Shown here one piece after another: positions 1-64,000 of a stretch of 64,000 bases of DNA. Under the pieces are notes generated by a model. That model was not told the DNA's origin. It saw only the letters and a list, made by a program, of their open reading frames with translations, and did not search any database. Where the stretch lies: the NCBI RefSeq assembly GCF_000737315.1, contig NZ_JMCB01000008.1, forward strand, positions 310,001 to 374,000, read 5' to 3'. Within the stretch, counting starts at the first letter, position 1; the number at the start of each line of letters is the position of its first letter. The translations under genes were made by a program, and so were the position numbers. The stretch comes from Hyalangium minutum (GTDB taxonomy: Bacteria > Myxococcota > Myxococcia > Myxococcales > Myxococcaceae).

Positions 1-1068
1 CACGTGGTGGGCGGCCTCGCGGGCCAGACTGCCACCGCGCCGCAGGTCCTTCAGGCGCAGCTTGCGCTGGTGGACGGAGATGGCGCCCACGGTGACTTGG
101 CTGAAGACCGTGCCCAGGTGGGTCAGCGCGGAGAACGCGGCCGCATCCGCCTCCGAGGCCCCCAGGCTCCGGGCGGCCCAGCTCGTGACGAAGTAGTAGA
201 GCCCCAGGCCTGCGGGCACTCCCGGCAAGGACTGCCCAAGCGCGATGGCTCCCAGGACGACCGCTCCGGCGAAGAGGCCTCCGGGGATGCCCAGGCCGTG
301 CAGCGCCATGCCGTAGCCGATGGCGGGCGCCAGGACAGGCCCCACGGAGTAGAGCAACGCTACCGCCGTGCCCCGGAAGCTCCGAGCGGTGCTGAGTCCC
401 TCGGCCAGGTGCAGAAGCAGGCCCTGCAGGCGGGGCAGTTGGTGCCGGCGGTGCAAGGCGTGGGCGAGCGGCCGTGAGTAGTGGGCCAGCAACACCACCA
501 GCGCGACCAGGCCGATGCACAGGGACACGGCCACCTTCAGGGCTCCGGCGAATTGGGCCATCGTCTTCCCGAAAGGCCCCAAGAAGGACAGGGCCACGAG
601 CAGCATCAGCGCGGCGAACTCCAGCAGCTTGCAGACGGCCACGGAGCCCAGGCTCTGCAGGAAGGGCAGCTGCTGGGTCCGGGAGAGCAGGAACGAGCGG
701 ATGATGTCACCCAGCTTCCCGGGCAGCGCGTTGTGCGTGAAAGCGCCGATGGCCACCAGGTGGTAGCGCTCCTTGAAGGGCACCTTGCGCTGGAGCGTCT
801 GCTGCCACTGGAGCGCGCGCAGCGGGATGATTGAGGCGGACAGCAGCATGAACGGGATGAGCCACACCATGTGGCCCGGCAGCTCGCGGAAGAACTCCCG
901 AAGCGGGAACCGGGGCACCAGCAGCGGGCCCTCCCCGCGCAGGTTCCAGTGGAAGAAGGCCGTGGAGATCAGGACCGCGGAGACCCCCACGCCCACCACG
1001 CCCAGCAGCACGTTGAGGACCGCCCCACCCCGCTCCCCCCGCTGCCCCCAGGTCCGGGTCTCAGGCAC
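1..1068 (-). CDS. Lysylphosphatidylglycerol synthase transmembrane-domain (flippase-like, UPF0104) protein, 3' end outside window
   Basis: Manual minus-strand translation from GTG at 1068, open to the window edge. Multi-TM protein with the motif HNALPGKLGDIIRSFLLSR. Start overlaps the stop of the upstream gene. Confidence 0.75.
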   Translation of the reverse strand, partial: MPETRTWGQRGERGGAVLNVLLGVVGVGVSAVLISTAFFHWNLRGEGPLLVPRFPLREFFRELPGHMVWLIPFMLLSASIIPLRALQWQQTLQRKVPFKERYHLVAIGAFTHNALPGKLGDIIRSFLLSRTQQLPFLQSLGSVAVCKLLEFAALMLLVALSFLGPFGKTMAQFAGALKVAVSLCIGLVALVVLLAHYSRPLAHALHRRHQLPRLQGLLLHLAEGLSTARSFRGTAVALLYSVGPVLAPAIGYGMALHGLGIPGGLFAGAVVLGAIALGQSLPGVPAGLGLYYFVTSWAARSLGASEADAAAFSALTHLGTVFSQVTVGAISVHQRKLRLKDLRRGGSLAREAAHHV

Positions 1069-2614
1069 GGTATGCCTCCGAGAGGCGCTGGTGCAGGCGC
1101 ACGCAGTGGCTCAGTCCAGAGAGATCCACGGGCGCCTCGCTTGGCCAGCAGATCGTACTGCACGTCTCCGTGCGGGTGAGCCCGCCATGCGAGCCGAACT
1201 CCCAGGCGAAGCCCACGGTGGCCCCCGGCTCCACCGCCTCGCCGAAGAGCACCATGTCTCCGGCGGTACGCAGGTGCGGCAGCTCGCGCAAGTAGTCGGC
1301 CACGGCGCGCCGGCAGAACTCCCCTGCGAGCGGTGCGTTGGCCACCTCGTCCGGACCGAACACCTGGCCCTTCACCAGCGCCACCGCCGAGTTCCCTCGC
1401 CTCAGCGCCACAATCCCGATGTCCGGGTGCCGCGAGGCCCGGGCGAGCACCTCCCGGTGGTGGGCCACCAGCTCGGCGGCCTCGAGCGGCGTGTGCTCGC
1501 GCGTGAGGTAGACGTGCGCGAAGTTTCCGCACTCCATGACCACGGGCGAGTCCGTTCCCCGGGGTGCTCTCGCGGCGCCCGGCGCGCGCCCATCCAGCAG
1601 CCCACGCTCCACATCCGCAGCCAGGGGCACCGGCGCTCCCCGGAGGAGCATGTCCTCCAGGTGCTGGCCCTGGCGCTTCTCGAACGGGAGGCTGCCCACG
1701 TGGCCGTGGTCGGTGAGGAGGACGACGTCGTAGGGGTGCTCGACGGCGCGGCCCATGGCGTACAGCTCGGCCAGGTAGGCGTCGACACGGTGCAGCTCCG
1801 CGATGGCCTGCGCGGAGCGAGGGCCGCGCCGGTGCGCCACCTCATCGAAGTTGCCGAAGACGAGGTAGATGGCAGGCACGCCCCGCACCATGTCCACGAG
1901 CGCCTTGGTGTGCGCGAAGCTCCAGCCCAGCCGCTGCAGCATGACCCGGCTGAGGAGGAAGCCATGCTCGTGGCGCCAGTCGCCCAGGGCTCGAGCCCAC
2001 CGCCAGATGTCCTGCATCGCGCGCAATGAGTCCGCGCCGAGCGAGCGCAGGTATCGCCAGGGGTTCTCGGTGCGCGCGACGAACAGGCCCTCCATTTCGG
2101 AGGACAGCGAGCGCGCCATGACCTTGAGGCTGGCGAGCGTGCTCATGCACAGCCGGTTGCGAGCGCCCGCATGGAACAGGGAGAAGTACGTGTGCCCGCC
2201 GCCCGCCAGCAGGCTCGTCTCACTGCTGCGCCAGAGCCGCTGCTCGATGTGGAGCGCGTCCTTCGGCGTGTTCATCTGAACCTTGCGGCCCAGCTCGCGA
2301 TCGAACCACGAGTAGGCAGGGAGGTTCGGGTGCTCGATGCCGTAGAGCAGCCCCGCCTGGAAGAAGGGCGTGGAGGCGGGCGAGCCCCAGAAGGCCCTCT
2401 CCAGGTGGTACGTCCCCGAGCGCACCAGCCGGGAGAGGAACGGCATGCTCCCCGTCTGAACAGCCTCGTCGAGGAGCGCTTTGGGAACGCCGTCAAGATG
2501 TACAACGAGCAGGTGGCGCTGCCGTTTTGAAGGGAAGGCTGGAACTTTCCGGCCGATCTGGCGAGCAAGCGTACATGCCCATGCCTGCAACTCTGAGGTG
2601 AGGACTTGGTTCAC
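1061..2614 (-). CDS. Alkaline phosphatase superfamily (type I phosphodiesterase/nucleotide pyrophosphatase-like) protein
   Basis: ORF track. Motifs LLVVHLDG, PASTPFFQ, D..AH, LTDHGH, FGSHGG. Confidence 0.75.
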   Translation of the reverse strand: MNQVLTSELQAWACTLARQIGRKVPAFPSKRQRHLLVVHLDGVPKALLDEAVQTGSMPFLSRLVRSGTYHLERAFWGSPASTPFFQAGLLYGIEHPNLPAYSWFDRELGRKVQMNTPKDALHIEQRLWRSSETSLLAGGGHTYFSLFHAGARNRLCMSTLASLKVMARSLSSEMEGLFVARTENPWRYLRSLGADSLRAMQDIWRWARALGDWRHEHGFLLSRVMLQRLGWSFAHTKALVDMVRGVPAIYLVFGNFDEVAHRRGPRSAQAIAELHRVDAYLAELYAMGRAVEHPYDVVLLTDHGHVGSLPFEKRQGQHLEDMLLRGAPVPLAADVERGLLDGRAPGAARAPRGTDSPVVMECGNFAHVYLTREHTPLEAAELVAHHREVLARASRHPDIGIVALRRGNSAVALVKGQVFGPDEVANAPLAGEFCRRAVADYLRELPHLRTAGDMVLFGEAVEPGATVGFAWEFGSHGGLTRTETCSTICWPSEAPVDLSGLSHCVRLHQRLSEAYRA

Positions 2615-2770
2615 GTTGACGTCTCCCCGCTTTGGAGAGCCAAAATGAACATGCGAGGAGAAAGCAGCCGCGCGATCGCGTGAGCCTTCTTGGTGGGCGA
2701 GCGGGCGAGGCTCCTGGACCTGAGCGTGGGTTGGAGAGTCCAGGCCCCTTGGGGCATGACGGAGGCTCGC

Positions 2771-3943
2771 ATGCTGCTCCCCTCACTCGTGCTCGCCCTG
2801 GTGAGCGCCTCTCCCGTGGCGCCCACGGTGCCCACAGCCTCCGTACCGAAGCCCGCCTCGAAGGATGGCAGCGTGGATGGCATCGCGCTGCCGCTGCTGA
2901 GCTTCAACTCGGACTTTGGCGTGGGCTACGGCGTGGTGGGGGGCATGTATATCTACGGCGACGGCCGTCAGCCGTATCAGCACGGCCTGGGCGCCCAGGT
3001 GTTCTTCACGAGCCGGGGCGTGCAGAACCACTACCTGCGCTACGACGGACCGAGGCTGCTGGGCCCGCTGCGGGTGGAGGGGCGGTTCGAGTACAAGCGC
3101 GAGTTCCAGAGCCCCTTCTATGGCGCGGGCAACCGCTCGGCGTCGGAGTTCACGGGGAATGTGAAGGACGCCTGGTACAACTATGACAAGGGCTCACCGG
3201 GCGCGTGGCTGCGGCTGCGCGGAAAGCCGTGGGGCGAGGACCATCCGTTCCAGGCATACGCGGGCTATTCGTGGCGGTACACGCGGGTGTCGCCCTACGA
3301 GGCGTCGATGCTCGCGGAGATGCAGCCGCTGGGCATCGAGGGCGGCTCCACGGGGCAGATCCTGCTCGGAGCGCTCTGGGACACGCGGGACAACGAGTCG
3401 GATCCGTCCACGGGCGGAGCCGAGGAGCTGGCGCTCCGCATCTCGGGACACACGACGGGGAGCCGCTATCGGTATGCGGGAGTGACACTGAGTGAGCGGC
3501 GGTACTTCCGGCTGGGCTCGCGGTTCATCTTCGCGCAGCGGGTGTCGTTGGACATGCTGTTCGGCGACGTGCCCTTCTTCGAGTGGAGCACGACGGGCGG
3601 GGTGAACTTCACCGAGGGGGTGGGAGGAATGAGCAGCGTGCGCGGCATCGAGCGCAACCGGTTCGTGGGGAACATCAAGGTGTTCTCGAACACGGAGCTG
3701 CGCTTCCACGCGCTGGACCTGCGAATCCTGGGGCAGCCGATGAAGCTGGGCATGGCGGCGTTCTTGGACTTGGGGCGGGTGTGGCACCCGGGCGTGACGG
3801 ATGGAGCGTGGCATGAGTGGCACCCGGGTGCGGGCGCGGGCCTGCGGGTGACTCGGCGCGCGGCGGTCATTCGCGTGGACTACGCGCTGTCCACGGAGAC
3901 GGGCGGCCAGCGCTTCTACATGAATTACGGGCACATGTTTTAG
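2771..3943 (+). CDS. Omp85/BamA-TamA family outer-membrane beta-barrel protein
   Basis: Signal peptide after GGAGG RBS (ATG 2771). LPLLSFNSDFGVGYG barrel start, VRG.ERNRF lid-loop motif, C-terminal F. Confidence 0.8.
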   Translation: MLLPSLVLALVSASPVAPTVPTASVPKPASKDGSVDGIALPLLSFNSDFGVGYGVVGGMYIYGDGRQPYQHGLGAQVFFTSRGVQNHYLRYDGPRLLGPLRVEGRFEYKREFQSPFYGAGNRSASEFTGNVKDAWYNYDKGSPGAWLRLRGKPWGEDHPFQAYAGYSWRYTRVSPYEASMLAEMQPLGIEGGSTGQILLGALWDTRDNESDPSTGGAEELALRISGHTTGSRYRYAGVTLSERRYFRLGSRFIFAQRVSLDMLFGDVPFFEWSTTGGVNFTEGVGGMSSVRGIERNRFVGNIKVFSNTELRFHALDLRILGQPMKLGMAAFLDLGRVWHPGVTDGAWHEWHPGAGAGLRVTRRAAVIRVDYALSTETGGQRFYMNYGHMF

Positions 3944-3958
3944 TAGCGTCCCGGGTCT

Positions 3959-4393
3959 ATGACCCTTGCCCGCCTCGCTCCGCCGTCCTCCGCTGTGCTG
4001 CGCAACCTGCTCCTCGTGATGACCCTGGGAGCGCTCACCTCGGCGTGCGGAGGAGAGTCCTGTGACGTGGGCTCGGAGATGTACCGCACGGAGCTGTTCT
4101 TCGGGCTCGATCGGGAGAACACCACGTCCGTCAGCGAGGCGGAGTGGCAGAACTTCGTCGACACCACGGTCACGCCCCGCTTCAGCAGTGGCCTGACGAT
4201 GTTCGATGCCAATGGCCAGTACCTGATGGACAACGGCAACCTGATACACGAGGACAGCAAGGTGATCGTGCTGCTGCACGATGGCAGCGATGCCATCTCG
4301 AACAGCATCGACACCATCCGCGAGGAGTACAAGTCGCGCTTCAGCCAGGAAGCCGTCCTCCGGGTCGACTCGGTCTCGTGCGTCGCCTTCTAG
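3959..4393 (+). CDS. DUF3574-like lipoprotein
   Basis: Lipobox-like LTSAC. Motifs YRTELFFG, VSEAEWQNFVDTTVTPRFSSGLT, FSQEAVLRVD. Confidence 0.75.
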   Translation: MTLARLAPPSSAVLRNLLLVMTLGALTSACGGESCDVGSEMYRTELFFGLDRENTTSVSEAEWQNFVDTTVTPRFSSGLTMFDANGQYLMDNGNLIHEDSKVIVLLHDGSDAISNSIDTIREEYKSRFSQEAVLRVDSVSCVAF

Positions 4394-4403
4394 CGGTTGA
4401 GCG

Positions 4404-5915
4404 ATGAATGTACGCTCGTGGCTGCTCCTCCTCGCGTTCTTCCTGCTGGCCGCTGCCTGTGCCACAGATGAGGGCGCTGCCCGCAAGGCCGATGCTTCGG
4501 ACACCGGCTCGCGCATCGCACTCCTGGCCGAGGATGCACTGCCCCTCGTCACCCGCCCACCGGTACGCCGTGCTCCCATCGAGGTGACGAAGGAGCAGTA
4601 CCACGAGGCCATGGTGCAGTTGGCGAAACGCCTGCGGCACACACTGCCTCTCCGGCCACCGGCGCAGGTGGCTGTCATCTCTTGGGGGGATCCTGAGCAG
4701 CCCAACGAGCAGGCCCAGCTAGTCCGCGAGTACTACCAGTGGTGCGAGCAACGAGGAACGCCGGGAGACTGCCTCGGCTTGCTCCAAGACGGCCATTTGC
4801 TGACTGACGGGGACAAACAGGCCCTGGCCTTCGCCCTGGCCACTCGAGGTGTTTGGAGCGGTACGGCCACGGTCATCGGCGAGGTTCTCGATCCGGTACA
4901 ACTGCAGATTGCGTTGGTGAGCACCATCACGATGACGATGGCGCTCCTGGCGATTCCCGAGCCCATCTCGAAGGTGGTCGTCCTCGTGCTCACGGCCTCG
5001 CTGGTGGGCTACGTGGGTTGGGACACGCTGGTGGGACTCATTGAGGGCTGGCGCCGGCTTGAGCAGGAATGCCAGCAAGCGCGCACGTTCGTGGAGGTGC
5101 GGGCGGCCGGCGAGCGCTACGGGCAGGTGATGGGAGAGAAAGTCACCCGGCTGCTCATCCTGGCAGCAACAGCCGCGCTGGCCTCGGGAGGCAACAAGTT
5201 CATCAGCGGTGGGCTGCCGGGGCTGCCCGCGGCTTCGCGCCTGGCGACCTCCGAAGGACTCAGCTTCGAACTGCTCGGCACCGTGCGATCCATGACCGTA
5301 ACGGGCCGCATCCTCACGGTCTCTCTGGAATCCAACGCCCTGCTGATGGCCAACCAGGGCATGGGCAGCGGTGGCAATCCGCCGCCTCGTTCCGCCTCGT
5401 CCGACTCAGCGGCTTCTGGCTCGAAGCATCGGCTGCTCTCCATCGAATCCTGGCGCAAACCGCGCCTCACTGCGGACGGCCGGATCCTTCCGTTCAAGAA
5501 CAGCCGCACACCCGCGGACCCTATTCCGAACATGGGGAAGAATCGCGCCGGGCAATCGGTCACGCGGGGGAGGACGGCCATCCGCTTCGACAAGAACGGG
5601 TTCCCTGAGTTCGAGCCCCGATTTGAAACGTTGATCGATGACGCACACATCGGAAGTGGGAAGCACCTGTCACACTTCAAGGCCGCTAACGAAAAGCTCT
5701 TCCGTGCGATCGAACGCGACCCAAACCTGGCCAAGCAGCTCGGCTTGGGAGCCGAGGACATCCAGGCACTGGCGAACTCGCATCAAGCCCCACCTGGATT
5801 CAAATGGCATCACCACCAGGACGTGGGTCGAATGCAGCTCATTACAGAGGCTGAGCACCGAGCCGCGATTCCTCACACAGGGGGTATGGCCATCTGGGGT
5901 GGAGGCTATCCCTAA
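4404..5915 (+). CDS. Lipoprotein polymorphic toxin (SitA-like) with C-terminal HNH/WHH-type nuclease
   Basis: Lipobox LAAAC. Myxobacterial N-terminal YYQWCEQRGTPGDCLGLL. C-terminus GFKWHHHQDVGRMQL...H...PHTGG. Stop overlaps the next start (TAATG). Confidence 0.85.
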   Translation: MNVRSWLLLLAFFLLAAACATDEGAARKADASDTGSRIALLAEDALPLVTRPPVRRAPIEVTKEQYHEAMVQLAKRLRHTLPLRPPAQVAVISWGDPEQPNEQAQLVREYYQWCEQRGTPGDCLGLLQDGHLLTDGDKQALAFALATRGVWSGTATVIGEVLDPVQLQIALVSTITMTMALLAIPEPISKVVVLVLTASLVGYVGWDTLVGLIEGWRRLEQECQQARTFVEVRAAGERYGQVMGEKVTRLLILAATAALASGGNKFISGGLPGLPAASRLATSEGLSFELLGTVRSMTVTGRILTVSLESNALLMANQGMGSGGNPPPRSASSDSAASGSKHRLLSIESWRKPRLTADGRILPFKNSRTPADPIPNMGKNRAGQSVTRGRTAIRFDKNGFPEFEPRFETLIDDAHIGSGKHLSHFKAANEKLFRAIERDPNLAKQLGLGAEDIQALANSHQAPPGFKWHHHQDVGRMQLITEAEHRAAIPHTGGMAIWGGGYP

Positions 5916-6373
5916 TGACGGTCCATTGGACGCCACGCATCTGGAAGCGCCCCTACCCAGCGACTCCTCTCGACGTAGAGAGGCTCGAAAAAGCTTGGGG
6001 GGTCAAACTCCCCGAGGACTACAAACAAGTCGCAATGCAGTACCAGGGGATGACACCCTTTCCTGATGTGATCGACATCGGCAAGGGGAACACCGTCGTC
6101 AGCGAACTCCTGACCATCAGCGAGAGCGAAGACGAAGATCTGCGGATCTACTCGATGGCTGACACCTACGAGCTCATCAAGGACCACGTCCCGCAGGGCA
6201 TCTACCCATTCGCAGGAACAGGGGCTGGCGACTTCATCTGCTTCGACTACCGAAGCAACCCCTATGCCCCCAAGGTCGTCTTCTACTTCACGGAAGAAGC
6301 GGGGGAACAAGCCATTCACGTGGTTGCGAACAGCTTCAGCGAGTTCCTCTCCAAGCTCCACAACGGGGAATGA
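5915..6373 (+). CDS. SMI1/KNR4 family immunity protein
   Basis: ERLEKAWGVKLPEDYKQ...YPFAGTGAGDFICFDY...VANSFSEFL. Translationally coupled to the toxin. Confidence 0.85.
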   Translation: MTVHWTPRIWKRPYPATPLDVERLEKAWGVKLPEDYKQVAMQYQGMTPFPDVIDIGKGNTVVSELLTISESEDEDLRIYSMADTYELIKDHVPQGIYPFAGTGAGDFICFDYRSNPYAPKVVFYFTEEAGEQAIHVVANSFSEFLSKLHNGE

Positions 6374-6520
6374 CTGATATCCCTCTCAAATCCCAACGTT
6401 TCTGATTTCCCTCAAGTATTTGAGCTTGGCATCTGCTCCCCAGCAATATTCTCAAAATCCCCTGGGAGAACGTAGCTCTTTCTACCTCTGCGACTGCGCA
6501 CCCCACTTGTGCAGCAGAGG

Positions 6521-7140
6521 CTACTTCGCCAGCGCGCGCAGCGGTTCATCCCGGCCCACCACGATGAAGGGCGCCCAGTAGTGCGGATGGAGCTGGGTGG
6601 CGCGCAGCTCGCGCATGGCTTCTTTCAGGGCGCTGGCCCGGCCCTGCCCCGCCAGCAGGTTCCGGAAGTAGGCCTCCATCAGCTGCGAGGTGGTGTCGTC
6701 ATTCACCTTCCAGAGGCTCATCACCACCGTCTCCGCGCCGGCGACCATGAAGGCGCGACGCAGCCCATATACCCCCTGGCCGAGTTCCACATCCCCCGGC
6801 CCGTGTCACAGGCGGACAGCACCACCAGCTGAGTGCCCTACAGGTTCAGGCCCGCCAGCTCCAAGGCTGTCACCCATGCGCTCTCAGGCGGAGGCCGGGG
6901 GGAGCCGGAGGGTCTGGGCGCGTTGGCCCCCGCCAGGAGCAGGCCGGAGCGAAGCAGCGGATCCGGCGGCCGGGGAGCCTGGGAGTCCTCGCCCATCCCC
7001 CCGAAATGGACCATGGCCCGTGAGGCGGGGGGAGCGGCCGTGTCCTCCAGGAAGAAGCCATGGGTGGCCAGGTGGAGGATGCCGGGCGTGGGTAGCTGCA
7101 GCAGCCGCTCCTTGGTGGCCTCCGCCCCCAGGAAGACGGG
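6521..7140 (-). pseudogene. CHAT (caspase-like) domain relic, 5'-truncated
   Basis: ILHLATHGFF and LVVLSACDTG motifs. In-frame TAG at 6838-6840 and a 1-nt frameshift in the C-run near 6795. No start codon; abuts the PMK stop. Confidence 0.85.
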
Positions 7141-7145
7141 ACGGC

Positions 7146-8225
7146 TCAGGCGTGTGCGTCCAGCCAGGCGCGGAGCCGTGGGTCCGCCTGGGCCTCGCCG
7201 CGCAGCCCGGGCTCCACCTCAAGCGTCATTGAGTGGAACCCGCGCGCTTCCAGGCCCTTCATCAGCTCGGCGCGAGCTTCTGGGTTCGGGGCAAAGAGGA
7301 TGCACCCGTCCCCGCCTCCCGCTCCGGACTGCTTGCCCGCGCAGTCGTAGGACGCGGCAATGGCCAGGATGCGCCGCATGGCATCGGTCTCGGTCGGCCC
7401 CAGTTCCTGGAGCAGCGCCTGCTGGGCTGTCACCGCTTCCTTGAACGCCCGGAAGTCTCCGCCGCCCAGCCCTTCCTCGATGGCATGCCCCACTGCGTCC
7501 GAGCGCGCCACGAAGGCCTGGCGCGCGGCCGCGTCCATCCGCGCCTCCACCTGGGAGATGAGCACCCGCGTCGAAGCGCTCTCCCCTGTGAAGGCATATG
7601 CCAGCGACAGCTTCGGCGGAGGCAACCGCCACACGTCCACCGAGGGTGACTCCAGCAGCGCCGCCCGGAACCCTCCAGTACTCGAGGCCGCCATCAGCGC
7701 CGAGACGTCATACCGCCGGTAGCGCAGCACGCCCCCGGCGAAGCTCGCCGCCACGTCTCCGCCACTCCCCTTCCCGCTCTGCCCCAGCGTGTGCGCCACC
7801 AGCGCCAGCTTCAGCGCATCGAAGCGCTCCTCCAGCACGTACCGCGCCGCGTCCGCCGCCAGCACTGTCGCGCAAGCGCTCCCGCCCATGCCCAGCTTGA
7901 GCCCTCCAGGGCCCACCGCCGAGGGCGCCACCGCCAGCTCGAAGCCCACGCCTTGCCGGCCATGCGCCCGCAGCGCCTCGTCCAGCGTCCTCGCCACGAA
8001 GGCGAACCCCGCCGGAACCTCCCCATCCCACCGCACGCCCTTGGGCGTGGCGCTCCCCTTCAGCGTGCCCTCCTCCAGGCACACGTGCACCCGCGCATCC
8101 GCCCGCCGCCGCACCAGCGCCGCCGTCCGAGGCCCCACCGCCGCCACCCGTGCCACGCCGCCCCACAGCACGGCGTACTCGCCCGCCACGAACAGCTTCC
8201 CCGGTGCCGAGAGCGCCCGTTCCAT
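7146..8225 (-). CDS. Phosphomevalonate kinase (GHMP kinase)
   Basis: APGKLFVAGEY, KLGMGGSAC, KGSGGDVAAS, KQSGAGGGD. Last gene of the mevalonate operon. Confidence 0.85.
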   Translation of the reverse strand: MERALSAPGKLFVAGEYAVLWGGVARVAAVGPRTAALVRRRADARVHVCLEEGTLKGSATPKGVRWDGEVPAGFAFVARTLDEALRAHGRQGVGFELAVAPSAVGPGGLKLGMGGSACATVLAADAARYVLEERFDALKLALVAHTLGQSGKGSGGDVAASFAGGVLRYRRYDVSALMAASSTGGFRAALLESPSVDVWRLPPPKLSLAYAFTGESASTRVLISQVEARMDAAARQAFVARSDAVGHAIEEGLGGGDFRAFKEAVTAQQALLQELGPTETDAMRRILAIAASYDCAGKQSGAGGGDGCILFAPNPEARAELMKGLEARGFHSMTLEVEPGLRGEAQADPRLRAWLDAHA

Positions 8226-9211
8226 CAGAAGAGGTGCTCGCCCTTCAGCTCCGCGTCGCCGCCCGGCACGCAGCGAATCACATCCACCGCGCCACAGGCC
8301 CTCGCCAGCGCCTCGGCCGCCACCTCATGCGCCGCGTCCGTCAGCAGCACCGGGTTCGGCCCCGCATCCAGCGTGAACCACACCGGCATCCCCTTCTTCC
8401 GCTGCTCCCGAAGGTGCTGAATCAACCCCAGCGTCGCCGGGTTCATGTAGCAGAGCGGCGGATCCGCCGCGAACGCCGTCGAGTGCATCCGCCATGCGTT
8501 GCGCTCCGCCAGTTCCCCGAGCGCCTGCAAGTCCTTGCGCTGGAGGATCTCCACCGCCCGAGGCACCTCTGCCTCCGCGTCCTTCACCCACGCCGCGTAG
8601 TACGGGCTCGTGTCCACCGTGTGCTTCATCCCATCCCGCGACTTCACCTCCTTCTCGTCGCGGTTCAGGATGGCCACCACCATCCGCAGCTCCGGCCAGT
8701 GCTTCGCATCGAAGCGCTGCACCGCGTAGCTGTCCGTCCCATCCGCCCGCTCGCCGCGGCGCCACTCGCAGAACCCGCCCTGCACGCTCCGGCACGCCGA
8801 GCCGCTGCCCAACCGCGCCAGCATGCTCGCCACCTTCGGGTCCGCCTTCAGCCCCGCTGCCTCCCGGGCCGCCACCGCCAGCGCCGCGAAGCCCGCCGCG
8901 CTGCTCGCCAGCCCCGCCGACGCCGGGAAGTCCCCGCGAGACACCATCTTCGCGGGCCCCAGCTTGCCGCCCGCCTCGCCTCGCACCGCCTCGAGCACCC
9001 GCAGCACCCGGTCCCGCTCGCTGCCCTTCGCGGTGTGGCCGTTGATCTCCACCTGATCCGACGCCGCGCCGAACTCCACCGTGGTGGTGACGGACAGCGG
9101 CGCCAGCGTCAGGGACAGACTCGATTGATGCGGAAGAATCAGCGCGTCGTCCCGCTTCCCCCAGTACTTGACCAGGGCGATGTTGGGATGCGCCAGAACA
9201 GTCGCTTTCAT
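8225..9211 (-). CDS. mvaD: Diphosphomevalonate decarboxylase
   Basis: ATG at 9211. AHPNIALVKYWGKRD, AGLASSAAG, GSGSACRS, TLDAGPN. Confidence 0.95.
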   Translation of the reverse strand: MKATVLAHPNIALVKYWGKRDDALILPHQSSLSLTLAPLSVTTTVEFGAASDQVEINGHTAKGSERDRVLRVLEAVRGEAGGKLGPAKMVSRGDFPASAGLASSAAGFAALAVAAREAAGLKADPKVASMLARLGSGSACRSVQGGFCEWRRGERADGTDSYAVQRFDAKHWPELRMVVAILNRDEKEVKSRDGMKHTVDTSPYYAAWVKDAEAEVPRAVEILQRKDLQALGELAERNAWRMHSTAFAADPPLCYMNPATLGLIQHLREQRKKGMPVWFTLDAGPNPVLLTDAAHEVAAEALARACGAVDVIRCVPGGDAELKGEHLF

Positions 9212-9219
9212 GGAAACAC

Positions 9220-10152
9220 TCACAGCGCTCGCGGCCCCGCGAGCTGGCTGGTGAAGCACCGAACCCCCTGCTGCAGCAGCTTCGCCGCAGCGGGCTCGGG
9301 CTCCAGGAAGAGCCCAATCACCGCGCCGCCGTCGCCACCCGCCCCTGTCAGCTTCGCGCCCAGGGCCCCCAGAGCGCGCAGCCGGTACACCATCTCCTCC
9401 AGCGGCGGCGAGGACAGCCCCAGCGCCGCCAACAACCCCTGGTTGACGTTCATCGCGTCCCCCAGCGCCTCCAACTCCCCCGCCTCCACCGCCTTCGCCC
9501 CCTCCGTCGCCACCACGCCAACCTCCCGGAACAGCCGCCGGTACCGCTCCGGCCACCGCGCCTGCCGCTCCCGCAGCGCCCCCACCGTCTTCTTCGTAGG
9601 GCTGCGCTCGCCCGCCAGCGCCACCAGCACCTGGAGCGGCCGGGGGCTCTTCACCCCCCGCGCCTTCCCCGAGGACTGGTCCGGCAGCCGCTTATAAAGG
9701 ATGAGTTCCTGCATGGCGCTCGTGGTGTGGTCCACGCCGGAGGGCGTGCCGTGGAACTCCTGCTCCATGGCCAGCGCCACCTGCGCCACCTCGCGCGCCG
9801 ATTCCTTCTTCCCCGCCGCCTTCAGCAGCACCCGCGCGCACGCCACCGACACCGCCGCCGAGCTGCCCAACCCCATGGACAGCGGCAGCTCGGACTCCAG
9901 CGACACCTTCACGGAAGGATTGCCGCACAGGTCCGCCGCGCGAAGGAACGCCTTCGTCAGCAGCGCACGCTGCGCCCGGTTGAACGGGTCCGCCAGCGCC
10001 AGCTGGGGCTTCCGCGCCTTCACTGCACTGGCCGTCACCCCGCGGCTCAGAGCCCCTGCCAGCGCGGGGTACCCGTACACCACGCTGTGCTCACCCAACA
10101 GGATGACCTTGCCTGCACCGAAGCCCGTCAGGGGCGCCGCCTGTGAATCCAT
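9220..10152 (-). CDS. mvk: Mevalonate kinase
   Basis: GKVILLGEHSVVYG, PLSMGLGSSAA, HGTPSGVD, KLTGAGGDGG. Confidence 0.93.
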   Translation of the reverse strand: MDSQAAPLTGFGAGKVILLGEHSVVYGYPALAGALSRGVTASAVKARKPQLALADPFNRAQRALLTKAFLRAADLCGNPSVKVSLESELPLSMGLGSSAAVSVACARVLLKAAGKKESAREVAQVALAMEQEFHGTPSGVDHTTSAMQELILYKRLPDQSSGKARGVKSPRPLQVLVALAGERSPTKKTVGALRERQARWPERYRRLFREVGVVATEGAKAVEAGELEALGDAMNVNQGLLAALGLSSPPLEEMVYRLRALGALGAKLTGAGGDGGAVIGLFLEPEPAAAKLLQQGVRCFTSQLAGPRAL

Positions 10153-10167
10153 AGATGGGGGCGCACC

Positions 10168-11499
10168 CTACCCTGTGCTGCCCGCCGCCGCAGCAGCCTC
10201 GTCGGCCGCCGCCAGCGCGGCGATGATCTCCCGCGCCTTCTCCACCTTCACGTGGCCCACCCTCACCAGCTCGTTGGCGATTCGCTCCACCAGGTCGCCT
10301 CGGGCCCCCGCCGTCACCGCCACGCACCGCGCGTGCAGCGCCATGTGGCCCTTCTGGATGCCCACGCTGCCCAGCGCCCGGAGCGCCGCGAAGTTCTGCG
10401 CCAGCCCCACCGCCGCGAACACCATGGACAGCTCGCGCGCCGAGCTCACCCGCATCAGCTTCAGCGCCACCTGCACGCCCGGGTGCACCTTGATGGGCCC
10501 GCCCACCGTGCCCAGCGCCAGCGGCAGCTCGATGCGCCCCACCAGGTGCCCCTCCTCCAGGTACCAGGTGGACAGCGGCCGGTACTGGCCCTCGCGGCAG
10601 GCGAACGCGTGCGCCCCCGCCTCGATGGCCCGCCAGTCCTGCCCCGTGGCAATGGCCACCGAGTCAATCCCGTTCATCACGCCCTTGTTGTGCGTGGCCG
10701 CCCGGTACGGGTCCGCCTCGGCGAACCGGCTCGCCTGGGCAATGCCCTCGGCGATGGCCTCGCCCGGCATCTCGAAGTCCGCCAGCAGCGGCACCGGAAT
10801 GCGGCACATGGCCCGCGCCAGCCGCCGATCCGCCAGGTTCGACAGAATCCGCAGGTACACCTTGCCGCCCGTCAGCTGCTCGATGAACGGGGCCACGCCC
10901 TCGGCCATGGTGTTGATGAGGTTGGCGCCCATGGCCTCCTGCGTGTCGATGACCAGGTGGACGATGAGCAACGGCTCGGCGCGCGGGCCCTCGGGGGCCG
11001 GCAGCACGCGGACCTCCACGTCCTTGGCACCACCGCCTCGGGCCACCATCGCCGGGTGGAAGCTGTTGGCCAGCGCGAGGATCCCCTCCTTGGCCGCCAG
11101 GATCTTGTCCGCGGCCTCCGTGGGATCGCCGAAGCGCGTCACCTGCACCTGCCCAATCATGATGGACGGGTCGGCCTCGGCCATGAAGCCACCGGACTCG
11201 CGGACGATCTTCGCGGCGAAGGACACCGCCGCCACCACCGAGGGCTCCTCCACGGCCATGGGGACGATGTAGTCGCGCCCATTCACCAGCATGTTGAGGC
11301 CGAGCCCCAGCGGCAGCGAGAAGGTGCCCACCGCGTTCTCGATCATCTGGTTGGCGAGCACGGGCTGGAGGGTGCCGACACCGCGCAGGTACTGCAGCTC
11401 GTCCTCGGCGAGGCGGAACATCTTGCCCAGCTGCGCAAGGCGCTCCTCCATGGGCAGTTTGTGGAACCCAGCGAGCCGGGACGTCACGGTGTCAGACAT
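10168..11499 (-). CDS. mvaA: Hydroxymethylglutaryl-CoA reductase, class II
   Basis: IENAVG, VPMAVEEPSVVAA, EAMGANLIN, THNKGVMNG, GIQKGHM. Confidence 0.95.
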   Translation of the reverse strand: MSDTVTSRLAGFHKLPMEERLAQLGKMFRLAEDELQYLRGVGTLQPVLANQMIENAVGTFSLPLGLGLNMLVNGRDYIVPMAVEEPSVVAAVSFAAKIVRESGGFMAEADPSIMIGQVQVTRFGDPTEAADKILAAKEGILALANSFHPAMVARGGGAKDVEVRVLPAPEGPRAEPLLIVHLVIDTQEAMGANLINTMAEGVAPFIEQLTGGKVYLRILSNLADRRLARAMCRIPVPLLADFEMPGEAIAEGIAQASRFAEADPYRAATHNKGVMNGIDSVAIATGQDWRAIEAGAHAFACREGQYRPLSTWYLEEGHLVGRIELPLALGTVGGPIKVHPGVQVALKLMRVSSARELSMVFAAVGLAQNFAALRALGSVGIQKGHMALHARCVAVTAGARGDLVERIANELVRVGHVKVEKAREIIAALAAADEAAAAAGSTG

Positions 11500-11542
11500 T
11501 TTGTTACCTTCTCCAACGCAGGGGCGTAGGGGGAATGCCCCT

Positions 11543-12601
11543 TTACAGGGCGGCGAGCCAATCCTTCAGCTCGCCCGTCATCACGACTGGCTTGCGCCGC
11601 AGCTCAGCGCAGCTCTTGCTACCCGTCAGAACGAGCGCCTGGCGCAGGCCCTCGATGATGACGCGCAGGGCCTGGTCCGCACCCTCCACGCCGCCCTCTT
11701 GCTGGGCGCGGAACAGCGGCAGGGCCGCGCCCGCCACGTCCGCGCCAATCGCCAGGGCCTTGGCCATCTCCAGGCCGGTGCGGAGGCCCCCCGAGGCCAC
11801 CAACCGCACTTCGGGGCCCACGGCCCGGCGAACAGCGGCCGTGGCGGCGGCAGTAGGAATGCCCCAGCTCGAATACTCGGCGCCCAGCTGAGCCAGCATT
11901 CCCGTGGCGCGCAGCTGCTCCACGCGTACCCACGAGGTACCGCCCAGTCCGGAGACGTCGATGTTGCGCACGCCCAGCTCCACCAGCCGGCGCGCCACCT
12001 CCGGGCCGATGCCGCACCCGGTCTCCTTCACCAACAGCCGGTCCCCGAAGGCCTTCACCAGCGCCTCCACCACGGGGTATCCGCCTCGGAAGTCACGATC
12101 ACCCTCGGGCTGGGTGAGCTCCTGTCCGGCGTTCAGGTGCAGCGCCATCGCGTCCGCGCCAATCGCGTCCGCCAGCCGCCGCACCCCGTCCACGCCCATC
12201 TGCACCGCCTGGTAGAGCCCGATGTTGCCCAGGAGGGCCACCGTGGGCGCCACGTCCCTCACCTGATACGAGGCCGCGCGAGCCGCGGACTCGGCCATGG
12301 CGCGCTGGCTACCGACTCCAAAGGCCACCCCATGGCGCTCGGCCACGAGGGCCAAATCCCGGTTCACCTTGCCCGCCCGCTCGGTGCCACCCGTCATGCC
12401 GGTGATGAGCACCGGCGCGCGCAAGCGCTTGCCCAGGAAAGGGGTGGAAAGATCCACATCCTCGACGGCCATCTCGGGCATCGCGCAGTGAACCAGGCGC
12501 ACGCACTCGAACAGGGTGCTGTTCTGTACGGGCTGGACTTCTTCCTTGGCGCACAAATCGAGGTGGGCGTCCTTGCGGCTTCCTGTGATCTCGTCGCCCA
12601 T
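11543..12601 (-). CDS. fni: Type 2 (FMN-dependent) isopentenyl-diphosphate isomerase
   Basis: RKDAHLDL, MTGG, GVGSQR, HLNAGQE, VKETGCG, GGTSW, ASGGLR. Confidence 0.95.
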   Translation of the reverse strand: MGDEITGSRKDAHLDLCAKEEVQPVQNSTLFECVRLVHCAMPEMAVEDVDLSTPFLGKRLRAPVLITGMTGGTERAGKVNRDLALVAERHGVAFGVGSQRAMAESAARAASYQVRDVAPTVALLGNIGLYQAVQMGVDGVRRLADAIGADAMALHLNAGQELTQPEGDRDFRGGYPVVEALVKAFGDRLLVKETGCGIGPEVARRLVELGVRNIDVSGLGGTSWVRVEQLRATGMLAQLGAEYSSWGIPTAAATAAVRRAVGPEVRLVASGGLRTGLEMAKALAIGADVAGAALPLFRAQQEGGVEGADQALRVIIEGLRQALVLTGSKSCAELRRKPVVMTGELKDWLAAL

Positions 12602-12763
12602 CGAACCGAAGCCCTCACATCAGCCGCGTGTGCGGCTAAGTGCCTGAAGGTTGAGTGGATTTTCTAGCAAGCAGGAGCGGGGTGGCGCAAGGCAAGCGGG
12701 GGTGGGCTGTCGACGGATCCGCTTGAATGGACGTCCCCGGCCCCTGAGCGGTAAGCAGTACCT

Positions 12764-13174
12764 GTGAGCCCAGCGCCGTCAAAGGTAGTCATTTTCCTAC
12801 ACAGCGGAGACTACGATCGCGTCCACCAGGGCCTTTCCATCGCGGCTGCGGCGGTGGCCATGGGGCGCCCGGCAGAGGTGTACCTCTTCTGGTGGGCCCT
12901 GGAGCGGTTCCTCCAGGATCGGCTGGACGAGCCGGACTTCCAGCCGCCGCGAGAGGACGTGACGGATCGCTTCGAGACACGCGGCATGCCCACGCTGCGC
13001 GCCCTGCGCGAGCACCTGCGTGAATCGGGGCTGTGTACAGTACAGGGCTGCACGGGCTCACTCGCGGCGCTCGGGGGCGAGCCGGTAGCAGACAAGCAGG
13101 CGATCGATGGCTGGGTAGGCTGGACAGCGATCCTTCAGAGGACCGCTGGCATCGTCGACCGCTTCTACCTCTGA
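12764..13174 (+). CDS. DsrE/DsrF-like family protein
   Basis: VIFLHSGDYDR...AAAAVAMGRPAEVYLFWWAL...GCTGS pattern. Confidence 0.6.
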   Translation: MSPAPSKVVIFLHSGDYDRVHQGLSIAAAAVAMGRPAEVYLFWWALERFLQDRLDEPDFQPPREDVTDRFETRGMPTLRALREHLRESGLCTVQGCTGSLAALGGEPVADKQAIDGWVGWTAILQRTAGIVDRFYL

Positions 13175-13189
13175 ACAGGGCTGTTTGCA

Positions 13190-13217
13190 TTGACGGCCCC
13201 CCGTGTCTGTTTACGTT
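13190..13217 (+). promoter_or_regulatory. Possible sigma70-type promoter for htpX
   Basis: TTGACG-N16-TACGTT, about 35 nt upstream of the ATG. Confidence 0.3.
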
Positions 13218-13250
13218 CCTGGAGACCAGAAGGGAGCGGAACGACACACC

Positions 13251-14201
13251 ATGAGCTACTCCAGCAGTACTTTTGACACGGCCCCTCGCGGGGGAGCGCC
13301 ACTGCGAGGAAGCGGTTGGCACCGTCTGGGCAATGCGCTCAAGACGACCGTGCTGCTGGCCGGACTCACGGCGCTCGTGTTGCTGATCGGCCAGAAGCTC
13401 GGCGGCCCTCGCGGGCTGGCCATGGCGGGCTTCTTCGTCGTGGTGATGAACTTCGTCTCGTACTGGTTCAGCGACAAGATCGCGCTGGCCATGCACGGGG
13501 CGCAGCCGCTGGCGCGGGAGCAGGCGCCCTGGCTCCACGAGATGGTGGAGGAGCTGGCCACGCGCGCGAAGATGCCCAAGCCGAAGATCTACATGCTGCC
13601 CACCCGAGCGCCCAACGCGTTCGCCACGGGCCGCAGCCCCAAGCACGCCGCGGTGGCGGTGACGGCAGGCATCATGGAGATCCTCGATCGCCGGGAGCTG
13701 CGGGGCGTGCTGGCGCACGAGCTGGCCCACGTGGCCAACCGGGACACGCTGATCGGCACGGTGGCCGCCACGCTCGCGGGCGTCATCAGCTACGCGGCGC
13801 AGATGCTGTTCTGGTTCGGCGGCTCCATGCTGAGCCGGAGCGATGACGACGAGGGCGGTGGCCTGGCCGGTGCGATGTCCAGCCTGGGCCTGCTGCTGGT
13901 GGCGCCGATTGCCGCCACGCTGCTGCAGTTGGCGGTGAGCCGCTCGCGCGAGTACGGCGCGGACGCCACGGGCGCGGAGCTGTCCGGAGACCCGGAGGCG
14001 CTGGCCAGCGCGTTGATGAAGCTGGAGCGGGGCGCGGAGCTGATGCCGTACGATCGGGCGCCGGCCACCTCGCACCTCTTCATCGTCAACCCGCTGTCCG
14101 GCCGCGCGGTGATGGCGCTGTTCTCCACGCACCCGCCCATCCCCGAGCGCGTGCGGCGCCTGCGTGAGATGGGCGGCCGCTCCTGGCAGCGCGGCTGGTA
14201 G
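13251..14201 (+). CDS. htpX: Zinc metalloprotease HtpX (M48)
   Basis: PNAFATG, GVLAHELAH, SRSREYGAD, LFSTHPP. Confidence 0.92.
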   Translation: MSYSSSTFDTAPRGGAPLRGSGWHRLGNALKTTVLLAGLTALVLLIGQKLGGPRGLAMAGFFVVVMNFVSYWFSDKIALAMHGAQPLAREQAPWLHEMVEELATRAKMPKPKIYMLPTRAPNAFATGRSPKHAAVAVTAGIMEILDRRELRGVLAHELAHVANRDTLIGTVAATLAGVISYAAQMLFWFGGSMLSRSDDDEGGGLAGAMSSLGLLLVAPIAATLLQLAVSRSREYGADATGAELSGDPEALASALMKLERGAELMPYDRAPATSHLFIVNPLSGRAVMALFSTHPPIPERVRRLREMGGRSWQRGW

Positions 14202-14210
14202 CGGTGAGCG

Positions 14211-15083
14211 TTACCCCGCGGCCTGGATGGGCTCGCTCTGAGCCTCCGAGGCCGCGGGCAGTGCGTCGAACCTCTCGAACGGGTTCTCCAGCATCTCGCG
14301 CAGCGTGTTGGCGAGGACGCCCGCGTGGAACCCGTCGATGAAGCGGTGGTCGAAGGACGCGTTGATGTTCATCACCTTCCCCGGCACCACCTTCCCATCC
14401 TCCACCACGGGCGCATCCTTCACCGCGCCGGGCGCCACGAAGATGGGCACGCGCGTATAGGGCACCAGCGGCACGTATGCCGTGTCGAGCCCCAGCGAGC
14501 CCACGTTCGTGATGATGATCGAGCCGAACGCGTCCTTCGGCATGCCGATCCCGCTCAGGTCCAGGTTCAGCGTGTACATCAGGAAGCCGATCAGCCACGT
14601 GAAGAGGTTGAGGAACATGTAGGGGATCTTCTGGATGGTCCCCTTGCCCTTCTCCAGCGCCACGTCCCGGCGCTCGCGCACCCGGCGCACCGCTTCGTCC
14701 ATCTCCTGGGCAATCTCGCGCAGGCTCTTCTTGTCCGCGTCGTCGATCTTCGCCGAGGTGAGATCCACCTTCCCGGCGTCCGTCTGCACCACCAGCGCGG
14801 AGATCGTCACCTGCTTGCGCAGGTAGATCTTGTTGAAGCGCAGGATGGCGTTGGCCTCGGGGCAGCGGCGCAGCGCCTCGCCCATGGCCTTGGTCATCAG
14901 GTGCGTCACCGTGAGGCGCTGTCCCGTGCGCTGACGGAAGGCCTCGATGTACGCCAGGGCCTTGTCCATGCGCACCGTCAGGGTGCCGTAGACCGTGGGA
15001 TCATAGGTCGTCTTCCAGCTGCCAATGGCCAGCTTGCGGAAGCTCGAGATGTCGGTCTTCGGAGTCAGCTCCAGATGCGGCAT
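14211..15083 (-). CDS. 2-oxo-acid dehydrogenase E2-type acyltransferase, catalytic domain only
   Basis: ITNVGSLG and SFDHRFIDG catalytic motif. No lipoyl domain upstream of the ATG at 15083. Confidence 0.85.
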   Translation of the reverse strand: MPHLELTPKTDISSFRKLAIGSWKTTYDPTVYGTLTVRMDKALAYIEAFRQRTGQRLTVTHLMTKAMGEALRRCPEANAILRFNKIYLRKQVTISALVVQTDAGKVDLTSAKIDDADKKSLREIAQEMDEAVRRVRERRDVALEKGKGTIQKIPYMFLNLFTWLIGFLMYTLNLDLSGIGMPKDAFGSIIITNVGSLGLDTAYVPLVPYTRVPIFVAPGAVKDAPVVEDGKVVPGKVMNINASFDHRFIDGFHAGVLANTLREMLENPFERFDALPAASEAQSEPIQAAG

Positions 15084-15290
15084 GTCGCGGTGCCCTCGTG
15101 GCGCGGTACGGAGTCCCCCAGCATCGCCAGTTTCAGGGGGCACAGGAAGCCCCGGGCTCTCGGAGCACCGCGTCACGCCACGCCCCTGTCCGCTCGGGCA
15201 CGGCGGCGCCCGGCCCCCTGCTCCCCGCTTTCAAGACGTGCGCACAGGTATTGACGCGCCGGGCCCTTAAGTTAGGGTGCGGCGCTTTTT

Positions 15291-16412
15291 TTGCAGACCC
15301 TCGTGGAGGTCGTACCCGTGCTGGTTGCCCTAATCCTCGTATCCATCGGCTTTGCCGTGACGCTCGGCATGCTGCTCTTCGGCTCGAACCGGGCCGCCAT
15401 CCCTGCTCCCACTTCCAACAACAACGTGAGGGGAGAGCTGGAGGACCCGTCCAAGGCTCGCGCCCGCTTCGAGTCCGAGCTGGCCCGCAAGCAGAAGGAG
15501 CTCGACGAGCAGCGCAACCAGCTCCAGGAAGTGAAGGAGCAGCTGAAGCAGACCAAGCGCAAGCTGTTCGATCAGAAGGAAGGCGAGAAGGGCGAGCGCG
15601 ATCTGATCAAGGCCCGCGTGGACACGGAGCGCCAGGCCTCCGTGCAGCTGGAGACGGTGCGCGTGGATCTGGCCCAGGCGCTCGCGGAGATCGAGCGGCT
15701 GCGCAGCGAGCAGGGGGGTGGCGCTCGGGGCCGTCGGGCTCCGGCGGCGGCGGCTCCGGCTCAGCCCGCGGCTCCGGCGGCAGTGGCTCCGGCGGCGGCC
15801 GAAGCTTCGGTTCCGGCGGGGCAGATCTCCGCTCCGGCGCAGGAGGGTGAGCGCGTGGTGACGGCGGCGGTGCAGGTGACGCCGGTTGCCGAGCCCGCCC
15901 CGGAGAAGGCCCCGCGCCGCTACCGCGAGCTGAACGACGCGGACCGCGAGAAAATGGAGCGGCTGGAGCACAGCGCGAACAAGGAGCGCAGCCGTGCCAC
16001 GGAGATGGAGCGCGAGCTCCGCAAGGTGAAGGGCGCCCGTGAGACCCAGCAGCGCATCTACAACGCCGTGAAGTCCGAGCTGGACCTGGTGAAGGACAAG
16101 TACAAGGCGCTCGAGAAGCGCATGAACCGGACGCTCCTGGAGCGCGACCTGGTCCGCCGCGCCATCAAGGACCTGGAGAAGAAGACGGGCATGCTGGCCG
16201 ACCGGACCGAGCTGACGCCGGACGAGGTGGCCGCGAGCGACCAGCGCATCGAGGACGCAGCGAAGGAGCGTGCCGCGGTCGAGGCGCAGCGTGCCGCCGC
16301 GCAGGCCCAGGCCGAGGCAGAGGCCACGAAGGCCGCCGAGGCCGCCGCTCCTGCCGCTGAGTCCCCTGCCCCCACGTCCGAGTCCGACAAGTCCGCCACG
16401 CCGAGCGCCTGA
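15291..16412 (+). CDS. Membrane-anchored coiled-coil hypothetical protein
   Basis: N-terminal TM, two long heptad-rich segments and an Ala/Pro linker. TTGACG-N16-TAGGGT lies upstream at 15251-15278. Confidence 0.7.
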   Translation: MQTLVEVVPVLVALILVSIGFAVTLGMLLFGSNRAAIPAPTSNNNVRGELEDPSKARARFESELARKQKELDEQRNQLQEVKEQLKQTKRKLFDQKEGEKGERDLIKARVDTERQASVQLETVRVDLAQALAEIERLRSEQGGGARGRRAPAAAAPAQPAAPAAVAPAAAEASVPAGQISAPAQEGERVVTAAVQVTPVAEPAPEKAPRRYRELNDADREKMERLEHSANKERSRATEMERELRKVKGARETQQRIYNAVKSELDLVKDKYKALEKRMNRTLLERDLVRRAIKDLEKKTGMLADRTELTPDEVAASDQRIEDAAKERAAVEAQRAAAQAQAEAEATKAAEAAAPAAESPAPTSESDKSATPSA

Positions 16413-16434
16413 GCTCGAACCAGCGGGTAGTCCC

Positions 16435-16474
16435 AGGCCCCTCCTCCCGTTCGGGACGAGGGGCCTTCCTTTTT
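16435..16474 (+). terminator. Intrinsic terminator (probably bidirectional)
   Basis: GGCCCCTC-C-TCCC(GTTC)GGGA-C-GAGGGGCC hairpin followed by a T-rich tract, between convergent genes. Confidence 0.7.
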
Positions 16475-18021
16475 CAGTCCCTGGGCACGGGCATGAAGAG
16501 GTAGGTGCCCGAGGCCGGCCGCGTGCCCCGTCCGTCATTGTCCACGCCACCGGAGACGAGCACCGAGCCATCCGGCAATGGAGTGCAGGTGTGCAGGTAG
16601 CGAGCGGGCTGAACGGGCAGCATCCCGAGCACGCCTCCTGTCAGCCCATCGGTAGGGGTGATCAGCTCCACGGACCCGCTGCTCGCGAGCAGCCCGTCCC
16701 CATTCTGCCGCCGCCCTCCCACCGTGAGCACCCGGCCGCCCGGCAGGGCCACCGCGCAGAGCTCACCCCGGCCCACGATGGTCGGGCCTTGAGAGATCGT
16801 CGGCGCATCGCTCTGGAGATCGAGCAGCTCCGAGGCGCCCACGGGCCGGGCGCTGTCGTCCGGAGTCCCCGCGCTGGAGTAGCCCCCCACCACGAGCAGC
16901 CGCTTCCCATCGCCGTAGGGCGTGGTGACCGCATCCCGCCGGCCCTGCCGCAACATCACCGTGATGTTGCCGGGAACGAAGGTGACGCCATTGAAGGAGA
17001 ACGTCAGCACGTCCCGGGAGACCTCGGACCCATCCGAGCCGCCGACGACGGCGATGCGCTGGGACTCCTGGAACGGAATCAGGCTCGCGCCCATTCGAGG
17101 CACGGCGATGGGCACGGGAAAGGTCCGTCCCGCCGCGGGCTCGACGCCCTCGGGATCCGCGAGGAGCAAGCTGTCGGCGCCGATTCCGCCCACCGTGAGA
17201 ATGCGGCCCGCGATGTCGATGGCCGCCGCATGGCGCGAGCGCGCCCTCCCGAGGTTGAACTGCTGGACCCGCTCCGTGGCCGGATCGAACACCACCCCCG
17301 TCCCCAGGATCGTGAGGTGCCCGTCCAGCGGATCCACCGTCTCCCCACCCACCAGCGCCACCCGCCCATCCAGCATCAACGAGGCGGTGTGGAGCGCCCG
17401 CCGCACCGAGCCCAGGCCGCCGGGATCCGGCAGGTAGGTGATCTTGCGCTCCCTCGGGTCGAGGATCTCGATCGACTGGAGCGTCTCCGGCTGCCCGGTG
17501 TCCGTCACCCGGAAGCCACCGGCCAGCACCACCCGGCCATCCGGCAGGAGCGTGGCGGTGTGCCCAGCCCTCGGCTCGGTGAGCTCCAGGCAGGTGCCCG
17601 GCGAGTCCGCGCGCTCCAGCGGAACGAAGGTGTTCACCCGGTAGAGGGTGACGCGGACCGGCTCGGTGGGGGCGCCCACCGCCGGCATGGTGAACGGGTA
17701 CGAGCGGCCCACGGAGATCACCGAGCCGGCGCTGCTGGGCTCCCCCGAGTAGGCACGCACCTCGAGCACCCGCTGGGCCCCGGGAGGAATCTCGGGAACG
17801 TCCTCGGGCCGGAGGTCCACGGGGGTGATGCGCTCGATGGGGGTGGCCAGTCCCTCTCCGGTGACGCGGAGGCGCAGGTGGGTCACCCCATCGAGGGGCT
17901 GGAGGCCTTCACAGGCGGTGGTGAGGAGCTGGACCTGGGGCGCGAAGCCGGACTCGCCGCAAGCGGGAGCGATGGCCAGGAGGGCGGCCAGGGGGGCATG
18001 TCGGAGGAGGCGAGGCCACAT
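16474..18021 (-). CDS. Kelch-repeat lipoprotein
   Basis: Lipobox IAPAC. Repeats RAGHTATLLPDGRVVLAGG, RYLHTCTPLPDGSVLVSGG. Confidence 0.85.
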   Translation of the reverse strand: MWPRLLRHAPLAALLAIAPACGESGFAPQVQLLTTACEGLQPLDGVTHLRLRVTGEGLATPIERITPVDLRPEDVPEIPPGAQRVLEVRAYSGEPSSAGSVISVGRSYPFTMPAVGAPTEPVRVTLYRVNTFVPLERADSPGTCLELTEPRAGHTATLLPDGRVVLAGGFRVTDTGQPETLQSIEILDPRERKITYLPDPGGLGSVRRALHTASLMLDGRVALVGGETVDPLDGHLTILGTGVVFDPATERVQQFNLGRARSRHAAAIDIAGRILTVGGIGADSLLLADPEGVEPAAGRTFPVPIAVPRMGASLIPFQESQRIAVVGGSDGSEVSRDVLTFSFNGVTFVPGNITVMLRQGRRDAVTTPYGDGKRLLVVGGYSSAGTPDDSARPVGASELLDLQSDAPTISQGPTIVGRGELCAVALPGGRVLTVGGRRQNGDGLLASSGSVELITPTDGLTGGVLGMLPVQPARYLHTCTPLPDGSVLVSGGVDNDGRGTRPASGTYLFMPVPRD

Positions 18022-18103
18022 TCGGCGCAACGGTATCAGCTTGCGCTCGGGGCGGCGCGAGCGTAGCGATGGGGCTGGGGCCCTTGGGCCCGCACTCCCG
18101 GTC

Positions 18104-19639
18104 ATGAAGCTCTCGCTCGCCACGCGCATCTTCCTGGGTTACGCCGTGGTGCTCGTCACCTTCGGAGCGGTGTCGCTCTTCAGCGTGGCGGAGCTGCACC
18201 GCAACCAGCAGGAGATCCGGCTCGTCAGCCAGGGCTACCTGCGGCTCTCGCAGGACGCGGCGGCGCTGGAGACCGCCTATACCAACCAGGTCAAGGACAC
18301 CGAGCGGCTCCTGGACGAGCAGAACCCGGAGACGCGGCGCACCCTCATCCGGCTGTCGCGCCTCTACATCCCGGCGATGTCCCAGCGCCTGGCCAACACA
18401 CGGGTCACGGCGCAGGAGATCCTCACCTACGCCCCTGCCAGTGAGCTGTCCGTCATCCAGGACATGGAGGCCGACATCGGCAAGCTGGAGGTGCAGTACG
18501 ACACCTATGGGCGCACGGTGGATGCCGTCTTCACGGTACTGACGTCGAACACGCTGAACCGGGAGCAGGTGAGCGCGTCCACGGCCGAGCTGCGTCAGGT
18601 GGAGGCCACCATTGGCCGGGAGCTGCGCGCACTGAGGGCCCGGCTGGACAATCGCATCCGCGAGCGGGTGGACCGGGCCGAGGAGCGCGAGCGGCGCACG
18701 GGGCTGGCCATCATCACGCTCTCGCTGCTGGCGGTGGGCGTGGGGCTCGGCGCCACCCTGCTGTCGGCGCGCACGCTGCGGCCGGTGCGCACGCTGATTG
18801 AAGGCGTGTCTCGCATCGGCAAGGGCGACTACACCGCACAACTGGGCGTACAGGGCGAGGACGAGGTGGCGGTGCTGGCCAGGGAGTTCGACGCGATGGC
18901 CCGCTCGCTCCAGGCGCGCGAGTCCCAGCTCAAGGCCCAGGCCGAGGCGCTCGCCCGCGCCGAGCAGCTGGCAGCGGTGGGCCGCATCTCCGCGCAGATC
19001 GCCCACGAGGTGCGCAACCCGCTGTCCTCCATCGGCCTCAACGTGGAGATGCTGGGAGACGCGCTGGACCGCGCCACCTTCCCGGAACAGGACGGGCGCG
19101 AGGCCAAGGAGCTGCTGACTGCGGTGACGCGCGAGGTGGATCGGCTCACGGACGTGACCGAGCAGTACCTTCGCATGGCGCGCCCGCCCAAGCCCACGCT
19201 GGTGGCCGAGGACGTGATGGAGGTGCTCGGCGGTGTGCTGGACTTCTCGCGCGGCGAGCTCGAGCGCGCGGGGGTGGACGTGGTGCGCGACTTCGCCCCG
19301 GACACACCGCCCGTGCTCGCGGACGAGGGCCAGCTGCGCCAGGTGCTCTTGAACCTGGTGCGCAACAGCCGCGAGGCCATGCCGGACGGCGGGCGGCTCA
19401 CGGTGTCCACGCGGGGGATGGAGAAGGAAGTGGAGATCACCGTCCAGGACACCGGCCGGGGGATGACGGAGGCGGTGCGTGAGCGCCTCTTCGAGCCCTT
19501 CTTCTCCACCAAGGAGGGCGGCACGGGCCTGGGGCTGTCCGTCAGCCAGCAGATACTCCAGGCCCACGGGGGCACGCTGGCCTGCCAGAGTTCCTCCGGC
19601 CAGGGGACGACCTTCGTGTTAAGGCTCCCTCGCGCATGA
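18104..19639 (+). CDS. HAMP-domain sensor histidine kinase
   Basis: Two TMs and a HAMP domain. AHEVRNPL H-box, NLVRNS, DTGRG, FFSTKEGGTGLGL. Confidence 0.93.
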   Translation: MKLSLATRIFLGYAVVLVTFGAVSLFSVAELHRNQQEIRLVSQGYLRLSQDAAALETAYTNQVKDTERLLDEQNPETRRTLIRLSRLYIPAMSQRLANTRVTAQEILTYAPASELSVIQDMEADIGKLEVQYDTYGRTVDAVFTVLTSNTLNREQVSASTAELRQVEATIGRELRALRARLDNRIRERVDRAEERERRTGLAIITLSLLAVGVGLGATLLSARTLRPVRTLIEGVSRIGKGDYTAQLGVQGEDEVAVLAREFDAMARSLQARESQLKAQAEALARAEQLAAVGRISAQIAHEVRNPLSSIGLNVEMLGDALDRATFPEQDGREAKELLTAVTREVDRLTDVTEQYLRMARPPKPTLVAEDVMEVLGGVLDFSRGELERAGVDVVRDFAPDTPPVLADEGQLRQVLLNLVRNSREAMPDGGRLTVSTRGMEKEVEITVQDTGRGMTEAVRERLFEPFFSTKEGGTGLGLSVSQQILQAHGGTLACQSSSGQGTTFVLRLPRA

Positions 19640-20967
19640 GCTTCACACCGTATCGGGACGTGCTGCCCTCGGGGCTGCGCGTCGTCACCATCGAGACCCC
19701 CCACCTGCATACGGCCCTGCTGGCCGTGTACGTGCGGACCGGCAGCCGCCATGAGACGCCCGAGAACAACGGCGTCAGCCACTTCCTGGAGCACCTCTTC
19801 TTCCGCGGCAGCGCCAACTGGCCAGACACCGTGAAGATGAACGCCGCCGTGGAGGAAGTCGGCGGCAACCTCAACGGCGTCACCGGGAGGGATCTCGGCT
19901 ACTACTACACTCCCCTACACCCCTCATATGTGGGGGTGGGGATGGAAATCATCGGGGACATGCTGACGCGGCCGCGCCTCACGGACATGGAGGTGGAGCG
20001 GCAGATCATCCTCGAGGAGATGCTGGACGAGGTGGACGAGAAGGGCCGGGACATCGACCTGGACAACCTCTCGAAGCGGCTGCTGTTCGGCGACCACCCG
20101 CTGGCGCTGAAGATTGCCGGGACGCGCGAGTCGGTGTCGGCGCTGAAGCACGAGCAGGTGCTGGAGCACTTCGCGCAGAACTACGTGGCGGGCAACCTGG
20201 TGGTGACGGCGTCGGGCCGGGTGAAGCGCGAGCAGGTGCTGGAGCTGGCCGAGCGCGCCTTCGCCCACCTGCCGAAGGGCCCTCCCACCACCGAGAAGCC
20301 ACCCGCGCCCACGCCGCCGGGCCCTCGGTTCCACTTCGTGGCGCACGAGGAGGCGCAGACAGAGTTCCGCCTCAACTTCTGCGTCGTTCCGGAGCAGCAC
20401 GAGGACTACCCGGCGCTGCAGATCCTCCGCCGGGTGCTGGATGACGGGCTGTCCTCGCGGCTGCCGTTCGAGGTCGTCGAGCGGCGGGGCCTGGCCTACT
20501 CCATCAGCGCGGGGATGGACGCGTTCCACGACTCGGGGATCCTCGAGATCGACGCGGCGAGCGCGCCGGAGAAGGCCTCGCGGGTGGTGGAGGAAGTGCT
20601 GAGGGTGCTGGCCACGCTCTGCGAGCAGGAGATCCCCGAGGAGGAGCTGAAGCGGACCCAGCGCCGGCACCGGATGCTGCTGGAGTTCTCGGAGGACTCG
20701 CCGGGGGAGCTGGCCGGCTGGTTCGGCGGCACGGAGCTGTTCCGGAAGCCGGAGTCCTTCAGCCAACGGGCGGACCTCGTGGACGCGGAGACGGCGGCGC
20801 ACGTGCGCGAGGTGGCGCGGCGCTACTTCACGCGGGAGAACCTGACGGTGGTGGCGGTGGGCCAGCGCAAGGGCATCAAGGCGCTGGAGCGCGTGGTGGA
20901 GGCCGCGGAGGGCCTCCCTTCCGCGGGGACGCGCAAGGCCGTCAGCGGTGGCGGCCGCCGCGGATGA
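19636..20967 (+). CDS. M16 (pitrilysin) family metallopeptidase
   Basis: GSRHE, inverted zinc motif HFLEH, RGLAYS. Confidence 0.92.
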   Translation: MSFTPYRDVLPSGLRVVTIETPHLHTALLAVYVRTGSRHETPENNGVSHFLEHLFFRGSANWPDTVKMNAAVEEVGGNLNGVTGRDLGYYYTPLHPSYVGVGMEIIGDMLTRPRLTDMEVERQIILEEMLDEVDEKGRDIDLDNLSKRLLFGDHPLALKIAGTRESVSALKHEQVLEHFAQNYVAGNLVVTASGRVKREQVLELAERAFAHLPKGPPTTEKPPAPTPPGPRFHFVAHEEAQTEFRLNFCVVPEQHEDYPALQILRRVLDDGLSSRLPFEVVERRGLAYSISAGMDAFHDSGILEIDAASAPEKASRVVEEVLRVLATLCEQEIPEEELKRTQRRHRMLLEFSEDSPGELAGWFGGTELFRKPESFSQRADLVDAETAAHVREVARRYFTRENLTVVAVGQRKGIKALERVVEAAEGLPSAGTRKAVSGGGRRG

Positions 20968-22267
20968 TGATGGGGCCGTTGAACTTCTTCTTCTCGGGCG
21001 TCGGAGTGAGCGCGGCCTTGAGGGCCACATACTTGGGGTTGCCGGGCTCGCGCTGAAGCAGCTCGTCGACGATCTTCTTGCCGCGCTCCAGGTTCGTCTT
21101 GGAGTCCGCGTACATCTGCGCGAGCGCCACCTTCTCCTCGAGCGAGGCCTCGCCGAGCTTGTAGAGCCGCTGCAGGGTCGCCTGGGCCTCGTTCTTCTGA
21201 CCGGCCGCCTGCTGCATGCGCCAGACCTGCGAGAGCGCGGGGGCGAAGAGGGGATCGGCGGTGAGGGCGTACTCGTAGTTCTCTGCGGCGAGGCGCTTGT
21301 CGCCCTGGGCCTCCAGGACGCGGCCGCGGACGTAGAGGGCGCGGGCGTAGCGGGCGCGGATGCGCAGCACCTTCTCCACGAGATCGCCCGCCTCGATGTT
21401 CTTGCCCAGGTTCAGCTTGGCCTCGGCGAGCTGGGCCAGCGCATCGACGTGGTCCGGGTGCTCCTCGACGAGCTGGGTGAGGGCCTCGGCGGCCTCCTCG
21501 TGCTTGGCGAGCCGCGTGAGGATGCGCGCGCGCATGAGGACCACGTCGGGGCGCTTGGCGTTCTCGCCGTCGATGCCGTTGACGTCCTGCTCGGCCACCT
21601 CGGGGTAGCCGCTGTTGAGGAAGTAGCGCACGCGCAGGAGGCGGGCCTCCATGAGGTTGGGGTTCTCCTCGACGAGCCGGTCCATCAGCTTGGCGGCGAG
21701 CAACTCCTCGCCCTTGATGAGGAGGATCTCCGCTTCGACGACCTTGGCGTTGGGGTCATCCGGGCGGAGGTTCTGGATGGGCTCCAGGGACTTGAAGGCG
21801 CCGTCGGCGTCTCCGTTGCGCGCCTGGAGCCGGGCCAGGGAGAGGATCTCCGGGTCGGAGAGCTCCTTCTCGTTGCGCAGGGCGACGAGGGTGGAGATGG
21901 CCTCGGCGACGTGCCCTTGGCGGAGGTAGAGGTCGGCGATCTGCTTCTGGATGGCGGGATCGTTCCCGGGGGCGATGGCCTCGGCCTCCTTGAGGGCGAG
22001 GATGGCGGAGCCCTCGTTGCCGGCGGCGCGGTGCGCCTCGGCCAGGAGCATGAGGGGCTCGGAGTTATCGCGGGACATGTTCGCCGCGGAGCGGAAGGCC
22101 TTGGCGGCGCGCTCGGGCTGATTGGCAGCCATGAACGTGCGGCCCTCGGCGAGCTTGGACTCATAGGACTCGGCGCGGGCCTGAACGGCGGCCGTCTCCG
22201 GATCCTTGCAGGCAAGCGGGAGGAGGAAAGAAAGGGCGGCGGTCAACCGAAGAATTCGCAAATGCAT
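20942..22267 (-). CDS. TPR-repeat lipoprotein
   Basis: Lipobox LPLAC and multiple TPR-like helical repeats. Confidence 0.85.
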   Translation of the reverse strand: MHLRILRLTAALSFLLPLACKDPETAAVQARAESYESKLAEGRTFMAANQPERAAKAFRSAANMSRDNSEPLMLLAEAHRAAGNEGSAILALKEAEAIAPGNDPAIQKQIADLYLRQGHVAEAISTLVALRNEKELSDPEILSLARLQARNGDADGAFKSLEPIQNLRPDDPNAKVVEAEILLIKGEELLAAKLMDRLVEENPNLMEARLLRVRYFLNSGYPEVAEQDVNGIDGENAKRPDVVLMRARILTRLAKHEEAAEALTQLVEEHPDHVDALAQLAEAKLNLGKNIEAGDLVEKVLRIRARYARALYVRGRVLEAQGDKRLAAENYEYALTADPLFAPALSQVWRMQQAAGQKNEAQATLQRLYKLGEASLEEKVALAQMYADSKTNLERGKKIVDELLQREPGNPKYVALKAALTPTPEKKKFNGPIIIRGGRHR

Positions 22268-22307
22268 CGCTGAGCGGCAGGGTACCGGATGTTATCCTCC
22301 CTCGTCG

Positions 22308-22655
22308 ATGGACCCCTTTGTTCGGCGCCTCGTGGAGAGGCTCCATGACCCAGCACAGCCGCTCTCGCGGAACCGGCACTTCCACACGTTCGACACGCCC
22401 GAGGGGCGGTCAGCGCTGAAGGTGTCCCGCCGCCTGAAGAGCTTGCAGCGGGACATCATGGCCTGCCGCAAGGAGGGCAGCCGAGCGCGCTTCTTCCGGC
22501 AAATGGGGCCGGATGGAGAGACGCGCATCGAGCTGCTGATGGAGCGCATCCAAGGCCGCCGGGTGTCCATGCTGCAGGACGCCGAGTTCGAGCTGCTCTC
22601 CCAGCTCCCCGGTGTGCAGGAAGCGCTGGAGGAAGCGCTGGAGCCTGCGGCCTGA
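22308..22655 (+). CDS. Hypothetical protein
   Basis: MDPFVRRLVERLHDP... with host-like codon usage. Last backbone-like gene before the accessory region. Confidence 0.65.
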   Translation: MDPFVRRLVERLHDPAQPLSRNRHFHTFDTPEGRSALKVSRRLKSLQRDIMACRKEGSRARFFRQMGPDGETRIELLMERIQGRRVSMLQDAEFELLSQLPGVQEALEEALEPAA

Positions 22656-22865
22656 GGAGCGGTCCCCCCTGAGCGCCGTCCGCCGTGCGTGACACCGGGC
22701 TCCGAACTGGTGCCATCCGCCGCGCTAAATCAGCGAAAGACTCTGCTGGAATTGGAGCCACTTGCCCCAGCGAGACACGAATTGCTTCCAGCAGCCCTCT
22801 GTGTCCCAACTCTCGCACTCCTTGTAGGTGATGAAGGCGATCGAGCACCCCTCTTGCTCGGCCCT

Positions 22866-23257
22866 GCGGAGAACATGAAGGACTACGGCATTCCTATGAA
22901 CTTCACCCGCTGGAGAGGGCGATGACGGACGAACGTGCCTGGCAGGGCCAGTGGAAGGTGCGTCTCTATGAGCGGCTGCGCGAGCGTGGCTACCCCACCC
23001 TGACCGCCTTCGCCGAAGCACGCCCAGCCATCCCCCTGCATGTACTAGCCGAGGAGCTGGGAGAGGACGATGTCGCGGGGGGGTAGGTGTTGAGCAGACT
23101 GCTCGCCGAGGCGGAGCAGTGCAAGCAAGTCACTCGCTTTGTGTGGGATGTGCTCGTACGCCTCTTGGCCCAGAGTCTTCCGAACGGCTGGCCCGCCGTC
23201 ATGGACGGCGCCCACCGTTTCGCGGTCGCCAAGAAGCTCGGACGCTGGTCTGCCTAG
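22866..23257 (+). pseudogene. Relic toxin 3' tail (..NMKDYGIPMNFTRWRGR*) plus coupled, inactivated partner gene (MTDERAWQGQWKVRLYER..)
   Basis: TGA/ATG overlap at 22922-22925. In-frame TAG at 23084-23086, stop at 23255-23257. Resembles myxobacterial DUF2380-type toxin/partner pairs (from memory, unverified). Confidence 0.55.
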
Positions 23258-23322
23258 CGCTTTTGCCCGACACGCAAGCCTGACGGTCAACAGCGGCGCG
23301 CGTCTCGTCCAGCTATAGCTAT

Positions 23323-23345
23323 GGGTTCGATTCCCGCCGCTTCCA
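23323..23345 (+). repeat. tmRNA-3'-end-like att core, copy 1
   Basis: GGGTTCGATTCCCGCCGCTTCCA. Confidence 0.75.
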
Positions 23346-23517
23346 AGCAGAACAACTCGCCGCTTTGAGCCGAGTCCGCTTCTAATGAATTGACGCGTCA
23401 TCTGCGCGCTTGCGCGTCAATTGACGCGTCGACACGTCCCTTCGCCGCAGCACGGGCGCTAGGCCCGACCCTTGCAATGGGCTGGAGAAGCTTTCACAAA
23501 CGCAAGGAGCCCCTCGT

Positions 23518-26500
23518 ATGTGTTCCTCTACCAATCCCCGGGTGAAGGTCGTTCCGTGGTTCGCTCTGGCTTTGGCACTGGCGTGGATTGCCTGCGGCGG
23601 GGCATCGCAAGACGGGGACGAAGCGGTGCAACCCAAGGGGCTCAAGGTCCAGATGCTTCCAGATGCGTCCGGTGAGCAGTCGAGCCCCACGGGTTCGTTG
23701 TCCACCCCCCGTTTCGAGCACACGGCGACACTGTTGCCCTCGGGCAAGGTACTGGTTGCCGGAGGCGTTGGCCCGCCGGGCGACCTCTCCAGCGCGGAGG
23801 TGTACGACCCGGTTACTGGGGTCTGGAGTCACACGGGTAGCATGGCCACGGCCCGCATTTGTCATACAGCGACGCTGTTGGCCTCGGGCAAGGTGCTCGT
23901 CACCGGAGGAGAAGGCCAGAACGGACTGCTCGACAGCGCGGAAGTGTACGACCCGGTTACCGGGGCGTGGAGCCTCACAGACAGCATGACCACAGGCCGC
24001 AGTTGCCACACGGCAACGTTGTTGCCCTCGGGCAAGGTGCTGGTCGCCGGAGGTGGTTCGGGCGGACTGCTCGGCAGCGCAGAGGTGTACGACCCAGTCA
24101 CAGGAGTATGGACCCCCACGGGCGGCATGGTCACGGCTCGGTCTTGGCACACGGCAACGTTGTTGCCCTCAGGCAAGGTACTGATTGCCGGAGGTAGTGA
24201 TCCGAATGAACCGTTCGAGTACCTCAATAGCGCAGAGGTGTACGACCCAGTTACAGGGATGTGGACTCCCACGAACTCCATGGCCACGGCTCGGCAGTTC
24301 CACACAGCGACGGTGTTTGCTTCGGGCAAGGTGCTAGTCGTCGGAGGTTTGGGTTTGAACGACGCCAACGCGGAGGTGTATGACTCGGATACCGGACGGT
24401 GGGAGCCCACAGGCACCCCAACCATGTCCCACAACAGGCACACGGCGACGCTGTTGCCCTCAGGCAAGGTGCTGGTCGCCGGAGGTGGTGGATCGGCCAT
24501 GTTCCGCGACGGCGCGGAGGTGTACGACCCGGATACTGGGACCTGGAGCCGTATGGCGGATCTTGTCACGGTTCGTATGTTGCACACAGCGACTCTATTA
24601 CCCTCGGGCAAAGTGCTGCTCACCGGAGGCCTTAGTCGGATCCCGCTCGACACTGCTGAGGTGTACGCCCCAGATACGGGGACTTGGAACTCTACTGGTG
24701 CGTTGGCCATGGCCCGCGCCTTCCACACAGCGACGGTGTTGCCCTCAGGTAAAGTGCTGCTCGCCGGAGGCGTTGGCTCCGATGCTCGCCTTGACGGCGC
24801 GGAGGTATATGCCCCAGACACTGGGGCAAAGAGTTCTACTGCCCCACTTGGCACTGCTCGCGCCTCACACACGGCGACGCCGATGATCTCGGGCAAGGTG
24901 CTGGTAGTCGGAGGCAATGGCCCGAGTGGCCTGCTCGATAGCGCGGAGGTGTACGACCCGGCTACAGGGGAGTGGAGCACGACGGGGGCGTTGGCCGCAG
25001 CCCGTGCCTCTCACACGACAACAGTGTTGCCCTCGGGCAAGGTGCTGGTAGTCGGAGGCAATGGCCCGAGCGGCCTGCTCAACAGCGCGGAAGTGTACGA
25101 CCCAGCCACCGGAGTCTGGAGTTCTACAGGGGCTCTGGCCACGGCTCGAGCCTTCCACACAGCGACGCTGCTACACTCGGGCAAGGTGCTGATTACCGGG
25201 GGAACTGGCTCCAGCGGCCCTCTGGATAGCGCGGAGGTGTATGACCCTGTCACGGACGTCTGGAGCCCCACAGGCGCTCTGGCAACGGGGCGTGCACGAC
25301 ATACGGCGACAGTGTTGCCCTCAGGCAAGGTGCTGGTCGCAGGCGGTTGGGGCCCCAGCTACCCTGTCTCCAGCGCGGAGGTGTACGAGCCGGCTACAGG
25401 GACCTGGAGTTCCACGGGCACCCTAGCCACGGCTCGGTATTGGCACACGGCAACGCTGCTGCCCTCAGGCAAATTGCTGGTCACAGGAGGAGCGGGCTCC
25501 AATGGTCCTCTGAATAGCTCGGAGGTGTACGACCCAGGCGCAGGCTCATGGAGTTTCACGGGCACCTTGCTCACAGTTCATTATGGACACACAGCGACGT
25601 TGTTGCCCTCGGGCAAGGTGTTGGTCGCCGGAGGAGTTGGCTCTAGCGGCCCTCTGGATGGCATGGAACTGTACGACCCAGGCGCAGGAGGGTGGAGTTT
25701 TACGAGCGCTGTGATTAGACCTCTCAACAACGGTCACACGGCGACGTTGTTGCCCTCTGGTAAGGTGCTGGTCGCCGGGGGAGATGACCTAAACGATTCC
25801 ATCTCCAACGCGCAGGTGTACGACCCAGCGACTGGTGACTGGCGCCTCACGGGCGCACTGGCCACGACCCGTGCCTGGCACACGGCGACGTTGCTGCCCT
25901 CGGGCAAAGTACTGATTGCCGGAGGCAATGGACCGAACGGCCTGTTTGGCAGCGCGGAGGTGTACGACCCGGGTACAGGGGTGTGGAGCATCACAGGCAG
26001 CATGGCCACGGCTCGTGCTTGGCACACGGCGACGTTGTTGCCCTCGGGCAAAGTACTGATTGCCGGAGGGTATGGGCCGAACGGCCCACTCGATAGTGCG
26101 GAGGTGTACGATCCAACTACAGGAGGCTGGAGCATGGCGGACAGCATGGCTACAGCTCGTCAGTTTCACACGGCGACGCTGTTGCCGGATGGCAAGGTGC
26201 TGGTTGCCGGAGGTCAAGGACCGAGCAGTACCCTTTTCAGTGCGGAGGTGTATGACCCAGCCACAAGCGCCTGGAGCCCCACGAGCGCCATGTCCACGGC
26301 ACGCGTGAACCATACAGCGACGTTGCTGCCTTCGGGCAAGGTGCTGGCCGCCGGGGGTTTTGAGAACTCCAGCGTGGAGGTGTACGACCCTGTCACCAGA
26401 GCCTGGAGTTCCGCCAACTCCATGGCCGAAGCCCGAAGAATGCATACAGCGACATTGTTGCTGTCGGGCAAGGTCTTAGTCATTGGGGGCGTTGGCACGA

Positions 26501-28185
26501 ACGGTTTAGTTCACAGCGTGGAGATGTACGATCCGGCCACGGGAACGTGGAGCCCCAGGACGCCTTCACCGCTCACTTGGCCCAGGGCAACGTTGTTGCC
26601 CTCCGGGAAGGTGCTGATCACTGCAGGTGCGGCCACTACCGAGCATGACAAAGCTGAGGTGTACGAAGACACGGGAACTCGCCCGGAGTGGCGTCCTGTC
26701 ATTAACGCACCGGCCATGCAACACCCCGGAGAGACATTCCACATGACCGGTAGCCTCTTGTGTGGCCTCTCGGAGGCAAGCAGCGGTAATACTCAGAGTT
26801 CAGCCACGAATTTTCCCCTGGTGAGCTTGGTGGCGCTCGAGGGCGGAGCGCTAACACGTGTCGCGTCCCTGGACTCGTACTCTGGTACACACGTGACTGG
26901 ACGCACGCCGCAGGTGACGAGTGGCTATTACATCGTGTCCGTGATGGCTAATGGCATCCACGGGGGGCAACTGGTACTCGTGGAGGGGGCTGGCCCTGCA
27001 GCGCCTGAGCTGACCCTGCCTGAGCCTTTGGTCAACACCTCGAAGCCCGTCATGGGCGGTACGGCGCAGCCCGGTAGCAGGGTGGTGGTGTGGTTGGATG
27101 GGAAAGTAGCCGGAGCCGCGACGGCAGGTCCCCAGGGCTCCTGGCGCTTCACTCCCGTCACCGCGCTGGCTGAAGGATTCCACCGAGCCGTAACCACTGC
27201 TTCGGATGAGGTGGGCAACATAAGCCCTGACTCCGAGGCTGTCGGCTTCACGGTAGACACCGTGCCCCCAGAGTCGCCGGTGGTAGTTGAACCTGGGGAC
27301 TTCGTTGCTACCTCCACTCCTGTGATTCGTGGCACGGCGGAGCCGGGAAGCATGGTCGAGGTGCGGCTGGATGGAGAAGTGGTGAGAACAGTCAAGGCAG
27401 CTACGGATAGGACTTGGAGTTTCGCCTTAGTCACAGCGCTCGATGACGGCTCTCACTGGGCCGATGCCACTGCTCGTGATAGTGCAGGCAACATCAGCCT
27501 TGTCTCTGGGGGACTCCAGTTCACAGTAGATACTGTCCCTCCACAAGCGCCGGTGGTGACGGAGCCCAATGGCCTCGTCCCTTCTTCGACACCTGAGATT
27601 CGTGGCACGGCAGAGCCTGGGAGCACGGTGAAGGTACGGCTGAATGGAGAAGTAGCGGGAAGCGCCCTAGCGGGTGCGAACGGTGCTTGGCATCTCACTT
27701 CACTCATAGCGCTTCTAGACGGATCATACCAAGCCGAGGCCACTGCCCAAGACAAAGCAGGTCTTGTGAGCGCTAAGTCTGAGTTCCTCTCCTTCATCGT
27801 GGACACTGTGCCCCCTGAAGCGCCGGTGGTGACAGATCCTGGAGGCTTCATTACCACTCCCACCCCTGTGATTCGCGGCAAGACGGCGCCTGGGGGCTGG
27901 GTGAAGGTGTGGCTGGACGACGATGAGTTGAACGCTGAACGGAGAAAGGCAGACATGGTGGGGGATTGGCACTACACTCCAATTACAGCGCTGAGGTTCG
28001 GATCTCATTCCGTCTTCGCCATTGCCTTGGATGACGCAGGCAATCCCAGTGCTCGAACACAACACCGGTTCGCCTTCCAAACGAGCCATTATGGTTGGGG
28101 GTGTACCAGCGCCCCGGCCCTTCCCGCCACATGGGTCTTCTTGGCCATGGTTTGGTCCCTCTGCAGGCGCTACCGCGCGCGGTGA
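23518..28185 (+). CDS. Surface protein with 21 Kelch repeats, 4 Ig-like repeats and a MYXO-CTERM-like anchor
   Basis: 21 HTATLLPSGKVL-type units counted, plus 4 P..PVV..P....STPVIRGTAEPGS-type units. Ends GWGC...hydrophobic...RRYRAR. Confidence 0.9.
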   Translation: MCSSTNPRVKVVPWFALALALAWIACGGASQDGDEAVQPKGLKVQMLPDASGEQSSPTGSLSTPRFEHTATLLPSGKVLVAGGVGPPGDLSSAEVYDPVTGVWSHTGSMATARICHTATLLASGKVLVTGGEGQNGLLDSAEVYDPVTGAWSLTDSMTTGRSCHTATLLPSGKVLVAGGGSGGLLGSAEVYDPVTGVWTPTGGMVTARSWHTATLLPSGKVLIAGGSDPNEPFEYLNSAEVYDPVTGMWTPTNSMATARQFHTATVFASGKVLVVGGLGLNDANAEVYDSDTGRWEPTGTPTMSHNRHTATLLPSGKVLVAGGGGSAMFRDGAEVYDPDTGTWSRMADLVTVRMLHTATLLPSGKVLLTGGLSRIPLDTAEVYAPDTGTWNSTGALAMARAFHTATVLPSGKVLLAGGVGSDARLDGAEVYAPDTGAKSSTAPLGTARASHTATPMISGKVLVVGGNGPSGLLDSAEVYDPATGEWSTTGALAAARASHTTTVLPSGKVLVVGGNGPSGLLNSAEVYDPATGVWSSTGALATARAFHTATLLHSGKVLITGGTGSSGPLDSAEVYDPVTDVWSPTGALATGRARHTATVLPSGKVLVAGGWGPSYPVSSAEVYEPATGTWSSTGTLATARYWHTATLLPSGKLLVTGGAGSNGPLNSSEVYDPGAGSWSFTGTLLTVHYGHTATLLPSGKVLVAGGVGSSGPLDGMELYDPGAGGWSFTSAVIRPLNNGHTATLLPSGKVLVAGGDDLNDSISNAQVYDPATGDWRLTGALATTRAWHTATLLPSGKVLIAGGNGPNGLFGSAEVYDPGTGVWSITGSMATARAWHTATLLPSGKVLIAGGYGPNGPLDSAEVYDPTTGGWSMADSMATARQFHTATLLPDGKVLVAGGQGPSSTLFSAEVYDPATSAWSPTSAMSTARVNHTATLLPSGKVLAAGGFENSSVEVYDPVTRAWSSANSMAEARRMHTATLLLSGKVLVIGGVGTNGLVHSVEMYDPATGTWSPRTPSPLTWPRATLLPSGKVLITAGAATTEHDKAEVYEDTGTRPEWRPVINAPAMQHPGETFHMTGSLLCGLSEASSGNTQSSATNFPLVSLVALEGGALTRVASLDSYSGTHVTGRTPQVTSGYYIVSVMANGIHGGQLVLVEGAGPAAPELTLPEPLVNTSKPVMGGTAQPGSRVVVWLDGKVAGAATAGPQGSWRFTPVTALAEGFHRAVTTASDEVGNISPDSEAVGFTVDTVPPESPVVVEPGDFVATSTPVIRGTAEPGSMVEVRLDGEVVRTVKAATDRTWSFALVTALDDGSHWADATARDSAGNISLVSGGLQFTVDTVPPQAPVVTEPNGLVPSSTPEIRGTAEPGSTVKVRLNGEVAGSALAGANGAWHLTSLIALLDGSYQAEATAQDKAGLVSAKSEFLSFIVDTVPPEAPVVTDPGGFITTPTPVIRGKTAPGGWVKVWLDDDELNAERRKADMVGDWHYTPITALRFGSHSVFAIALDDAGNPSARTQHRFAFQTSHYGWGCTSAPALPATWVFLAMVWSLCRRYRAR

Positions 28186-28229
28186 TGGAGGGTGTCTTGG
28201 AGCATAGGGGATGCGTAAGAATGCCTGAC

Positions 28230-28525
28230 ACAAATCAGGATTGAGGCCTCGGAAGAGTATCAGGCAGCTGATTGAGCCACGCGTTGGTACGCTCCACCAC
28301 CCAGCAGTGCTGTCCTCGCCGCTGTTTCGACTCGATGCCGGGCCGCAGGATTTGGGAAGTGAGACCGCGTCAGCGCAAACCCCTGCGGTTCTTGCGTGAA
28401 GCGTACGGCTTGTCCGCATGTAGTTTGCCGGGCCGATGTCGGGGTGATCAGGGCGCTGCTTGACGTCGGGCACCGCCTACTGCAGGAGGGACCAGTTCGT
28501 GGGTGTCGTGGACTGACGGAGCCCA
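28230..28525 (-). mobile_element. IS5-family transposase relic (frameshifted)
   Basis: Fragments VHDTHEL, RHRPGKLHADK.YASRKNR, RPGIESK.R.G.H.WVVERTNAWLNQ across frames. Confidence 0.8.
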
Positions 28526-28712
28526 AGCGCACCCGAAGCCAGGTGCGGGGCCTGCGATGACCACGGGTTCCGCGATGTCGCACATGTGTCGCAGGAACCC
28601 GCGGAATGTGCTGGGACGAAACGGGACGCGGCGGGATACCGACTCCAATCATTCCGGGCGGTTACGATCTTCCAATAACGAAGGATTTCGATCCTGTCGA
28701 TCGCGACGAAGC

Positions 28713-28735
28713 GCGGGAACGAATCCCGCGCTCCA
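28713..28735 (+). repeat. Degenerate tmRNA-3'-like att core, copy 2
   Basis: GCGGGAACGAATCCCGCGCTCCA. Preceded by a block (28570-28668) homologous to the one preceding copy 4. Confidence 0.55.
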
Positions 28736-29035
28736 AAGATCGCCGTAACTTCCGCCTATGGTTATGACGAGTGCGGCTTGCCGCCCGCAGCAGAGAATGA
28801 GGTACTCTCTTGTTCAGGAGCCCAGCGGCAGAGCGGAAGTTGGTGCCACGTACACCCATCGGGGTCTTGAGGTCGAGCAAGGGACCAGGAAGAGCCATCG
28901 ACAGCGATGCTGATCCGACCCGCGCTCGCCTGATCGCCTCTGTGCACCAAGGATCGCGCCCCCCGCGATCGAAACGCCGCGCTTCCGGAAGCTCGTCTCC
29001 ACACGCACAGCACTACCTCGCCTTGCTCTGCGAGG

Positions 29036-29109
29036 AAGTGTCGTCCGGAGAGAAGAAATGCTGGAGCTAGCAGCCGGAGAGTCCCTACTCTTGGGGTAAA
29101 ACACCTGCA
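29036..29109 (+). repeat. 74-bp dispersed repeat, copy A
   Basis: 67/74 identical to 43866-43939. Confidence 0.85.
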
Positions 29110-29187
29110 CAGACGTCTTCCCCAAAGAGGACGGCAGAAGGATTGGGCCTGTGAGCACCTGCCAATTGGGGCCCCCCGAGGACGAAC

Positions 29188-29814
29188 ATGCCCCTGGAAC
29201 GAGTTGCCGCCTCCCTATTGTGCGCTCTGTTCATCTCTTGCAGCACCACCCGCCAACTCGCACCCGCCAACCCTGAAGAGCTGACCCGCTACGTTCTTCT
29301 CATCCGGGAGCTGCCCGACGGCACTGTCACCCATTCCTGGAAACCCGCAGAGGAGATGGATCTGTCGCAGTACCGATTTCTTGCCAGCACGCGTGGCTCA
29401 GCTCGGCCCATCGTGCCAGTCATGGCCGGGCGACAGCGCGACTGCGATAAAGAGAATGACGAGTGCATCGACAAATGTATGAGCCACCCTCTCGCGCCAG
29501 GGTACGGGCACATCACTTCCAACAGAAAGAAAGGTGGTAAGGCGGCTTACTGTCGCGAGCAATGCTGGCAGGCCTATCGCGACTGCCTGGAAGTCGAAAA
29601 GCTGCGCCCGCAGGAGTTTACGGCCATCGATTTCGCAACCGATTGGCTGAAGCGCCACCACAAAACAATTCTGGTGGGGAGCGTGATCACCATCGCGGGA
29701 GTTGCCTTTGTCGTGGTCTCTGCCGGAGCTGGACTGGTCATCCTTGCCCCCGTCGTGATCCTGGCCAACCCTTCGGAGATGCATGAGCCCTTCATGGCCG
29801 GAGTGTCGCCATGA
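29188..29814 (+). CDS. Cys-rich lipoprotein with C-terminal hydrophobic hairpin (candidate toxin)
   Basis: Lipobox LFISC. CDKENDECIDKCM...YCREQCWQAYRDC. TM-like tail. Overlaps the next gene (ATGA). Confidence 0.7.
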   Translation: MPLERVAASLLCALFISCSTTRQLAPANPEELTRYVLLIRELPDGTVTHSWKPAEEMDLSQYRFLASTRGSARPIVPVMAGRQRDCDKENDECIDKCMSHPLAPGYGHITSNRKKGGKAAYCREQCWQAYRDCLEVEKLRPQEFTAIDFATDWLKRHHKTILVGSVITIAGVAFVVVSAGAGLVILAPVVILANPSEMHEPFMAGVSP

Positions 29815-30404
29815 CGATTGCAAGACAGATGCTGGAGACCATGGAACTCCTGGGCAGGCACCATGAAGAGACCGCTTCCGCCGAAGAGAAAGAGCGATTC
29901 TCCATGGCGCTCGACGCACTGGGCTTCATCTTGGCCTTCGGTCAGACCTACGGCTTTGAGGAATATCGCCAAGACGTCGCGGCCCAGGGTCCGCCCGTCG
30001 TTATCGCAGCCTTCGACACGCGTGAGAAAGCGGAGAGCTGGCTGAACCACCACCCCGACCCTCCACACCACGCCAACATCTTGATTGCAGGAGAATATTT
30101 TCTCACTGCCTATGCCCCAGACCTCAACCACCGCGCGATTCTCCACGACCCTGCGTTCGCCCATTACCTCAAAGAAATGATTCAGGACGGGATTCCGGCC
30201 CCGGTCGCCACCTTCAACACCCTTGAAGAGGCCAACACATGGCTCCAGGACCAGCCTGAGCCTCCGCGTCAGGTCTTCGTCTCCGTCGCAGGCGAGTATT
30301 ACCTCGCGGTGTATCACTACAAGGTCAAACTCCGTGCGCTTTACCCCGTCTCCATGGCAGCGAAGTCGGCGCAGGGAGACGAGGCAGCGCCTCGCAGCGG
30401 GTGA
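29811..30404 (+). CDS. Hypothetical protein with internal duplication (candidate immunity/partner)
   Basis: Two homologous units: AAFDTREKAESWLNHHPDPP..IAGEYF and ATFNTLEEANTWLQDQPEPP..VAGEYY. Confidence 0.7.
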   Translation: MTIARQMLETMELLGRHHEETASAEEKERFSMALDALGFILAFGQTYGFEEYRQDVAAQGPPVVIAAFDTREKAESWLNHHPDPPHHANILIAGEYFLTAYAPDLNHRAILHDPAFAHYLKEMIQDGIPAPVATFNTLEEANTWLQDQPEPPRQVFVSVAGEYYLAVYHYKVKLRALYPVSMAAKSAQGDEAAPRSG

Positions 30405-30440
30405 CGAGAACCTACCCATGAGGTAGGATGCTGGGCGCCT

Positions 30441-31880
30441 ATGTCGAGCTCCTCTCTGTCCTCGCTCCACCCCGCTGCGCTCCCTCCCGGCACCCCCGTG
30501 GGCCCCTTTCGCATCCTGGAATGGGCCGGACGGGGCGTCCACGGCGCCGTGTACTGCGCCGAGCGCATCGGCCGGGAGCGCCTGCCTCCCGTGGCCCTCA
30601 AGCTCGCCGTGCTCCCTGAGGACCCGCGCTACCTCCGAGAGCAGGAGCTGCTGTCCCGCTCGCACCACCCCCACATTCCCCGGCTCGTGGGCGCAGGCCT
30701 CTGGGTGAGCCCAGAGGGCGCTCGGCACCCTTTCTTGGCCATGCAGTGGATAGACGGCATGCCTCTGTACGACTGGGGCCGCATGTTCCACCCCTCGGCG
30801 CAACAGCAACTGCGGCTGCTGGCCCAGGCCGCCCTCACCCTCCAGTACCTCCATGCGCAGGGCGCGCTCCACCGGGACTTCAAGGGCGACAATCTCCTGG
30901 TGCGCCGCTGGGACAGCCGCCTGTTCCTCATGGACTTCGGCTCCAGCATCTACCCCGGTGCCGACACGCTCACCCCACAGCAACTGCCTCCGGGCACTCC
31001 CGCGTACCGCTCTCCCGAGGCCTGGCTCTTCACCCTGCAGCCGCGCCATGCCTCGGAGCGCTACCGGGCCGGGCCCGCGGATGATGTGTTCGCCCTGGGC
31101 GTCACCGCCTGCGTGCTGGCCACCGGCAGGTACCCGGAGATGGGCGTGCCTCGGAAGGATGAGCAGGACCGCGCGTTTCTGGATGCGCTGAAGCTGCCGC
31201 GCGCCTTGTTCTCCGCCCAGGTGGCGCCGCCGCTGCGCGAGCTGATTCTGCGCATGCTCGCCATTGCCCCCAAGGAGCGCCCCACCGCGGCCGAGCTGGC
31301 TCCCGCTTTGGAGCAGGCCGCGGAGGCGCTCGGCCCCTCGACCCCGAGCCTGCGTGCCCCCCAGCCCGAAGCAGGCCGAGCGGACGAGTTGGAGGCGCAG
31401 CGCGCTCCTCCGGGGCTCGTGTGGCGGCCCTGGCTCGTGGGGGCCGCGGGTGCCCTGGGCCTGTGGGCCGGAGCCCTCGTGCAGCCAGAGCCGCCGCCGG
31501 TTCGCGAAGAGCCTCCTCGGGCGGCTCCCGCCGTGCCCCTGAGCGCCACGCCGGACGCGGCCGAGACGGACACCGCGGGGCTCGGCGAGCAGGCCTCCCC
31601 TGCGCCGCAGCAGACTCCTGCGCCCGCCGCCGCGCGGGCCGTGGCGGAGAGTCTCCCCGAGCCCTCCGAGGGCCAGGCCCAGCCCGACAAGAAAGGCCGC
31701 TGCCCTCACCCCCAGCAGGTGGTGCTCAACGGGGCCTGCTGGGCCCGCCTGCGGGGAAGCCGCGAGGAGTGCGATGCCGCGGACGGCCAGATGTACCAGC
31801 AGGCGTGCTACGTGCCCGTCTATCCCGGCAAGCAGGGCCGTCCGTCCACCTCGGGCGCAGGCCGTCCCCATCCGCAGTGA
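30441..31880 (+). CDS. Ser/Thr protein kinase, membrane-anchored
   Basis: GRGVHGAVY, VALK, HRDFKGDN, DFG, GTPAYRSPE. TM segment and Cys-rich tail. Confidence 0.9.
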   Translation: MSSSSLSSLHPAALPPGTPVGPFRILEWAGRGVHGAVYCAERIGRERLPPVALKLAVLPEDPRYLREQELLSRSHHPHIPRLVGAGLWVSPEGARHPFLAMQWIDGMPLYDWGRMFHPSAQQQLRLLAQAALTLQYLHAQGALHRDFKGDNLLVRRWDSRLFLMDFGSSIYPGADTLTPQQLPPGTPAYRSPEAWLFTLQPRHASERYRAGPADDVFALGVTACVLATGRYPEMGVPRKDEQDRAFLDALKLPRALFSAQVAPPLRELILRMLAIAPKERPTAAELAPALEQAAEALGPSTPSLRAPQPEAGRADELEAQRAPPGLVWRPWLVGAAGALGLWAGALVQPEPPPVREEPPRAAPAVPLSATPDAAETDTAGLGEQASPAPQQTPAPAAARAVAESLPEPSEGQAQPDKKGRCPHPQQVVLNGACWARLRGSREECDAADGQMYQQACYVPVYPGKQGRPSTSGAGRPHPQ

Positions 31881-31951
31881 GAACTCGCGGCTCGAAGCCA
31901 ACCGCATGTGCCCCCCAGTGTGCCCCTCCAGGGTTTTGCTTCCGCCTTGTT

Positions 31952-31974
31952 GCGGGTTCGATTCCCGCCGCCTC
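31952..31974 (+). repeat. tmRNA-3'-end-like att core, copy 3
   Basis: GCGGGTTCGATTCCCGCCGCCTC. TGTGCCCC direct repeats at 31907 and 31919. Confidence 0.8.
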
Positions 31975-32193
31975 GGGGATGCGCCCTACCGCAGATGGGC
32001 GGCTTTTCGCACTCGCGCGGCGTCCTCCCCAGGAGGCACGCCGAACTGTCGGCGGAAGGGTGGACAACTGCCTTCTCGTCATTCAGGCGGGACTCCCAGT
32101 GCCATCCGCTGGGAGAGCAAACAGGCGATGAAGAAGGACGGCGGAGACGCGGTGCGAAACTCTCAGCAGGTCGCGCGGCTCGGGGCGTGGGTG

Positions 32194-32835
32194 TCAGTCG
32201 CCGAAACCATCCGCCCACCAAGCGAGCAGGGCCGCCGCGGAGCCTACGGCCATGCCCGGGTAGGAGCCGAGGCGCAGCCCGATGAAGGCGTTCACCTCCC
32301 GGCCTTCGGGGTTGACGTTCGACCTCTGCGTGAGCGGGAGGACCTCCAACTGCGCGCTCAAGGCGGCGAAGTCGCCGAAGTTGAGCGCCACGTGGCCACT
32401 GAAGGCGGGATAGCTCGGGACGAAGCCGCTGCCATGCTTCAGCCCGAAGAGCAGCAGGCCCGGGGCCACGTCGACGCTCAGCCAGGGGTTGAGCCAGCGT
32501 CGCAGCCGGGGCTTGATCCCGAGCATGCGCCGCGGCTCCTCGTCGTTGACGAGGAACAGGGTGCCGCCCACGGCCAGATCATGCACCTCCAGGTTGCTCA
32601 TGTAGCCGGCCTCCCAGATGAAGTTCAGGGGAGGCCGCCGGTATCCCGTGGTGGGCGCGATGTAGGCGGCGAACTCCGTCAAGGTGAAGCCCTTGCACTT
32701 GTGCACGGGACCTCCTCGCAGGCACAGCGGATCGGGAGGCGGTGTGGCGGCCTCTGGCGGGCTGGCCAGTGCGGCACCTGGGAGGACACAGAGGGACAGC
32801 AACGAGAAGAGGCGGAGGGCGTGCAGCGTTCTCAT
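32194..32835 (-). CDS. Secreted/outer-membrane hypothetical protein
   Basis: Signal peptide MRTLHALRLFSLLSLCVLPGAALA followed by amphipathic beta-strand-like segments. Confidence 0.65.
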   Translation of the reverse strand: MRTLHALRLFSLLSLCVLPGAALASPPEAATPPPDPLCLRGGPVHKCKGFTLTEFAAYIAPTTGYRRPPLNFIWEAGYMSNLEVHDLAVGGTLFLVNDEEPRRMLGIKPRLRRWLNPWLSVDVAPGLLLFGLKHGSGFVPSYPAFSGHVALNFGDFAALSAQLEVLPLTQRSNVNPEGREVNAFIGLRLGSYPGMAVGSAAALLAWWADGFGD

Positions 32836-32989
32836 AGCGGCGTCTGCCTGGAGTCCGAGCGTTCCGGCCAGGCGCTCGCGAAAGACCGTTTGTCCACTTA
32901 TAGCCCGATAACGCCCAGGCCCCGCGCATGAGACTGCCCCGGCTCCGCCCCTGCTTGAGGGAGCAACGTCCCCGGCCTCGGACGTGCAG

Positions 32990-33832
32990 TCAGAGCATCG
33001 GGAGCTCGGGCCTGGGCTCGGAGGCAAAGGCCTCGTCGATGAGCGAAATCTCCTCCCGCGTGAGTCGCAGGTCCGCGGCCCCCGCATTCTCCTCCACGTG
33101 CGCCACGCGCGAGGCTTTGGGGATGGCGAAGAGCGAGGGGCGCCGGGTGACGAAGGCGAGCGCCACCTGGCGGAGGGTGGCCCCGTGGTTGCGCGCGACC
33201 TGAACCAGCGCGCGCCCCCTGGGTGACGAGGGAGACGGGAACTGGCCGTGGCCGAGGGGGCTGTAGGCGACCATCGACACCCGGTGGTCCTCGCACCAGG
33301 GGAGGACGCGGTACTCGGTGGTGCGCTCCTCCAGGTTGTAGAGCACCTGGTTGCAGGTGATGCGCCCCTCGCCCGTGAACCCGAGCGCCTCCTCGAGGTC
33401 GTCCACGTCGAAGTTGCTCACGCCCCAGCTGCGAATCTTCCCCTGGTCCACCAGCCGGTCGAAGGCGCCGAACGTCTCCTCCAGGGGATACTTCCCCCGC
33501 CAGTGCAGCAGGTAGCAGTCCAGCCAGTCCGTGCCCAGGCGCTCCAGCGAGCGCTCACAGGCGCCCAGGGTGCCGCGGAAGCTCGCGTTGGAGGGCAGCA
33601 CCTTGGAGACGAGGAAGACCTCGTCGCGCCGGCCGGAGATGGCCTCCCCCACCATCTCCTCCACCGCGCCGGAGCCGTACATCTCCGCGGTGTCCACGTG
33701 GGTCATCCCCAGATCCAGCCCTCGGCGGAGCGCCCGGATGGCCTCCTCCCGGTGGGCCTGGTCCAGGTACCAGGTGCCCTGGCCCAGCACCGGCACCTGC
33801 CAGCCGGTGGGGCCCCACGCGTGCGTCCTCAT
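32990..33832 (-). CDS. Aldo/keto reductase
   Basis: LGQGTW, VDTAEMYG, VSKV, DCYLLHW, WGVSNF, NQVLYNL, AYSPLG, IPKAS. Confidence 0.93.
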   Translation of the reverse strand: MRTHAWGPTGWQVPVLGQGTWYLDQAHREEAIRALRRGLDLGMTHVDTAEMYGSGAVEEMVGEAISGRRDEVFLVSKVLPSNASFRGTLGACERSLERLGTDWLDCYLLHWRGKYPLEETFGAFDRLVDQGKIRSWGVSNFDVDDLEEALGFTGEGRITCNQVLYNLEERTTEYRVLPWCEDHRVSMVAYSPLGHGQFPSPSSPRGRALVQVARNHGATLRQVALAFVTRRPSLFAIPKASRVAHVEENAGAADLRLTREEISLIDEAFASEPRPELPML

Positions 33833-34022
33833 GCGGTACCTCCTCGTTGCCCGCAAAGGTTGGGCACGCCGCTCCCTCCGTGCAGGCGGAGGCCGTCACG
33901 ACCCAGCGAGGGCTCACCGGTCCCGAGGCAGAGCCGCTCTGGCCGCCGGGCCGGGCCGGACGGACCTTCAGGCGGAAGGGACGGACGCTGGCGCCGGCGT
34001 GGCCGCCGGTGAGGAGGGCAGG

Positions 34023-34685
34023 ATGCGCAACCCCCGGGTCGAGCAGTACAGCACCACGGACACCCGCCGTGCAGAGGGCTTCGCGGACGCGGTCTTCGCC
34101 ATCACCATCACCCTGCTGGTGCTCGAGCTGCGTCCACCCGAGGTCCCGCCCGGCCAGCTGCTCGCCGGGCTGCTGCATCAGTGGCCGTCGTATCTCGCCT
34201 ACGTGACGTCCTACCTCTACATCGCGGTCATCTGGCTCAACCACAAGCACGCCTTCCTGCGCATCCGCTCGATGAACCGGGGGCTGCACTGGGCCAACCT
34301 CGGAATCCTCTTCACGACCGCGCTGCTGCCGTTCGCGACCGGGGTCCTGTCGAAAGCGGTGCGGGAAGGCGATCCGGCCGACGAGCGGACGGCCGTGGCG
34401 CTCTACTCGCTGGTCGGCGCGTTCCTGTGTGGCACCTGGGTGGTGTTCTTCCGCTACCTCGGCCACCACCCGACCCTGCTCGACGAGGGAGTCCCCGCGG
34501 AGTTCTTCATCCAGGAGACCACCCGCGCGTGGCTGGGGGTCATCCTCTACGCCGCCGCCGGGGCGTTCGGCTACCTCGTCGCCCCGGTCATCGCGCTGGT
34601 GCTCTTCCTCGCTGTGCCGACCTTCTACGCCATCACCAGCCACGGGCTCTACGAGCTGGGCATCGTGTTGCGTCGGCGTCGCTGA
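34023..34685 (+). CDS. TMEM175 (DUF1211) family potassium-channel-like protein
   Basis: RAEGFADAVFAITITLLVLEL signature, W.NH, LPFAT. Confidence 0.88.
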   Translation: MRNPRVEQYSTTDTRRAEGFADAVFAITITLLVLELRPPEVPPGQLLAGLLHQWPSYLAYVTSYLYIAVIWLNHKHAFLRIRSMNRGLHWANLGILFTTALLPFATGVLSKAVREGDPADERTAVALYSLVGAFLCGTWVVFFRYLGHHPTLLDEGVPAEFFIQETTRAWLGVILYAAAGAFGYLVAPVIALVLFLAVPTFYAITSHGLYELGIVLRRRR

Positions 34686-34689
34686 CGCT

Positions 34690-35304
34690 CTCTCTGCCGA
34701 AGGCCCTATTGCGGCGGACATCCGCCGCGCTGATTTCGGTTGTGCTCACCGTTCCCGCAGCTCCTGGGGAGAAGCCCATCATCAATCTACATCCCGGTTT
34801 CCAAAGCCAAACGAGAGTCCCTATATGTTTCTGGGGCTTTCGTGGGCGCACAAAAGCATCGCGGCAATTCAGGCTTCAAGACATCAGTTGGCTACTTACA
34901 GCCATGTAGGCATATGGCTTTCCGACAAGGAGAGCCACGAGCGGTCAATCAAGCAAGATCTTGAAGAGCCTTTGATGCAGCTTGCAAAGAAGCTCAACAA
35001 GAAGACCGCGCAAACTAAACGCGGTCCCGAATGGGGTAGGCTTCTGTTTGTGCAAACATGGATTGCGTCCGAGTTTGACCGCATAAGGCGTGATCAGCTT
35101 GAACGATTCAACAATGAGCTTTTCGCCTCCAGTGGCTTGGGCGCAGCGCTGCTGGTGAGTCGAAAATGGGATGCCTTGAGGCTAAGGCATAATTGGATTG
35201 TGCATCCAATCTTGCCGCATAGTCGGCAATCGGACTTGTGGGAACTCCTCTCCCGTGTAAGCCAATCGGGTAGCGAAGTTTTGGTGCCACAAGTTACAGT
35301 GTAA
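34690..35304 (+). pseudogene. Low-GC open frame, probably a 5'-truncated foreign gene
   Basis: Open frame to TAA at 35304 with AT-richer composition than the flanks. No clear RBS or start. Confidence 0.4.
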
Positions 35305-35384
35305 ATCGATGGGGCACTCATTACGAAACGGCTCGTGTCGTGAGCCACTCGCCGACGGGTTACGCCGTCGGTCGGCCCCGCGGC

Positions 35385-35913
35385 TACTTCAGCGCGTCGG
35401 CGAGAGTCGGGATCTTGCTCGCCTTGCGTGCCTGCTCGACCTCCGCGAGCTGCTTGTCGGTCAGCTCGACGTGCGTCCAGCGTTAGCCGCTGATCACCTT
35501 CCCGGACTGACCGTCCTTCGGGGGAGCTGCTTCGGGTAGACCTCGCAGCGGATCAGCAGGTGGGTTCCCGCCTGCCGCTCGTCGAAGAACTTCTTCAGCG
35601 CGGCCGGGTTGGCGAACTCGAGTTCGTCAGCGCCGACGAGGGTCATCAGGAACGACTTGAAGCGCCCGCCGCCGCCCTTCTTCTGATCGCTCAGGTTCTC
35701 GACATAGTCGACGGTCTCGCTGACTCGGCTCGGGGCCTCGCCGCCCGGAAGGGGCTCGGACTCGCGAACCTTCAGCTCGCCGATCGCGCTGTCGCCCTTG
35801 AAGCCCTCCTTCGTGCGGATGACCTCCACGGCGAGCAGGTAACGACCGAAGCGGGGATAGCGGCCCCCCGCGGCAGCGGGCGCGGTCGCGATCTTCGTCA
35901 ATGCACTGTTCAC
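35385..35913 (-). pseudogene. Prophage-type hypothetical gene (possible ssDNA-binding/replication accessory), inactivated
   Basis: MNSALTKIATAPAAAGGRYPRFGRY... Frameshift near 35520 and a TAA, then the second frame continues RWTHVELTDKQLAEVEQARKASKIPTLADALK*. Hairpin CCGACGG/CCGTCGG at 35352-35371 downstream. Confidence 0.5.
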
Positions 35914-36139
35914 GTTGCTTGCTTCCTCTCTTTGGGTGAGTGCCAGCGACGCGGGCTTGCGACCGCTGGCACACGCCTAAATTGGTGCGCTTGCGGCGCG
36001 TGGCTCAGACTTCCGCGAGTGGCTCAGATGATGGAATCTTCCTAGATAGGGAAGTGTCCCTTCAGCCGATTACCTCACCGCTATTGGTTTCGGATACCAT
36101 GTGGCATCAAAAAGCAACTAACGCCAACGAGAGGTCGCA

Positions 36140-37111
36140 ATGGAGAATCCCGCAAGGACGATATTCAACTCGATCAACACTGATCAGGATGTGGGACGCC
36201 TGATCAGGACGCAGGTGGAAGATCTTTATGTTGACTTCAAGACCAAGCAAGATCACGCCATTTCGGACGTAGATCAACATCTCCAAGCAGTGCTTTCCAA
36301 GGCAATTGCGGGATTCGCCAATGCCGATGGAGGAGTGATTGTCTTAGGTGTCAATGCCCCCCAAGGGCAGCCGCCTTCCTTGAAATTGATCGCGCCACTT
36401 AATGACTTCGAGCAGGAAGTTAACTCGTATATTCCTCGCTCCACTTCCTTTCCTGTCGCAGGGGCGGAAACGAAAAAGGTCCCTTTCCAAGGACAAGCAG
36501 GCGGCGTGGTGTTGGTGTACGTCCCCAAAAGCGACCTTGCGCCGCACTGTAGCATGAAGGATCGCCGTTACTATCAACGGATCGGCGACTCGTTCTTGCC
36601 GATGGAGCACTACCAAATTGCAGACATGTTCGGACGGCGCCACCAACCGCGGCTCGTTCCCTATGTTGAGGCTAGCCGCGATATCAACTCCCGTGGAGGG
36701 ATGGAGTTGATCGTTGGCGTCAAGAACGTTGGAGTGGCGATCGCTAGATACGTCTATTTGTCCGTGGAGGAGCGTGCACAATTTTCGTTTTCAGATTACG
36801 GCATTAGCGGCAACGGCCATTGGGGCTTGCCGCCCTTTGTTGGCGGGAGCCGGCTAAGTGAATATCGAGGTGGTGTTGATCATGTTATTCATCCCGGAGT
36901 TGCCCTGCCTGTCACAAAGATGAGAGGTGCCGTCAGGGTTGATACCCCGGCCACTTTGTTGGAGGAGTACTCACAGATTACAATTGCTGGTCGTGTCGTT
37001 GCAGAGGGGGCCGTGTTGAAAAACTGGCGTGTGTTTCTTTCTAGAGCACAGATACAGCAAATTCTTAGCGGGCCCAACCAATCGGTGGTCCTTGATAGTA
37101 TACTGACTTGA
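36140..37111 (+). CDS. Schlafen/AlbA_2-domain protein with unknown C-terminal beta-rich domain
   Basis: EDLYVDFK, KAIAGFANADGGVIVLGV, VYVPKS..PH, RYYQRIGD. Lower GC than the flanks. Confidence 0.85.
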   Translation: MENPARTIFNSINTDQDVGRLIRTQVEDLYVDFKTKQDHAISDVDQHLQAVLSKAIAGFANADGGVIVLGVNAPQGQPPSLKLIAPLNDFEQEVNSYIPRSTSFPVAGAETKKVPFQGQAGGVVLVYVPKSDLAPHCSMKDRRYYQRIGDSFLPMEHYQIADMFGRRHQPRLVPYVEASRDINSRGGMELIVGVKNVGVAIARYVYLSVEERAQFSFSDYGISGNGHWGLPPFVGGSRLSEYRGGVDHVIHPGVALPVTKMRGAVRVDTPATLLEEYSQITIAGRVVAEGAVLKNWRVFLSRAQIQQILSGPNQSVVLDSILT

Positions 37112-37151
37112 TTCTTAATGGACTTGAACCTGGAGTGATCGTCGGCCCGCG

Positions 37152-37520
37152 CTAGAGCGCGGGCCAGTCGTAACTCGCGAAGCAAAGCTTTTGCGGCGTG
37201 CCTTCGGTCTGCTCAATGAAGCGCGCGAAGTCTCGAGCCTTGCGGAAGGCTTCGATCAGCTCGTCGGTGTGCTGATACAGCTCGACCTCGACCTCGACCT
37301 CGACCTCGTCGGCGAGTTGCCCTTGACGGTGACACCGCCCGATCGCCTGTTCCCACGCGGCGCCGTCGGCGGGCGGGTTCACGAAGAGCATCCGCGAGAA
37401 CGCGGTTAGGTTCTTCCCCGTGCCATGCGCCCGAAGGGACGCTACGATCGACCGCTTGCCGTTCTCGCGGATGCTGGTGCTCAGCCGCTCAAGCGAGGAA
37501 ACCTGCGGCTAATGCACGGG
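37152..37520 (-). pseudogene. C-terminal relic of a prophage SF2/SNF2-like helicase
   Basis: SIVASLRAHGTGKNL...WEQAIGRCHRQGQ (helicase motifs V-VI). Upstream part disrupted. Confidence 0.65.
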
Positions 37521-37913
37521 CATCAGATCGCGAAGGTGCTTCCTAAGCATCACGCCGCGAAGGTCGCCGACGAGTGGGGAGTTCCCGGGCTCACGGTCGC
37601 CGTCGGGCACTCTCACCGGCCGGGGATGCACGTTCGGCCTGGCCGCGAGGGCAACTGCCGGGCGATCGCGGTCGGCGCGGGCCGCACGCTGGATCCCGAC
37701 TGGGTGAAGGGGCGCCCGAGAGGATGGAGAACGAGCTGCTCGTCGCGTATCTCCTGCCGACTGGGCACGTCGCGGCTTACAGCGTGCGGCTCGTTAGGGG
37801 CGCGTTTCTCTGGGGGGTAAGGTCTACCGCTGAGCCGCGGTCGAGAAAGCGTCTCGCAGTCAAGTCGTGACCGAAGCTAACAGCCCGGGTGGGGCTTCCT
37901 GATCTGGTCTGCG

Positions 37914-38834
37914 GTGCCCCTGCGCGCTCGCAGAACCTGCTACCGTTCGCCCAATTCAGGAGGTCACCTTCATTTGAGCCAACCTGCTAGATTGGCCCTT
38001 GTGCTCGCGGTCGTGTGGGGAGCTGCGGCACGAGGAGAGACGCCTTTGAGCAGTCGTGCGAAGCGAGAGCGGCCTGTCGCAGTCGTCGGCAAAGCCGACG
38101 AGCCTCTGCCCGAGATCCACGTCGCGCCGGACGCGATCACGCTGCTTTGGTTTCCTGCCGACATCCAGCGGAAGACGCTGACGGTTGACGAGTCGCGGAT
38201 CCGGGTGCTGGACACAGGCACGCGCTCGATCATCGTCCAAGCTGTGCCCGACTACCGGCTCGAGGAGCGGCACGAACTCGGGGTCTTCTTCGCCGACGGG
38301 CAGGCGCCCGCTCGGGCCGCGTTTGCGCTCGTCATGGACCCCGCAGAAGTCGACACGCGGATCGACGTGCAACGCCCCGAGCTGCCGACCGGCCCCTGTC
38401 CGGCCGAAATGCAGCGCGCCGCCCCCCGACCCGAAGACTTCGTGCTGAAGGGCTTCGTAAACGCGCGCGGCATCCCGACAGTCGTCGTCCCGAAGGTTGC
38501 GGACAGCGAGCGGGGCTTTTCGTCGGAACCCGGTGTCTCCTATCGCGGCAATGGGTGGGCGATAGTGGAGGTGTGGATCCGCAACCTGTCCGGTCGGTCA
38601 CCGTGGACGCCGCGCGACGTGGTGCTCAAGGACAAGGCGGGAGAGAATCTGCACGCGCGCCTTGTGACGGACGCCAAAGGCCCGGTTGCTCCGGGGGATC
38701 GCGTGCGCGTGCTCGCCGTTCTCGACCGAGCGGCCCCGAGCGTTGGGCCTGTCGTCGTCCTGGAAGTGCTCGGGGATGACAATCGCAGCTTCGTGATTCC
38801 CCGTGTGACACTTCCGATGGAGGGAAAGCCATGA
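37914..38834 (+). CDS. DUF2381-like myxobacterial protein
   Basis: EIHVAPDAITLLWF...FFADGQAPARAAFALV...EVDTRIDV. Coupled (ATGA) to a kinase. Start uncertain. Confidence 0.75.
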   Translation: MPLRARRTCYRSPNSGGHLHLSQPARLALVLAVVWGAAARGETPLSSRAKRERPVAVVGKADEPLPEIHVAPDAITLLWFPADIQRKTLTVDESRIRVLDTGTRSIIVQAVPDYRLEERHELGVFFADGQAPARAAFALVMDPAEVDTRIDVQRPELPTGPCPAEMQRAAPRPEDFVLKGFVNARGIPTVVVPKVADSERGFSSEPGVSYRGNGWAIVEVWIRNLSGRSPWTPRDVVLKDKAGENLHARLVTDAKGPVAPGDRVRVLAVLDRAAPSVGPVVVLEVLGDDNRSFVIPRVTLPMEGKP

Positions 38835-40583
38835 TCGCGCGCCTTATCCGGCTGCCGTGGGGCGCCGTTATCGACGGCTGGCACGTCCTGAAGGAACTCG
38901 GCGACGGCGGTTTTGCTGTCGTCTACCTCGCCGAGAAGAATGGGCAGCGTCGGGCGATCAAGGTGGCGCGGCACCGTGACGCCAGCGGGGACGACAAACA
39001 GACACACGCTCGATTGAAGCGCGAATTGACGGTTCTTTCGATGCTGGACCATCCGAACATCGTCGAGCTTTGTGGCCATGGGTACGCGGAAGCGGGCAAT
39101 TTCTACCTTGCCCTTGAGTATGTGGACGGCTGGACGCTCGGCGAGTGGAAAGAGCGCAAGCACCCCACCTTTCACGAAATCTTGAGCGTCTTTGTGAAGA
39201 TCGCCGAGGCCCTGCTCTACATGCACAGCCGGGGCATCCTTCACCGAGACTTGAAGCTCGCTAACGTGGTGATCCGGAAGAGCGACGGCAAGCCGATCAT
39301 CATCGACTTTAGCTGCGCGACCTACACGCAAGCGGCGGACCTGACCGAGAGCGGATTGCCTCCCGGAACGGATCGGTTCCGCGCGCCCGAGCAGTTCAAG
39401 TTCCTGCGCGAGCACAGAGACGAGCACCGGGCACGGTACGCCTTCCAGGTGGCCGACGAGATCTTCGCAGTCGGCGCGATGCTCTACGAGCTGCTGACGG
39501 ATCCGCGACCGACAGAAGCGCGCGCGCGGGAGACTCTGAACAACCCCTTCGACCCGCCTGCACCCGCGAGAGATCTGAATGCTCGCGTTCCCGAAGCGCT
39601 CAGCGACCTAGTCGAGAGCATCCTTTCGCGCGATCCCAACCTGCGACCCGTCGATACCGAGGCACTTCGGCGCGAGCTGGCCGAGCTTGAGGCAGATCCG
39701 GGAGCTGACTACCAAGCGCCCGCGCATCCCCCGTCAGAGCAGCGGCAGCCCCAGCCGGTCGGTCAGAAACCGGGCCGATGGAGCAAGCTGCGTGCGTTGG
39801 GCGGCAGGGTGGTTGCCGACGTTCGCCGCTTGGGGAAGGTGCTCGCGGCAGGCGCGGTTGCTGCTGTCGTGCTCGCTGCTGTCGTGGCTCTCTGGATGCT
39901 CCCCAGTGCGCAGACGCTCCCAAGCGCCGCGCCTGCCGCCCGTCACACCTGCCCCTGATATGTCACCTGCCCCCGCGCCTGTGGTGGTCACAGGTCCGGC
40001 CCTCGCCCCAGAACAAAAGGAAGGTGCAACAGTGAAGACACAGCCACCCGAAGCCCCGAAGCAAGCACGCAGCTCGCGCGAGCGCGGGCAAAAGGCTCCC
40101 CCAAGCGCGGACGTATGCAAGGGGCTGTCGCTAGCCGCTGCCTTCGCTCTCGGGTGCACCGGGGTTCCCGTCAAGCCCGATCCGTTTACCTGCCCCGAAG
40201 GCGCTCAGCGTGCGATGCGCGAGCTTCACTGGAACGACGGCGATCGCTTGAGTCTTCTGATCGACGACCGGCACGGGGTGGAGGAGAACCTTTGGTTGCG
40301 CCCGGGTGACACGGTCGTCGGGGTTGTTCCGGAGTACGCGCGCGGGCAGAAGGCAGCCCCTCCAGGAACACGCTTTCTCGGGGGGAAGGTGTACGTCGTG
40401 CCCGAGAAGACGGCGAGCGGTCACCCGGGTCGAATCATCGTGAAGTACGAGCGCGTGAAGCTGCCGCGTCAAGACGAACTGCCCGTCTGCTTTGTCGTCG
40501 ACACGACCGCCGACGAGTTGAAAGACGGTGCCGGTAGAACCGCGAATGGCGACGCTGGACTCGCGGTCGACTGGTGGCCTTGA
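38831..40583 (+). pseudogene. Ser/Thr kinase, frameshifted after the TM segment
   Basis: Kinase frame 38831-39958 (GDGGFAVVY, HRDLKLAN, DFS). The C-terminal domain continues in another frame to 40583; shift near 39915-39935. Confidence 0.75.
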
Positions 40584-40747
40584 GAGTACCCCCGCAGGTT
40601 GACCTAGCGGGTAGGCGGTCAAAATCGGCCGGTTTTGAGCGGGACGCTATCCGACCTAGCAGGGCGTTCAAACCGGCCCCATCTAGTGGGTAAGTAAGCT
40701 TGTCTCGCGCTGGCATGGTGCCCGCGCGATCGAGAGGAGGATCGAGC

Positions 40748-41884
40748 ATGTCAGCAATCGAGTTCAGGCTTCCCAAGGGGGCGATTCTGTTCTCCAAGGG
40801 CGGGTTTTCTTACGAGTTCCGCGCGGACTTGGGCGAGGCGCATCACGGCCTGAGCCTCTTTCTCGCGCGGCGTCGCACGCCGGAAGGGCACCCTCGCGGG
40901 AAGGTGCTGCTCAAGGCGGTCGGGAGTCCGCGCGGCGGGGCTCAGGAAGGGCGGCGCTTCGACAAGGCACGGGCGAAGCTCGAAGAGCAAGTGCGTCTCG
41001 CGACGTACCTTCAGCACCCGGGCATCCTCCGTGTTCACGATCTGCACAAGACCGAATCGGCTTGGTACGTGATCACCGACCATCCGGCCGGGCAGGATCT
41101 TGACGACCTGATGGGACTCGCGACCGAACTAGACCGATGGTTCTCGCCCTTCTTCACGCTGTACGTTGGCGCGGCAGTCGCGAGTGCCCTTGAGCATGCG
41201 CACAATACAACGGACGACAAGGGGAACCCGCTCGGTATCGTCCACCGGGCGATCGACTTGGGGCACATCTTCGTCGACTGGGAGGGTCGCGTTCAGGTCT
41301 CCGACTTCGGGCTCGCACTCTCCACACTGCCGGGCCGCGTCGCCTCCACCGTCCGCCGCCCGCAGGGAGATAGCTACTTCGCGTCGCCGGAAATGCTGCT
41401 AGGCGGCAAGGTGGATGCACGCTCGGATCTCTTCGCGCTCGGGCTCGTCATGCTCGAAATGTCCACAGGGAGGAGCCTGCTCGATACCGATATGGGTGTC
41501 TCCGACGCGGCAAAGGCGGCACTCTCGAAGAAGCAGCTCGCCCGCGTGAAGCGCGCGATCAAGCGCGCCAAACTGGCCGGGTGTGAGCCGACGATCGAGC
41601 AGACGATTTGGCGCGCGGCGACCTATACGCAGGGCGACATTGACGCGGTTACAGCGAAGCTCCCCGAGAACCTGCGCGTGCCGCTGAGCAGGCTCCTTCA
41701 GCACGACGCGGCAGCGCGCTATCAGTCGGCGGGAGAGCTGGCGACCGAGCTGCGCGGCTGGCTCTCACAGGTGGACTTTGGCAAGTCTCAAGCTGCCGCC
41801 GAGCTGAAGAAGCTGAAGGCGGACGCGGGCGCGGTCATGGTCGACTTGGAGTTGCAGCGCACGGACGACAGCGCGTCGGCCTGA
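40748..41884 (+). CDS. Ser/Thr kinase-like protein (probable pseudokinase)
   Basis: Kinase fold with DFG and YFASPE, but the catalytic loop reads HRAIDLGHIF instead of HRDxKxxN. Confidence 0.8.
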   Translation: MSAIEFRLPKGAILFSKGGFSYEFRADLGEAHHGLSLFLARRRTPEGHPRGKVLLKAVGSPRGGAQEGRRFDKARAKLEEQVRLATYLQHPGILRVHDLHKTESAWYVITDHPAGQDLDDLMGLATELDRWFSPFFTLYVGAAVASALEHAHNTTDDKGNPLGIVHRAIDLGHIFVDWEGRVQVSDFGLALSTLPGRVASTVRRPQGDSYFASPEMLLGGKVDARSDLFALGLVMLEMSTGRSLLDTDMGVSDAAKAALSKKQLARVKRAIKRAKLAGCEPTIEQTIWRAATYTQGDIDAVTAKLPENLRVPLSRLLQHDAAARYQSAGELATELRGWLSQVDFGKSQAAAELKKLKADAGAVMVDLELQRTDDSASA

Positions 41885-42090
41885 GCGCCCCCCGGTGCCG
41901 GTCCCCGCTGCCCTGGGGCCGGTTGGGTCGTAGCAGCGCCCCGCCATGTTGCGTCTATGTCGCGTGAGAGCGCGGAATGGGCTGGAACGGGGCGGGACTA
42001 CAGGGGATGCGGCGGGATCTCGATTCCAAGTCGTTCCGGGCGGTTGCGAGGTAAGGGCGCGATTCCGCTGGGAGTTTCGCACCGTCCGGA

Positions 42091-42115
42091 GCGGGTTCGA
42101 TTCCCGCCGCCTCCA
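42091..42115 (+). repeat. tmRNA-3'-end-like att core, copy 4
   Basis: GCGGGTTCGATTCCCGCCGCCTCCA. ATGTYGCGT direct repeats at 41946 and 41957. Confidence 0.85.
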
Positions 42116-42124
42116 TCCCGCGAA

Positions 42125-42365
42125 TTCCCATCAGCACCGTCACCAGCACGTTTGCCGACGCCACCCGCTCCACCTGTTCCACCAGCTGCCGCACCGCCGG
42201 ATCCGGGCCCACCCTCCCGTGGAAGCACGCCGACTCCGCCGCCCGCCACCGCGGATCGAAGCGCACCTCCGTCTCCCCACCTGCAGCACCCTGTTCAGCG
42301 GCACCTCCGCCTCGTACAGCCGCCCCCTTCAGGTACGTGGCGTTGGTGGAGCTCAAGTCCCTCAA
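42125..42365 (-). pseudogene. Internal fragment of an FHA-domain sigma54-dependent activator
   Basis: LSSTNATYLKG (FHA-like), then after a frameshift FHGRVGPDPAVRQLVEQVERVA (start of the AAA domain). Cut off beside the att core. Confidence 0.55.
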
Positions 42366-42456
42366 GCCTCCGTTATCGGCGAGCTAGGCGCGGGAGCGGG
42401 AGGCCCGGGCTCATCGGTGAGCCCTGATGACTGGAGGCGGCCCAGGGAAAACCCCA

Positions 42457-42816
42457 GGTGGCCAGGACTCACCGGTCAGCTCTCTCGAACAGCCCCACAT
42501 TGCTGGAATCGCGCATGCGGCCAAGTCTCACCAGTGAGACTTTTGGAACAGTCCCCACCACCGGGAACCGGCATGCGGCCAAGTCTCACCAGTGAGACTT
42601 TTGGAACAGCGGCGCATCAGCGGGGAGCGCGACGGGCCCAGTCCACGATCGTGGACTGTCCCAGTCGTGTGCGGCGAAGACTCACGCCTGTCGATTCAAG
42701 GGGTTGGCCGCTTGTGGCTGCCTCGCGCCTCATGCCCCTTGCCCGTAACCCCTCGGCCTTCCAGCGCTTTTCTACGACAGTCTCCCAACGTAGACGAATC
42801 GTCCACGATCGTGGAC
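42457..42816. repeat. Palindrome cluster: about 58-nt tandem units with AAGTCTCACCAGTGAGACTT, plus the perfect palindrome CAGTCCACGATCGTGGACTG
   Basis: Palindrome A at 42523-42542 and 42581-42600, with a degenerate copy at 42457-42492. Palindrome B at 42639-42658, with its 16-bp core at 42801-42816. Confidence 0.9.
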
Positions 42817-42954
42817 TGTCTTCGGGGGTGGCTCATCACAAGCGCCTGTTTTTACTCGGACTCAGGCCGTGGCACTCCGCGTGCTCTAGGGCCCTGCAAC
42901 CGCAACGTCAAGCGGCCGGGGACGCAGGGTGCGTCTCCCAGGAGAACCCCTCTC

Positions 42955-43701
42955 ATGTTCACTCTGTTCAAGAGCAAGGAAGCCACCCGCGCCGTTCCCG
43001 AGGCCCCCTTCGTCCACCGCGCCATCCCGGACGACATCACCCTGGAGCAGCTGGGCTCCGAGCTGCGCCAACTGTTCGCCCAGGAGAACTCCAACCACCA
43101 CCGCATGGGGGAGATCTACAACCACATCGTCGAGAAGAAGCTGGCGGAGGCGGCCGGCTACAAGGACTCGACGGAGTACTTCCGCAAGGAGTTGGCGGAC
43201 CTGTCCGTGGCGTCGCTGAAGATGTACGGGGCGGTGGCGGAGAGCTTCAGCGAGCCGGTGGCGCGGCGCTTCGGCGTCACGTGCCTGTCGGTGCTGCTCA
43301 CCTACGCGGAGGCCACCGGGCTGGAGCTCAACCACGAGGAGCCGGGCCCCACCCCCATCGAGGTGCCGGACGAGCACGGGAACGTGGCGGTGCAGCCGTT
43401 CGGCGCGTGCAGCGTGGACCAGATGCGCCGGGCCCTGCAGCGCAAGCGCCGGCCCACCTCCACCAAGCCCCTGCCGCCGGAGAAGGTGGCGCTGGCCGAG
43501 CAGTACTCCGCGGCGGTGGCACAGCGCTTCCCCAAGGGCAAGGGCACCCAGTTGAAGGTCAAGCTGCGCAACCAGAAGGGCAAGGCAGTGCTCGACATCC
43601 AGGGCATCCCCCTGGAGCAGATCCTCCAGCTCGTTGAAGCGCTCTCCGCCGAGCTGCCTCCGGTGAGCACCGGAGAGAAGGCGCCGGTGCAGCCGTCCTG
43701 A
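42955..43701 (+). CDS. Hypothetical 248-aa protein downstream of the palindrome cluster
   Basis: AGGAG RBS then ATG 42955. Strongly host-like codon usage, helical, basic C-terminus. Confidence 0.8.
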   Translation: MFTLFKSKEATRAVPEAPFVHRAIPDDITLEQLGSELRQLFAQENSNHHRMGEIYNHIVEKKLAEAAGYKDSTEYFRKELADLSVASLKMYGAVAESFSEPVARRFGVTCLSVLLTYAEATGLELNHEEPGPTPIEVPDEHGNVAVQPFGACSVDQMRRALQRKRRPTSTKPLPPEKVALAEQYSAAVAQRFPKGKGTQLKVKLRNQKGKAVLDIQGIPLEQILQLVEALSAELPPVSTGEKAPVQPS

Positions 43702-43865
43702 TGTTCCGTCCGTGAGTCATGGCCCCGCGTTCCAGAAGCTCGGGACGCGGGGCCTCCTTCTCCCCGGGCTACCTGAGGCTGCCCTCATGTCCGACGCGTT
43801 CCTGCCCGCGCTGTTTCCCGGCTACGCCCGCAGCGTGCAGTGCCAGCACATCTTCCTCGACATAA

Positions 43866-43939
43866 AAGTGTCGTCCGGAGAGAGGAAATGCTGGAGCCAG
43901 CAGCCTGAGCGTCCCTACTCTTGGGATAAAACGCCTACA
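43866..43939 (+). repeat. 74-bp dispersed repeat, copy B
   Basis: 67/74 identical to 29036-29109. Ends at the ATG of the next ORF. Confidence 0.85.
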
Positions 43940-44694
43940 TGGCTCAGCATCTCATCAGTGCAGGGACGGATATCGCCTGTGTGGGCATCTGGGATGCGGG
44001 ACTTGCCCCATCGGCACGTCCGATTGGGGACAAGGATCTGGCTGCGAGCGCGGAGCGCGGCGAGGTTCTTCCAATACAAACACACGCGGACGGAACATAC
44101 CTGTTGAGAATCCACGTGGATGAGCCGTACGTGCCACCTCCTGCACAGCGATTCGAGACGATGGGTCGAGAGTTCGGGCTGAACCTCGGCTCGGGCACTG
44201 CGCTCGTCGGCGGGTGTGAGGATTTCCGAAACCCACGCCCGCAGATCACTTTTGCTGCGGACCGATTCCATGTGGAGCCTTCCTGGTATCGGGTGCAGGT
44301 TCATCTGAACCGGACAGACCCAGAACTGCTCGAGCGGCTCGCTCACAGGGAAGCAGAGACGGCCTTGAGCGAAGAGGAGAACGTGCGCTATCGCCAACTC
44401 GGAAAGGACCAACACCGGGCGCTCTTCTTGGGGCTGGGAGCTCTGGGAACTGCCATCTTGTCCGGTGTGATTCGAGGCACTGCCGGTGTCATGGGCGGAG
44501 GCGTTGCCGTGCTGCTGGCAGGGGCGGCTTTCGCGTTTGCTCGCCGCGCCAAGAAGGCCGGCTACGACTCGCTGCATGCTCGCTATCAGACCGCGCTCGC
44601 CGCCGCGCATGAGCCAGATGTTGTGCTCGTACTACACCGCACGGGTGAACCCATTCCAGGCGGATCCGTCGACTTGGAGGCCACGGCTTCGTGA
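43939..44694 (+). CDS. Hypothetical membrane protein
   Basis: 251 aa with two TM helices near the C-terminus. No family recognised. Confidence 0.6.
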   Translation: MAQHLISAGTDIACVGIWDAGLAPSARPIGDKDLAASAERGEVLPIQTHADGTYLLRIHVDEPYVPPPAQRFETMGREFGLNLGSGTALVGGCEDFRNPRPQITFAADRFHVEPSWYRVQVHLNRTDPELLERLAHREAETALSEEENVRYRQLGKDQHRALFLGLGALGTAILSGVIRGTAGVMGGGVAVLLAGAAFAFARRAKKAGYDSLHARYQTALAAAHEPDVVLVLHRTGEPIPGGSVDLEATAS

Positions 44695-44883
44695 CGCGAG
44701 GCCCTCTGGTACACAGTTCATCGAGGTCCTGACCCGCTCCTCTATGGAAGCGGCGGTAATCGAAACTGCGGCTTCCAGTTCTGGGAACTCCTCTCGCCGT
44801 GAATCTGCGAGCTTCTCACCACGGCTTGGGCCCGCCCCTTCGGGCCTCAGAAAAATGGGTCGGCGTGGCGTGTGTCGCGCGGG

Positions 44884-45585
44884 CTAGGGCAAGCGGACGC
44901 CGCGCTCGGCCTCGAAATGGCGCCGCCAGCGCGCCCGCAGGTTGCTTTGAGGCACTCCGTGAGGCTCGTCGAGGAACTCGGCGGCGAGGATGCGGTCGGT
45001 TCGAAAGTGCCGGAAGGTCGATCGAAGCTCGCACCAGGCGGCGAGCAGCCGCACCGTCTCGGCATAGCCGATGACGACGGGCCAGATCGTCCGCTCGCTC
45101 TCCCGGCCATGGTCGTCCCGATAGCGGATGTGGATCTTCCGCCCGCTGCGGATCCACGCGCGGGTGCGGGCCATGTCCAGCCCATCCACGGCGGCGCTCA
45201 TGGGCGGCGGGGCGCCGATGGTCGGCTCGGCGATGAACGGGCGCAGCCGTTCCGGCACGACCGCGGCGATCTTGGCCACGAGGTCTCGCGCCGCGCTCGC
45301 GAGCTCGGCGTCGCTTCGCTCGGCGACCCACTGCGCGCCGAGCACCGCGGCCTCGAGCTCAGCGGGCGTGAGCATCAACGGCGGCATGTCGAAGTCGCGC
45401 TCAAGTACGTAGCCCAACCCCGCCTCGCCGCGGATCGGCACCCGCTGTCCGATGAGGTCCGCGACGTCGCGATAGACGGAGCGCTTCGACACCTCCAGCT
45501 CCGCGGCCAGAGCGCCAGCCGTCACCGGGCTGCCGGAGCGCCGGAGAATCTGGATGATCTGGAACAGACGATCGGCGCGGCGCAT
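44884..45585 (-). CDS. YafY-type HTH-WYL transcriptional regulator
   Basis: MRRADRLFQIIQIL...EVSKRSVYRD...GEAGLGY, IRY...RTIWP...AWCELRSTFRHFRTDRI. Confidence 0.92.
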   Translation of the reverse strand: MRRADRLFQIIQILRRSGSPVTAGALAAELEVSKRSVYRDVADLIGQRVPIRGEAGLGYVLERDFDMPPLMLTPAELEAAVLGAQWVAERSDAELASAARDLVAKIAAVVPERLRPFIAEPTIGAPPPMSAAVDGLDMARTRAWIRSGRKIHIRYRDDHGRESERTIWPVVIGYAETVRLLAAWCELRSTFRHFRTDRILAAEFLDEPHGVPQSNLRARWRRHFEAERGVRLP

Positions 45586-45679
45586 GGGGCGGTTTCCTGC
45601 TGACAGCATGCTGGCAACAGCCCTTCGCTACAAGCGGGCCACGGTCACAGCAGTGGCCGCCCCCCGAAGGAGGACACGC

Positions 45680-46081
45680 ATGAACTTCGTCTCAATCCGC
45701 CTGATCACCGCCGACATCGACCGCCTGGTCCGCTTCTACGAGCGAATCACTGGCCTGCCGACGACCCGGTATACCGAGGATTTCGCGGAGCTGATCACCT
45801 CGGCCTGCACCCTCGCGATCGGCAGCACGCGCACGCTCCATCTGTTCGGCGGCAACGTCGCCCGGCCTGCCGACAACCACACCGCCATCATCGAGTTCCG
45901 CGTCGACGACGTCGACGAATCGTTCCGAATACTGGCGGACGTCATCGGCGGTTCCCTGGTGCAAAAGCCCACCACCATGCCGTGGGGCAACAGATCGCTG
46001 CTGTTCCGCGATCCCGATGGCACCCTGGTGAACTTCTTCACGCCGGTTACGAAGGAAGCGATCGCGAAATTCGCTCGATAG
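45680..46081 (+). CDS. VOC/glyoxalase family protein
   Basis: FYERITG, IEFRVDDVD, PWGNRSLLFRDPDGTLVNF. Confidence 0.9.
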   Translation: MNFVSIRLITADIDRLVRFYERITGLPTTRYTEDFAELITSACTLAIGSTRTLHLFGGNVARPADNHTAIIEFRVDDVDESFRILADVIGGSLVQKPTTMPWGNRSLLFRDPDGTLVNFFTPVTKEAIAKFAR

Positions 46082-46187
46082 GCGCGGTCTGTCCACCACC
46101 CGGGAGCATCACTCGGGCGGCCCCATGAGCGGCCCTCCTCGGCCCCTCTGCACCCTGGTTCCCCCTCAGAGAGAAAGGACATCCTGA

Positions 46188-46221
46188 GTGGAGGCGGCGG
46201 GAATCGAACCCGCCGCCTCCA
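46188..46221 (-). repeat. tmRNA-3'-end-like att core, copy 5, forming a perfect 13-bp hairpin
   Basis: + strand TGGAGGCGGCGGG-AATCGAA-CCCGCCGCCTCCA. The minus strand reads GCGGGTTCGATTCCCGCCGCCTCCAC. Confidence 0.85.
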
Positions 46222-46346
46222 GCGCGGGTCTGCTGTAGCCTGCTCTCATAGGCCCCGATCCCACAAGCAGGCAGGGGCTCCACGGGGGCCCCGTGGGAGG
46301 CGAACGGTAGCGTGTGCCCTGGCGAGGTGTGGCTGGGGAGGGGTAG

Positions 46347-47530
46347 GTGGGAACGCACGTGTGGGCGTACCGGCGAAGGCAGCCGGAGGGGACGGTGCTG
46401 TACGAGGCGGTGCGGGAGAACCTGGCCAGATTGCTGGCGGAAGCCAGCGAGGTAGGGCGAGGCCTGCCCCGGTACGTGGAGCGAGACTTCGCCAGGTACC
46501 TGGAATGCGGAGTGCTGGCGCACGGCTTCGCGCGGGTGCGCTGCGAGAGTTGCAAGGACGAGCTGCTTCGTCGCCTTCTCGTGCAAGGGCCGAGGGGTGT
46601 GCCCGTCCTGCAACGCGAAGCGGGCGCATGTGACGGCGGTGCACCTGGTGGAGCAGGTGCTGCCGCACGTGCCCTACCGGCAGTGGACGCTGTCCTTTCC
46701 GCACCGGGTCCGGTGGGTGCTGCTCAAGAACGTGGGACTGCTTTCGGACGTCCTCACCGTCTTCCTGCGCGCGGTGTTCGCCCTGCAGCGCCGGAGGGCA
46801 CGGCGACAGGGTCTGCGCGCTGGGCAGGTCGGAGCCGTCTCTTTCATCCAGTTCTTCGGCTCCGCCTTGCAGGTAACGCCGCACTTCCACTCGCTGGTGC
46901 CGGATGGCGTCTTCGTGCCGCGGGAGGGCAGCGTGCGCTTCGAGCCGTTGCCGCCGCCCACGCAAGGTGAGGTGGAGAGGCTGCTGAGGGTGGTGCGCCT
47001 GCTGGAGAAAAGAGGGGCCCTGCCCGCGCAAGGACCCGAGGATGCGCTGCAGGCGTACCAGGCGCACTCCCTGCAGCAACGGCTGCGCTGGACGGAGGTG
47101 GACCGCCGGCTCCCTCCCAGCAAGCAGCCCCGGTGCGCCTTGCTGGAAGGCTTCTCCCTGCATGCCAATACTCACCTCCATGCCAACGACAGGCAGGGGC
47201 TGGAGCGGCTGTGCCGCTATGGAGCGCGTGGCGCGCTGGCGCTGGAGCGCCTGTCGCGAATGGAGGATGGCCGCATCGCCTACCGCATGAAGCGCCCGCT
47301 GCCGGACGGCACCACGCACCTGCTCTTCACCGGGCTGGGACTGTTACGGCGTGTAGCGTCCCTGGTACCTCCGCCACGGGCAAACCTCACGAGGTTCCAC
47401 GGCGTCTTGGCTCCAGGCGCGCAACTGCGGCCATTTCTGGTCCCCCGAGCGGGAGGGGAGGAGAGGAGCGAGGCGCCCCAGGCAGCGGCCAGCACGGAGC
47501 CGATGAAGGAGAAGACGCCGCGAGGAGACT
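46347..47530 (+). mobile_element. IS91/ISCR-like (HUH Y2) transposase, frameshifted and 3'-truncated
   Basis: [16 protein letters not shown]...[11 protein letters not shown] zinc domain, [18 protein letters not shown] (HUH), [15 protein letters not shown]. +1 shift near 46568. Confidence 0.9.
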
Positions 47531-47766
47531 TCGCGGATCGGCAGGGCCCTTTTCCCGAGGGAATTGCGTATCCCATGCCCGAGAAGCCATTCAAGGAGCA
47601 GAGCAAGCCGCCGTGCGTCGAGGGCCGGGAAGAGGAAGTCCGGGGCGGATGCTGGATTCCCCACGCGAAGACCGCGCCCTGTTCCCGAGGCACGGCCGAG
47701 TTGCAGGGCAAGTGCTACGTGCCCGTGAAGAAGCCGGACCCGGCACCGACTTCCGTTCAGCCCTGA
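47531..47766 (+). pseudogene. Cys-rich C-terminal tail of a myxobacterial kinase-type protein, fused in frame to the IS91 fragment
   Basis: [15 protein letters not shown]...GGCW...C...GKCYVPV, similar in pattern to the tail of the 30441 kinase (GACW...C...QQACYVPV). Confidence 0.6.
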
Positions 47767-48035
47767 AGCTGTAACGAAGCGGCTTGAATGAAGAGGCGGT
47801 CGTCTTCCTGACCGAGCCCCTCGCCGCACACTGGCGCGGCTTGCAGGGGCCTTTGCTCCTTCCTGGCTTCTCACAAGGTGCGAAACGCGAACCGAGGTGG
47901 GTCCACTGACATGTCATTGGGTCAGGCCCACCCTTCATTTGTTCTTACAAATCGAGACAACGTCTTGGACCGGTACTGGCCCTGAGACACCTCTGGCGTG
48001 CTCTGGGCTCTAGGCTTCGTAGTGAGAGGGATGCG

Positions 48036-48063
48036 TGTAACCCAAAAAAATCGGGCCGCGTAA
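48036..48063 (+). promoter_or_regulatory. Possible ECF-sigma promoter
   Basis: TGTAAC-N17 (A-tract)-CGTAA, about 50 nt upstream of the 48112 ATG. Confidence 0.4.
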
Positions 48064-48111
48064 CCCATTCATCGTCGCCACCACTCCACCAAGACATCCG
48101 AGAATAAATCA

Positions 48112-50190
48112 ATGACATCCATCAAATCGAAGCAGCCCTCCGCAATGCCTGTTCCCCCTCGTGCCTCCGCCGTGGAACAGAAGCCCATCACTCCCACCAG
48201 GACCACACCCAAGGCACAGACCGCCGCCGCCGCCCTGAAGGATGTTTTCGAGTCGCGTGCTCGCACGTCACCGGCCGCCCTTCGTGCCTTCGCCGTGGAA
48301 CAGAAGCCCATCACTCCCACCAGGACCACACCCAAGGCACAGACCGCAGCCGCCGCCCTGAAGGATGTTTTCGAGTCGCGTGCTCGCACGTCACCGGCCG
48401 CTCCCGCGAGCGCGTCGCCCGAGTTCTACGGTGCGGACCCGAGCACGATGGACGTCCCCGATCTCGGCGTGACCGCACGGGGACGGGACACCAGTACCGA
48501 GAGGATGATGCGGCTCCATGCCGCCGGCGTAGACGAGTTGATCATCAATCCCCGAAACGATTTCGAGAACGCCTCCAAGGCCGCCGAGAAAGCGGACAAG
48601 GAACTGGCCAAGCTCGTCGCGGGCTTTGGTCCCGCCCTGTCCAAGGAGGAACAAGACAAGGCCATCAAGGCGTTCAAGGAAACCCCACACAACGCCGAGA
48701 TCTACAAGAGAGCCGAAGAGACCGCGGACAAGCTCATCACCGCGATCAACGAGTCCCCAAAGAACCGGGACGCGGTGCCCGAAGCCTACAGAGACGATTT
48801 TGACTCGGAGGTGGCGACCGCCAAGGAACTCCTGCCTCGGCTCGCCAACACGGAGAAGGGTCAGGACGCCATCGCCGACGCCGTGGAAGCCCTGGGGACG
48901 AACGAGGAGAGTGCCGAGAAGAGCGAGAAGTTGGCCTTGCTGGCCACCGCACGCCAAGCCGTTCAAGGAGCGGATACCGCCATCGTCAAGTCCGTCAGCC
49001 AGCGTCTGCTGTCGTTGTCCAAGGACAATGCGGGCGAGGCCCAGAAGCTCTTCGACGGTTTGAAGAAGGCGGGTCCTTATCTGGGCCTCTCCGATGCGGA
49101 CGCCACGAAGCTTGGCGACAACCTCAAGGACATCCACCAGAACAAGCCCGGGGCATTGGATGCGTACAAGGAGACCATCACCCAGGCGAAGATCGATGTG
49201 CCGGGAGGCAATACCGAAGTCACACGGGACCTCTTCAAGGGCTTGGGTCTGGCCGCCACCATCGCCAGCTTCAGCTCGGGCCTGCGAGATGGAGATGTGG
49301 ATGCGGTCATCAAGACCACGTCCGAGGGACTGCAGATCGGCGCGGACGGCGCCTCACTGGTCACGGGGGTGTTGTCCGCCTCCTCCTCCAATCCCGCGAA
49401 GTATGCGTCAGTCGCCAAGGCCTTCGACAAGGTGGGAGGGGTCGCCGGAATCGTGGGCGGAGTGGCGGACTTCATCACCGCCGGCAATAGCTTCGCGGAG
49501 GGGGACTATGGCAAGGGCATCACTTCGCTGATCGCCGGGGCGGGCGGAGTCCTCTCGGGCGCGTCCGCCATCGTGTCCATTCCCGTGGTGGGACAGATCG
49601 CCGCGGGACTGCTAACGGTGGGCGGGTTCATCGGAGGCGCCATCGTCGAGGCGATCAAGGAGGCCAAGGAAGAGAAGCTCGCCGAGGACAACTCCACGTC
49701 CTTTCTGGAGGGAGGCGGCGTCCGCCCCGAGGCGGCCCGGGAACTGGCGGACCTCAGCGGCCCGGAGCACAAGAACGTGGGTCCCGCGATCGTCCAACTG
49801 GCGGAGCGCCTCAAGTTCGAACCGAGGGACTTTCTGCGCTTCATCGCCGAACAGCCTCCCGAGAAGATCGCGGGCTTTGTGGATAATGCCCTCGCCATCC
49901 CCCAGGATCCCCACAACCCGGATCGACTCGTTGAAAGCTCTTCGACCGACTACCGCTACATCGATCGCCAGGACAATCCGGTTTCCTTCGAGAAGGGACG
50001 GAAGAACCTCAGGGGTGGGAAGGACGTGAAGACTGGCAGCATCAGGCAACTGGAAGGCTACCTGAAGGACCAGAACCTCCTGCCCCCGCCCCCCCCGCCT
50101 CCCCCGCCCTCCGTGCCCAAGACGGCTCCGATCAACTTCGAGGACCTCATGGAGGTGCTCAAGGAGAAGGAGGAAGTCAAAAGCATCTGA
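48112..50190 (+). CDS. 692-aa helical hypothetical protein with a Gly/Ala-rich hydrophobic region (candidate pore-forming effector)
   Basis: Low-complexity N-terminus with a 41-aa duplication, coiled-coil core, GGVAGIVGGVAD...LLTVGGFIGGAIV, poly-Pro tail. Confidence 0.7.
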   Translation: MTSIKSKQPSAMPVPPRASAVEQKPITPTRTTPKAQTAAAALKDVFESRARTSPAALRAFAVEQKPITPTRTTPKAQTAAAALKDVFESRARTSPAAPASASPEFYGADPSTMDVPDLGVTARGRDTSTERMMRLHAAGVDELIINPRNDFENASKAAEKADKELAKLVAGFGPALSKEEQDKAIKAFKETPHNAEIYKRAEETADKLITAINESPKNRDAVPEAYRDDFDSEVATAKELLPRLANTEKGQDAIADAVEALGTNEESAEKSEKLALLATARQAVQGADTAIVKSVSQRLLSLSKDNAGEAQKLFDGLKKAGPYLGLSDADATKLGDNLKDIHQNKPGALDAYKETITQAKIDVPGGNTEVTRDLFKGLGLAATIASFSSGLRDGDVDAVIKTTSEGLQIGADGASLVTGVLSASSSNPAKYASVAKAFDKVGGVAGIVGGVADFITAGNSFAEGDYGKGITSLIAGAGGVLSGASAIVSIPVVGQIAAGLLTVGGFIGGAIVEAIKEAKEEKLAEDNSTSFLEGGGVRPEAARELADLSGPEHKNVGPAIVQLAERLKFEPRDFLRFIAEQPPEKIAGFVDNALAIPQDPHNPDRLVESSSTDYRYIDRQDNPVSFEKGRKNLRGGKDVKTGSIRQLEGYLKDQNLLPPPPPPPPPSVPKTAPINFEDLMEVLKEKEEVKSI
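48159..48401 (+). repeat. In-frame 123-nt tandem duplication
   Basis: Two near-identical units, period 123 nt (48161 vs 48284). Confidence 0.95.
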
Positions 50191-50204
50191 GGGACGTCGA
50201 GCCT

Positions 50205-50833
50205 CTACCCGTGTCGGCTCAGCAGCAGCGGTGATGCGAGCCGCTGCTCCGGGTGCATGCGCAGGAGCAGGTGGATGACGCCCGTGAGTCCCGGCATCAG
50301 CCCGGGCGAGAACGCCTCCCGCGCCAGTCCGCCCACCGGGCCGCGCTCCTCCAGGCTCGAAATCAACTCCGCGTCCATCCACGCCCGGTCCGGCCCCCGG
50401 TAGCCCTCCGGGTCGATGCGCCGCGCCGTGTCCAACAGCGCCCACGTGCCCAGGTCGCCATGGCACAGCGTGTGGCTCCAGCCGAAGCCCTCGCGCGTGC
50501 TCGCCGCGGTGGCCCGCCGCAGCACGTCCAAATACCCCTCGCCCTTCGTGCGCACGTGGAGATCGCCCGCTACCAGTCCAATCCCCGTGCTGCCGTGACA
50601 CCAGGCCGCGACGGAGTCCACCGAGCTGCCCACGCGCACGTCCTTCCAGTCGCCCAGTTCCGGCCGGTACAACGACTCCTCGAAGGCGAACGCCGCGTCC
50701 GCCAGCTCCCGCCACCGCTGCCGGTCCTCCGCCGTCCCCGCCGCGCTCAGGCTCAGGCGCGCCAGGCACCAGCCAATCCCCGTCGCGCCGTGGGCCATTC
50801 CCCCAATCGCCTCGGGGAACATCGACTCCCCCA
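50205..50833 (-). pseudogene. LanC-like cyclase domain (C-terminal part of a lanthipeptide synthetase), 5'-truncated
   Basis: GMAHGATG, WCHG, LCHG, GLMPG motifs. Truncated exactly at the IS91 repeat. Confidence 0.85.
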
Positions 50834-51297
50834 AGCGGGAGGGGAGGAGAGAAGCGAGGCGCCCCAGGCAACGGCCAGCACGGAGCCGATGAAGGAGAAG
50901 ACGCCGCGAGGAGACTGGGCCGAGTTGCTGAAGAGGACGGGTTCGCCTGCGTGAGGTGTGGAGGCAGACGGCGAGTGCTGGCGTACGTGAACAAGGCAGG
51001 AGGAGTGCGAGCGATTCTGGAGCACCGGGGCCTGCCCACGGCAGGTGTGAGGCGGGCCCCGGCGCGCGAGCCCCCTCAAGCCGCGGGGTGTTGAGGCTCA
51101 AGCCGCCAGGGCCAAGAGAGCCAAGCCCCTGCCGCCCACCTCATGGGAGGGCGGCCAGGGCCGGCGTGTACTCCAAGGGGCTGCGCGGCTTCTCCACCCG
51201 CTTGGCCCACTGCTCGGGCGGCCCCCGTCAGCGGCACTCCTCTGCACCTCCTCTCCAGCCCTCACCCTCCACATGGCCTCTATCCCGCCTATACGCG
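50834..51297 (+). mobile_element. IS91-like 3' fragment with a candidate oriIS end
   Basis: 83-bp match to 47448-47530, then DWAELLKRT..FACVRCGGRRRVLAYV..AILEH to TGA near 51095. CCTATACGCG at 51288-51297. Confidence 0.75.
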
Positions 51298-51427
51298 TCT
51301 TGCTCATTTCGTTTCCGTCTCCAGTTTGGTCCTTTTTTGGTCCCCAAAAACCGGATTTGGTCCCGAAAATGCAGTCGCAGCTCCCTTCTCAGAGGGCGGC
51401 GCCTTGAAAGCGGCGGGTTGCTCAACT

Positions 51428-51460
51428 TGGGAGCGGCGGCAATCGAACCCGCCGCTTGGA
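51428..51460 (-). repeat. tmRNA-3'-end-like att core, copy 6 (degenerate)
   Basis: The minus strand reads TCCAAGCGGCGGGTTCGATTGCCGCCGCTCCCA. TTTGGTCC occurs three times, at 51325, 51336 and 51356. Confidence 0.7.
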
Positions 51461-51631
51461 ACTTCTGGCGAGAGCGATTCAACTCGGTCGGTAGTGCGTT
51501 TCGGCCGCGTCAGCGTCGACGTACTCCTCAATTATCGAATAATGACCGGGCCTCTGCGTGACGAACCACTGGTAGCGCAACGTTCCCGGCTCGGTCGCAG
51601 CGGCGGATGCCAATGCTCGCGCCACCCGCAC

Positions 51632-52861
51632 TCAGTTGCCGGTGCCGTAGACCGCGTCGCGCACGGAGACGGTGAAAGCTCCCGACATGCCTTCGAACGC
51701 CGTGTTGGTGAGCGCCACGACCGTCAGGCGGCGCTGGGGATCCACGAACCAGTTGTGGCCGTAGGCTCCGCCCCACTGCCAGGTCCCCGCCGACTGCGGG
51801 CTCCGCGTCTGCGCCGGGTCGACGAGCACCGCCCCGATGAAGCCGAAGCCCCAGCCAGGCCCCTGCGTCTGAGCCTCCGGGCCCACCTGGGCGGAGCCCA
51901 GCTGCTCGACGGTGGCCGCAGGCAGGACCGGCGCCCCGCCCGTCCGCAGCGTCTCCAGGAACTTCAGGAAGTCACCCGCCGTTCCCACCATGCCCGCCCC
52001 TCCGGACGGGAAGGCGCGCGGGTTCAAGGCCCGCCCGGGGGCGAAATGGACGCCAGCGCCGTAGTAGGGCACCACCTGATCCTTGCCCATGCGAACCGGC
52101 TCCGGCTTCCCGTCCGCGTAGGGCGTCGCGAGCCTGCTCGCGTCCTTCACGCTGAAGCCCGTGTCCTTCATGCCCAGCGGTCCGGTGACGAGCCGCTCGA
52201 CCACCCGAGGCAGGGGCGCGCCTCCGGCTCGGGCGATGACCGCGCCCAGGACATCCGTCGCCATGGAGTAGCCCCACTGCTTCCCAGGCTCGGAGGACAG
52301 CGGCACCGAGGCGATCCGGCGAAGGTTCTCCTCCAGGGACACCTCGGACCCATCCAGGCCCGTCGAGACCCCGGCCCGGTGATACGGCCCCTGCTCCGGC
52401 TCCCGGAAGCTGTACGTCAGGCCCGCGGTATGGGTCAGCAGGTGGCGCACGGTGATGACGGGCTCGCGGCCATCCGCCAGCTTCGGCCGGAAGGTGGGAA
52501 GCCACTTCTTGATGGGCTCGTCCAGCGCCAGCTTGTGCTGCTCCGCCAGCGCCAGCGCCGTCACGGCCACGATGGGCTTGCTCATGGACGCCAGGCGGAA
52601 CACCTCATTCTCCCGCATGGGCCGCCCCGCCTCGCGATCGGCCAGGCCCGCGGCGCGCCGGTAGACGATCTTACCGTCCTTCGCGACGAGGACGACGGCG
52701 CCGACAATGCGCTTCTCGGCGATCGCCTGGTCGATGCTCAAGTCCAGCCGCGCCGCGAGGGCACGTTCCTCGGAGAAGCCCGGGGGAGCGGGGGGAGTGG
52801 AGGGGGCTGGGGCTTGAGCGACGCTGACGGCCATCAGGGCGATGGCGATGGCAGAATACAT
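51632..52861 (-). CDS. Serine hydrolase, beta-lactamase class C-like family, secreted
   Basis: Signal peptide. FRLASMSK (SxxK), HLLTHTAGL, WGYS, WGGAYG. Confidence 0.9.
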   Translation of the reverse strand: MYSAIAIALMAVSVAQAPAPSTPPAPPGFSEERALAARLDLSIDQAIAEKRIVGAVVLVAKDGKIVYRRAAGLADREAGRPMRENEVFRLASMSKPIVAVTALALAEQHKLALDEPIKKWLPTFRPKLADGREPVITVRHLLTHTAGLTYSFREPEQGPYHRAGVSTGLDGSEVSLEENLRRIASVPLSSEPGKQWGYSMATDVLGAVIARAGGAPLPRVVERLVTGPLGMKDTGFSVKDASRLATPYADGKPEPVRMGKDQVVPYYGAGVHFAPGRALNPRAFPSGGAGMVGTAGDFLKFLETLRTGGAPVLPAATVEQLGSAQVGPEAQTQGPGWGFGFIGAVLVDPAQTRSPQSAGTWQWGGAYGHNWFVDPQRRLTVVALTNTAFEGMSGAFTVSVRDAVYGTGN

Positions 52862-52936
52862 AGGGTGATACTCCTGTTTATTGAGTGACCGCTACACAAA
52901 TAAGGAACCCACCACCTCATTTCAATAGCGAACGCT

Positions 52937-53587
52937 ATGAAAACCACTTCCTCCACAGAACGGCGTCCGCGCGGGCGCCCCCGCAGCTTCGACAGCTCAA
53001 GGGCGCTCGACCAAGCCCTGGAGGTGTTCTGGCGGCTAGGGTACGAGGGCGCGTCGATCGCCGATCTCACCGAGGCGATGGGCATCACCGCGCCCAGCCT
53101 CTATGCCGCGTTCGGGTCCAAGGCCGAGCTCTACCGCCGGGTCTTGGAGCACTACCGAGCCCGGCAAGGCGGCTCGCAACCTCGCGCGCTCACCGAGGCG
53201 CCTACCGCCCGCGCCGGGGTGGAGCGGCTCCTGCAGGAGGCCGCCAGGGAGTTCTCCAGCCCTAAGCACCCTCCGGGATGCATGATCTCGACTGCGGTCC
53301 TGACGTGCGCGGAGGAGAACCAGCCCGTCGCCGAGCATGTCGCCTCCCTGAGAGCCGGTACACTGGCGGCGCTCCGGGCCCGCATCGAGCAGGGCATCGC
53401 CCGGGGAGAGCTGCCGGCCGGGACGGACGCGGCGGCGCTCGCCCGGTATTTCGGTGCCCTCCTCCAGGGCATGTCGGTGCAGGCGCTGGATGGCGCGAGC
53501 CAGGCCGAGCTCCTCGCGCTCGGGGAGATCGCGATGCGGGCCTGGGACAGCGTGGCCCAGCAGGCCACGTCGCCACGAAGACGTTGA
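52937..53587 (+). CDS. TetR/AcrR family transcriptional regulator
   Basis: RGRPRSFD...FWRLGYEGASIADLTEAMGITAPSLYAAFGSK. Divergent from the hydrolase. Confidence 0.93.
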   Translation: MKTTSSTERRPRGRPRSFDSSRALDQALEVFWRLGYEGASIADLTEAMGITAPSLYAAFGSKAELYRRVLEHYRARQGGSQPRALTEAPTARAGVERLLQEAAREFSSPKHPPGCMISTAVLTCAEENQPVAEHVASLRAGTLAALRARIEQGIARGELPAGTDAAALARYFGALLQGMSVQALDGASQAELLALGEIAMRAWDSVAQQATSPRRR

Positions 53588-53676
53588 AGAGGGCTGCACG
53601 CTGAGTGCCCCGTCATGGGGCTCAGCGGGAGTGTGCGGCGCGTGCACCTTGTCCTTCCTCTATCGATCCGGAGCGA

Positions 53677-53764
53677 GCAGGCGTACCAGGCGCACTCTCT
53701 GCGGCAACGGCTGCGCTGGACGGAGGTGGACGTGCTGCCTCTTCCCGAAAGCAGCCCCGATGCG
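53677..53764 (+). mobile_element. Short internal IS91-like transposase fragment
   Basis: Homologous to 47049-47137 ([17 protein letters not shown]). Confidence 0.8.
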
Positions 53765-53774
53765 AACCCAGTCA

Positions 53775-54378
53775 GGATGTGATGCTCGACTTCATGATGG
53801 GGCATTACCTGATCGCCTCGCTCGACGCGAACACGCAGTTCTCCGGGCACATCCTCCAGTGCCAGGAGGACAAGTTCAGGGACTCGCTCATCACACAGAG
53901 GCAAACCGGGACCGAGATCATCCGGGGGCAACGCGAGTTCTCCAATACGTTCAACATCGCCAACTGGGAGAGGCTCGGGCACTTCGCGCTCACCAAAGAG
54001 GCACTCGTGTACCTCATGAACAGCGTCATCAAGACGAAGCTCGCGCTGGCCATGGACACGAACCAGACGTTCCTCCGCACTTGGGTGCGCGTGCAGGCGG
54101 CGCTCGGCAACGCGAACACCCCCTACATCCTGGCCGGCATCCGAAAGACCAGTGCCTGGACGAAAGGGACCGCAGTCGATGTGGCACACGTGCCGAAGAA
54201 CACGGATCCCGCCTTTGAGCATTGGGTCGTGATCCGCTCGCTCAAGGCCGCGTCCGACGACAGCGATTATTACGATGTTGAGTTCTGGACGTGGCAGCGG
54301 GACTACACGGTGAAGTTCAAGAAGTCCGTGATCAGCAGTTATCTCGCCTGCTTGGTCTACGGATTCCTCGAGGACTGA
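53775..54378 (+). CDS. Hypothetical protein or 3' gene fragment following the IS91 piece
   Basis: Open frame to TGA at 54378. FEHWVVIR...YYDVEFWTW suggests a peptidase-like fold (weak). Start uncertain. Confidence 0.5.
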
Positions 54379-54447
54379 CGGCGCCCAGGGCCTCACGCCG
54401 CAAGCTCGCTGCGGAGCCCCCTATACGCGAAACCGGACAGCCGTTTC

Positions 54448-54787
54448 GAACCGCCCCCACCGCCGGGAACCGGCAGGCGGCCAAGTCTCACCAGTGAGAC
54501 TTTTGGAACGGCGGCGCAGAAGCGGGGAGCGCGACGGGCCCAGTCCACGATCGTGGACTGTCCCAGTCGTGTCCGGCGAAGACTCACGCCTGTCGCTTCA
54601 AGGGGTTGGCTGCTTGGGGCAGCCGTCCTGATGTTCCGTCCGTGAGTCACGGCCTCGCGTTCCGGAAGCCCGGGACGCGGGGCCTCTTTCCCCCGGGTTA
54701 CCGGAGGCTGCCCTCATGTCCGACGCTCCCCTGCCCGCGCTGTTTCCTGGCTACGCCCGCGACGTGCAGTGCCAGCACATCTTCCTC
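54448..54787 (+). repeat. Internally deleted copy of the 42546-43858 palindrome element
   Basis: 54448-54618 matches 42546-42716 and 54619-54787 matches 43689-43858. Palindromes at 54483-54502 and 54541-54560. Confidence 0.9.
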
Positions 54788-54867
54788 CTCGGCAGTGTCC
54801 GATAACTCGACAGCGGGCCCCGGCAGTCCCAGTCTCAGCCACCTCGATGGATAGATGAGGAGGGCCC

Positions 54868-55329
54868 ATGCTCCCGAGGATGCTCGCGGCCATCTGGCTC
54901 GTGGTCCTGTCCCTGCTGGGGAACTGCGCTGAAGCCTCACGAGAGGTCCGACAGGAGAGCGCCATCCCGGTGGATGACGGTGGTGGAGGTGGGGACTCCG
55001 TTAGCCCCCGCATCCTGGTCCTCATCGCGCGCGGGCAGTTCGCCGAGGCTCAGGTGCTCATCCAAGAGTCGCTCAGGGGCGGGCTGATGTCGCAAGCCTC
55101 AGCCACGGCGCTCCTGGTGCGCATTCAACTGCTCAACACGAAACTGGGAGAGATCCCTGCACGTCTCCAACGGGTGGCCAACTTTCCCTCGGTGCTCAAG
55201 GACTTCACGTTGTACGAGATCCGGACCTTCCTGGAGCAGCGAGACTATAGCATCGCCACGGAGGCCCAGCTCAAAATGGCTAAAAAGCTCATTGAGGAGA
55301 GCCCACGGCTGATGGAGAAGATCCCGTGA
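54868..55329 (+). CDS. Small secreted/lipoprotein-like hypothetical protein (candidate toxin)
   Basis: Hydrophobic N-terminus ending LLGNC. GGAGG RBS. Overlaps the next gene (GTGA). Confidence 0.6.
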   Translation: MLPRMLAAIWLVVLSLLGNCAEASREVRQESAIPVDDGGGGGDSVSPRILVLIARGQFAEAQVLIQESLRGGLMSQASATALLVRIQLLNTKLGEIPARLQRVANFPSVLKDFTLYEIRTFLEQRDYSIATEAQLKMAKKLIEESPRLMEKIP

Positions 55330-55865
55330 GCCCGCCCGTGAAACCCGAGGAGTTGCTGGCGCGGCTGCGCTCTGCACGCGAGGCAGCAGGAGGCAAGCCA
55401 GGTGCGCTTGAGCGCCTACGGCTTCACCGCGAACTCGCTGCCGAAGCACCCGCGTTCGTCCCCAATCTGCTGGAACTGGGACGGTGTCTGCAGTTGGCCG
55501 AGCCGGCCGCAGGTGAGGACACCTTTACCGAGGCGGAGACCGTGCTGAAACAAGCGGTAGAGCTCTCAGAACGGAGCGCCCCCGCTCTGTTGGAGTTGGG
55601 CTATTTCCTGAACCTCATCCGGGACAGGCCGCAGGAAATGGAGCCACTGCTGGAGGAAGCCGCGGGGAAGTCCCTGCGTCTGCTGGAAGATGCCTGGAGC
55701 GGTCTCATCGACGCGCTGGTCGAGCAGGGCAAGTTGCAACGGGCACTCGCCTTGAGCGGTGAGGCCCTGCGTGTATTTCCAGAATCGGCTCGGATCACTC
55801 TGTCTTCGCAGTCCGCTCGGGCTCGGGCCATTCAGGAGGGCCTCTTACCGCCGGAACCATGCTGA
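55326..55865 (+). CDS. TPR-like helical protein (candidate immunity/partner)
   Basis: TPR-like helices, translationally coupled to the upstream gene. Confidence 0.6.
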   Translation: MSPPVKPEELLARLRSAREAAGGKPGALERLRLHRELAAEAPAFVPNLLELGRCLQLAEPAAGEDTFTEAETVLKQAVELSERSAPALLELGYFLNLIRDRPQEMEPLLEEAAGKSLRLLEDAWSGLIDALVEQGKLQRALALSGEALRVFPESARITLSSQSARARAIQEGLLPPEPC

Positions 55866-56035
55866 ATGACTCTGAGAGCCGGTTGTACTCAGGACAGGCC
55901 CAGAGCCTCTCTCCTGCCCTGATGGGCAGCCAACAGTCAAACCAGGATTAACAGTAAAAACCCTACAACTCCTGGTATGAGCTGTCATGACGCAGGCTCC
56001 GCACTTGAGCGGCAACCGCGTCACAGGAGGACTCC

Positions 56036-56704
56036 GTGAAGGGACAAGAGAGAAACAGGGCATTTCGGACGGTGGTGCTGGCGGCGATGAGCTGGGGGCT
56101 GCTCGCGGGCTGTGGGCCCACGGACCTGGAGGAAGCTCTTGGGTCGAGCGAGGAGCTGGCCTCCCAGGAGGCGTCCTTGTACGCCAACCCGCGGTGCTCG
56201 ACCGTGTGCAGTCCCACCGTGTCCTGTGACTTGATGTGCGATCTGGTCCCCGGAGAGCCGTCCACCTGCGGAGATCTGGGCCGGTGTATCGACGGCGATG
56301 TGGATGCGGACGGCGTCCCCTTCCCACAGGACAACTGCCCCAGGGATGCCAACCCCGACCAGTCCGACTGTGACGGGGATGGCCGGGGCGACGCCTGCGA
56401 GACCGATCCCGGCTACTTCGTCTACAAGGCCCCCACCATGATGCTGTGCCACTTCGACCCGGACATGAGCATCAGCGGCGTCGATGTGGAGATCTACACG
56501 GCGGACGTGTACCAGGACATCAGCTGCCTCCACCTCCCGGATCGTTACGCGCGGCGCGAGGTGTCCAGCGTCCACTGCGGCTTCCACAGCGAGAGCACCT
56601 GCCAGAACCGTGTGGCGGAGCGTGTTCAGGAGCTGATGGCTCAGGGGTACTACCCCATCACCACCAGCTCAGACCAGGACATGTGCCCCTACCCGCGCTT
56701 GTAG
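56036..56704 (+). CDS. Cys-rich lipoprotein with thrombospondin type-3-like Ca-binding repeats
   Basis: Lipobox LLAGC. DVDADGVPFPQDNCPRDANPDQSDCDGDGRGDAC. Confidence 0.8.
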   Translation: MKGQERNRAFRTVVLAAMSWGLLAGCGPTDLEEALGSSEELASQEASLYANPRCSTVCSPTVSCDLMCDLVPGEPSTCGDLGRCIDGDVDADGVPFPQDNCPRDANPDQSDCDGDGRGDACETDPGYFVYKAPTMMLCHFDPDMSISGVDVEIYTADVYQDISCLHLPDRYARREVSSVHCGFHSESTCQNRVAERVQELMAQGYYPITTSSDQDMCPYPRL

Positions 56705-56749
56705 GGGCGCGCGTTCGCTCCTGCTCAAGCAGAGAGCTCCTGGGGAGTG

Positions 56750-58711
56750 TCACTGACAGGAGGCGTCGCTGCGCTCCACGCTGACGCTCTCCTGGCTCTG
56801 GCCGACGCCGTCCACCCGGATGCGCCAGGCGTGGCCGGCGGCGCAGGCCTGCACCTCGTACACGCTCCCGCTGCCGGAAGAGGAGACACGCGCGTGCTGG
56901 GTGGCGTACTCGCCAGCGGCAAAGAGGGTGGCGTAGTCCGTCTCGCCCCCCTGCCGCTGATAGAGCAGCACCGTCGCCTCCCTCTGCTTGCCGTAGTTGG
57001 TGCTGTACCAGCCATCCACCGGCTCCTTGCCGCCCCGCACCGTGGAGACGGACAGCCCCCGCGGGTTGGCTTGGACGATGCGCAGCAACCGCTGTCCCTC
57101 CTCGTTTTCCACCCGCGCCGTGGTGCCCTCCAGCGTGGGCATGAGGTCGGGCGGCAGGTGCCAGCGCTGCTCGTACTGGTGAGGCGTATCGGCCGTGAGG
57201 CGGTCGAGCACCAGCACCACGTCCTTCTCCAGCAGGAAGAGGCTGCGCCAGTGCATCACGCCCTCGTAGAGCGTGTGGTGGCCCGACTGGTAGAGCCACC
57301 CGTCCCCGGTGATGCTGGTGCCCAGCACGGCGTCCCCGAGGGCCTGGTCCTTGCCGTCCACCACCACCGTGTTGTGGGCGCGCGTGCCCTGGTAGTAGTC
57401 CTTCTCCGGCCCTGGATCTTCCGTGAACATCCCCGAGTCCGTCAGCAGCGTGCGGCCGGCTGCGAAGAGGACGAGGTTCAGCGCGTCCAGTTGACTGTGG
57501 TCGGTGCGGAAGGGGCCCGCGTCGAAGGTGACGTGTGTCTGCGCCAGGTACTCCTTCTGGCCTCCGAAGTCCGAGCGCAGGATGGCGAGGCCGCCGCTCC
57601 AGTACGTGGACAGCCGGTCGGTGGGTGCGGTGCCACACATGCCGGCGCTCAGCGTGTGGCGGAACTCGGGGTACTTCTCCGCCAGCCCGTAGAAGAGCGG
57701 GGGCAGGAAGCGGCGCACCTGGCGCGCTTGGCTGGCACCGAGCATGGGGATGTTCCCATCGGGCTGGATGATGCGCGCGCCCACGTACACCATGCGATCG
57801 ACGGCGGCCCAGAGGTTCCCCGGCAGCTTCACGTCGTACTTCTTGGCCCAGCCCGCGAGCATCCACACCTGGGCCATGACGTAGAAGTGGTAGTAGACCG
57901 AGTTCTCGACGATGAAGCCGTCAGGCGCGATGACCAGGTCGAGCAAGTCGGCGTAGCGCGAGAGGACCAGCTCGCGCCAGCCGGGTGACTCGGGCCAGCC
58001 TGGGAAGTTCTCCGCCACCAAGAGCAGCCCGGCCGCCTGGGCGAAACCGTGGTTGTAGCTGTCCTCGAAGTTCCTCGGTTTGGCGAGGAAGACCGCGTCC
58101 GAGCGAATCATGTCCTCGAGCAGGCGCGCCTCCTGGTGAGAGAGCGCGTTGGCGTGCTTGAGCTTCCAGTAGGTGTTGACGAGCACCATGGCGCGGAAGG
58201 CCGTGCCGTGCTTGTCCCAGCCGTAGGGCGAGGAGGGACCGTGCTGCGAATAACTCTCGAGCACCTGCATGAGCTTGTCGCGGTACTTGCGCAGCCCCGT
58301 CTCGCGGTAGGCCCACAAGAGGTGGGCGGTGGGCCGCAGCCCGTAGAAGACGAACTGCCAGTACTTCTCCCCGTAGGGGTCCTCCCGCCAGGTGAGGGAG
58401 TGGGGCAGCTTCACCGGCTCGTAGCGGGGCACGGGCCACGTGTCTTCCATGATGAGGTCGGCGCTCTCGAGGTCACCCTCATCCAGCTCGATATAGGCAA
58501 TCTCCTTGCCCCATCGGTGGCCTTCCACGACGCACTCCCCCCCGTCGCACTCACCCCGCTCCGAGTGCTCGGGCTCCTGCTCTTCGCAGAAGTAGGCCGC
58601 GAACCTGTCCTTGCCGGGATTCTCCGTGCACCCGGGCAGGGAAGACAGGAGCACGCTCGCTCCCACCAGAGCGACGACGGACCGCCAGACCATGCCTCTT
58701 CTCCGTTTCAT
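56750..58711 (-). CDS. Heparinase II/III-like polysaccharide lyase, lipoprotein
   Basis: Lipobox LPGC. YNHG, ENS.YYH, GPFRTDHSQLDALN, TRAHNTVVVDG. Confidence 0.8.
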   Translation of the reverse strand: MKRRRGMVWRSVVALVGASVLLSSLPGCTENPGKDRFAAYFCEEQEPEHSERGECDGGECVVEGHRWGKEIAYIELDEGDLESADLIMEDTWPVPRYEPVKLPHSLTWREDPYGEKYWQFVFYGLRPTAHLLWAYRETGLRKYRDKLMQVLESYSQHGPSSPYGWDKHGTAFRAMVLVNTYWKLKHANALSHQEARLLEDMIRSDAVFLAKPRNFEDSYNHGFAQAAGLLLVAENFPGWPESPGWRELVLSRYADLLDLVIAPDGFIVENSVYYHFYVMAQVWMLAGWAKKYDVKLPGNLWAAVDRMVYVGARIIQPDGNIPMLGASQARQVRRFLPPLFYGLAEKYPEFRHTLSAGMCGTAPTDRLSTYWSGGLAILRSDFGGQKEYLAQTHVTFDAGPFRTDHSQLDALNLVLFAAGRTLLTDSGMFTEDPGPEKDYYQGTRAHNTVVVDGKDQALGDAVLGTSITGDGWLYQSGHHTLYEGVMHWRSLFLLEKDVVLVLDRLTADTPHQYEQRWHLPPDLMPTLEGTTARVENEEGQRLLRIVQANPRGLSVSTVRGGKEPVDGWYSTNYGKQREATVLLYQRQGGETDYATLFAAGEYATQHARVSSSGSGSVYEVQACAAGHAWRIRVDGVGQSQESVSVERSDASCQ

Positions 58712-59056
58712 CCACCGTGTGTTGCCCTTGTGGCGCGCCCCAACTAGCTGCCTGACGGTGGGGCGCCAATCGCATGGCAGGGCGGGTGGGGGTCCAAGAA
58801 CGAACGCCCTACCCGTCCGGGTGGCTGGCGCGGAAACTGCTAGAGGCTCGTGACGTGCGGCGGCTCCGCCACACCCGAAGTGCTTTGCGGGCCCGGGGAG
58901 AGAAGGAGGCCGCGTCCTCGGCGTGGCTGACCTCGGATGGCCGCCAGCTCCTGCTCGAAGTTCGCGGACGACCTCTGGGTGGACATGGGCTGGAATGCCC
59001 GGGACGGCTCGGGCGTCACGGTCCACGCCGTGAAGCCCGAGGAGGAGCCCTGAGCA

Positions 59057-60208
59057 CTACCAGGGGCAGTTGACGACCTGGACGGTGCGCGTCACGGGCG
59101 TGGCGCTGTTGCCGCCACCGTCCGTCACGTTGTAGGTCAACGTGTACACGCCGACGGCCCAGGCATTCACTTCGCCCGTGCGCGACACCCACGGCGTGAT
59201 GTTTCCGGAGCACGCATCGGTCGCCGTCACGCCCGGATCTGTCCACGGGGTGTTGCACGTGTGCACGATGGACGCGGAGCCGAGGAGCGTCAGCGAGGGC
59301 GCCGTCGTGTCATCCACGATCACCGTGCGGGTGACGTCCACAGACCCCGCATGGTTCCACGTGGAGTACGAGACCGGGTACGAGCCCTCGTAGCTCAGCA
59401 GAGGGCCCGGCCCGGAGGAGTCCGTGCCCGTGTTGTACGCATGCACCACCAGCGGGTTGCCGCACCCATCCACAGCCTGAGCGCCCGGATCGCTGTACGT
59501 CCCTCCCTTGACGCACTCCAGTGTCAGCGGCGAGCCGCCGTTGACCGTGAGCACCGGAGGCAGCGACGCACAGGCCTGCGCGCCGAGGATGGGCGGCGTC
59601 GTCGTGGTGAAGAAGTTGGCATAGCTGGCGACGAAGTTATTCCCCTGCCAGATCGGGTACGGCCAGGGGATGGTCGCGGGATCCTCCGTGAGCGCGTTGC
59701 CGGTGAAGGTGCCACTCACCTCGACGTAAGGGCCCTGGATGGTGAGCGCGTCCAGCAAGACGGCGCCAGGATACCCGGCCGCACCGTTTGGTGGGACGAT
59801 CGCGGACGACAACCCTGCTCCCCTCAGGGTCCCCAGGGTGTTCGGGTCGAGGTTCCGGACGCTGACGCGCGTAATGTCCCCCATGAACCGGACGAACTCT
59901 CCATAGGTATACGCCGCCACGATGCCGTCAGCGCTGGCTTGGATCGCGACCTGCGGCAGGGCCCTCGAGGTCGTCAGTTCGAGGGACTTAGGCTGCACCG
60001 TGCAGGTGGGCGCGAGGACGGAACTCTCGACAGTGATTCTGTAGAAGGGCCGGGGGTATGGGATCGGGTCCACGTCTTCGAGGACCTTGATTGAATAACC
60101 ACAGCCTCCCCGTGCTGTTTGAGCGGCGCCGACGACAGGGAGACTGGCCAGAGCCGAGGTTCCCAGCAGAGAGACCATCCCGAGGACTACTTTTCCAAGC
60201 ATTTGCAT
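59057..60208 (-). CDS. Secreted protein with two Ig-like (DUF5011-type) repeats
   Basis: Signal peptide. Repeats YSDPGAQAVDGC and WTDPGVTATDAC...YTLTYNVTD...TRTVQV. Confidence 0.8.
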   Translation of the reverse strand: MQMLGKVVLGMVSLLGTSALASLPVVGAAQTARGGCGYSIKVLEDVDPIPYPRPFYRITVESSVLAPTCTVQPKSLELTTSRALPQVAIQASADGIVAAYTYGEFVRFMGDITRVSVRNLDPNTLGTLRGAGLSSAIVPPNGAAGYPGAVLLDALTIQGPYVEVSGTFTGNALTEDPATIPWPYPIWQGNNFVASYANFFTTTTPPILGAQACASLPPVLTVNGGSPLTLECVKGGTYSDPGAQAVDGCGNPLVVHAYNTGTDSSGPGPLLSYEGSYPVSYSTWNHAGSVDVTRTVIVDDTTAPSLTLLGSASIVHTCNTPWTDPGVTATDACSGNITPWVSRTGEVNAWAVGVYTLTYNVTDGGGNSATPVTRTVQVVNCPW

Positions 60209-60420
60209 TGTTGTACCTCCCGTGGTGACCGTCGGGCCGCGAAGCTAGCGCCAAGCCGCGTTCCGTGGAAGACGTGAATGAGAGGGAAAGCCGGTAAGTT
60301 TTTAGAAGACACAGGCACGTCCCCCCCCTGGCCAGAGGGAGTACACGCTGGCTACGCTCGCGTCCGTCAGGTGTGCCCTGCGCCCACCCCATCGCGCCGC
60401 AGGTCCCCAGGGAGGCTGCC

Positions 60421-61938
60421 TTGAAGGTTTCCGTTGTCCGCCGGTACGAGTCGAAGCTTGGTGACTCGGACTTCCATCCGTATCGCACCGGTGCCTGGAC
60501 GCCGAACACGGTGGAAGTCGATGCCACCGACCTGGATGTGATTGCGGGGGAGATTCCGCGTGATCTCGCAGGCCTCTACCTGCGCAACACGGAGAACCCT
60601 CTCTTTGAGGCCATCACCGGCCGCTATCACCCGTTCGACGGCGACGGGATGGTGCACGCCCTCCGCTTCCAGGAGGGCCGCGCGGAGTACCGCAATCGCT
60701 TCGTGAAGACCGCAGGGCTGCTCGCCGAGCTCGAAGCCGGCGGCGCGCTGTGGGCCGGAATCCTCGAGTCCCCCGAGGCCTCGCAGCGCGATGGCTGGGG
60801 CGCCCGGACGCGGATGAAGGATGCCTCGTCCACGGACATCCTCGTTCACCGGGGCGAAGCGCTCACCACCTTCTATCAGTGCGGAGATGCGTACCGGCTC
60901 GATCCGTACACGCTCGAGACGCGCGGCACGGTGCACTGGAGCGAGCAGACGCAAGGGAACCCGGGCGTGCGCGGGGTGTTCCCGAAGGGCGCGACTGTGT
61001 CCGCGCATCCGAAGGTGGACGAGCAAACCGGCGAGCTGCTGTTCTTCAACTACTCGAAGGAAGCGCCGTTCATGCACTTCGGGGTGATCAACGCGGAGGG
61101 GAAGCTCGCCCGCTACGTGCCGGTGCCCCTGCCGGGCCCGCGCCTTCCGCACGACATGGCGTTCACCGAAAACTACGCCATCCTCAATGACTTCCCGATG
61201 ATGTGGGACCCGGAGCGGCTCGCGAAGAACCAGCACCGCCCCGTGTACCGCCCGGAGCTGGGTTCACGCTTCGGGATCGTGCGCCGCGATGGCACCGGCT
61301 CCGTGCGCTGGTTCGAGGCGTCGCCCACCTACGTGCTGCACTTCTCCAACGCGTACGAGGAGGGCGACGAGATCATCCTCGAGGGCTACCACCAGGGTGC
61401 GCCGATTCCGAAGCGGCTCGAGGGCGAGACGGCGATCGATGCGTTCCGCAAGAGCCTGGACATGCGCGAGCTGCAGACGCGGCTCCACCGCTGGCGGTTC
61501 AACCTGTCCACGGGACAGACGAAGGAAGCGTTCCTCGATGATGAGGTGACCGAGTTCCCGACCATCGACAACCGCCTGGGCGGAAGGAAGCACCGCAAGG
61601 TGATCGCGATGACGGGCGAGCCGGGGCACTTCCTCTTCAACGGCCTGGTGGCGTACGACGTGGAGCGCGGGACGAAGCAGTCGTACCGCTTCCCGGAGGG
61701 CGTCTTCGCCAGCGAGTCCCCCATCGCCCCGCGCACGGGAGCACGCGGCGAGGCCGACGGTTACGTGGTGACCTTCGTGAGCGACCTGGGCAACGACAGC
61801 AGCGAGTGCCAGGTCTTCGACGCGGGGGAGATCGCCCGCGGCCCCATCGCGCGCATCCGGCTGCCGCACCGGATCTCCAGCGGTACGCACGCCACGTGGG
61901 TGTCCGAGGAGGACCTCGCGAAGCACCGCGCGCGGTAG
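60421..61938 (+). CDS. Carotenoid oxygenase (RPE65/lignostilbene dioxygenase) family protein
   Basis: TTG start after GGAGG. HPFDGDGM and four Fe-ligand His contexts (SAHPK, PHDM, VLHF, THATW). Confidence 0.9.
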   Translation: MKVSVVRRYESKLGDSDFHPYRTGAWTPNTVEVDATDLDVIAGEIPRDLAGLYLRNTENPLFEAITGRYHPFDGDGMVHALRFQEGRAEYRNRFVKTAGLLAELEAGGALWAGILESPEASQRDGWGARTRMKDASSTDILVHRGEALTTFYQCGDAYRLDPYTLETRGTVHWSEQTQGNPGVRGVFPKGATVSAHPKVDEQTGELLFFNYSKEAPFMHFGVINAEGKLARYVPVPLPGPRLPHDMAFTENYAILNDFPMMWDPERLAKNQHRPVYRPELGSRFGIVRRDGTGSVRWFEASPTYVLHFSNAYEEGDEIILEGYHQGAPIPKRLEGETAIDAFRKSLDMRELQTRLHRWRFNLSTGQTKEAFLDDEVTEFPTIDNRLGGRKHRKVIAMTGEPGHFLFNGLVAYDVERGTKQSYRFPEGVFASESPIAPRTGARGEADGYVVTFVSDLGNDSSECQVFDAGEIARGPIARIRLPHRISSGTHATWVSEEDLAKHRAR

Positions 61939-61950
61939 CGCATCCAGCGG

Positions 61951-63135
61951 TTACGCCCGGGCGAGCAGCCGCAGGCGCTCGGGCGAGCGGATGAAGAACG
62001 AGGACGTCCAGGCCACCTCCGGCTCCACCCGCTGGAGGCCCTTCCAGCGCGACAGCATCACCTCCAGCATGACCTTCGCCTCCAGCCGGGCCAGCGGCGC
62101 CCCGAGGCAGAAGTGGATGTCCTTGCCGAAGGCCAGGTGTCCCTGGGTGTCCCGGTGGATGTCGAAGCGGTCCGGATCCGGGAACCGGCTCTCGTCCCGG
62201 TTGGCCGATGCCAGCAGCGGCAACACGATGCTCCCCTGGGGAAGGTGCTCGCCGCCCACCTCCAGGTCCGTGGTCGTCTGCCGGAAGATGCACTGGGCCG
62301 GGCTTTCGTAGCGCAGCACCTCCTCCACCAACTGCGGAATGAGCGAGGGGTTCGCCCTCACCTCCTCGAAGACCTCGGGATGGTTCGTCAGCGTCACCAG
62401 GGTGTTGCCGATGAGGCTCGTCGTGGTCTCGTTGCCGGCAATCAGCAGCGTATTGATGAACCTCAGCACCTCCTCCGACGTCAGCTGGGCGCCCTCCACC
62501 TCCGCCTGCATCAGCAGCGAGATGAGATCCTCCTTCGGCTCGCGGCGCCGCAGCTCGATCTCCCCACTGAAGTAGTGGGCGAACTCCTGAGCCGATTTCT
62601 TCACCTGGGCCACGTTGCCCGCCTTGATCAACGACAGCGAGCTCACGGAGTCGTCTGACCAGCGCTTGAAGTCCCGGCGGCGCTCGGGCCCCACCCCGAG
62701 CAGCTCGGCGATGACGATCATCGGCAGAGGGACGGTGATGTCCTGCACCAGCTCGCACTCACGCTGACCGGCCACGGCCTCCACCAGCTCGTGGGAGATC
62801 TGCCGGATGCGCGGCTCCAGCTGGGCGATGGTGCGCGGAGTAAACGCCTTCGTCACCAGGCCGCGCAGCTTGCCGTGCCGGGGCGGATCCATCTGCACGA
62901 TGGAGGCCGAGGCGCTGCCCGGGCTCCGAAGCTCGGGCGGGATGCTGGCCGTATAGCCCGTGTTCGAGAAGTGCTTGGAGTTCTGGAGCAGACTCAGCAC
63001 GTCCTGGTAGCGGCCCACGCTCAAGAAGCCCGTGGGCATCAGCTTGCACACGGCGGACGCTCGGCGCATCTCCGAGAACACCGCGTAGGGGTTGCGCAGG
63101 ACGTGAGGCGCGGCGACGTCAAAGACGGCGATCAT
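61951..63135 (-). CDS. Cytochrome P450
   Basis: DPPRH, AGNETT, EVLRY, NRD, FGKDIHFCLG heme motif. Confidence 0.95.
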   Translation of the reverse strand: MIAVFDVAAPHVLRNPYAVFSEMRRASAVCKLMPTGFLSVGRYQDVLSLLQNSKHFSNTGYTASIPPELRSPGSASASIVQMDPPRHGKLRGLVTKAFTPRTIAQLEPRIRQISHELVEAVAGQRECELVQDITVPLPMIVIAELLGVGPERRRDFKRWSDDSVSSLSLIKAGNVAQVKKSAQEFAHYFSGEIELRRREPKEDLISLLMQAEVEGAQLTSEEVLRFINTLLIAGNETTTSLIGNTLVTLTNHPEVFEEVRANPSLIPQLVEEVLRYESPAQCIFRQTTTDLEVGGEHLPQGSIVLPLLASANRDESRFPDPDRFDIHRDTQGHLAFGKDIHFCLGAPLARLEAKVMLEVMLSRWKGLQRVEPEVAWTSSFFIRSPERLRLLARA

Positions 63136-63264
63136 GGGCTCTCCAAGCACAGGGGCTGCCACAGCCGCAGCGAACCGGCACATCCTAGCCCGCCCTCTCC
63201 TCCTGCGGGCCTCCCCCCCGCTGTCCCACATGCGCAGCAGGACGGACTCACCTAAACTGTCTCC

Positions 63265-64000
63265 ATGCCCCTCCATCCACAGGCAGCAAACTTCCTTTCC
63301 ATGGTGGCCGGCGCGCCGCCGCTCGACACACAAACCCCCGAGGAGAACCGGGCCGGGGTTCGGGCCGTCCTGCCACTGACCGGAGCACCCACGGCGCTGG
63401 CGGACGTCACCGACACCACGCTGCCAGGTCCGGGGGGCGCCATCCCCGTGCGAGTGTACCGCCCGAGCAACGCCTCCCAGTTGCCCGTCGTGGCGTACTT
63501 CCACGGCGGTGGATGGCTCCTGGGCGACCTGGACAGCCACGACTCCACGTGCCGGGACATCGCCCGTTACGCGGAGGCCGTGGTGGTGGCGGTCCACTAT
63601 CGCCTCGCACCCGAGAATCCATTTCCCGCCGCCTACGAGGACTGCCTGGCCGTCACAAAGGCCCTGCTGGACGACAGCGCCGGCCTCGGCACGGACCGCA
63701 CGAGGGTCGCCATCGCGGGAGACAGCGCAGGTGGCAACCTGGCCGCAGGCATCGCCCAGGCTCTGCGAGGCAGTTCCCCGGGGCTGGTCCACCAGGTGCT
63801 CATCTATCCCCTCATGGACGCGCGCCTGCACCCGACGGGCAGCTCCACGCAGTTCAGTGAGGGCCACTTCCTGTCCCGGCGTGACCTCGAGTACTTCGTG
63901 AACACCTACGCGGGCGCGGCCGACCGGCAGGACTGGCGCCTCTCCCCGGGGCTTGCCAAAGACTTGAGCGGCCTGCCAGCGGCGACCGTGCTCACCGCCG
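63265..64000 (+). CDS. Alpha/beta hydrolase (HSL-family esterase/lipase), runs off the window
   Basis: Manual translation from ATG 63265: YFHGGGW, YRLAPENPFPAA, GDSAGGNLA, SPG. Confidence 0.9.
   Translation, partial: MPLHPQAANFLSMVAGAPPLDTQTPEENRAGVRAVLPLTGAPTALADVTDTTLPGPGGAIPVRVYRPSNASQLPVVAYFHGGGWLLGDLDSHDSTCRDIARYAEAVVVAVHYRLAPENPFPAAYEDCLAVTKALLDDSAGLGTDRTRVAIAGDSAGGNLAAGIAQALRGSSPGLVHQVLIYPLMDARLHPTGSSTQFSEGHFLSRRDLEYFVNTYAGAADRQDWRLSPGLAKDLSGLPAATVLTA

Follow-up and report, generated by a model that had tools for sequence, protein, structure and literature searches.

Genomic islands and prophages are said to integrate in the tmRNA gene (ssrA), tandem arrays included, as Williams reportedly set out in 'Traffic at the tmRNA gene' within the Islander/TIGER framework. 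In Islander, the tmRNA gene is the most enriched target, and 125 tandem arrays are listed (PMC4383910). CIMEs and decayed ICEs or IMEs have lost their integration genes, are bracketed by att sites and come to lie in tandem after later integration at an att site (PMC5704250). SGI1 uses a secondary (ectopic) attachment site, with subsequent tandem integration (PMC2297512). Within the myxobacteria, Mx alpha of Myxococcus xanthus is a tandem ('polyploid') defective prophage region (PMC6070905).

The window analysed here is a 64-kb stretch of Hyalangium minutum DSM 14724 (contig JMCB01000008) that carries seven copies of a tmRNA-derived motif, numbered from left to right as cores 1 to 7. As in tmRNA-gene islands, the duplicated part begins at the T stem and ends with the 3' terminus (the T-stem-region attP class, with tyrosine recombinases as integrases), a displaced 3' fragment marks the island end, and successive elements stack. 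In contrast to such islands, the H. minutum array has no intact ssrA anchor, no member with an integrase, and cores in both orientations. It would fail the filters of Islander, in which tDNA, integrase and correct orientation are required: an ssrA-identical fragment and a start at the T stem were found, but no intact cognate tDNA at the other end and no integrase. CIMEs (cis-mobilizable elements) are similar in that the H. minutum elements are without integration and transfer genes and may be regarded as att-bracketed, cores 3 and 4 being the one direct, intact pair; however, in CIMEs both attL and attR stay functional beside the target gene, whereas the H. minutum sites are mostly mutated, lack arm sites and have no adjacent functional partner. 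SGI1 offers the parallel of a site-specific element at a non-primary site followed by tandem arrays, the seeding event in H. minutum being presumed. By description, Mx alpha is likewise a myxobacterial hypervariable region of tandem prophage units with social, toxin and defence cargo. The likeness to integron cassette arrays is the superficial picture of short repeats between cargo genes. Unlike integrons, the locus has no intI, attI or Pc, its repeats are tmRNA-derived and not attC, and its units are not single ORFs but comprise 1–12 genes on both strands, a prophage relic included. The cores are probably att scars that have decayed and been rearranged, left by ssrA-specific elements of three or more lineages.

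Core copies in the window

The 25-nt motif GCGGGTTCGATTCCCGCCGCCTCCA was searched with up to 3 mismatches, using 100 dinucleotide-preserving shuffles as control. Five sites were obtained in the 64-kb window versus 0 expected (0 in 100 shuffles), at 23321(+), 31952(+), 42091(+), 46189(-) and 51428(-), with 3, 2, 0, 0 and 3 mismatches, respectively. The sixth site of the original prediction, 28713 (GCGGGAACGAATCCCGCGCTCCAAA), was too degenerate for the motif search. Its approximately 150 nt of upstream sequence aligned both with a prophage att region and with the upstream flank of 42091, and it is therefore a true homologue of the core. All six predicted cores were thus recovered, five by motif and one by flanking homology, and a seventh had been overlooked at 44745–44769(-) (4 mismatches). 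Since no additional copies were detected at up to 6 mismatches in the whole 64 kb, all seven cores cluster within 23.3–51.5 kb. The G+C content over 23–30 kb, at 0.60–0.64, is lower than in the preceding 17 kb (0.66–0.73). Almost no probability can be given to a chance match or to a REP-like repeat spread over the genome without link to islands: nothing favours it beyond the G+C-rich genome, and against it stand the empty shuffles, the identity of the motif to the ssrA 3' end, and the lack of copies, even with 6 mismatches allowed, in the remaining 36 kb of the window and in the ssrA-bearing L124 outside the ssrA region.

Every core is intergenic. Four are on the plus strand and three (cores 5–7) on the minus strand; against a reading as scars, such mixed orientations can be explained only by one or more inversions or by seeding events independent of each other. 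Core 1 (ATGGGTTCGATTCCCGCCGCTTCCA, variant ending in CGCTTCCA; 23321–23366, +) has 3 mismatches, and approximately 20 nt of its 3' flank are common to core 7 in inverted form, giving an inverted repeat (I1) of 44 nt with 86% identity. Repeats of TTGACGCGTC follow 3' of core 1 at 23390 and 23421, and the site resembles a junction of attL type, composed of core and P' arm, from which the integrase is missing. Core 7 (GCGGGTTCGATTGCCGCCGCTCCCA; 51407–51452, -; 3 mismatches) lies near three copies of GGACCAAA at 51325–51363. Core 5 reads GCAGTTTCGATTACCGCCGCTTCCA and is followed on its 3' side by AGAGGAGC, which has a weak likeness to the native sequence downstream of ssrA. Mutations in cores 1, 2, 5 and 7 affect the T stem or T loop, i.e. 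the core-binding and crossover region. Cores 3, 4 and 6 are intact, and cores 3 and 4 (direct repeats) form the sole direct-and-intact pair. Exactness in cores 4 and 6 could, contrary to a reading as scars, mean recent origin or retained function.

For the cargo between the cores, Pfam agreed with the earlier annotation (Kelch/Big_13, kinases, Schlafen, DUF2381, IS91). The sole recombinase-like gene of the region encodes a frameshifted IS91-family transposase (46347–47766, +; Y2_Tnp and Zn_Tnp_IS91 in two frames), fragments of which are present at 50827–50916 and 53677–53764.

Origin of the core and position of ssrA

The motif had been predicted to be the T arm plus acceptor strand of a tmRNA whose 5' end would read GGGGGCG, at a locus away from ssrA. 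The true ssrA of H. minutum was located at L124 1893–2252 on contig JMCB01000032. It has the predicted GGGGGCG 5' end and terminates in the exact 25-nt motif, so both points held and the reading as a tmRNA-3' att core is right. Cores 4 and 6 equal the last 25–26 nt of ssrA. In cores 3, 4, 6 and 7 the identity begins at the T-stem GCGGG, the canonical T stem/T loop sublocation, and runs to the 3' end.

ARAGORN called no tRNA or tmRNA gene in the window, and Rfam returned nothing at gathering score; a partial tmRNA match (42055–42118) reached 29.6 bits, below the gathering score of 47 bits. From the genome's own tmRNA only the last 23–30 nt occur in the window. None of the three comparisons gave a 5' acceptor strand, tag reading frame or pseudoknots, in agreement with the predicted absence of a tmRNA 5' half from the window. 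Among 120 IMG/VR loci with the exact 25-mer, ARAGORN called a full tmRNA gene ending in it for roughly half, and the rest had it as a bare fragment. A tRNA origin of the motif was rejected, as there was no overlap with a called tRNA gene among viral loci with the exact motif. Other bacteria have tmRNA genes that end in the CGCTTCCA variant seen in cores 1 and 5, an indication that these copies are foreign and were brought in by elements.

The true ssrA sits in its ancestral neighbourhood, which is conserved and common to Stigmatella (M16 pair, OmpA, AhpC). The window as ancestral ssrA locus was rejected, its M16 protein being only 25% identical to the ssrA-adjacent M16. At the true ssrA, a one-gene islet is bracketed by a degenerate core. 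An array without intact ssrA anchor, with the true ssrA in a conserved neighbourhood on another contig, speaks against a reading as scars insofar as a seeding or relocating step is required.

A role at the RNA level, with cores as tRNA-like minihelices, processing signals or terminators, was considered and is very improbable. Core 6 (46189–46220, -) is exact, with 26 nt identical to ssrA, and is preceded by GGAGGCG, which yields a perfect 13-bp acceptor/T-arm-like hairpin (z = -4.4). Together with the Rfam alignment of 42055–42118 as a mini tmRNA and the intergenic position of all cores, this hairpin would suit such a role. However, folding does not favour the mini tRNA-like structure (z = -0.85 and -1.13), IMG/VR has no example of core 6 in its palindromic form, cores occur on either strand relative to neighbouring genes and are mostly degenerate, and P-arm homology and prophage relics explain them fully. 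Folding likewise gave no support for a mini tmRNA or tRNA-like domain made up of P arm and core, and there were no further homologues for covariation.

Integrase search and related prophages

Absence of an integrase from the window, as claimed originally, was borne out by each search. No integrase was detected when 2380 ORFs taken from 120 viral loci with a tmRNA core were used as tblastn queries, none (intact or relic) with an HMM of 117 cognate integrases in six frames of the window, and no tyrosine integrase by Pfam on the window ORFs. In Stigmatella DW4/3-1, an integrase and an HTH_17 excisionase abut the true ssrA. This integrase family gave 671 matches at E <= 1e-20; among the 120 matches listed, all those with a named source are myxobacterial, and no H. 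minutum integrase was present among these best 120 of 671. This family, which uses exactly the tmRNA 3' end, and the viral loci with the exact 25-mer back the earlier assignment of the core as a tyrosine-integrase att site.

Upstream of cores 2 and 4, a P arm of approximately 150 nt is 80–81.5% identical to the att region of prophage L053. The first (P arm 28569–28712, degenerate core 2 28713–28737, +) has 80% identity to L053 5588–5697, a place in a three-way alignment with the second P arm and L053, and an arm-type motif at 28576; 28569–28737 is an attR-type scar of an L053-family element. The second (P arm 41941–42090, exact core 4 42091–42115, +) has 81.5% identity over 184 nt to L053 5513–5696 and an arm motif at 41947. 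The arm-type motif TGTTGCRYSTATGTCGCR was found at the P arms of cores 2 and 4 only, and no P' arm or arm-type motif was found downstream of any of the seven cores. A comparison with tmRNA ruled out that the approximately 150 nt upstream of cores 2 and 4 are tmRNA body. Arms beside cores 1, 3, 5, 6 and 7 match no known element, so the junction types of these cores are presumptive.

Members of the prophage family were found beside a bare ssrA fragment without ssrA within 6 kb (L129) and at a P-O-P' junction (L053); accretion at fragments therefore does occur. Named phage relatives were not found among deposited phage genomes, and homologues of the 197-aa protein were obtained from IMG/VR on the L053 contig alone.

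The unit between cores 3 and 4

The 31952–42115 unit is best described as a putative gutted prophage of the L053/L128-type family. The original prediction of a 10.1-kb unit with a prophage relic was correct as to the relic genes and the Schlafen gene, but this is not a self-contained minimal cassette. A relic of a conserved prophage gene (35326–35976, -; homologue of L128 5444–6117) was identified by its nucleotide identity to prophage loci, 81–86% for 11 of them (L053, L084, L128, L129, L132–L134, L138, L139, L142, L143) and 67–69% for five more (L131, L135–L137, L141). The C-terminal fragment of a prophage helicase (37144–37508, -; approximately 118 aa; Helicase_C, phrog_62) has lost the N-terminal ~520 aa and is 78–80% identical in nucleotides to L128, L129, L132–L134, L138, L139 and L142. 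This fragment and a homologue of the 205-aa gene, in the right order and orientation, are all that is left of the replication genes of the family; PolA, RuvC and xis are absent from the unit. Between the two relics lies a Schlafen/AlbA_2 gene (36140–37111, +; PF04326) in the prophage accessory slot, which in L128 holds a Ser/Thr kinase (Pkinase, L128 4004–5176).

Core 3 (31952–31976, +) matches the motif in 23/25 positions and diverges only in the last 2 nt. The int end of the relic genes is oriented towards core 3, and this orientation matches the int-proximal end in L128; core 3 is thus a candidate attL of the gutted prophage, and 41941–42115 would be its attR. Divergence in the last 2 nt of core 3 fits an element-supplied attL, and the exactness of core 4 fits an attR. 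Downstream of the attL core, neither an int-xis module nor a P' arm is present (HMM and arm-motif search). The DUF2381/kinase cluster was rejected as prophage cargo, because the corresponding match in L143 lies beyond tRNA-Leu and is host DNA.

Comparison with relatives

The last gene syntenic with relatives encodes 115 aa (22308–22655, +). Homology to L125, L126, L127, L255 and Stigmatella stops at 22655 (blastn of L125, L126, L127 and L255 and tblastn of L225, all ending at 22652–22655), and the strain-specific region starts at 22656, 665 nt upstream of core 1. One of the five relatives is 97% identical, and in all five the variable region starts at 22656 and not at a core. Compared with L126, H. 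minutum has approximately 6.5 kb extra (~22660–29165) with cores 1 and 2 inside, and cassette B genes are present in L126 without a core on their left. The claim that cargo is bounded by the cores failed in this BLAST comparison, as presence/absence breakpoints in the five relatives are off the cores. An empty ectopic site resembling the core was not found in the relatives examined. For the right boundary, a metagenome scan with the beta-lactamase gave relatives at <=72% only; some had the adjacent TetR gene in common, with no synteny past that pair. Among genome contigs, the match listed for the TPR protein was an unrelated one from Syntrophus.

In comparison with Stigmatella the locus is a synteny breakpoint; the Stigmatella ssrA lies approximately 390 kb further right, and its array faces the locus. 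The array could accordingly have formed at the true ssrA, most of it being moved here by a rearrangement, e.g. an inversion with breakpoints within the array and just after the 115-aa gene. This is conceivable but rather unlikely. Cores 1–4 run counter to ssrA in its ancestral orientation, which is the outcome of an inversion, the array side of the true ssrA reaches a contig break after only 1.9 kb, and the 3' flank of core 5 is weakly similar to the native downstream flank. On the other hand, a single inversion predicts one orientation for all cores, whereas cores 5–7 are on the minus strand. The last core should carry the native downstream flank, but core 4 has an unrelated one; no similarity was found between the window and the 1.9 kb that follow ssrA, and relatives at 81–97% identity already differ at the 22656 junction without any cores.

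The original prediction interpreted the array as an integron-like stack of minimal, self-contained, trans-mobilised cassettes, a view not supported in the light of off-core boundaries, inverted or mutated cores, lost P' arms and the gutted prophage. Restated in a form that is more precisely CIME-like, it holds that the cores are live and that an ssrA-specific integrase encoded elsewhere excises, shuffles or captures units. Such mobilisation is quite improbable here. It would agree with intact cores 3, 4 and 6, with the direct repeats of cores 3 and 4 and an attR that retains its P arm, with the lack of an integrase in cis, and with the islet bracketed by a degenerate core at the true ssrA. Elements that retain att sites without integration genes are documented and can be mobilised after accretion (PMC5704250). 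However, indel and synteny boundaries in the five relatives are off the cores, cassette B occurring in L126 without its left core, and T-stem or T-loop mutations affect four of the seven cores. Three of the seven (cores 5–7) are inverted, so that neighbours such as 42091/46189 cannot excise a circle. No core is followed by a P' arm motif, no H. minutum integrase of the family was among the best 120 of 671 matches, and cassette C is a gutted prophage.

Discussion

In the preferred reading, the decayed att scars probably came about as follows. Prophages and islands with tyrosine integrases that target the T-loop region of ssrA inserted serially. Every such element brings along a duplicate of the ssrA 3' end, T stem through acceptor end, so that integration leaves one copy at each element end. 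At least three element lineages would have built up in one strain-specific island, and would then have lost their int/xis modules and most genes via deletion and replacement. Part of the set was presumably inverted, and most cores may now be in neutral drift. We infer this order of events, as well as the arrival of the first core away from ssrA. An origin by ectopic integration (at a secondary site or an orphan fragment), with later elements accreting at the resulting cores, is slightly favoured.

It is improbable that the orphan array is a working ectopic landing pad where incoming ssrA-specific prophages insert and so spare the tmRNA gene, with the 31952/42091 pair, and perhaps others, excised or transferred in trans by a resident cognate integrase. 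If this were true, surface, kinase and defence genes would have a nursery of CIME-like character at this locus.

As decayed att scars the cores are of a known kind, unusual only in their distance from the real tmRNA gene, and the result does not reveal a new mobility mechanism. One outcome is a myxobacterial prophage family with ssrA or tRNA-Leu as target and with kinase or Schlafen genes in an accessory slot. Another is a hypervariable junction immediately behind the conserved 115-aa gene, a junction that differs even between 97%-identical strains. Displaced fragments of the tmRNA gene can pile up as an orphan array well away from ssrA, and island finders that require intact tDNA and an integrase would miss such an array.

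Identity of the core motif and location of ssrA

The 25-mer GCGGGTTCGATTCCCGCCGCCTCCA was matched with at most 3 mismatches at five places in the window and nowhere in 100 dinucleotide-preserving shuffles, which bears out the tmRNA-3'-like cores proposed in the original prediction. These are core 1 at 23321 (+; 3 mismatches, variant ...CGCTTCCA), core 3 at 31952 (+; 2 mismatches, confined to the final 2 nt), core 4 at 42091 (+; exact), core 6 at 46189 (-; exact, with 26 nt identical to ssrA) and core 7 at 51428 (-; 3 mismatches). Core 2 at 28713 (+) carries two indels and three T-loop changes and is too degenerate to be recovered by motif search. It was accepted as a true homologue because the roughly 150 nt that precede it can be aligned both with those preceding core 4 (42091) and with a prophage att region. 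All six cores predicted originally are real, but a seventh, core 5 at 44745 (-; 4 mismatches), had been overlooked. No other match with up to 6 mismatches was found in the whole 64 kb, and the seven copies are therefore restricted to 23.3-51.5 kb, a stretch with G+C and third-position G+C below those of the left flank.

Over 120 IMG/VR contigs carry the exact 25-mer; by ARAGORN, it forms the 3' terminus of an entire tmRNA gene in roughly half of the loci examined and is a bare fragment in the remainder. The true H. minutum ssrA was reached by stepwise synteny from Stigmatella aurantiaca DW4/3-1, in which the tmRNA gene is abutted by a tyrosine integrase and an HTH_17 excisionase, with a pair of M16 peptidase genes on its other side. 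The H. minutum orthologue of the ssrA-adjacent M16 gene lies on contig JMCB01000032, beside a 360-nt tmRNA with the tag ANDNVELALAA (ARAGORN). Its 5' end is GGGGGCG and its final 25 nt are identical to the core motif (25/25), so the genome's own gene fits both ends of the predicted pairing between T arm plus 3' acceptor strand and a GGGGGCG 5' end. As anticipated, the array is away from ssrA, which keeps its ancestral neighbours on a contig other than JMCB01000008, to which the window belongs; the M16 protein of the window is just 25% identical to the ssrA-adjacent one. At 897-2252 of the JMCB01000032 locus (L124), the true ssrA is followed by a terminator hairpin, a lone low-G+C 190-aa ORF with no Pfam match and a degenerate core copy, GAGGGTTCGATTCCTGCCGACTCCA; the ORF and this core form a one-gene islet without integrase.

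The window is devoid of tRNA and tmRNA genes according to ARAGORN and Rfam. Of tmRNA it contains the final 23-30 nt only, with identity beginning in the T stem's 5' arm; this agrees with the earlier remark that no 5' half is seen. It corresponds to the classic T-loop sublocation of att sites, in which the two halves of the T stem are inverted sites for core binding and crossover takes place in the 7-nt loop. With the GGAGGCG that precedes it, core 6 (46182-46221, -) makes up a perfect 13-bp palindrome enclosing the T loop (z = -4.4), a form absent from IMG/VR. An RNA-level role of the cores is unlikely: a mini-tmRNA alignment scored 29.6 bits but does not fold as one, and the perfect hairpin is unique to core 6.

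Probable prophage scars at cores 2 to 4

No integrase was detected in the window by tblastn with 2380 ORFs of viral loci that carry the tmRNA core, by an HMM of 117 cognate-family integrases (six frames, filters off) or among ORFs by Pfam, as originally stated. The sole transposase is a frameshifted IS91. The 90-nt direct repeats linked to IS91 fragments (47441-47530, 50827-50916) bracket a 692-aa ORF without known domain, within which 123 nt are duplicated in tandem almost perfectly (98%; 48155-48400).

L053, on the same IMG/VR contig as L128, is a myxobacterial prophage with the gene order helicase, accessory slot, 205-aa gene, PolA, RuvC-like, xis, int, core. It is 81.5% identical to window positions 41941-42124 over 184 nt and 80% identical to 28569-28667. 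The stretch upstream of cores 2 and 4 was also considered as tmRNA sequence, and this was rejected for want of any tmRNA match. Judged by alignment, the stretch common to all three places is the P arm of the element. It contains the motif TGTTGCRYSTATGTCGCR, which recurs in P' arms beside int (L084, L123, L129, L133, L134, L142, L143) and occurs in the window at 28576 and 41947 only. Since an L053-like P arm with TGTTGCRYSTATGTCGCR precedes each of them, cores 2 and 4 are read as scars of the attR type left by the L053/L128 family, each consisting of P arm, crossover and displaced 3' end.

The cognate integrase family gave 671 matches at E <= 1e-20; among the 120 matches listed, every one with a named source was myxobacterial. 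Members adjoin ssrA or tRNA-Leu genes, depending on the member. The integrases of L128-L143 (IMG/VR) and L123 are 68-100% identical and share the same arm-type motif, some at ssrA and others at tRNA-Leu(taa) or tRNA-Leu(gag), which looks like target switching within one integrase family.

Between cores 3 and 4 are a relic of a conserved prophage gene (35326-35976) and one of a helicase C terminus (37144-37508); the closest prophage loci match them at 78-86% nucleotide identity, and the order and orientation of the two relics put the int end at core 3. Core 3 differs from ssrA in the last two bases only, as expected for a copy supplied by the element (attL), and core 4 has no mismatch, which is what attR should show. 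Because family relics lie between an attL-like and an attR-like core, the 10.1-kb unit is read as a gutted prophage. It is without int, xis, RuvC and PolA genes and the entire structural module, and now houses an aldo/keto reductase, a TMEM175-like gene and a DUF2381/kinase cluster. The accessory slot between helicase and 205-aa gene, on the opposite strand, holds Schlafen/AlbA_2 in this relic (36140-37111) and a Ser/Thr protein kinase in L128 (4004-5176).

Cores 1, 5 and 7 and other repeats

Cores 1, 5 and 7 have the variant ...CGCT(T/C)CCA in common. Its ...CGCTTCCA form is a tmRNA 3' end in other bacteria, so these cores were probably brought by foreign elements. Cores 1 and 7 also have some 20 nt of 3' flank in common, inverted relative to each other, and are followed by clustered short repeats (two copies of TTGACGCGTC after core 1, three of GGACCAAA after core 7), which we infer to be P' arms stripped of their integrase genes. 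Just upstream of core 1 (22922-23257), annotated ORFs of 54 and 56 aa are one frame with an in-frame stop at 23084-23086. The gene at 23518-28185, in the lowest-G+C part of the island, encodes a 1555-aa protein with about 20 Kelch repeats (144-nt period), four Big_13 domains and a lipoprotein-like N terminus.

A repeat element of about 350 nt, with copies 91-93% identical, is unbroken at 54432-54787 and split at 42460-42722 and 43686-43858 by about 960 nt that include the greater part of a 369-aa ORF without known domain. Within the element are hairpin-bearing 58-nt units in tandem and a palindrome resembling a terminator. A 74-nt segment (29036-29109 and 43866-43939, 91% identical) lies upstream of two unrelated modules, a 208-aa lipoprotein-like and 197-aa pair and a 251-aa membrane protein, and may be a common promoter or leader. 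The 197-aa protein (29811-30404) has an internal duplication of a ~35-aa motif, FDTREKAESWL..PPxxANILIAGEY; its sole homologue found (42% identity, L053 5992-6777) is directly beside the L053 P arm.

Comparison with relatives

Six relatives show synteny with the left flank, which runs from HMG-CoA reductase through M16 and the TPR protein to the 115-aa gene. In all six, homology to H. minutum ends with that last gene's stop codon (position 22655). What comes next is a >3,800-aa RHS-repeat (transglutaminase/DUF6531) protein in a metagenomic Hyalangium (L125, 89% nucleotide identity), two DJ-1/PfpI genes and then a >3,800-aa RHS-repeat protein in H. versicolor (L127, 81%), trpF and regulators in Stigmatella (L225), and directly the 208-aa and 197-aa genes of the window in a Logan assembly (L126, 90%). 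A strain 97% identical in the flank (L255) continues with unrelated sequence. The razor-sharp junction 22655/22656 is thus hypervariable, with five different right-hand neighbours in six genomes (the RHS-repeat protein being common to L125 and L127); a seventh locus, that of the remaining relative (L226, a 1.67-Mb contig), ends exactly there. None of the relatives' junction loci contains a core.

About 6.5 kb of H. minutum sequence (about 22660-29165) is lacking in L126. This segment encloses cores 1 and 2, which lie 665 nt and 430 nt inside its edges, and the genes of the unit between cores 2 and 3 have no core to their left in L126. Because the indel edges miss the cores and that unit occurs without its left core, cargo boundaries are unrelated to the cores, contrary to the proposal that cores delimit cargo.

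Origin of the array

What is unusual about the array is its location, with seven ssrA fragments in the window and the true ssrA on another contig. Ectopic integration, followed by accretion of later elements, would account for this and is slightly favoured: prophages of the family adjoin bare ssrA fragments (L129) or lie at P-O-P' junctions (L053), and core 3 implies that the gutted prophage entered a core with a non-ssrA upstream side. Relocation of part of the real ssrA array by a rearrangement is somewhat less likely. The window locus is a synteny breakpoint, in Stigmatella about 390 kb separate it from ssrA, whose array points towards it, the strand of cores 1-4 is that which an inversion would give, and the array side of the true ssrA meets a contig break, JMCB01000032 stopping 1.9 kb downstream. 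However, a single inversion leaves the three minus-strand cores and the unrelated flank of core 4 unexplained, and a search for a sequence link between the ssrA and window loci found none.

An integron-like stack of minimal, trans-mobilised cassettes, as first proposed, would require live sites and is very improbable: boundaries in relatives miss the cores, three of the seven cores are inverted, T stems or loops are mutated in cores 1, 2, 5 and 7, the P' arm sites are all gone, and one unit is plainly a decayed prophage. In CIMEs with accretion, elements that have lost their integration genes but kept att sites come to lie in tandem with later arrivals (PMC5704250). This is the closest known concept to the array, which would be at best a putative member, most of its sites being mutated. 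The array lies within a strain-specific island and is likely to consist of decayed, rearranged att scars of prophages and islands specific for the tmRNA gene.

Follow-up and report, generated by a model that had tools for sequence, protein, structure and literature searches.

A Schlafen nuclease with a C-terminal Ig-like domain, carried antisense in a prophage remnant of Hyalangium minutum, as a candidate single-protein anti-phage system

The stretch of 64,000 nucleotides analysed here (the window) comes from Hyalangium minutum DSM 14724 (contig JMCB01000008.1, assembly GCA_000737315.1). It contains an intact open reading frame, starting with ATG, for a Schlafen nuclease domain followed by an Ig-like domain (Table 1). 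The gene has a GC content of 0.527 and a GC3 of 0.568, while the flanking genes are at 0.64-0.71 and 0.77-0.95, respectively, and the whole window is at 0.666. Together with a Pfam match above cut-off (see below), these values bear out the original prediction of an intact low-GC Schlafen/AlbA_2 gene, and the three sequence strings quoted in that prediction were all found in the reading frame, namely the catalytic motif (aa 27-34), FANADGGVIVLGV (aa 59-71) and LIVGVKNVGVAIARYV (aa 190-205). The ribosome-binding site and the ATG are unchanged in all four aligned myxobacterial copies. The repeat G(C/A)GTGGCTCAGA upstream of the gene also occurs as an inverted copy at 35341-35355, and one or two copies are kept in three related elements (L086, L087 and L088); it is possibly an operator or promoter element. 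Scanning for promoters and terminators around the gene gave nothing exceeding the shuffled expectation.

Table 1. Features of the Schlafen locus, in positions of the window
Feature	Position	Strand	Basis
Second low-GC ORF, 159 aa, GC 0.51, in a neighbouring variable slot	34825..35304	+	ORF list
Left neighbour, pseudogene of the prophage 176-aa gene	35390..35916	-	homology to L082/L087
G(C/A)GTGGCTCAGA, two direct copies, intergenic region 5' of the Schlafen gene	35996..36028	+	repeat search
Ribosome-binding site GAGAGG	36129..36134	+	5 nt 5' of ATG
Schlafen nuclease + Ig-like domain CDS, complete, 323 aa + stop	36140..37111	+	ORF list, PF04326, 53 full-length homologues of ~320 aa, AF2
Catalytic motif E27-x4-D32-x-K34 (EDLYVDFK, aa 27-34)	36218..36241	+	alignment; SLFN14/SLFN12 equivalence
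FANADGGVIVLGV core, aa 59-71, with invariant N61 and acidic D63	36314..36352	+	conservation, SLFN12/13/14 alignment
Interdomain helix MEHYQIADMFGRR	36602..36640	+	alignment; helix 157-167 in model
Ig-like beta-sandwich, putative phage sensor, aa 168-323	36641..37108	+	AF2, Foldseek, profile search
Right neighbour, 3' remnant of the prophage SNF2-type helicase gene	37173..37481	-	tblastn, 87% identity to L087 helicase

Both neighbours of the Schlafen gene are pseudogenes, as had been predicted. The left neighbour shows 86-88% amino acid identity to the genes of two related elements, L082 and L087, over codons 1-139, with a frameshift near codons 126-139; codons 126-175 are read in a different frame, where an in-frame stop occurs. 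Of the 636-aa helicase, only codons 537-635 survive in the right neighbour, and the DNA upstream of it is without match. The full-length helicase of L087 matches phrog_62 ('DNA helicase', 3.8e-17). The prophage-homologous DNA left in the window amounts to no more than about 2.1 kb (35390..37481). A tRNA scan and an Rfam scan of the whole window found no tRNA and no family, and thus no attachment-site tRNA.

The intact form of the module is present in L087, which lies on another contig. In order, it has the genes for DNA methylase, a 186-aa protein, a 57-aa protein, DNA polymerase A and the 176-aa protein, all on the minus strand. The Schlafen gene follows on the plus strand, and then the genes for the 636-aa helicase, a PD-(D/E)XK exonuclease and an N6/N4 methyltransferase, all three on the minus strand; next come an HTH repressor-like gene (+), a VapE-type primase-helicase gene (-) and a sigma-like gene (+). 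This synteny places the Schlafen gene of the window antisense inside a decayed replication module of phage type, in agreement with the original prediction. The corresponding element of M. hansupus adjoins a phage integrase gene and an excisionase-like HTH_17 gene.

Five myxobacterial copies were compared (window, L082, L086, L087 and L088). The Schlafen gene occupies the same slot, antisense to both flanking genes, in all five, and its GC content is 0.51-0.53 in each of them versus 0.65-0.70 in the neighbours. The reading frame is unbroken in the window, L087 and L088, and frameshifted in L086; in M. hansupus, IS elements interrupt it, with codons 1-22 located 2.7 kb upstream of the remainder. 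With two of the five siblings inactivated, the gene is dispensable.

The Schlafen domain was identified by Pfam PF04326 (SLFN_AlbA_2), which matched aa 27-155 with an E-value of 3.7e-12 and a score of 47.2 bits (cut-off 25.3), covering profile positions 1-117 of 118. This is the sole Pfam match in the protein, which has a single AlbA_2 lobe. The NCBIfam search gave no match, and the PHROGs match was to a 'DNA helicase' family and was confined to the N-terminal part of that family. The spacing of the catalytic motif fits Ex4(E/D)xK, the motif of Schlafen nucleases, with E15/D20 as its counterpart in the bacterial protein RorSlfn5. In an alignment of 45 sequences, E27, K34, N61, G65, G70, P129, R147, M155 and N196 are invariant, and positions 32 and 63 are acidic (D/E) in every row listed. 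The original claim that the acidic-lysine motif of Schlafen proteins is kept was thereby confirmed. Within the interdomain helix MEHYQIADMFGRR, M155 is invariant, residues E156, A161, D162, F164, G165 and R167 are conserved in at least 90%, and the helix was one of two peptide patterns that retrieved relatives across phyla.

The family profile aligned E27, D32 and K34 with E206, E211 and K213 of human SLFN14 (PDB entries 9uie and 9jr9 name the mutation E211A), and also with the equivalent E-x4-E-x-K of SLFN12 and SLFN13. The FANADGGVIVLGV core aligned with FANTDGG of SLFN12 and FANTQGG of SLFN13/14, D63 being placed opposite the D of FANTDGG. By this alignment D63 is a candidate for a third active-site acid, the equivalent residue of SLFN12/13 being one that we take to be catalytic. 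The family profile was required for these alignments, as a PDB search with the single protein detected SLFN12 only marginally (E~0.15), and significance in the comparison with SLFN12/13/14 is confined to their C-lobe region, chain residues ~200-290 (~75 residues). The family profile also matched CbCash (PDB 9ylu) with E=7e-5.

Full-length modelling by AF2 with the family alignment gave a pLDDT of 89.4 and a pTM of 0.68; a pTM this low beside a high pLDDT leaves the relative placement of the two domains undefined. Foldseek matched the N-terminal half to the N-domains of SLFN13, 11, 12, 14 and 5 and to the SAMD9 tRNase domain with probability 1.0/0.99 (E 4.5e-4 to 1e-2). From both sequence and fold, the protein is best described as a Schlafen nuclease, for which Mn-dependent cleavage of tRNA is predicted.

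The C-terminal domain had been described as beta-rich and unrecognised. The first half of this description stands: modelled alone (aa 168-323), the domain is almost wholly beta, with a pLDDT of 93.5 and a pTM of 0.88. The second half does not, because the analysis by AlphaFold and Foldseek that the original prediction had suggested yielded a confident Ig-like beta-sandwich, which is the kind of sensor described for the pSlfn5 class of prokaryotic Schlafens; for the same reason the idea of a sensor-nuclease is not new. The Foldseek matches of the C-domain were exclusively Ig-like sandwiches, weak and generic (E ~1e-2, TM 0.4-0.5), including TRAP-beta, the adaptin/GGA (GAE) ear, the MG domains of complement C3/C4, alpha-2-macroglobulin and the integrin ectodomain. 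Searching 1.84 billion representatives with a profile of the C-domain detected 740 proteins at E<=1e-3 and 405 at E<=1e-10. Among the best 150 of the 740 matches, the sandwich is nearly always located at aa ~170-320 of proteins of 305-345 aa, and on the basis of these positions the Ig-like sandwich of this family appears to be restricted almost entirely to fusions with the Schlafen domain. The remaining matches among the best 150 are shorter proteins, probably fragments.

The protein shares its catalytic-lobe fold and the aligned acidic residues with mammalian SLFN11, 12, 13 and 14, which are tRNA/rRNA endoribonucleases. Eukaryotic Schlafens, however, consist of two AlbA-like lobes forming a horseshoe, a linker and, in group III, a helicase, whereas the protein described here consists of one lobe and an Ig-like domain. 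The Slfn effector is likewise shared with other prokaryotic fusions, which include Slfn-HisKinase(-HTH), the commonest, DUF262-Slfn (EcoSlfn7), Cash (Csx15-Slfn, activated by cA4) and SLFN-pAgo. The sensor or regulator modules of these fusions (HisKinase/HTH, DUF262, Csx15 and pAgo) are absent here by Pfam and NCBIfam. In particular, the Schlafen domain is followed by an all-beta C-terminus and not by the HATPase-like or HTH domain that characterises Slfn-HisKinase(-HTH).

Relatives of the protein bear the NCBI/UniRef names 'helix-turn-helix domain-containing protein', 'AlbA family DNA-binding' and 'ATP-binding protein', in line with a nucleic-acid-binding regulator or another non-immune protein of AlbA type. 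Among prokaryotic Schlafen (pSlfn) genes in general, 69.6% have a defence gene within 10 kb and about 30% have none nearby (PMC13056530), which leaves room for such a role. These names, however, are generic labels for PF04326 proteins; the protein lacks an HTH, a HATPase or any second Pfam/NCBIfam domain, its model contains only the Schlafen fold and the beta-sandwich, and the full catalytic motif is conserved. We therefore consider a non-immune AlbA-type function very improbable, and names such as 'ATP-binding' and 'helix-turn-helix domain-containing' to be misleading for Schlafen/Ig-like proteins.

Among 5.8 billion protein clusters, 53 relatives were identified, nearly all of 300-350 aa, with PF04326 as their only Pfam domain. 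Several relatives are located in defence or mobile contexts. The homologue in Bdellovibrio reynosensis is located directly after Wadjet jetABCD (JetB, JetC and JetD domains) and has an integrase-like gene and a BubE/ThiF/multi-ubiquitin locus within 10 kb. The homologue of a Bdellovibrionales MAG is cargo of an integrative conjugative element, between the type IV coupling protein and the integrase; that of an Eisenbacteria MAG is placed inside a DISARM locus, flanked by DrmMI and DrmA; and megaplasmids of the Bacillus cereus group carry full-length homologues of ~28% identity. PADLOC, applied to the neighbouring ORFs of 18 loci, also detected type II methyltransferases, mad3/mad8, an AriA-like protein, DrmD, JetC and a type IIG enzyme. 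As these counts lack a matched control, the defence neighbours are not called an enrichment. In the neighbourhood within the window itself, PADLOC gave generic Ser/Thr kinase and WYL matches only, and no recognisable defence system. A weak Metallophos-like fragment at 37425..37820 was compared with the Metallophos gene beside a Bdellovibrio homologue, and a relationship was rejected as the two have no similarity.

All-against-all comparison of the ORFs within 3 kb of the gene at 19 loci detected no conserved partner beyond prophage synteny and integrases. As no gene family recurs in this range, the Schlafen gene is stand-alone. The second low-GC ORF was considered as a partner and rejected, being an ORFan that is absent beside every homologue. 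The family was not found by tblastn among the 50,697 phage genomes of INPHARED. No member from Enterobacterales was recovered in the plasmid, cluster and C-domain profile searches, the plasmids giving Bacillus. Ten distant C-domain matches carry the cluster names Paenibacillus or Brevibacillus, or none. PADLOC had also been suggested in the original prediction as a check on the protein itself; with PADLOC-DB v2.0.0 the protein found no match at E up to 1. Neither this negative nor that of NCBIfam is informative, since these libraries are older than the work on Schlafen defence (PADLOC-DB v2.0.0 dates from 2023) or do not include it.

The two domains evolve at different rates. Mean pairwise identity within the family is 45% for the N-domain and 29% for the C-domain, and between the myxobacterial copies the sensor domains are 46-71% identical and the nuclease domains 75-90%. 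The dN/dS ratios were taken from the two prophage pairs with unsaturated synonymous divergence. Between the window and L088, its closest intact copy, dN/dS is 0.15 for the N-domain and 0.56 for the C-domain (dS 0.29 and 0.35; dN 0.042 and 0.197, respectively); between L087 and L082, it is 0.18 and 0.44 (dS 0.55 and 0.46). The rate of change in the sensor domain is thus three to four times that in the nuclease domain. Values of dN/dS below 1 indicate purifying selection on the gene, with a much faster-changing C-domain. The original prediction had taken intactness as a sign of selection, which is supported only in part: the dN/dS ratios agree with it, but two siblings among the five are themselves broken (one by IS insertion, one by frameshift). 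As a whole, the Schlafen protein is 61-75% identical between elements in which the flanking genes are 84-97% identical, indicating rapid divergence or allele exchange at a fixed slot. The GC3 of the gene stays at 0.52-0.59 in all five copies, even at a dS of ~2 between copies; recurrent replacement by outside copies or a compositional constraint may account for this steady low value.

These observations also bear on whether the gene served the phage, by cleavage of host tRNA after induction or by control of replication, so that the remnant in H. minutum would be a neutral, still intact leftover. Such a role would agree with the constant position in the replication module in all five copies, with the two copies already broken and with the window having no flanking defence genes. 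On the other hand, the antisense orientation and the divergent GC in every copy are expected of cargo and not of a core gene, and relatives without phage genes are located beside Wadjet and inside DISARM. Moreover, dN/dS has been well below 1 since the split from the closest intact copy, and the flanking genes are multiply damaged whereas the 323 codons of the Schlafen gene are undamaged. We regard a phage-serving gene as improbable.

The closest described counterpart is the pSlfn5 class. In a survey of 5,930 prokaryotic Schlafen proteins, 55 domain architectures were distinguished (Perez Taboada et al., Nat Microbiol 2026; PMC13056530). Classes were defined by domain composition, and pSlfn5, the class of Ig-like fusions with RorSlfn5, PagSlfn5 and SfoSlfn5 as members, makes up ~3.9% of the total (PMC13056530). 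Only two of the seven pSlfn systems tested protected against the phage panel, and RorSlfn5 of Raoultella ornithinolytica protects E. coli from T5 (PMC13056530). This protein is a Mn-dependent tRNase that cleaves at positions 30/31 of the anticodon arm and loses its activity by the E15A/D20A substitutions (PMC13056530). Its C-terminus is predicted to be an Ig-like sandwich resembling integrin ectodomains and a domain of complement C5 (PMC13056530). Mutations by which T5 escapes are located in the tail assembly chaperone, which is bound directly, and swapping of the Ig-like domain within pSlfn5 moves the trigger specificity along (PMC13056530). The stand-alone sensor-nuclease proposed in the original prediction as an anti-phage candidate thus has the same architecture as an experimentally characterised system.

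By its architecture, its motif and its structural matches, the H. minutum protein appears to match pSlfn5, the Ig-like domains being likened by description and not by sequence. In common with pSlfn5, it is encoded by a single gene, with an N-terminal one-lobe Schlafen nuclease carrying Ex4(E/D)xK and a C-terminal Ig-like sandwich; the sandwich gives integrin- and complement-type structural matches, divergence is greater in the C-domain than in the nuclease, and there is no partner gene. Individual relatives also lie in defence or mobile contexts. Unlike RorSlfn5 (43.1 kDa), the protein of 323 aa is roughly 36 kDa by estimate, and has about 12 extra N-terminal residues forming two short helices, so that the catalytic glutamate is E27 instead of E15. 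The host also differs, being a myxobacterium, as does the carrier, a prophage replication module, and the trigger need not be a tail assembly chaperone.

Taking these lines together, the gene probably encodes a single-protein anti-phage system of the pSlfn5 architecture, carried as antisense prophage cargo and outliving its prophage, with a mechanism that we infer from the characterised counterpart. A myxobacterial temperate phage would have carried the gene as antisense cargo (a 'moron') of its replication module, and in H. minutum the gene would have outlived the prophage, otherwise almost wholly deleted. The C-terminal Ig-like sandwich would bind a protein made by an infecting phage, and this binding would free the N-terminal Schlafen nuclease, with E27, D32, K34 and D63 as its putative Mn-dependent active site. 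The freed nuclease would cut the tRNA anticodon arm, leading to stalled translation and to a fall in phage yield. The predicted outcome, a phage-triggered cut in the anticodon arm or loop with stalled translation, would be the same as that of PARIS AriB, PrrC, RloC and other anticodon nucleases, although these have unrelated nuclease folds (Toprim, HEPN) and belong to multi-component systems. RorSlfn5 was itself compared with AriB by its authors (PMC13056530).

Alternatively, the protein could be an active Schlafen RNase in which the sandwich serves as an oligomerisation or substrate-binding module, the nuclease being activated otherwise, by a nucleic-acid cue, translation stress or, as in toxin-antitoxin systems, the loss of a labile inhibitor. 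Purified RorSlfn5 is hexameric, and which domain drives its assembly was left open by the authors (PMC13056530); the generic nature of the Ig-like matches and the pTM of the full model would also suit such a module. In contrast, no conserved neighbour able to serve as an antitoxin was detected at the 19 loci, fast non-synonymous change of the C-domain is more in keeping with a domain that follows a changing ligand than with a structural module, and in pSlfn5 it was the trigger specificity that followed the swapped domain (PMC13056530). A sandwich without sensing function is therefore unlikely. This explanation, a role in the service of the phage and a non-immune AlbA-type function are all less likely than the defence reading.

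With both the class and the mechanism known from work published in 2026, the general picture is unchanged, and what is new here is limited to the phylum and the carrier of a known class. Phage defence in myxobacteria is little explored and the Schlafen gene represents a concrete single-gene candidate. The five prophage copies, three intact and two broken, represent a natural allelic series for mapping recognition by the Ig-like sensor.

A more far-reaching interpretation, which we put forward as tentative, is that the ~320-aa Slfn/sandwich family is separate from the enterobacterial pSlfn5. The family comprises 740 cluster representatives, distributed over Myxococcota, Bdellovibrionota, Acidobacteriota, NC10 and Bacillota. 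It might have arisen by an independent fusion and sense a different class of phage protein, the myxobacterial member possibly being a rapidly diversifying superinfection-exclusion allele. Such an allele may be held at a fixed hotspot of the replication module, beside a second variable cargo slot. If this is true, the gene would give a first point of access to the conflicts of phages with one another and with their hosts in Myxococcota.

The neighbouring slot is occupied in the window by the second low-GC ORF of Table 1, for which neither a homologue among the 5.8 billion clusters nor a family match was found, and whether this ORF is part of the prophage element is uncertain. Different low-GC genes are located in the same slot of L088 (332 aa) and L082 (137 aa).

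The GC3 of the Schlafen gene was low (0.52-0.59) in all five myxobacterial copies, namely that of the window and those of the loci L082 (Myxococcus hansupus CP012109), L086, L087 and L088, which carry the gene in the same prophage slot, while that of the flanking prophage genes was 0.81-0.97. Even though synonymous divergence is saturated between some of the five copies (dS about 2), the composition of the gene has not drifted toward that of the host. The steady low GC3 could mean either that alleles were replaced by ones from elsewhere or that base composition is constrained. The M. hansupus homologue, whose annotation gives an unbroken 'helix-turn-helix domain-containing protein' of 301 aa, is actually split: codons 1-22 (L082:7237-7302) are located 2.7 kb upstream of the rest (L082:10001-10906), and the two parts are separated by genes for DDE_5 and IS3-type transposases.

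Upstream of the Schlafen gene, the motif GAGTGGCTCAGA is present in two tandem copies (window 35996-36028), and a single inverted copy is located beyond the gene's left neighbour, the 176-aa pseudogene (window 35341-35355). The upstream motif is kept in the sibling elements L086, L087 and L088, as is a TAAAT that precedes the first motif copy by about 40 nt and does not vary. This motif could be an operator or promoter of the divergent genes.

Features around the Schlafen gene in the window and in two related loci (window positions unless a locus is named)
Feature	Position	Strand	Location
Low-GC ORF, 159 aa, GC 0.51	34825-35304	+	between host TMEM175 gene and 3' end of 176-aa pseudogene
Low-GC gene, 332 aa	L088:749-1747	+	between polymerase and 176-aa gene
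Low-GC gene, 137 aa	L082:6051-6464 (M. hansupus)	+	between polymerase and 176-aa gene
Perfect 16-nt inverted repeat, AGCATCCGCGAGAACG / CGTTCTCGCGGATGCT, 57 nt apart	37387-37402 and 37460-37475		just inside 37481 end of helicase remnant
131-aa ORF	37425-37820	+	in unassigned DNA between helicase remnant and DUF2381 gene
Three Ser/Thr protein kinase genes	~30441-31880, 38831-39958, 40748-41884		surrounding prophage remnant
DUF2381 gene	38001-38834		among genes around prophage remnant
WYL/HTH_11 regulator gene	~44884-45609	-	8-10 kb downstream
Y2-type transposase gene	~46597 onward	+	8-10 kb downstream

For the 159-aa ORF, a search of 5.8 billion clusters gave no homologues. In L088 and M. hansupus the corresponding slot, bounded by the polymerase gene and the 176-aa gene, is taken up by unrelated low-GC genes. 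The presence of unrelated low-GC genes in one slot across related elements suggests that the 176-aa gene is flanked by a second variable cargo hotspot.

Inside the helicase remnant, to the right of the Schlafen gene, a hexanucleotide repeat, (CTCGAC/GACCTC)n (window 37281-37309), codes for EVEVEVEVE, whereas L087, L082 and L088 carry only EVE or EVEVE at the same point, so that the longer run is a small repeat expansion within the pseudogene. The 16-nt inverted repeat lies 6 nt from the point where helicase homology stops, and may be the scar of the deletion that took out the rest of the prophage. The 131-aa ORF, with a GHSHRP motif and a weak, sub-threshold match to Metallophos_2 (calcineurin-like phosphoesterase; E=0.039), may be another gene fragment; no similarity was found to the Metallophos gene adjoining the Bdellovibrio homologue.

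Lowered GC (0.59-0.61) was also observed at window 28000-30500, where three small overlapping called genes (about 29188-30404) gave no Pfam match. The kinase and DUF2381 surroundings gave strong but generic PADLOC matches (PD-T4-6, mad6, MkoA and PglW kinase domains), which should not be taken for defence systems, as kinases are numerous in myxobacteria. Farther downstream, the WYL/HTH_11 regulator and Y2-type transposase genes hint at more mobile DNA in the window.
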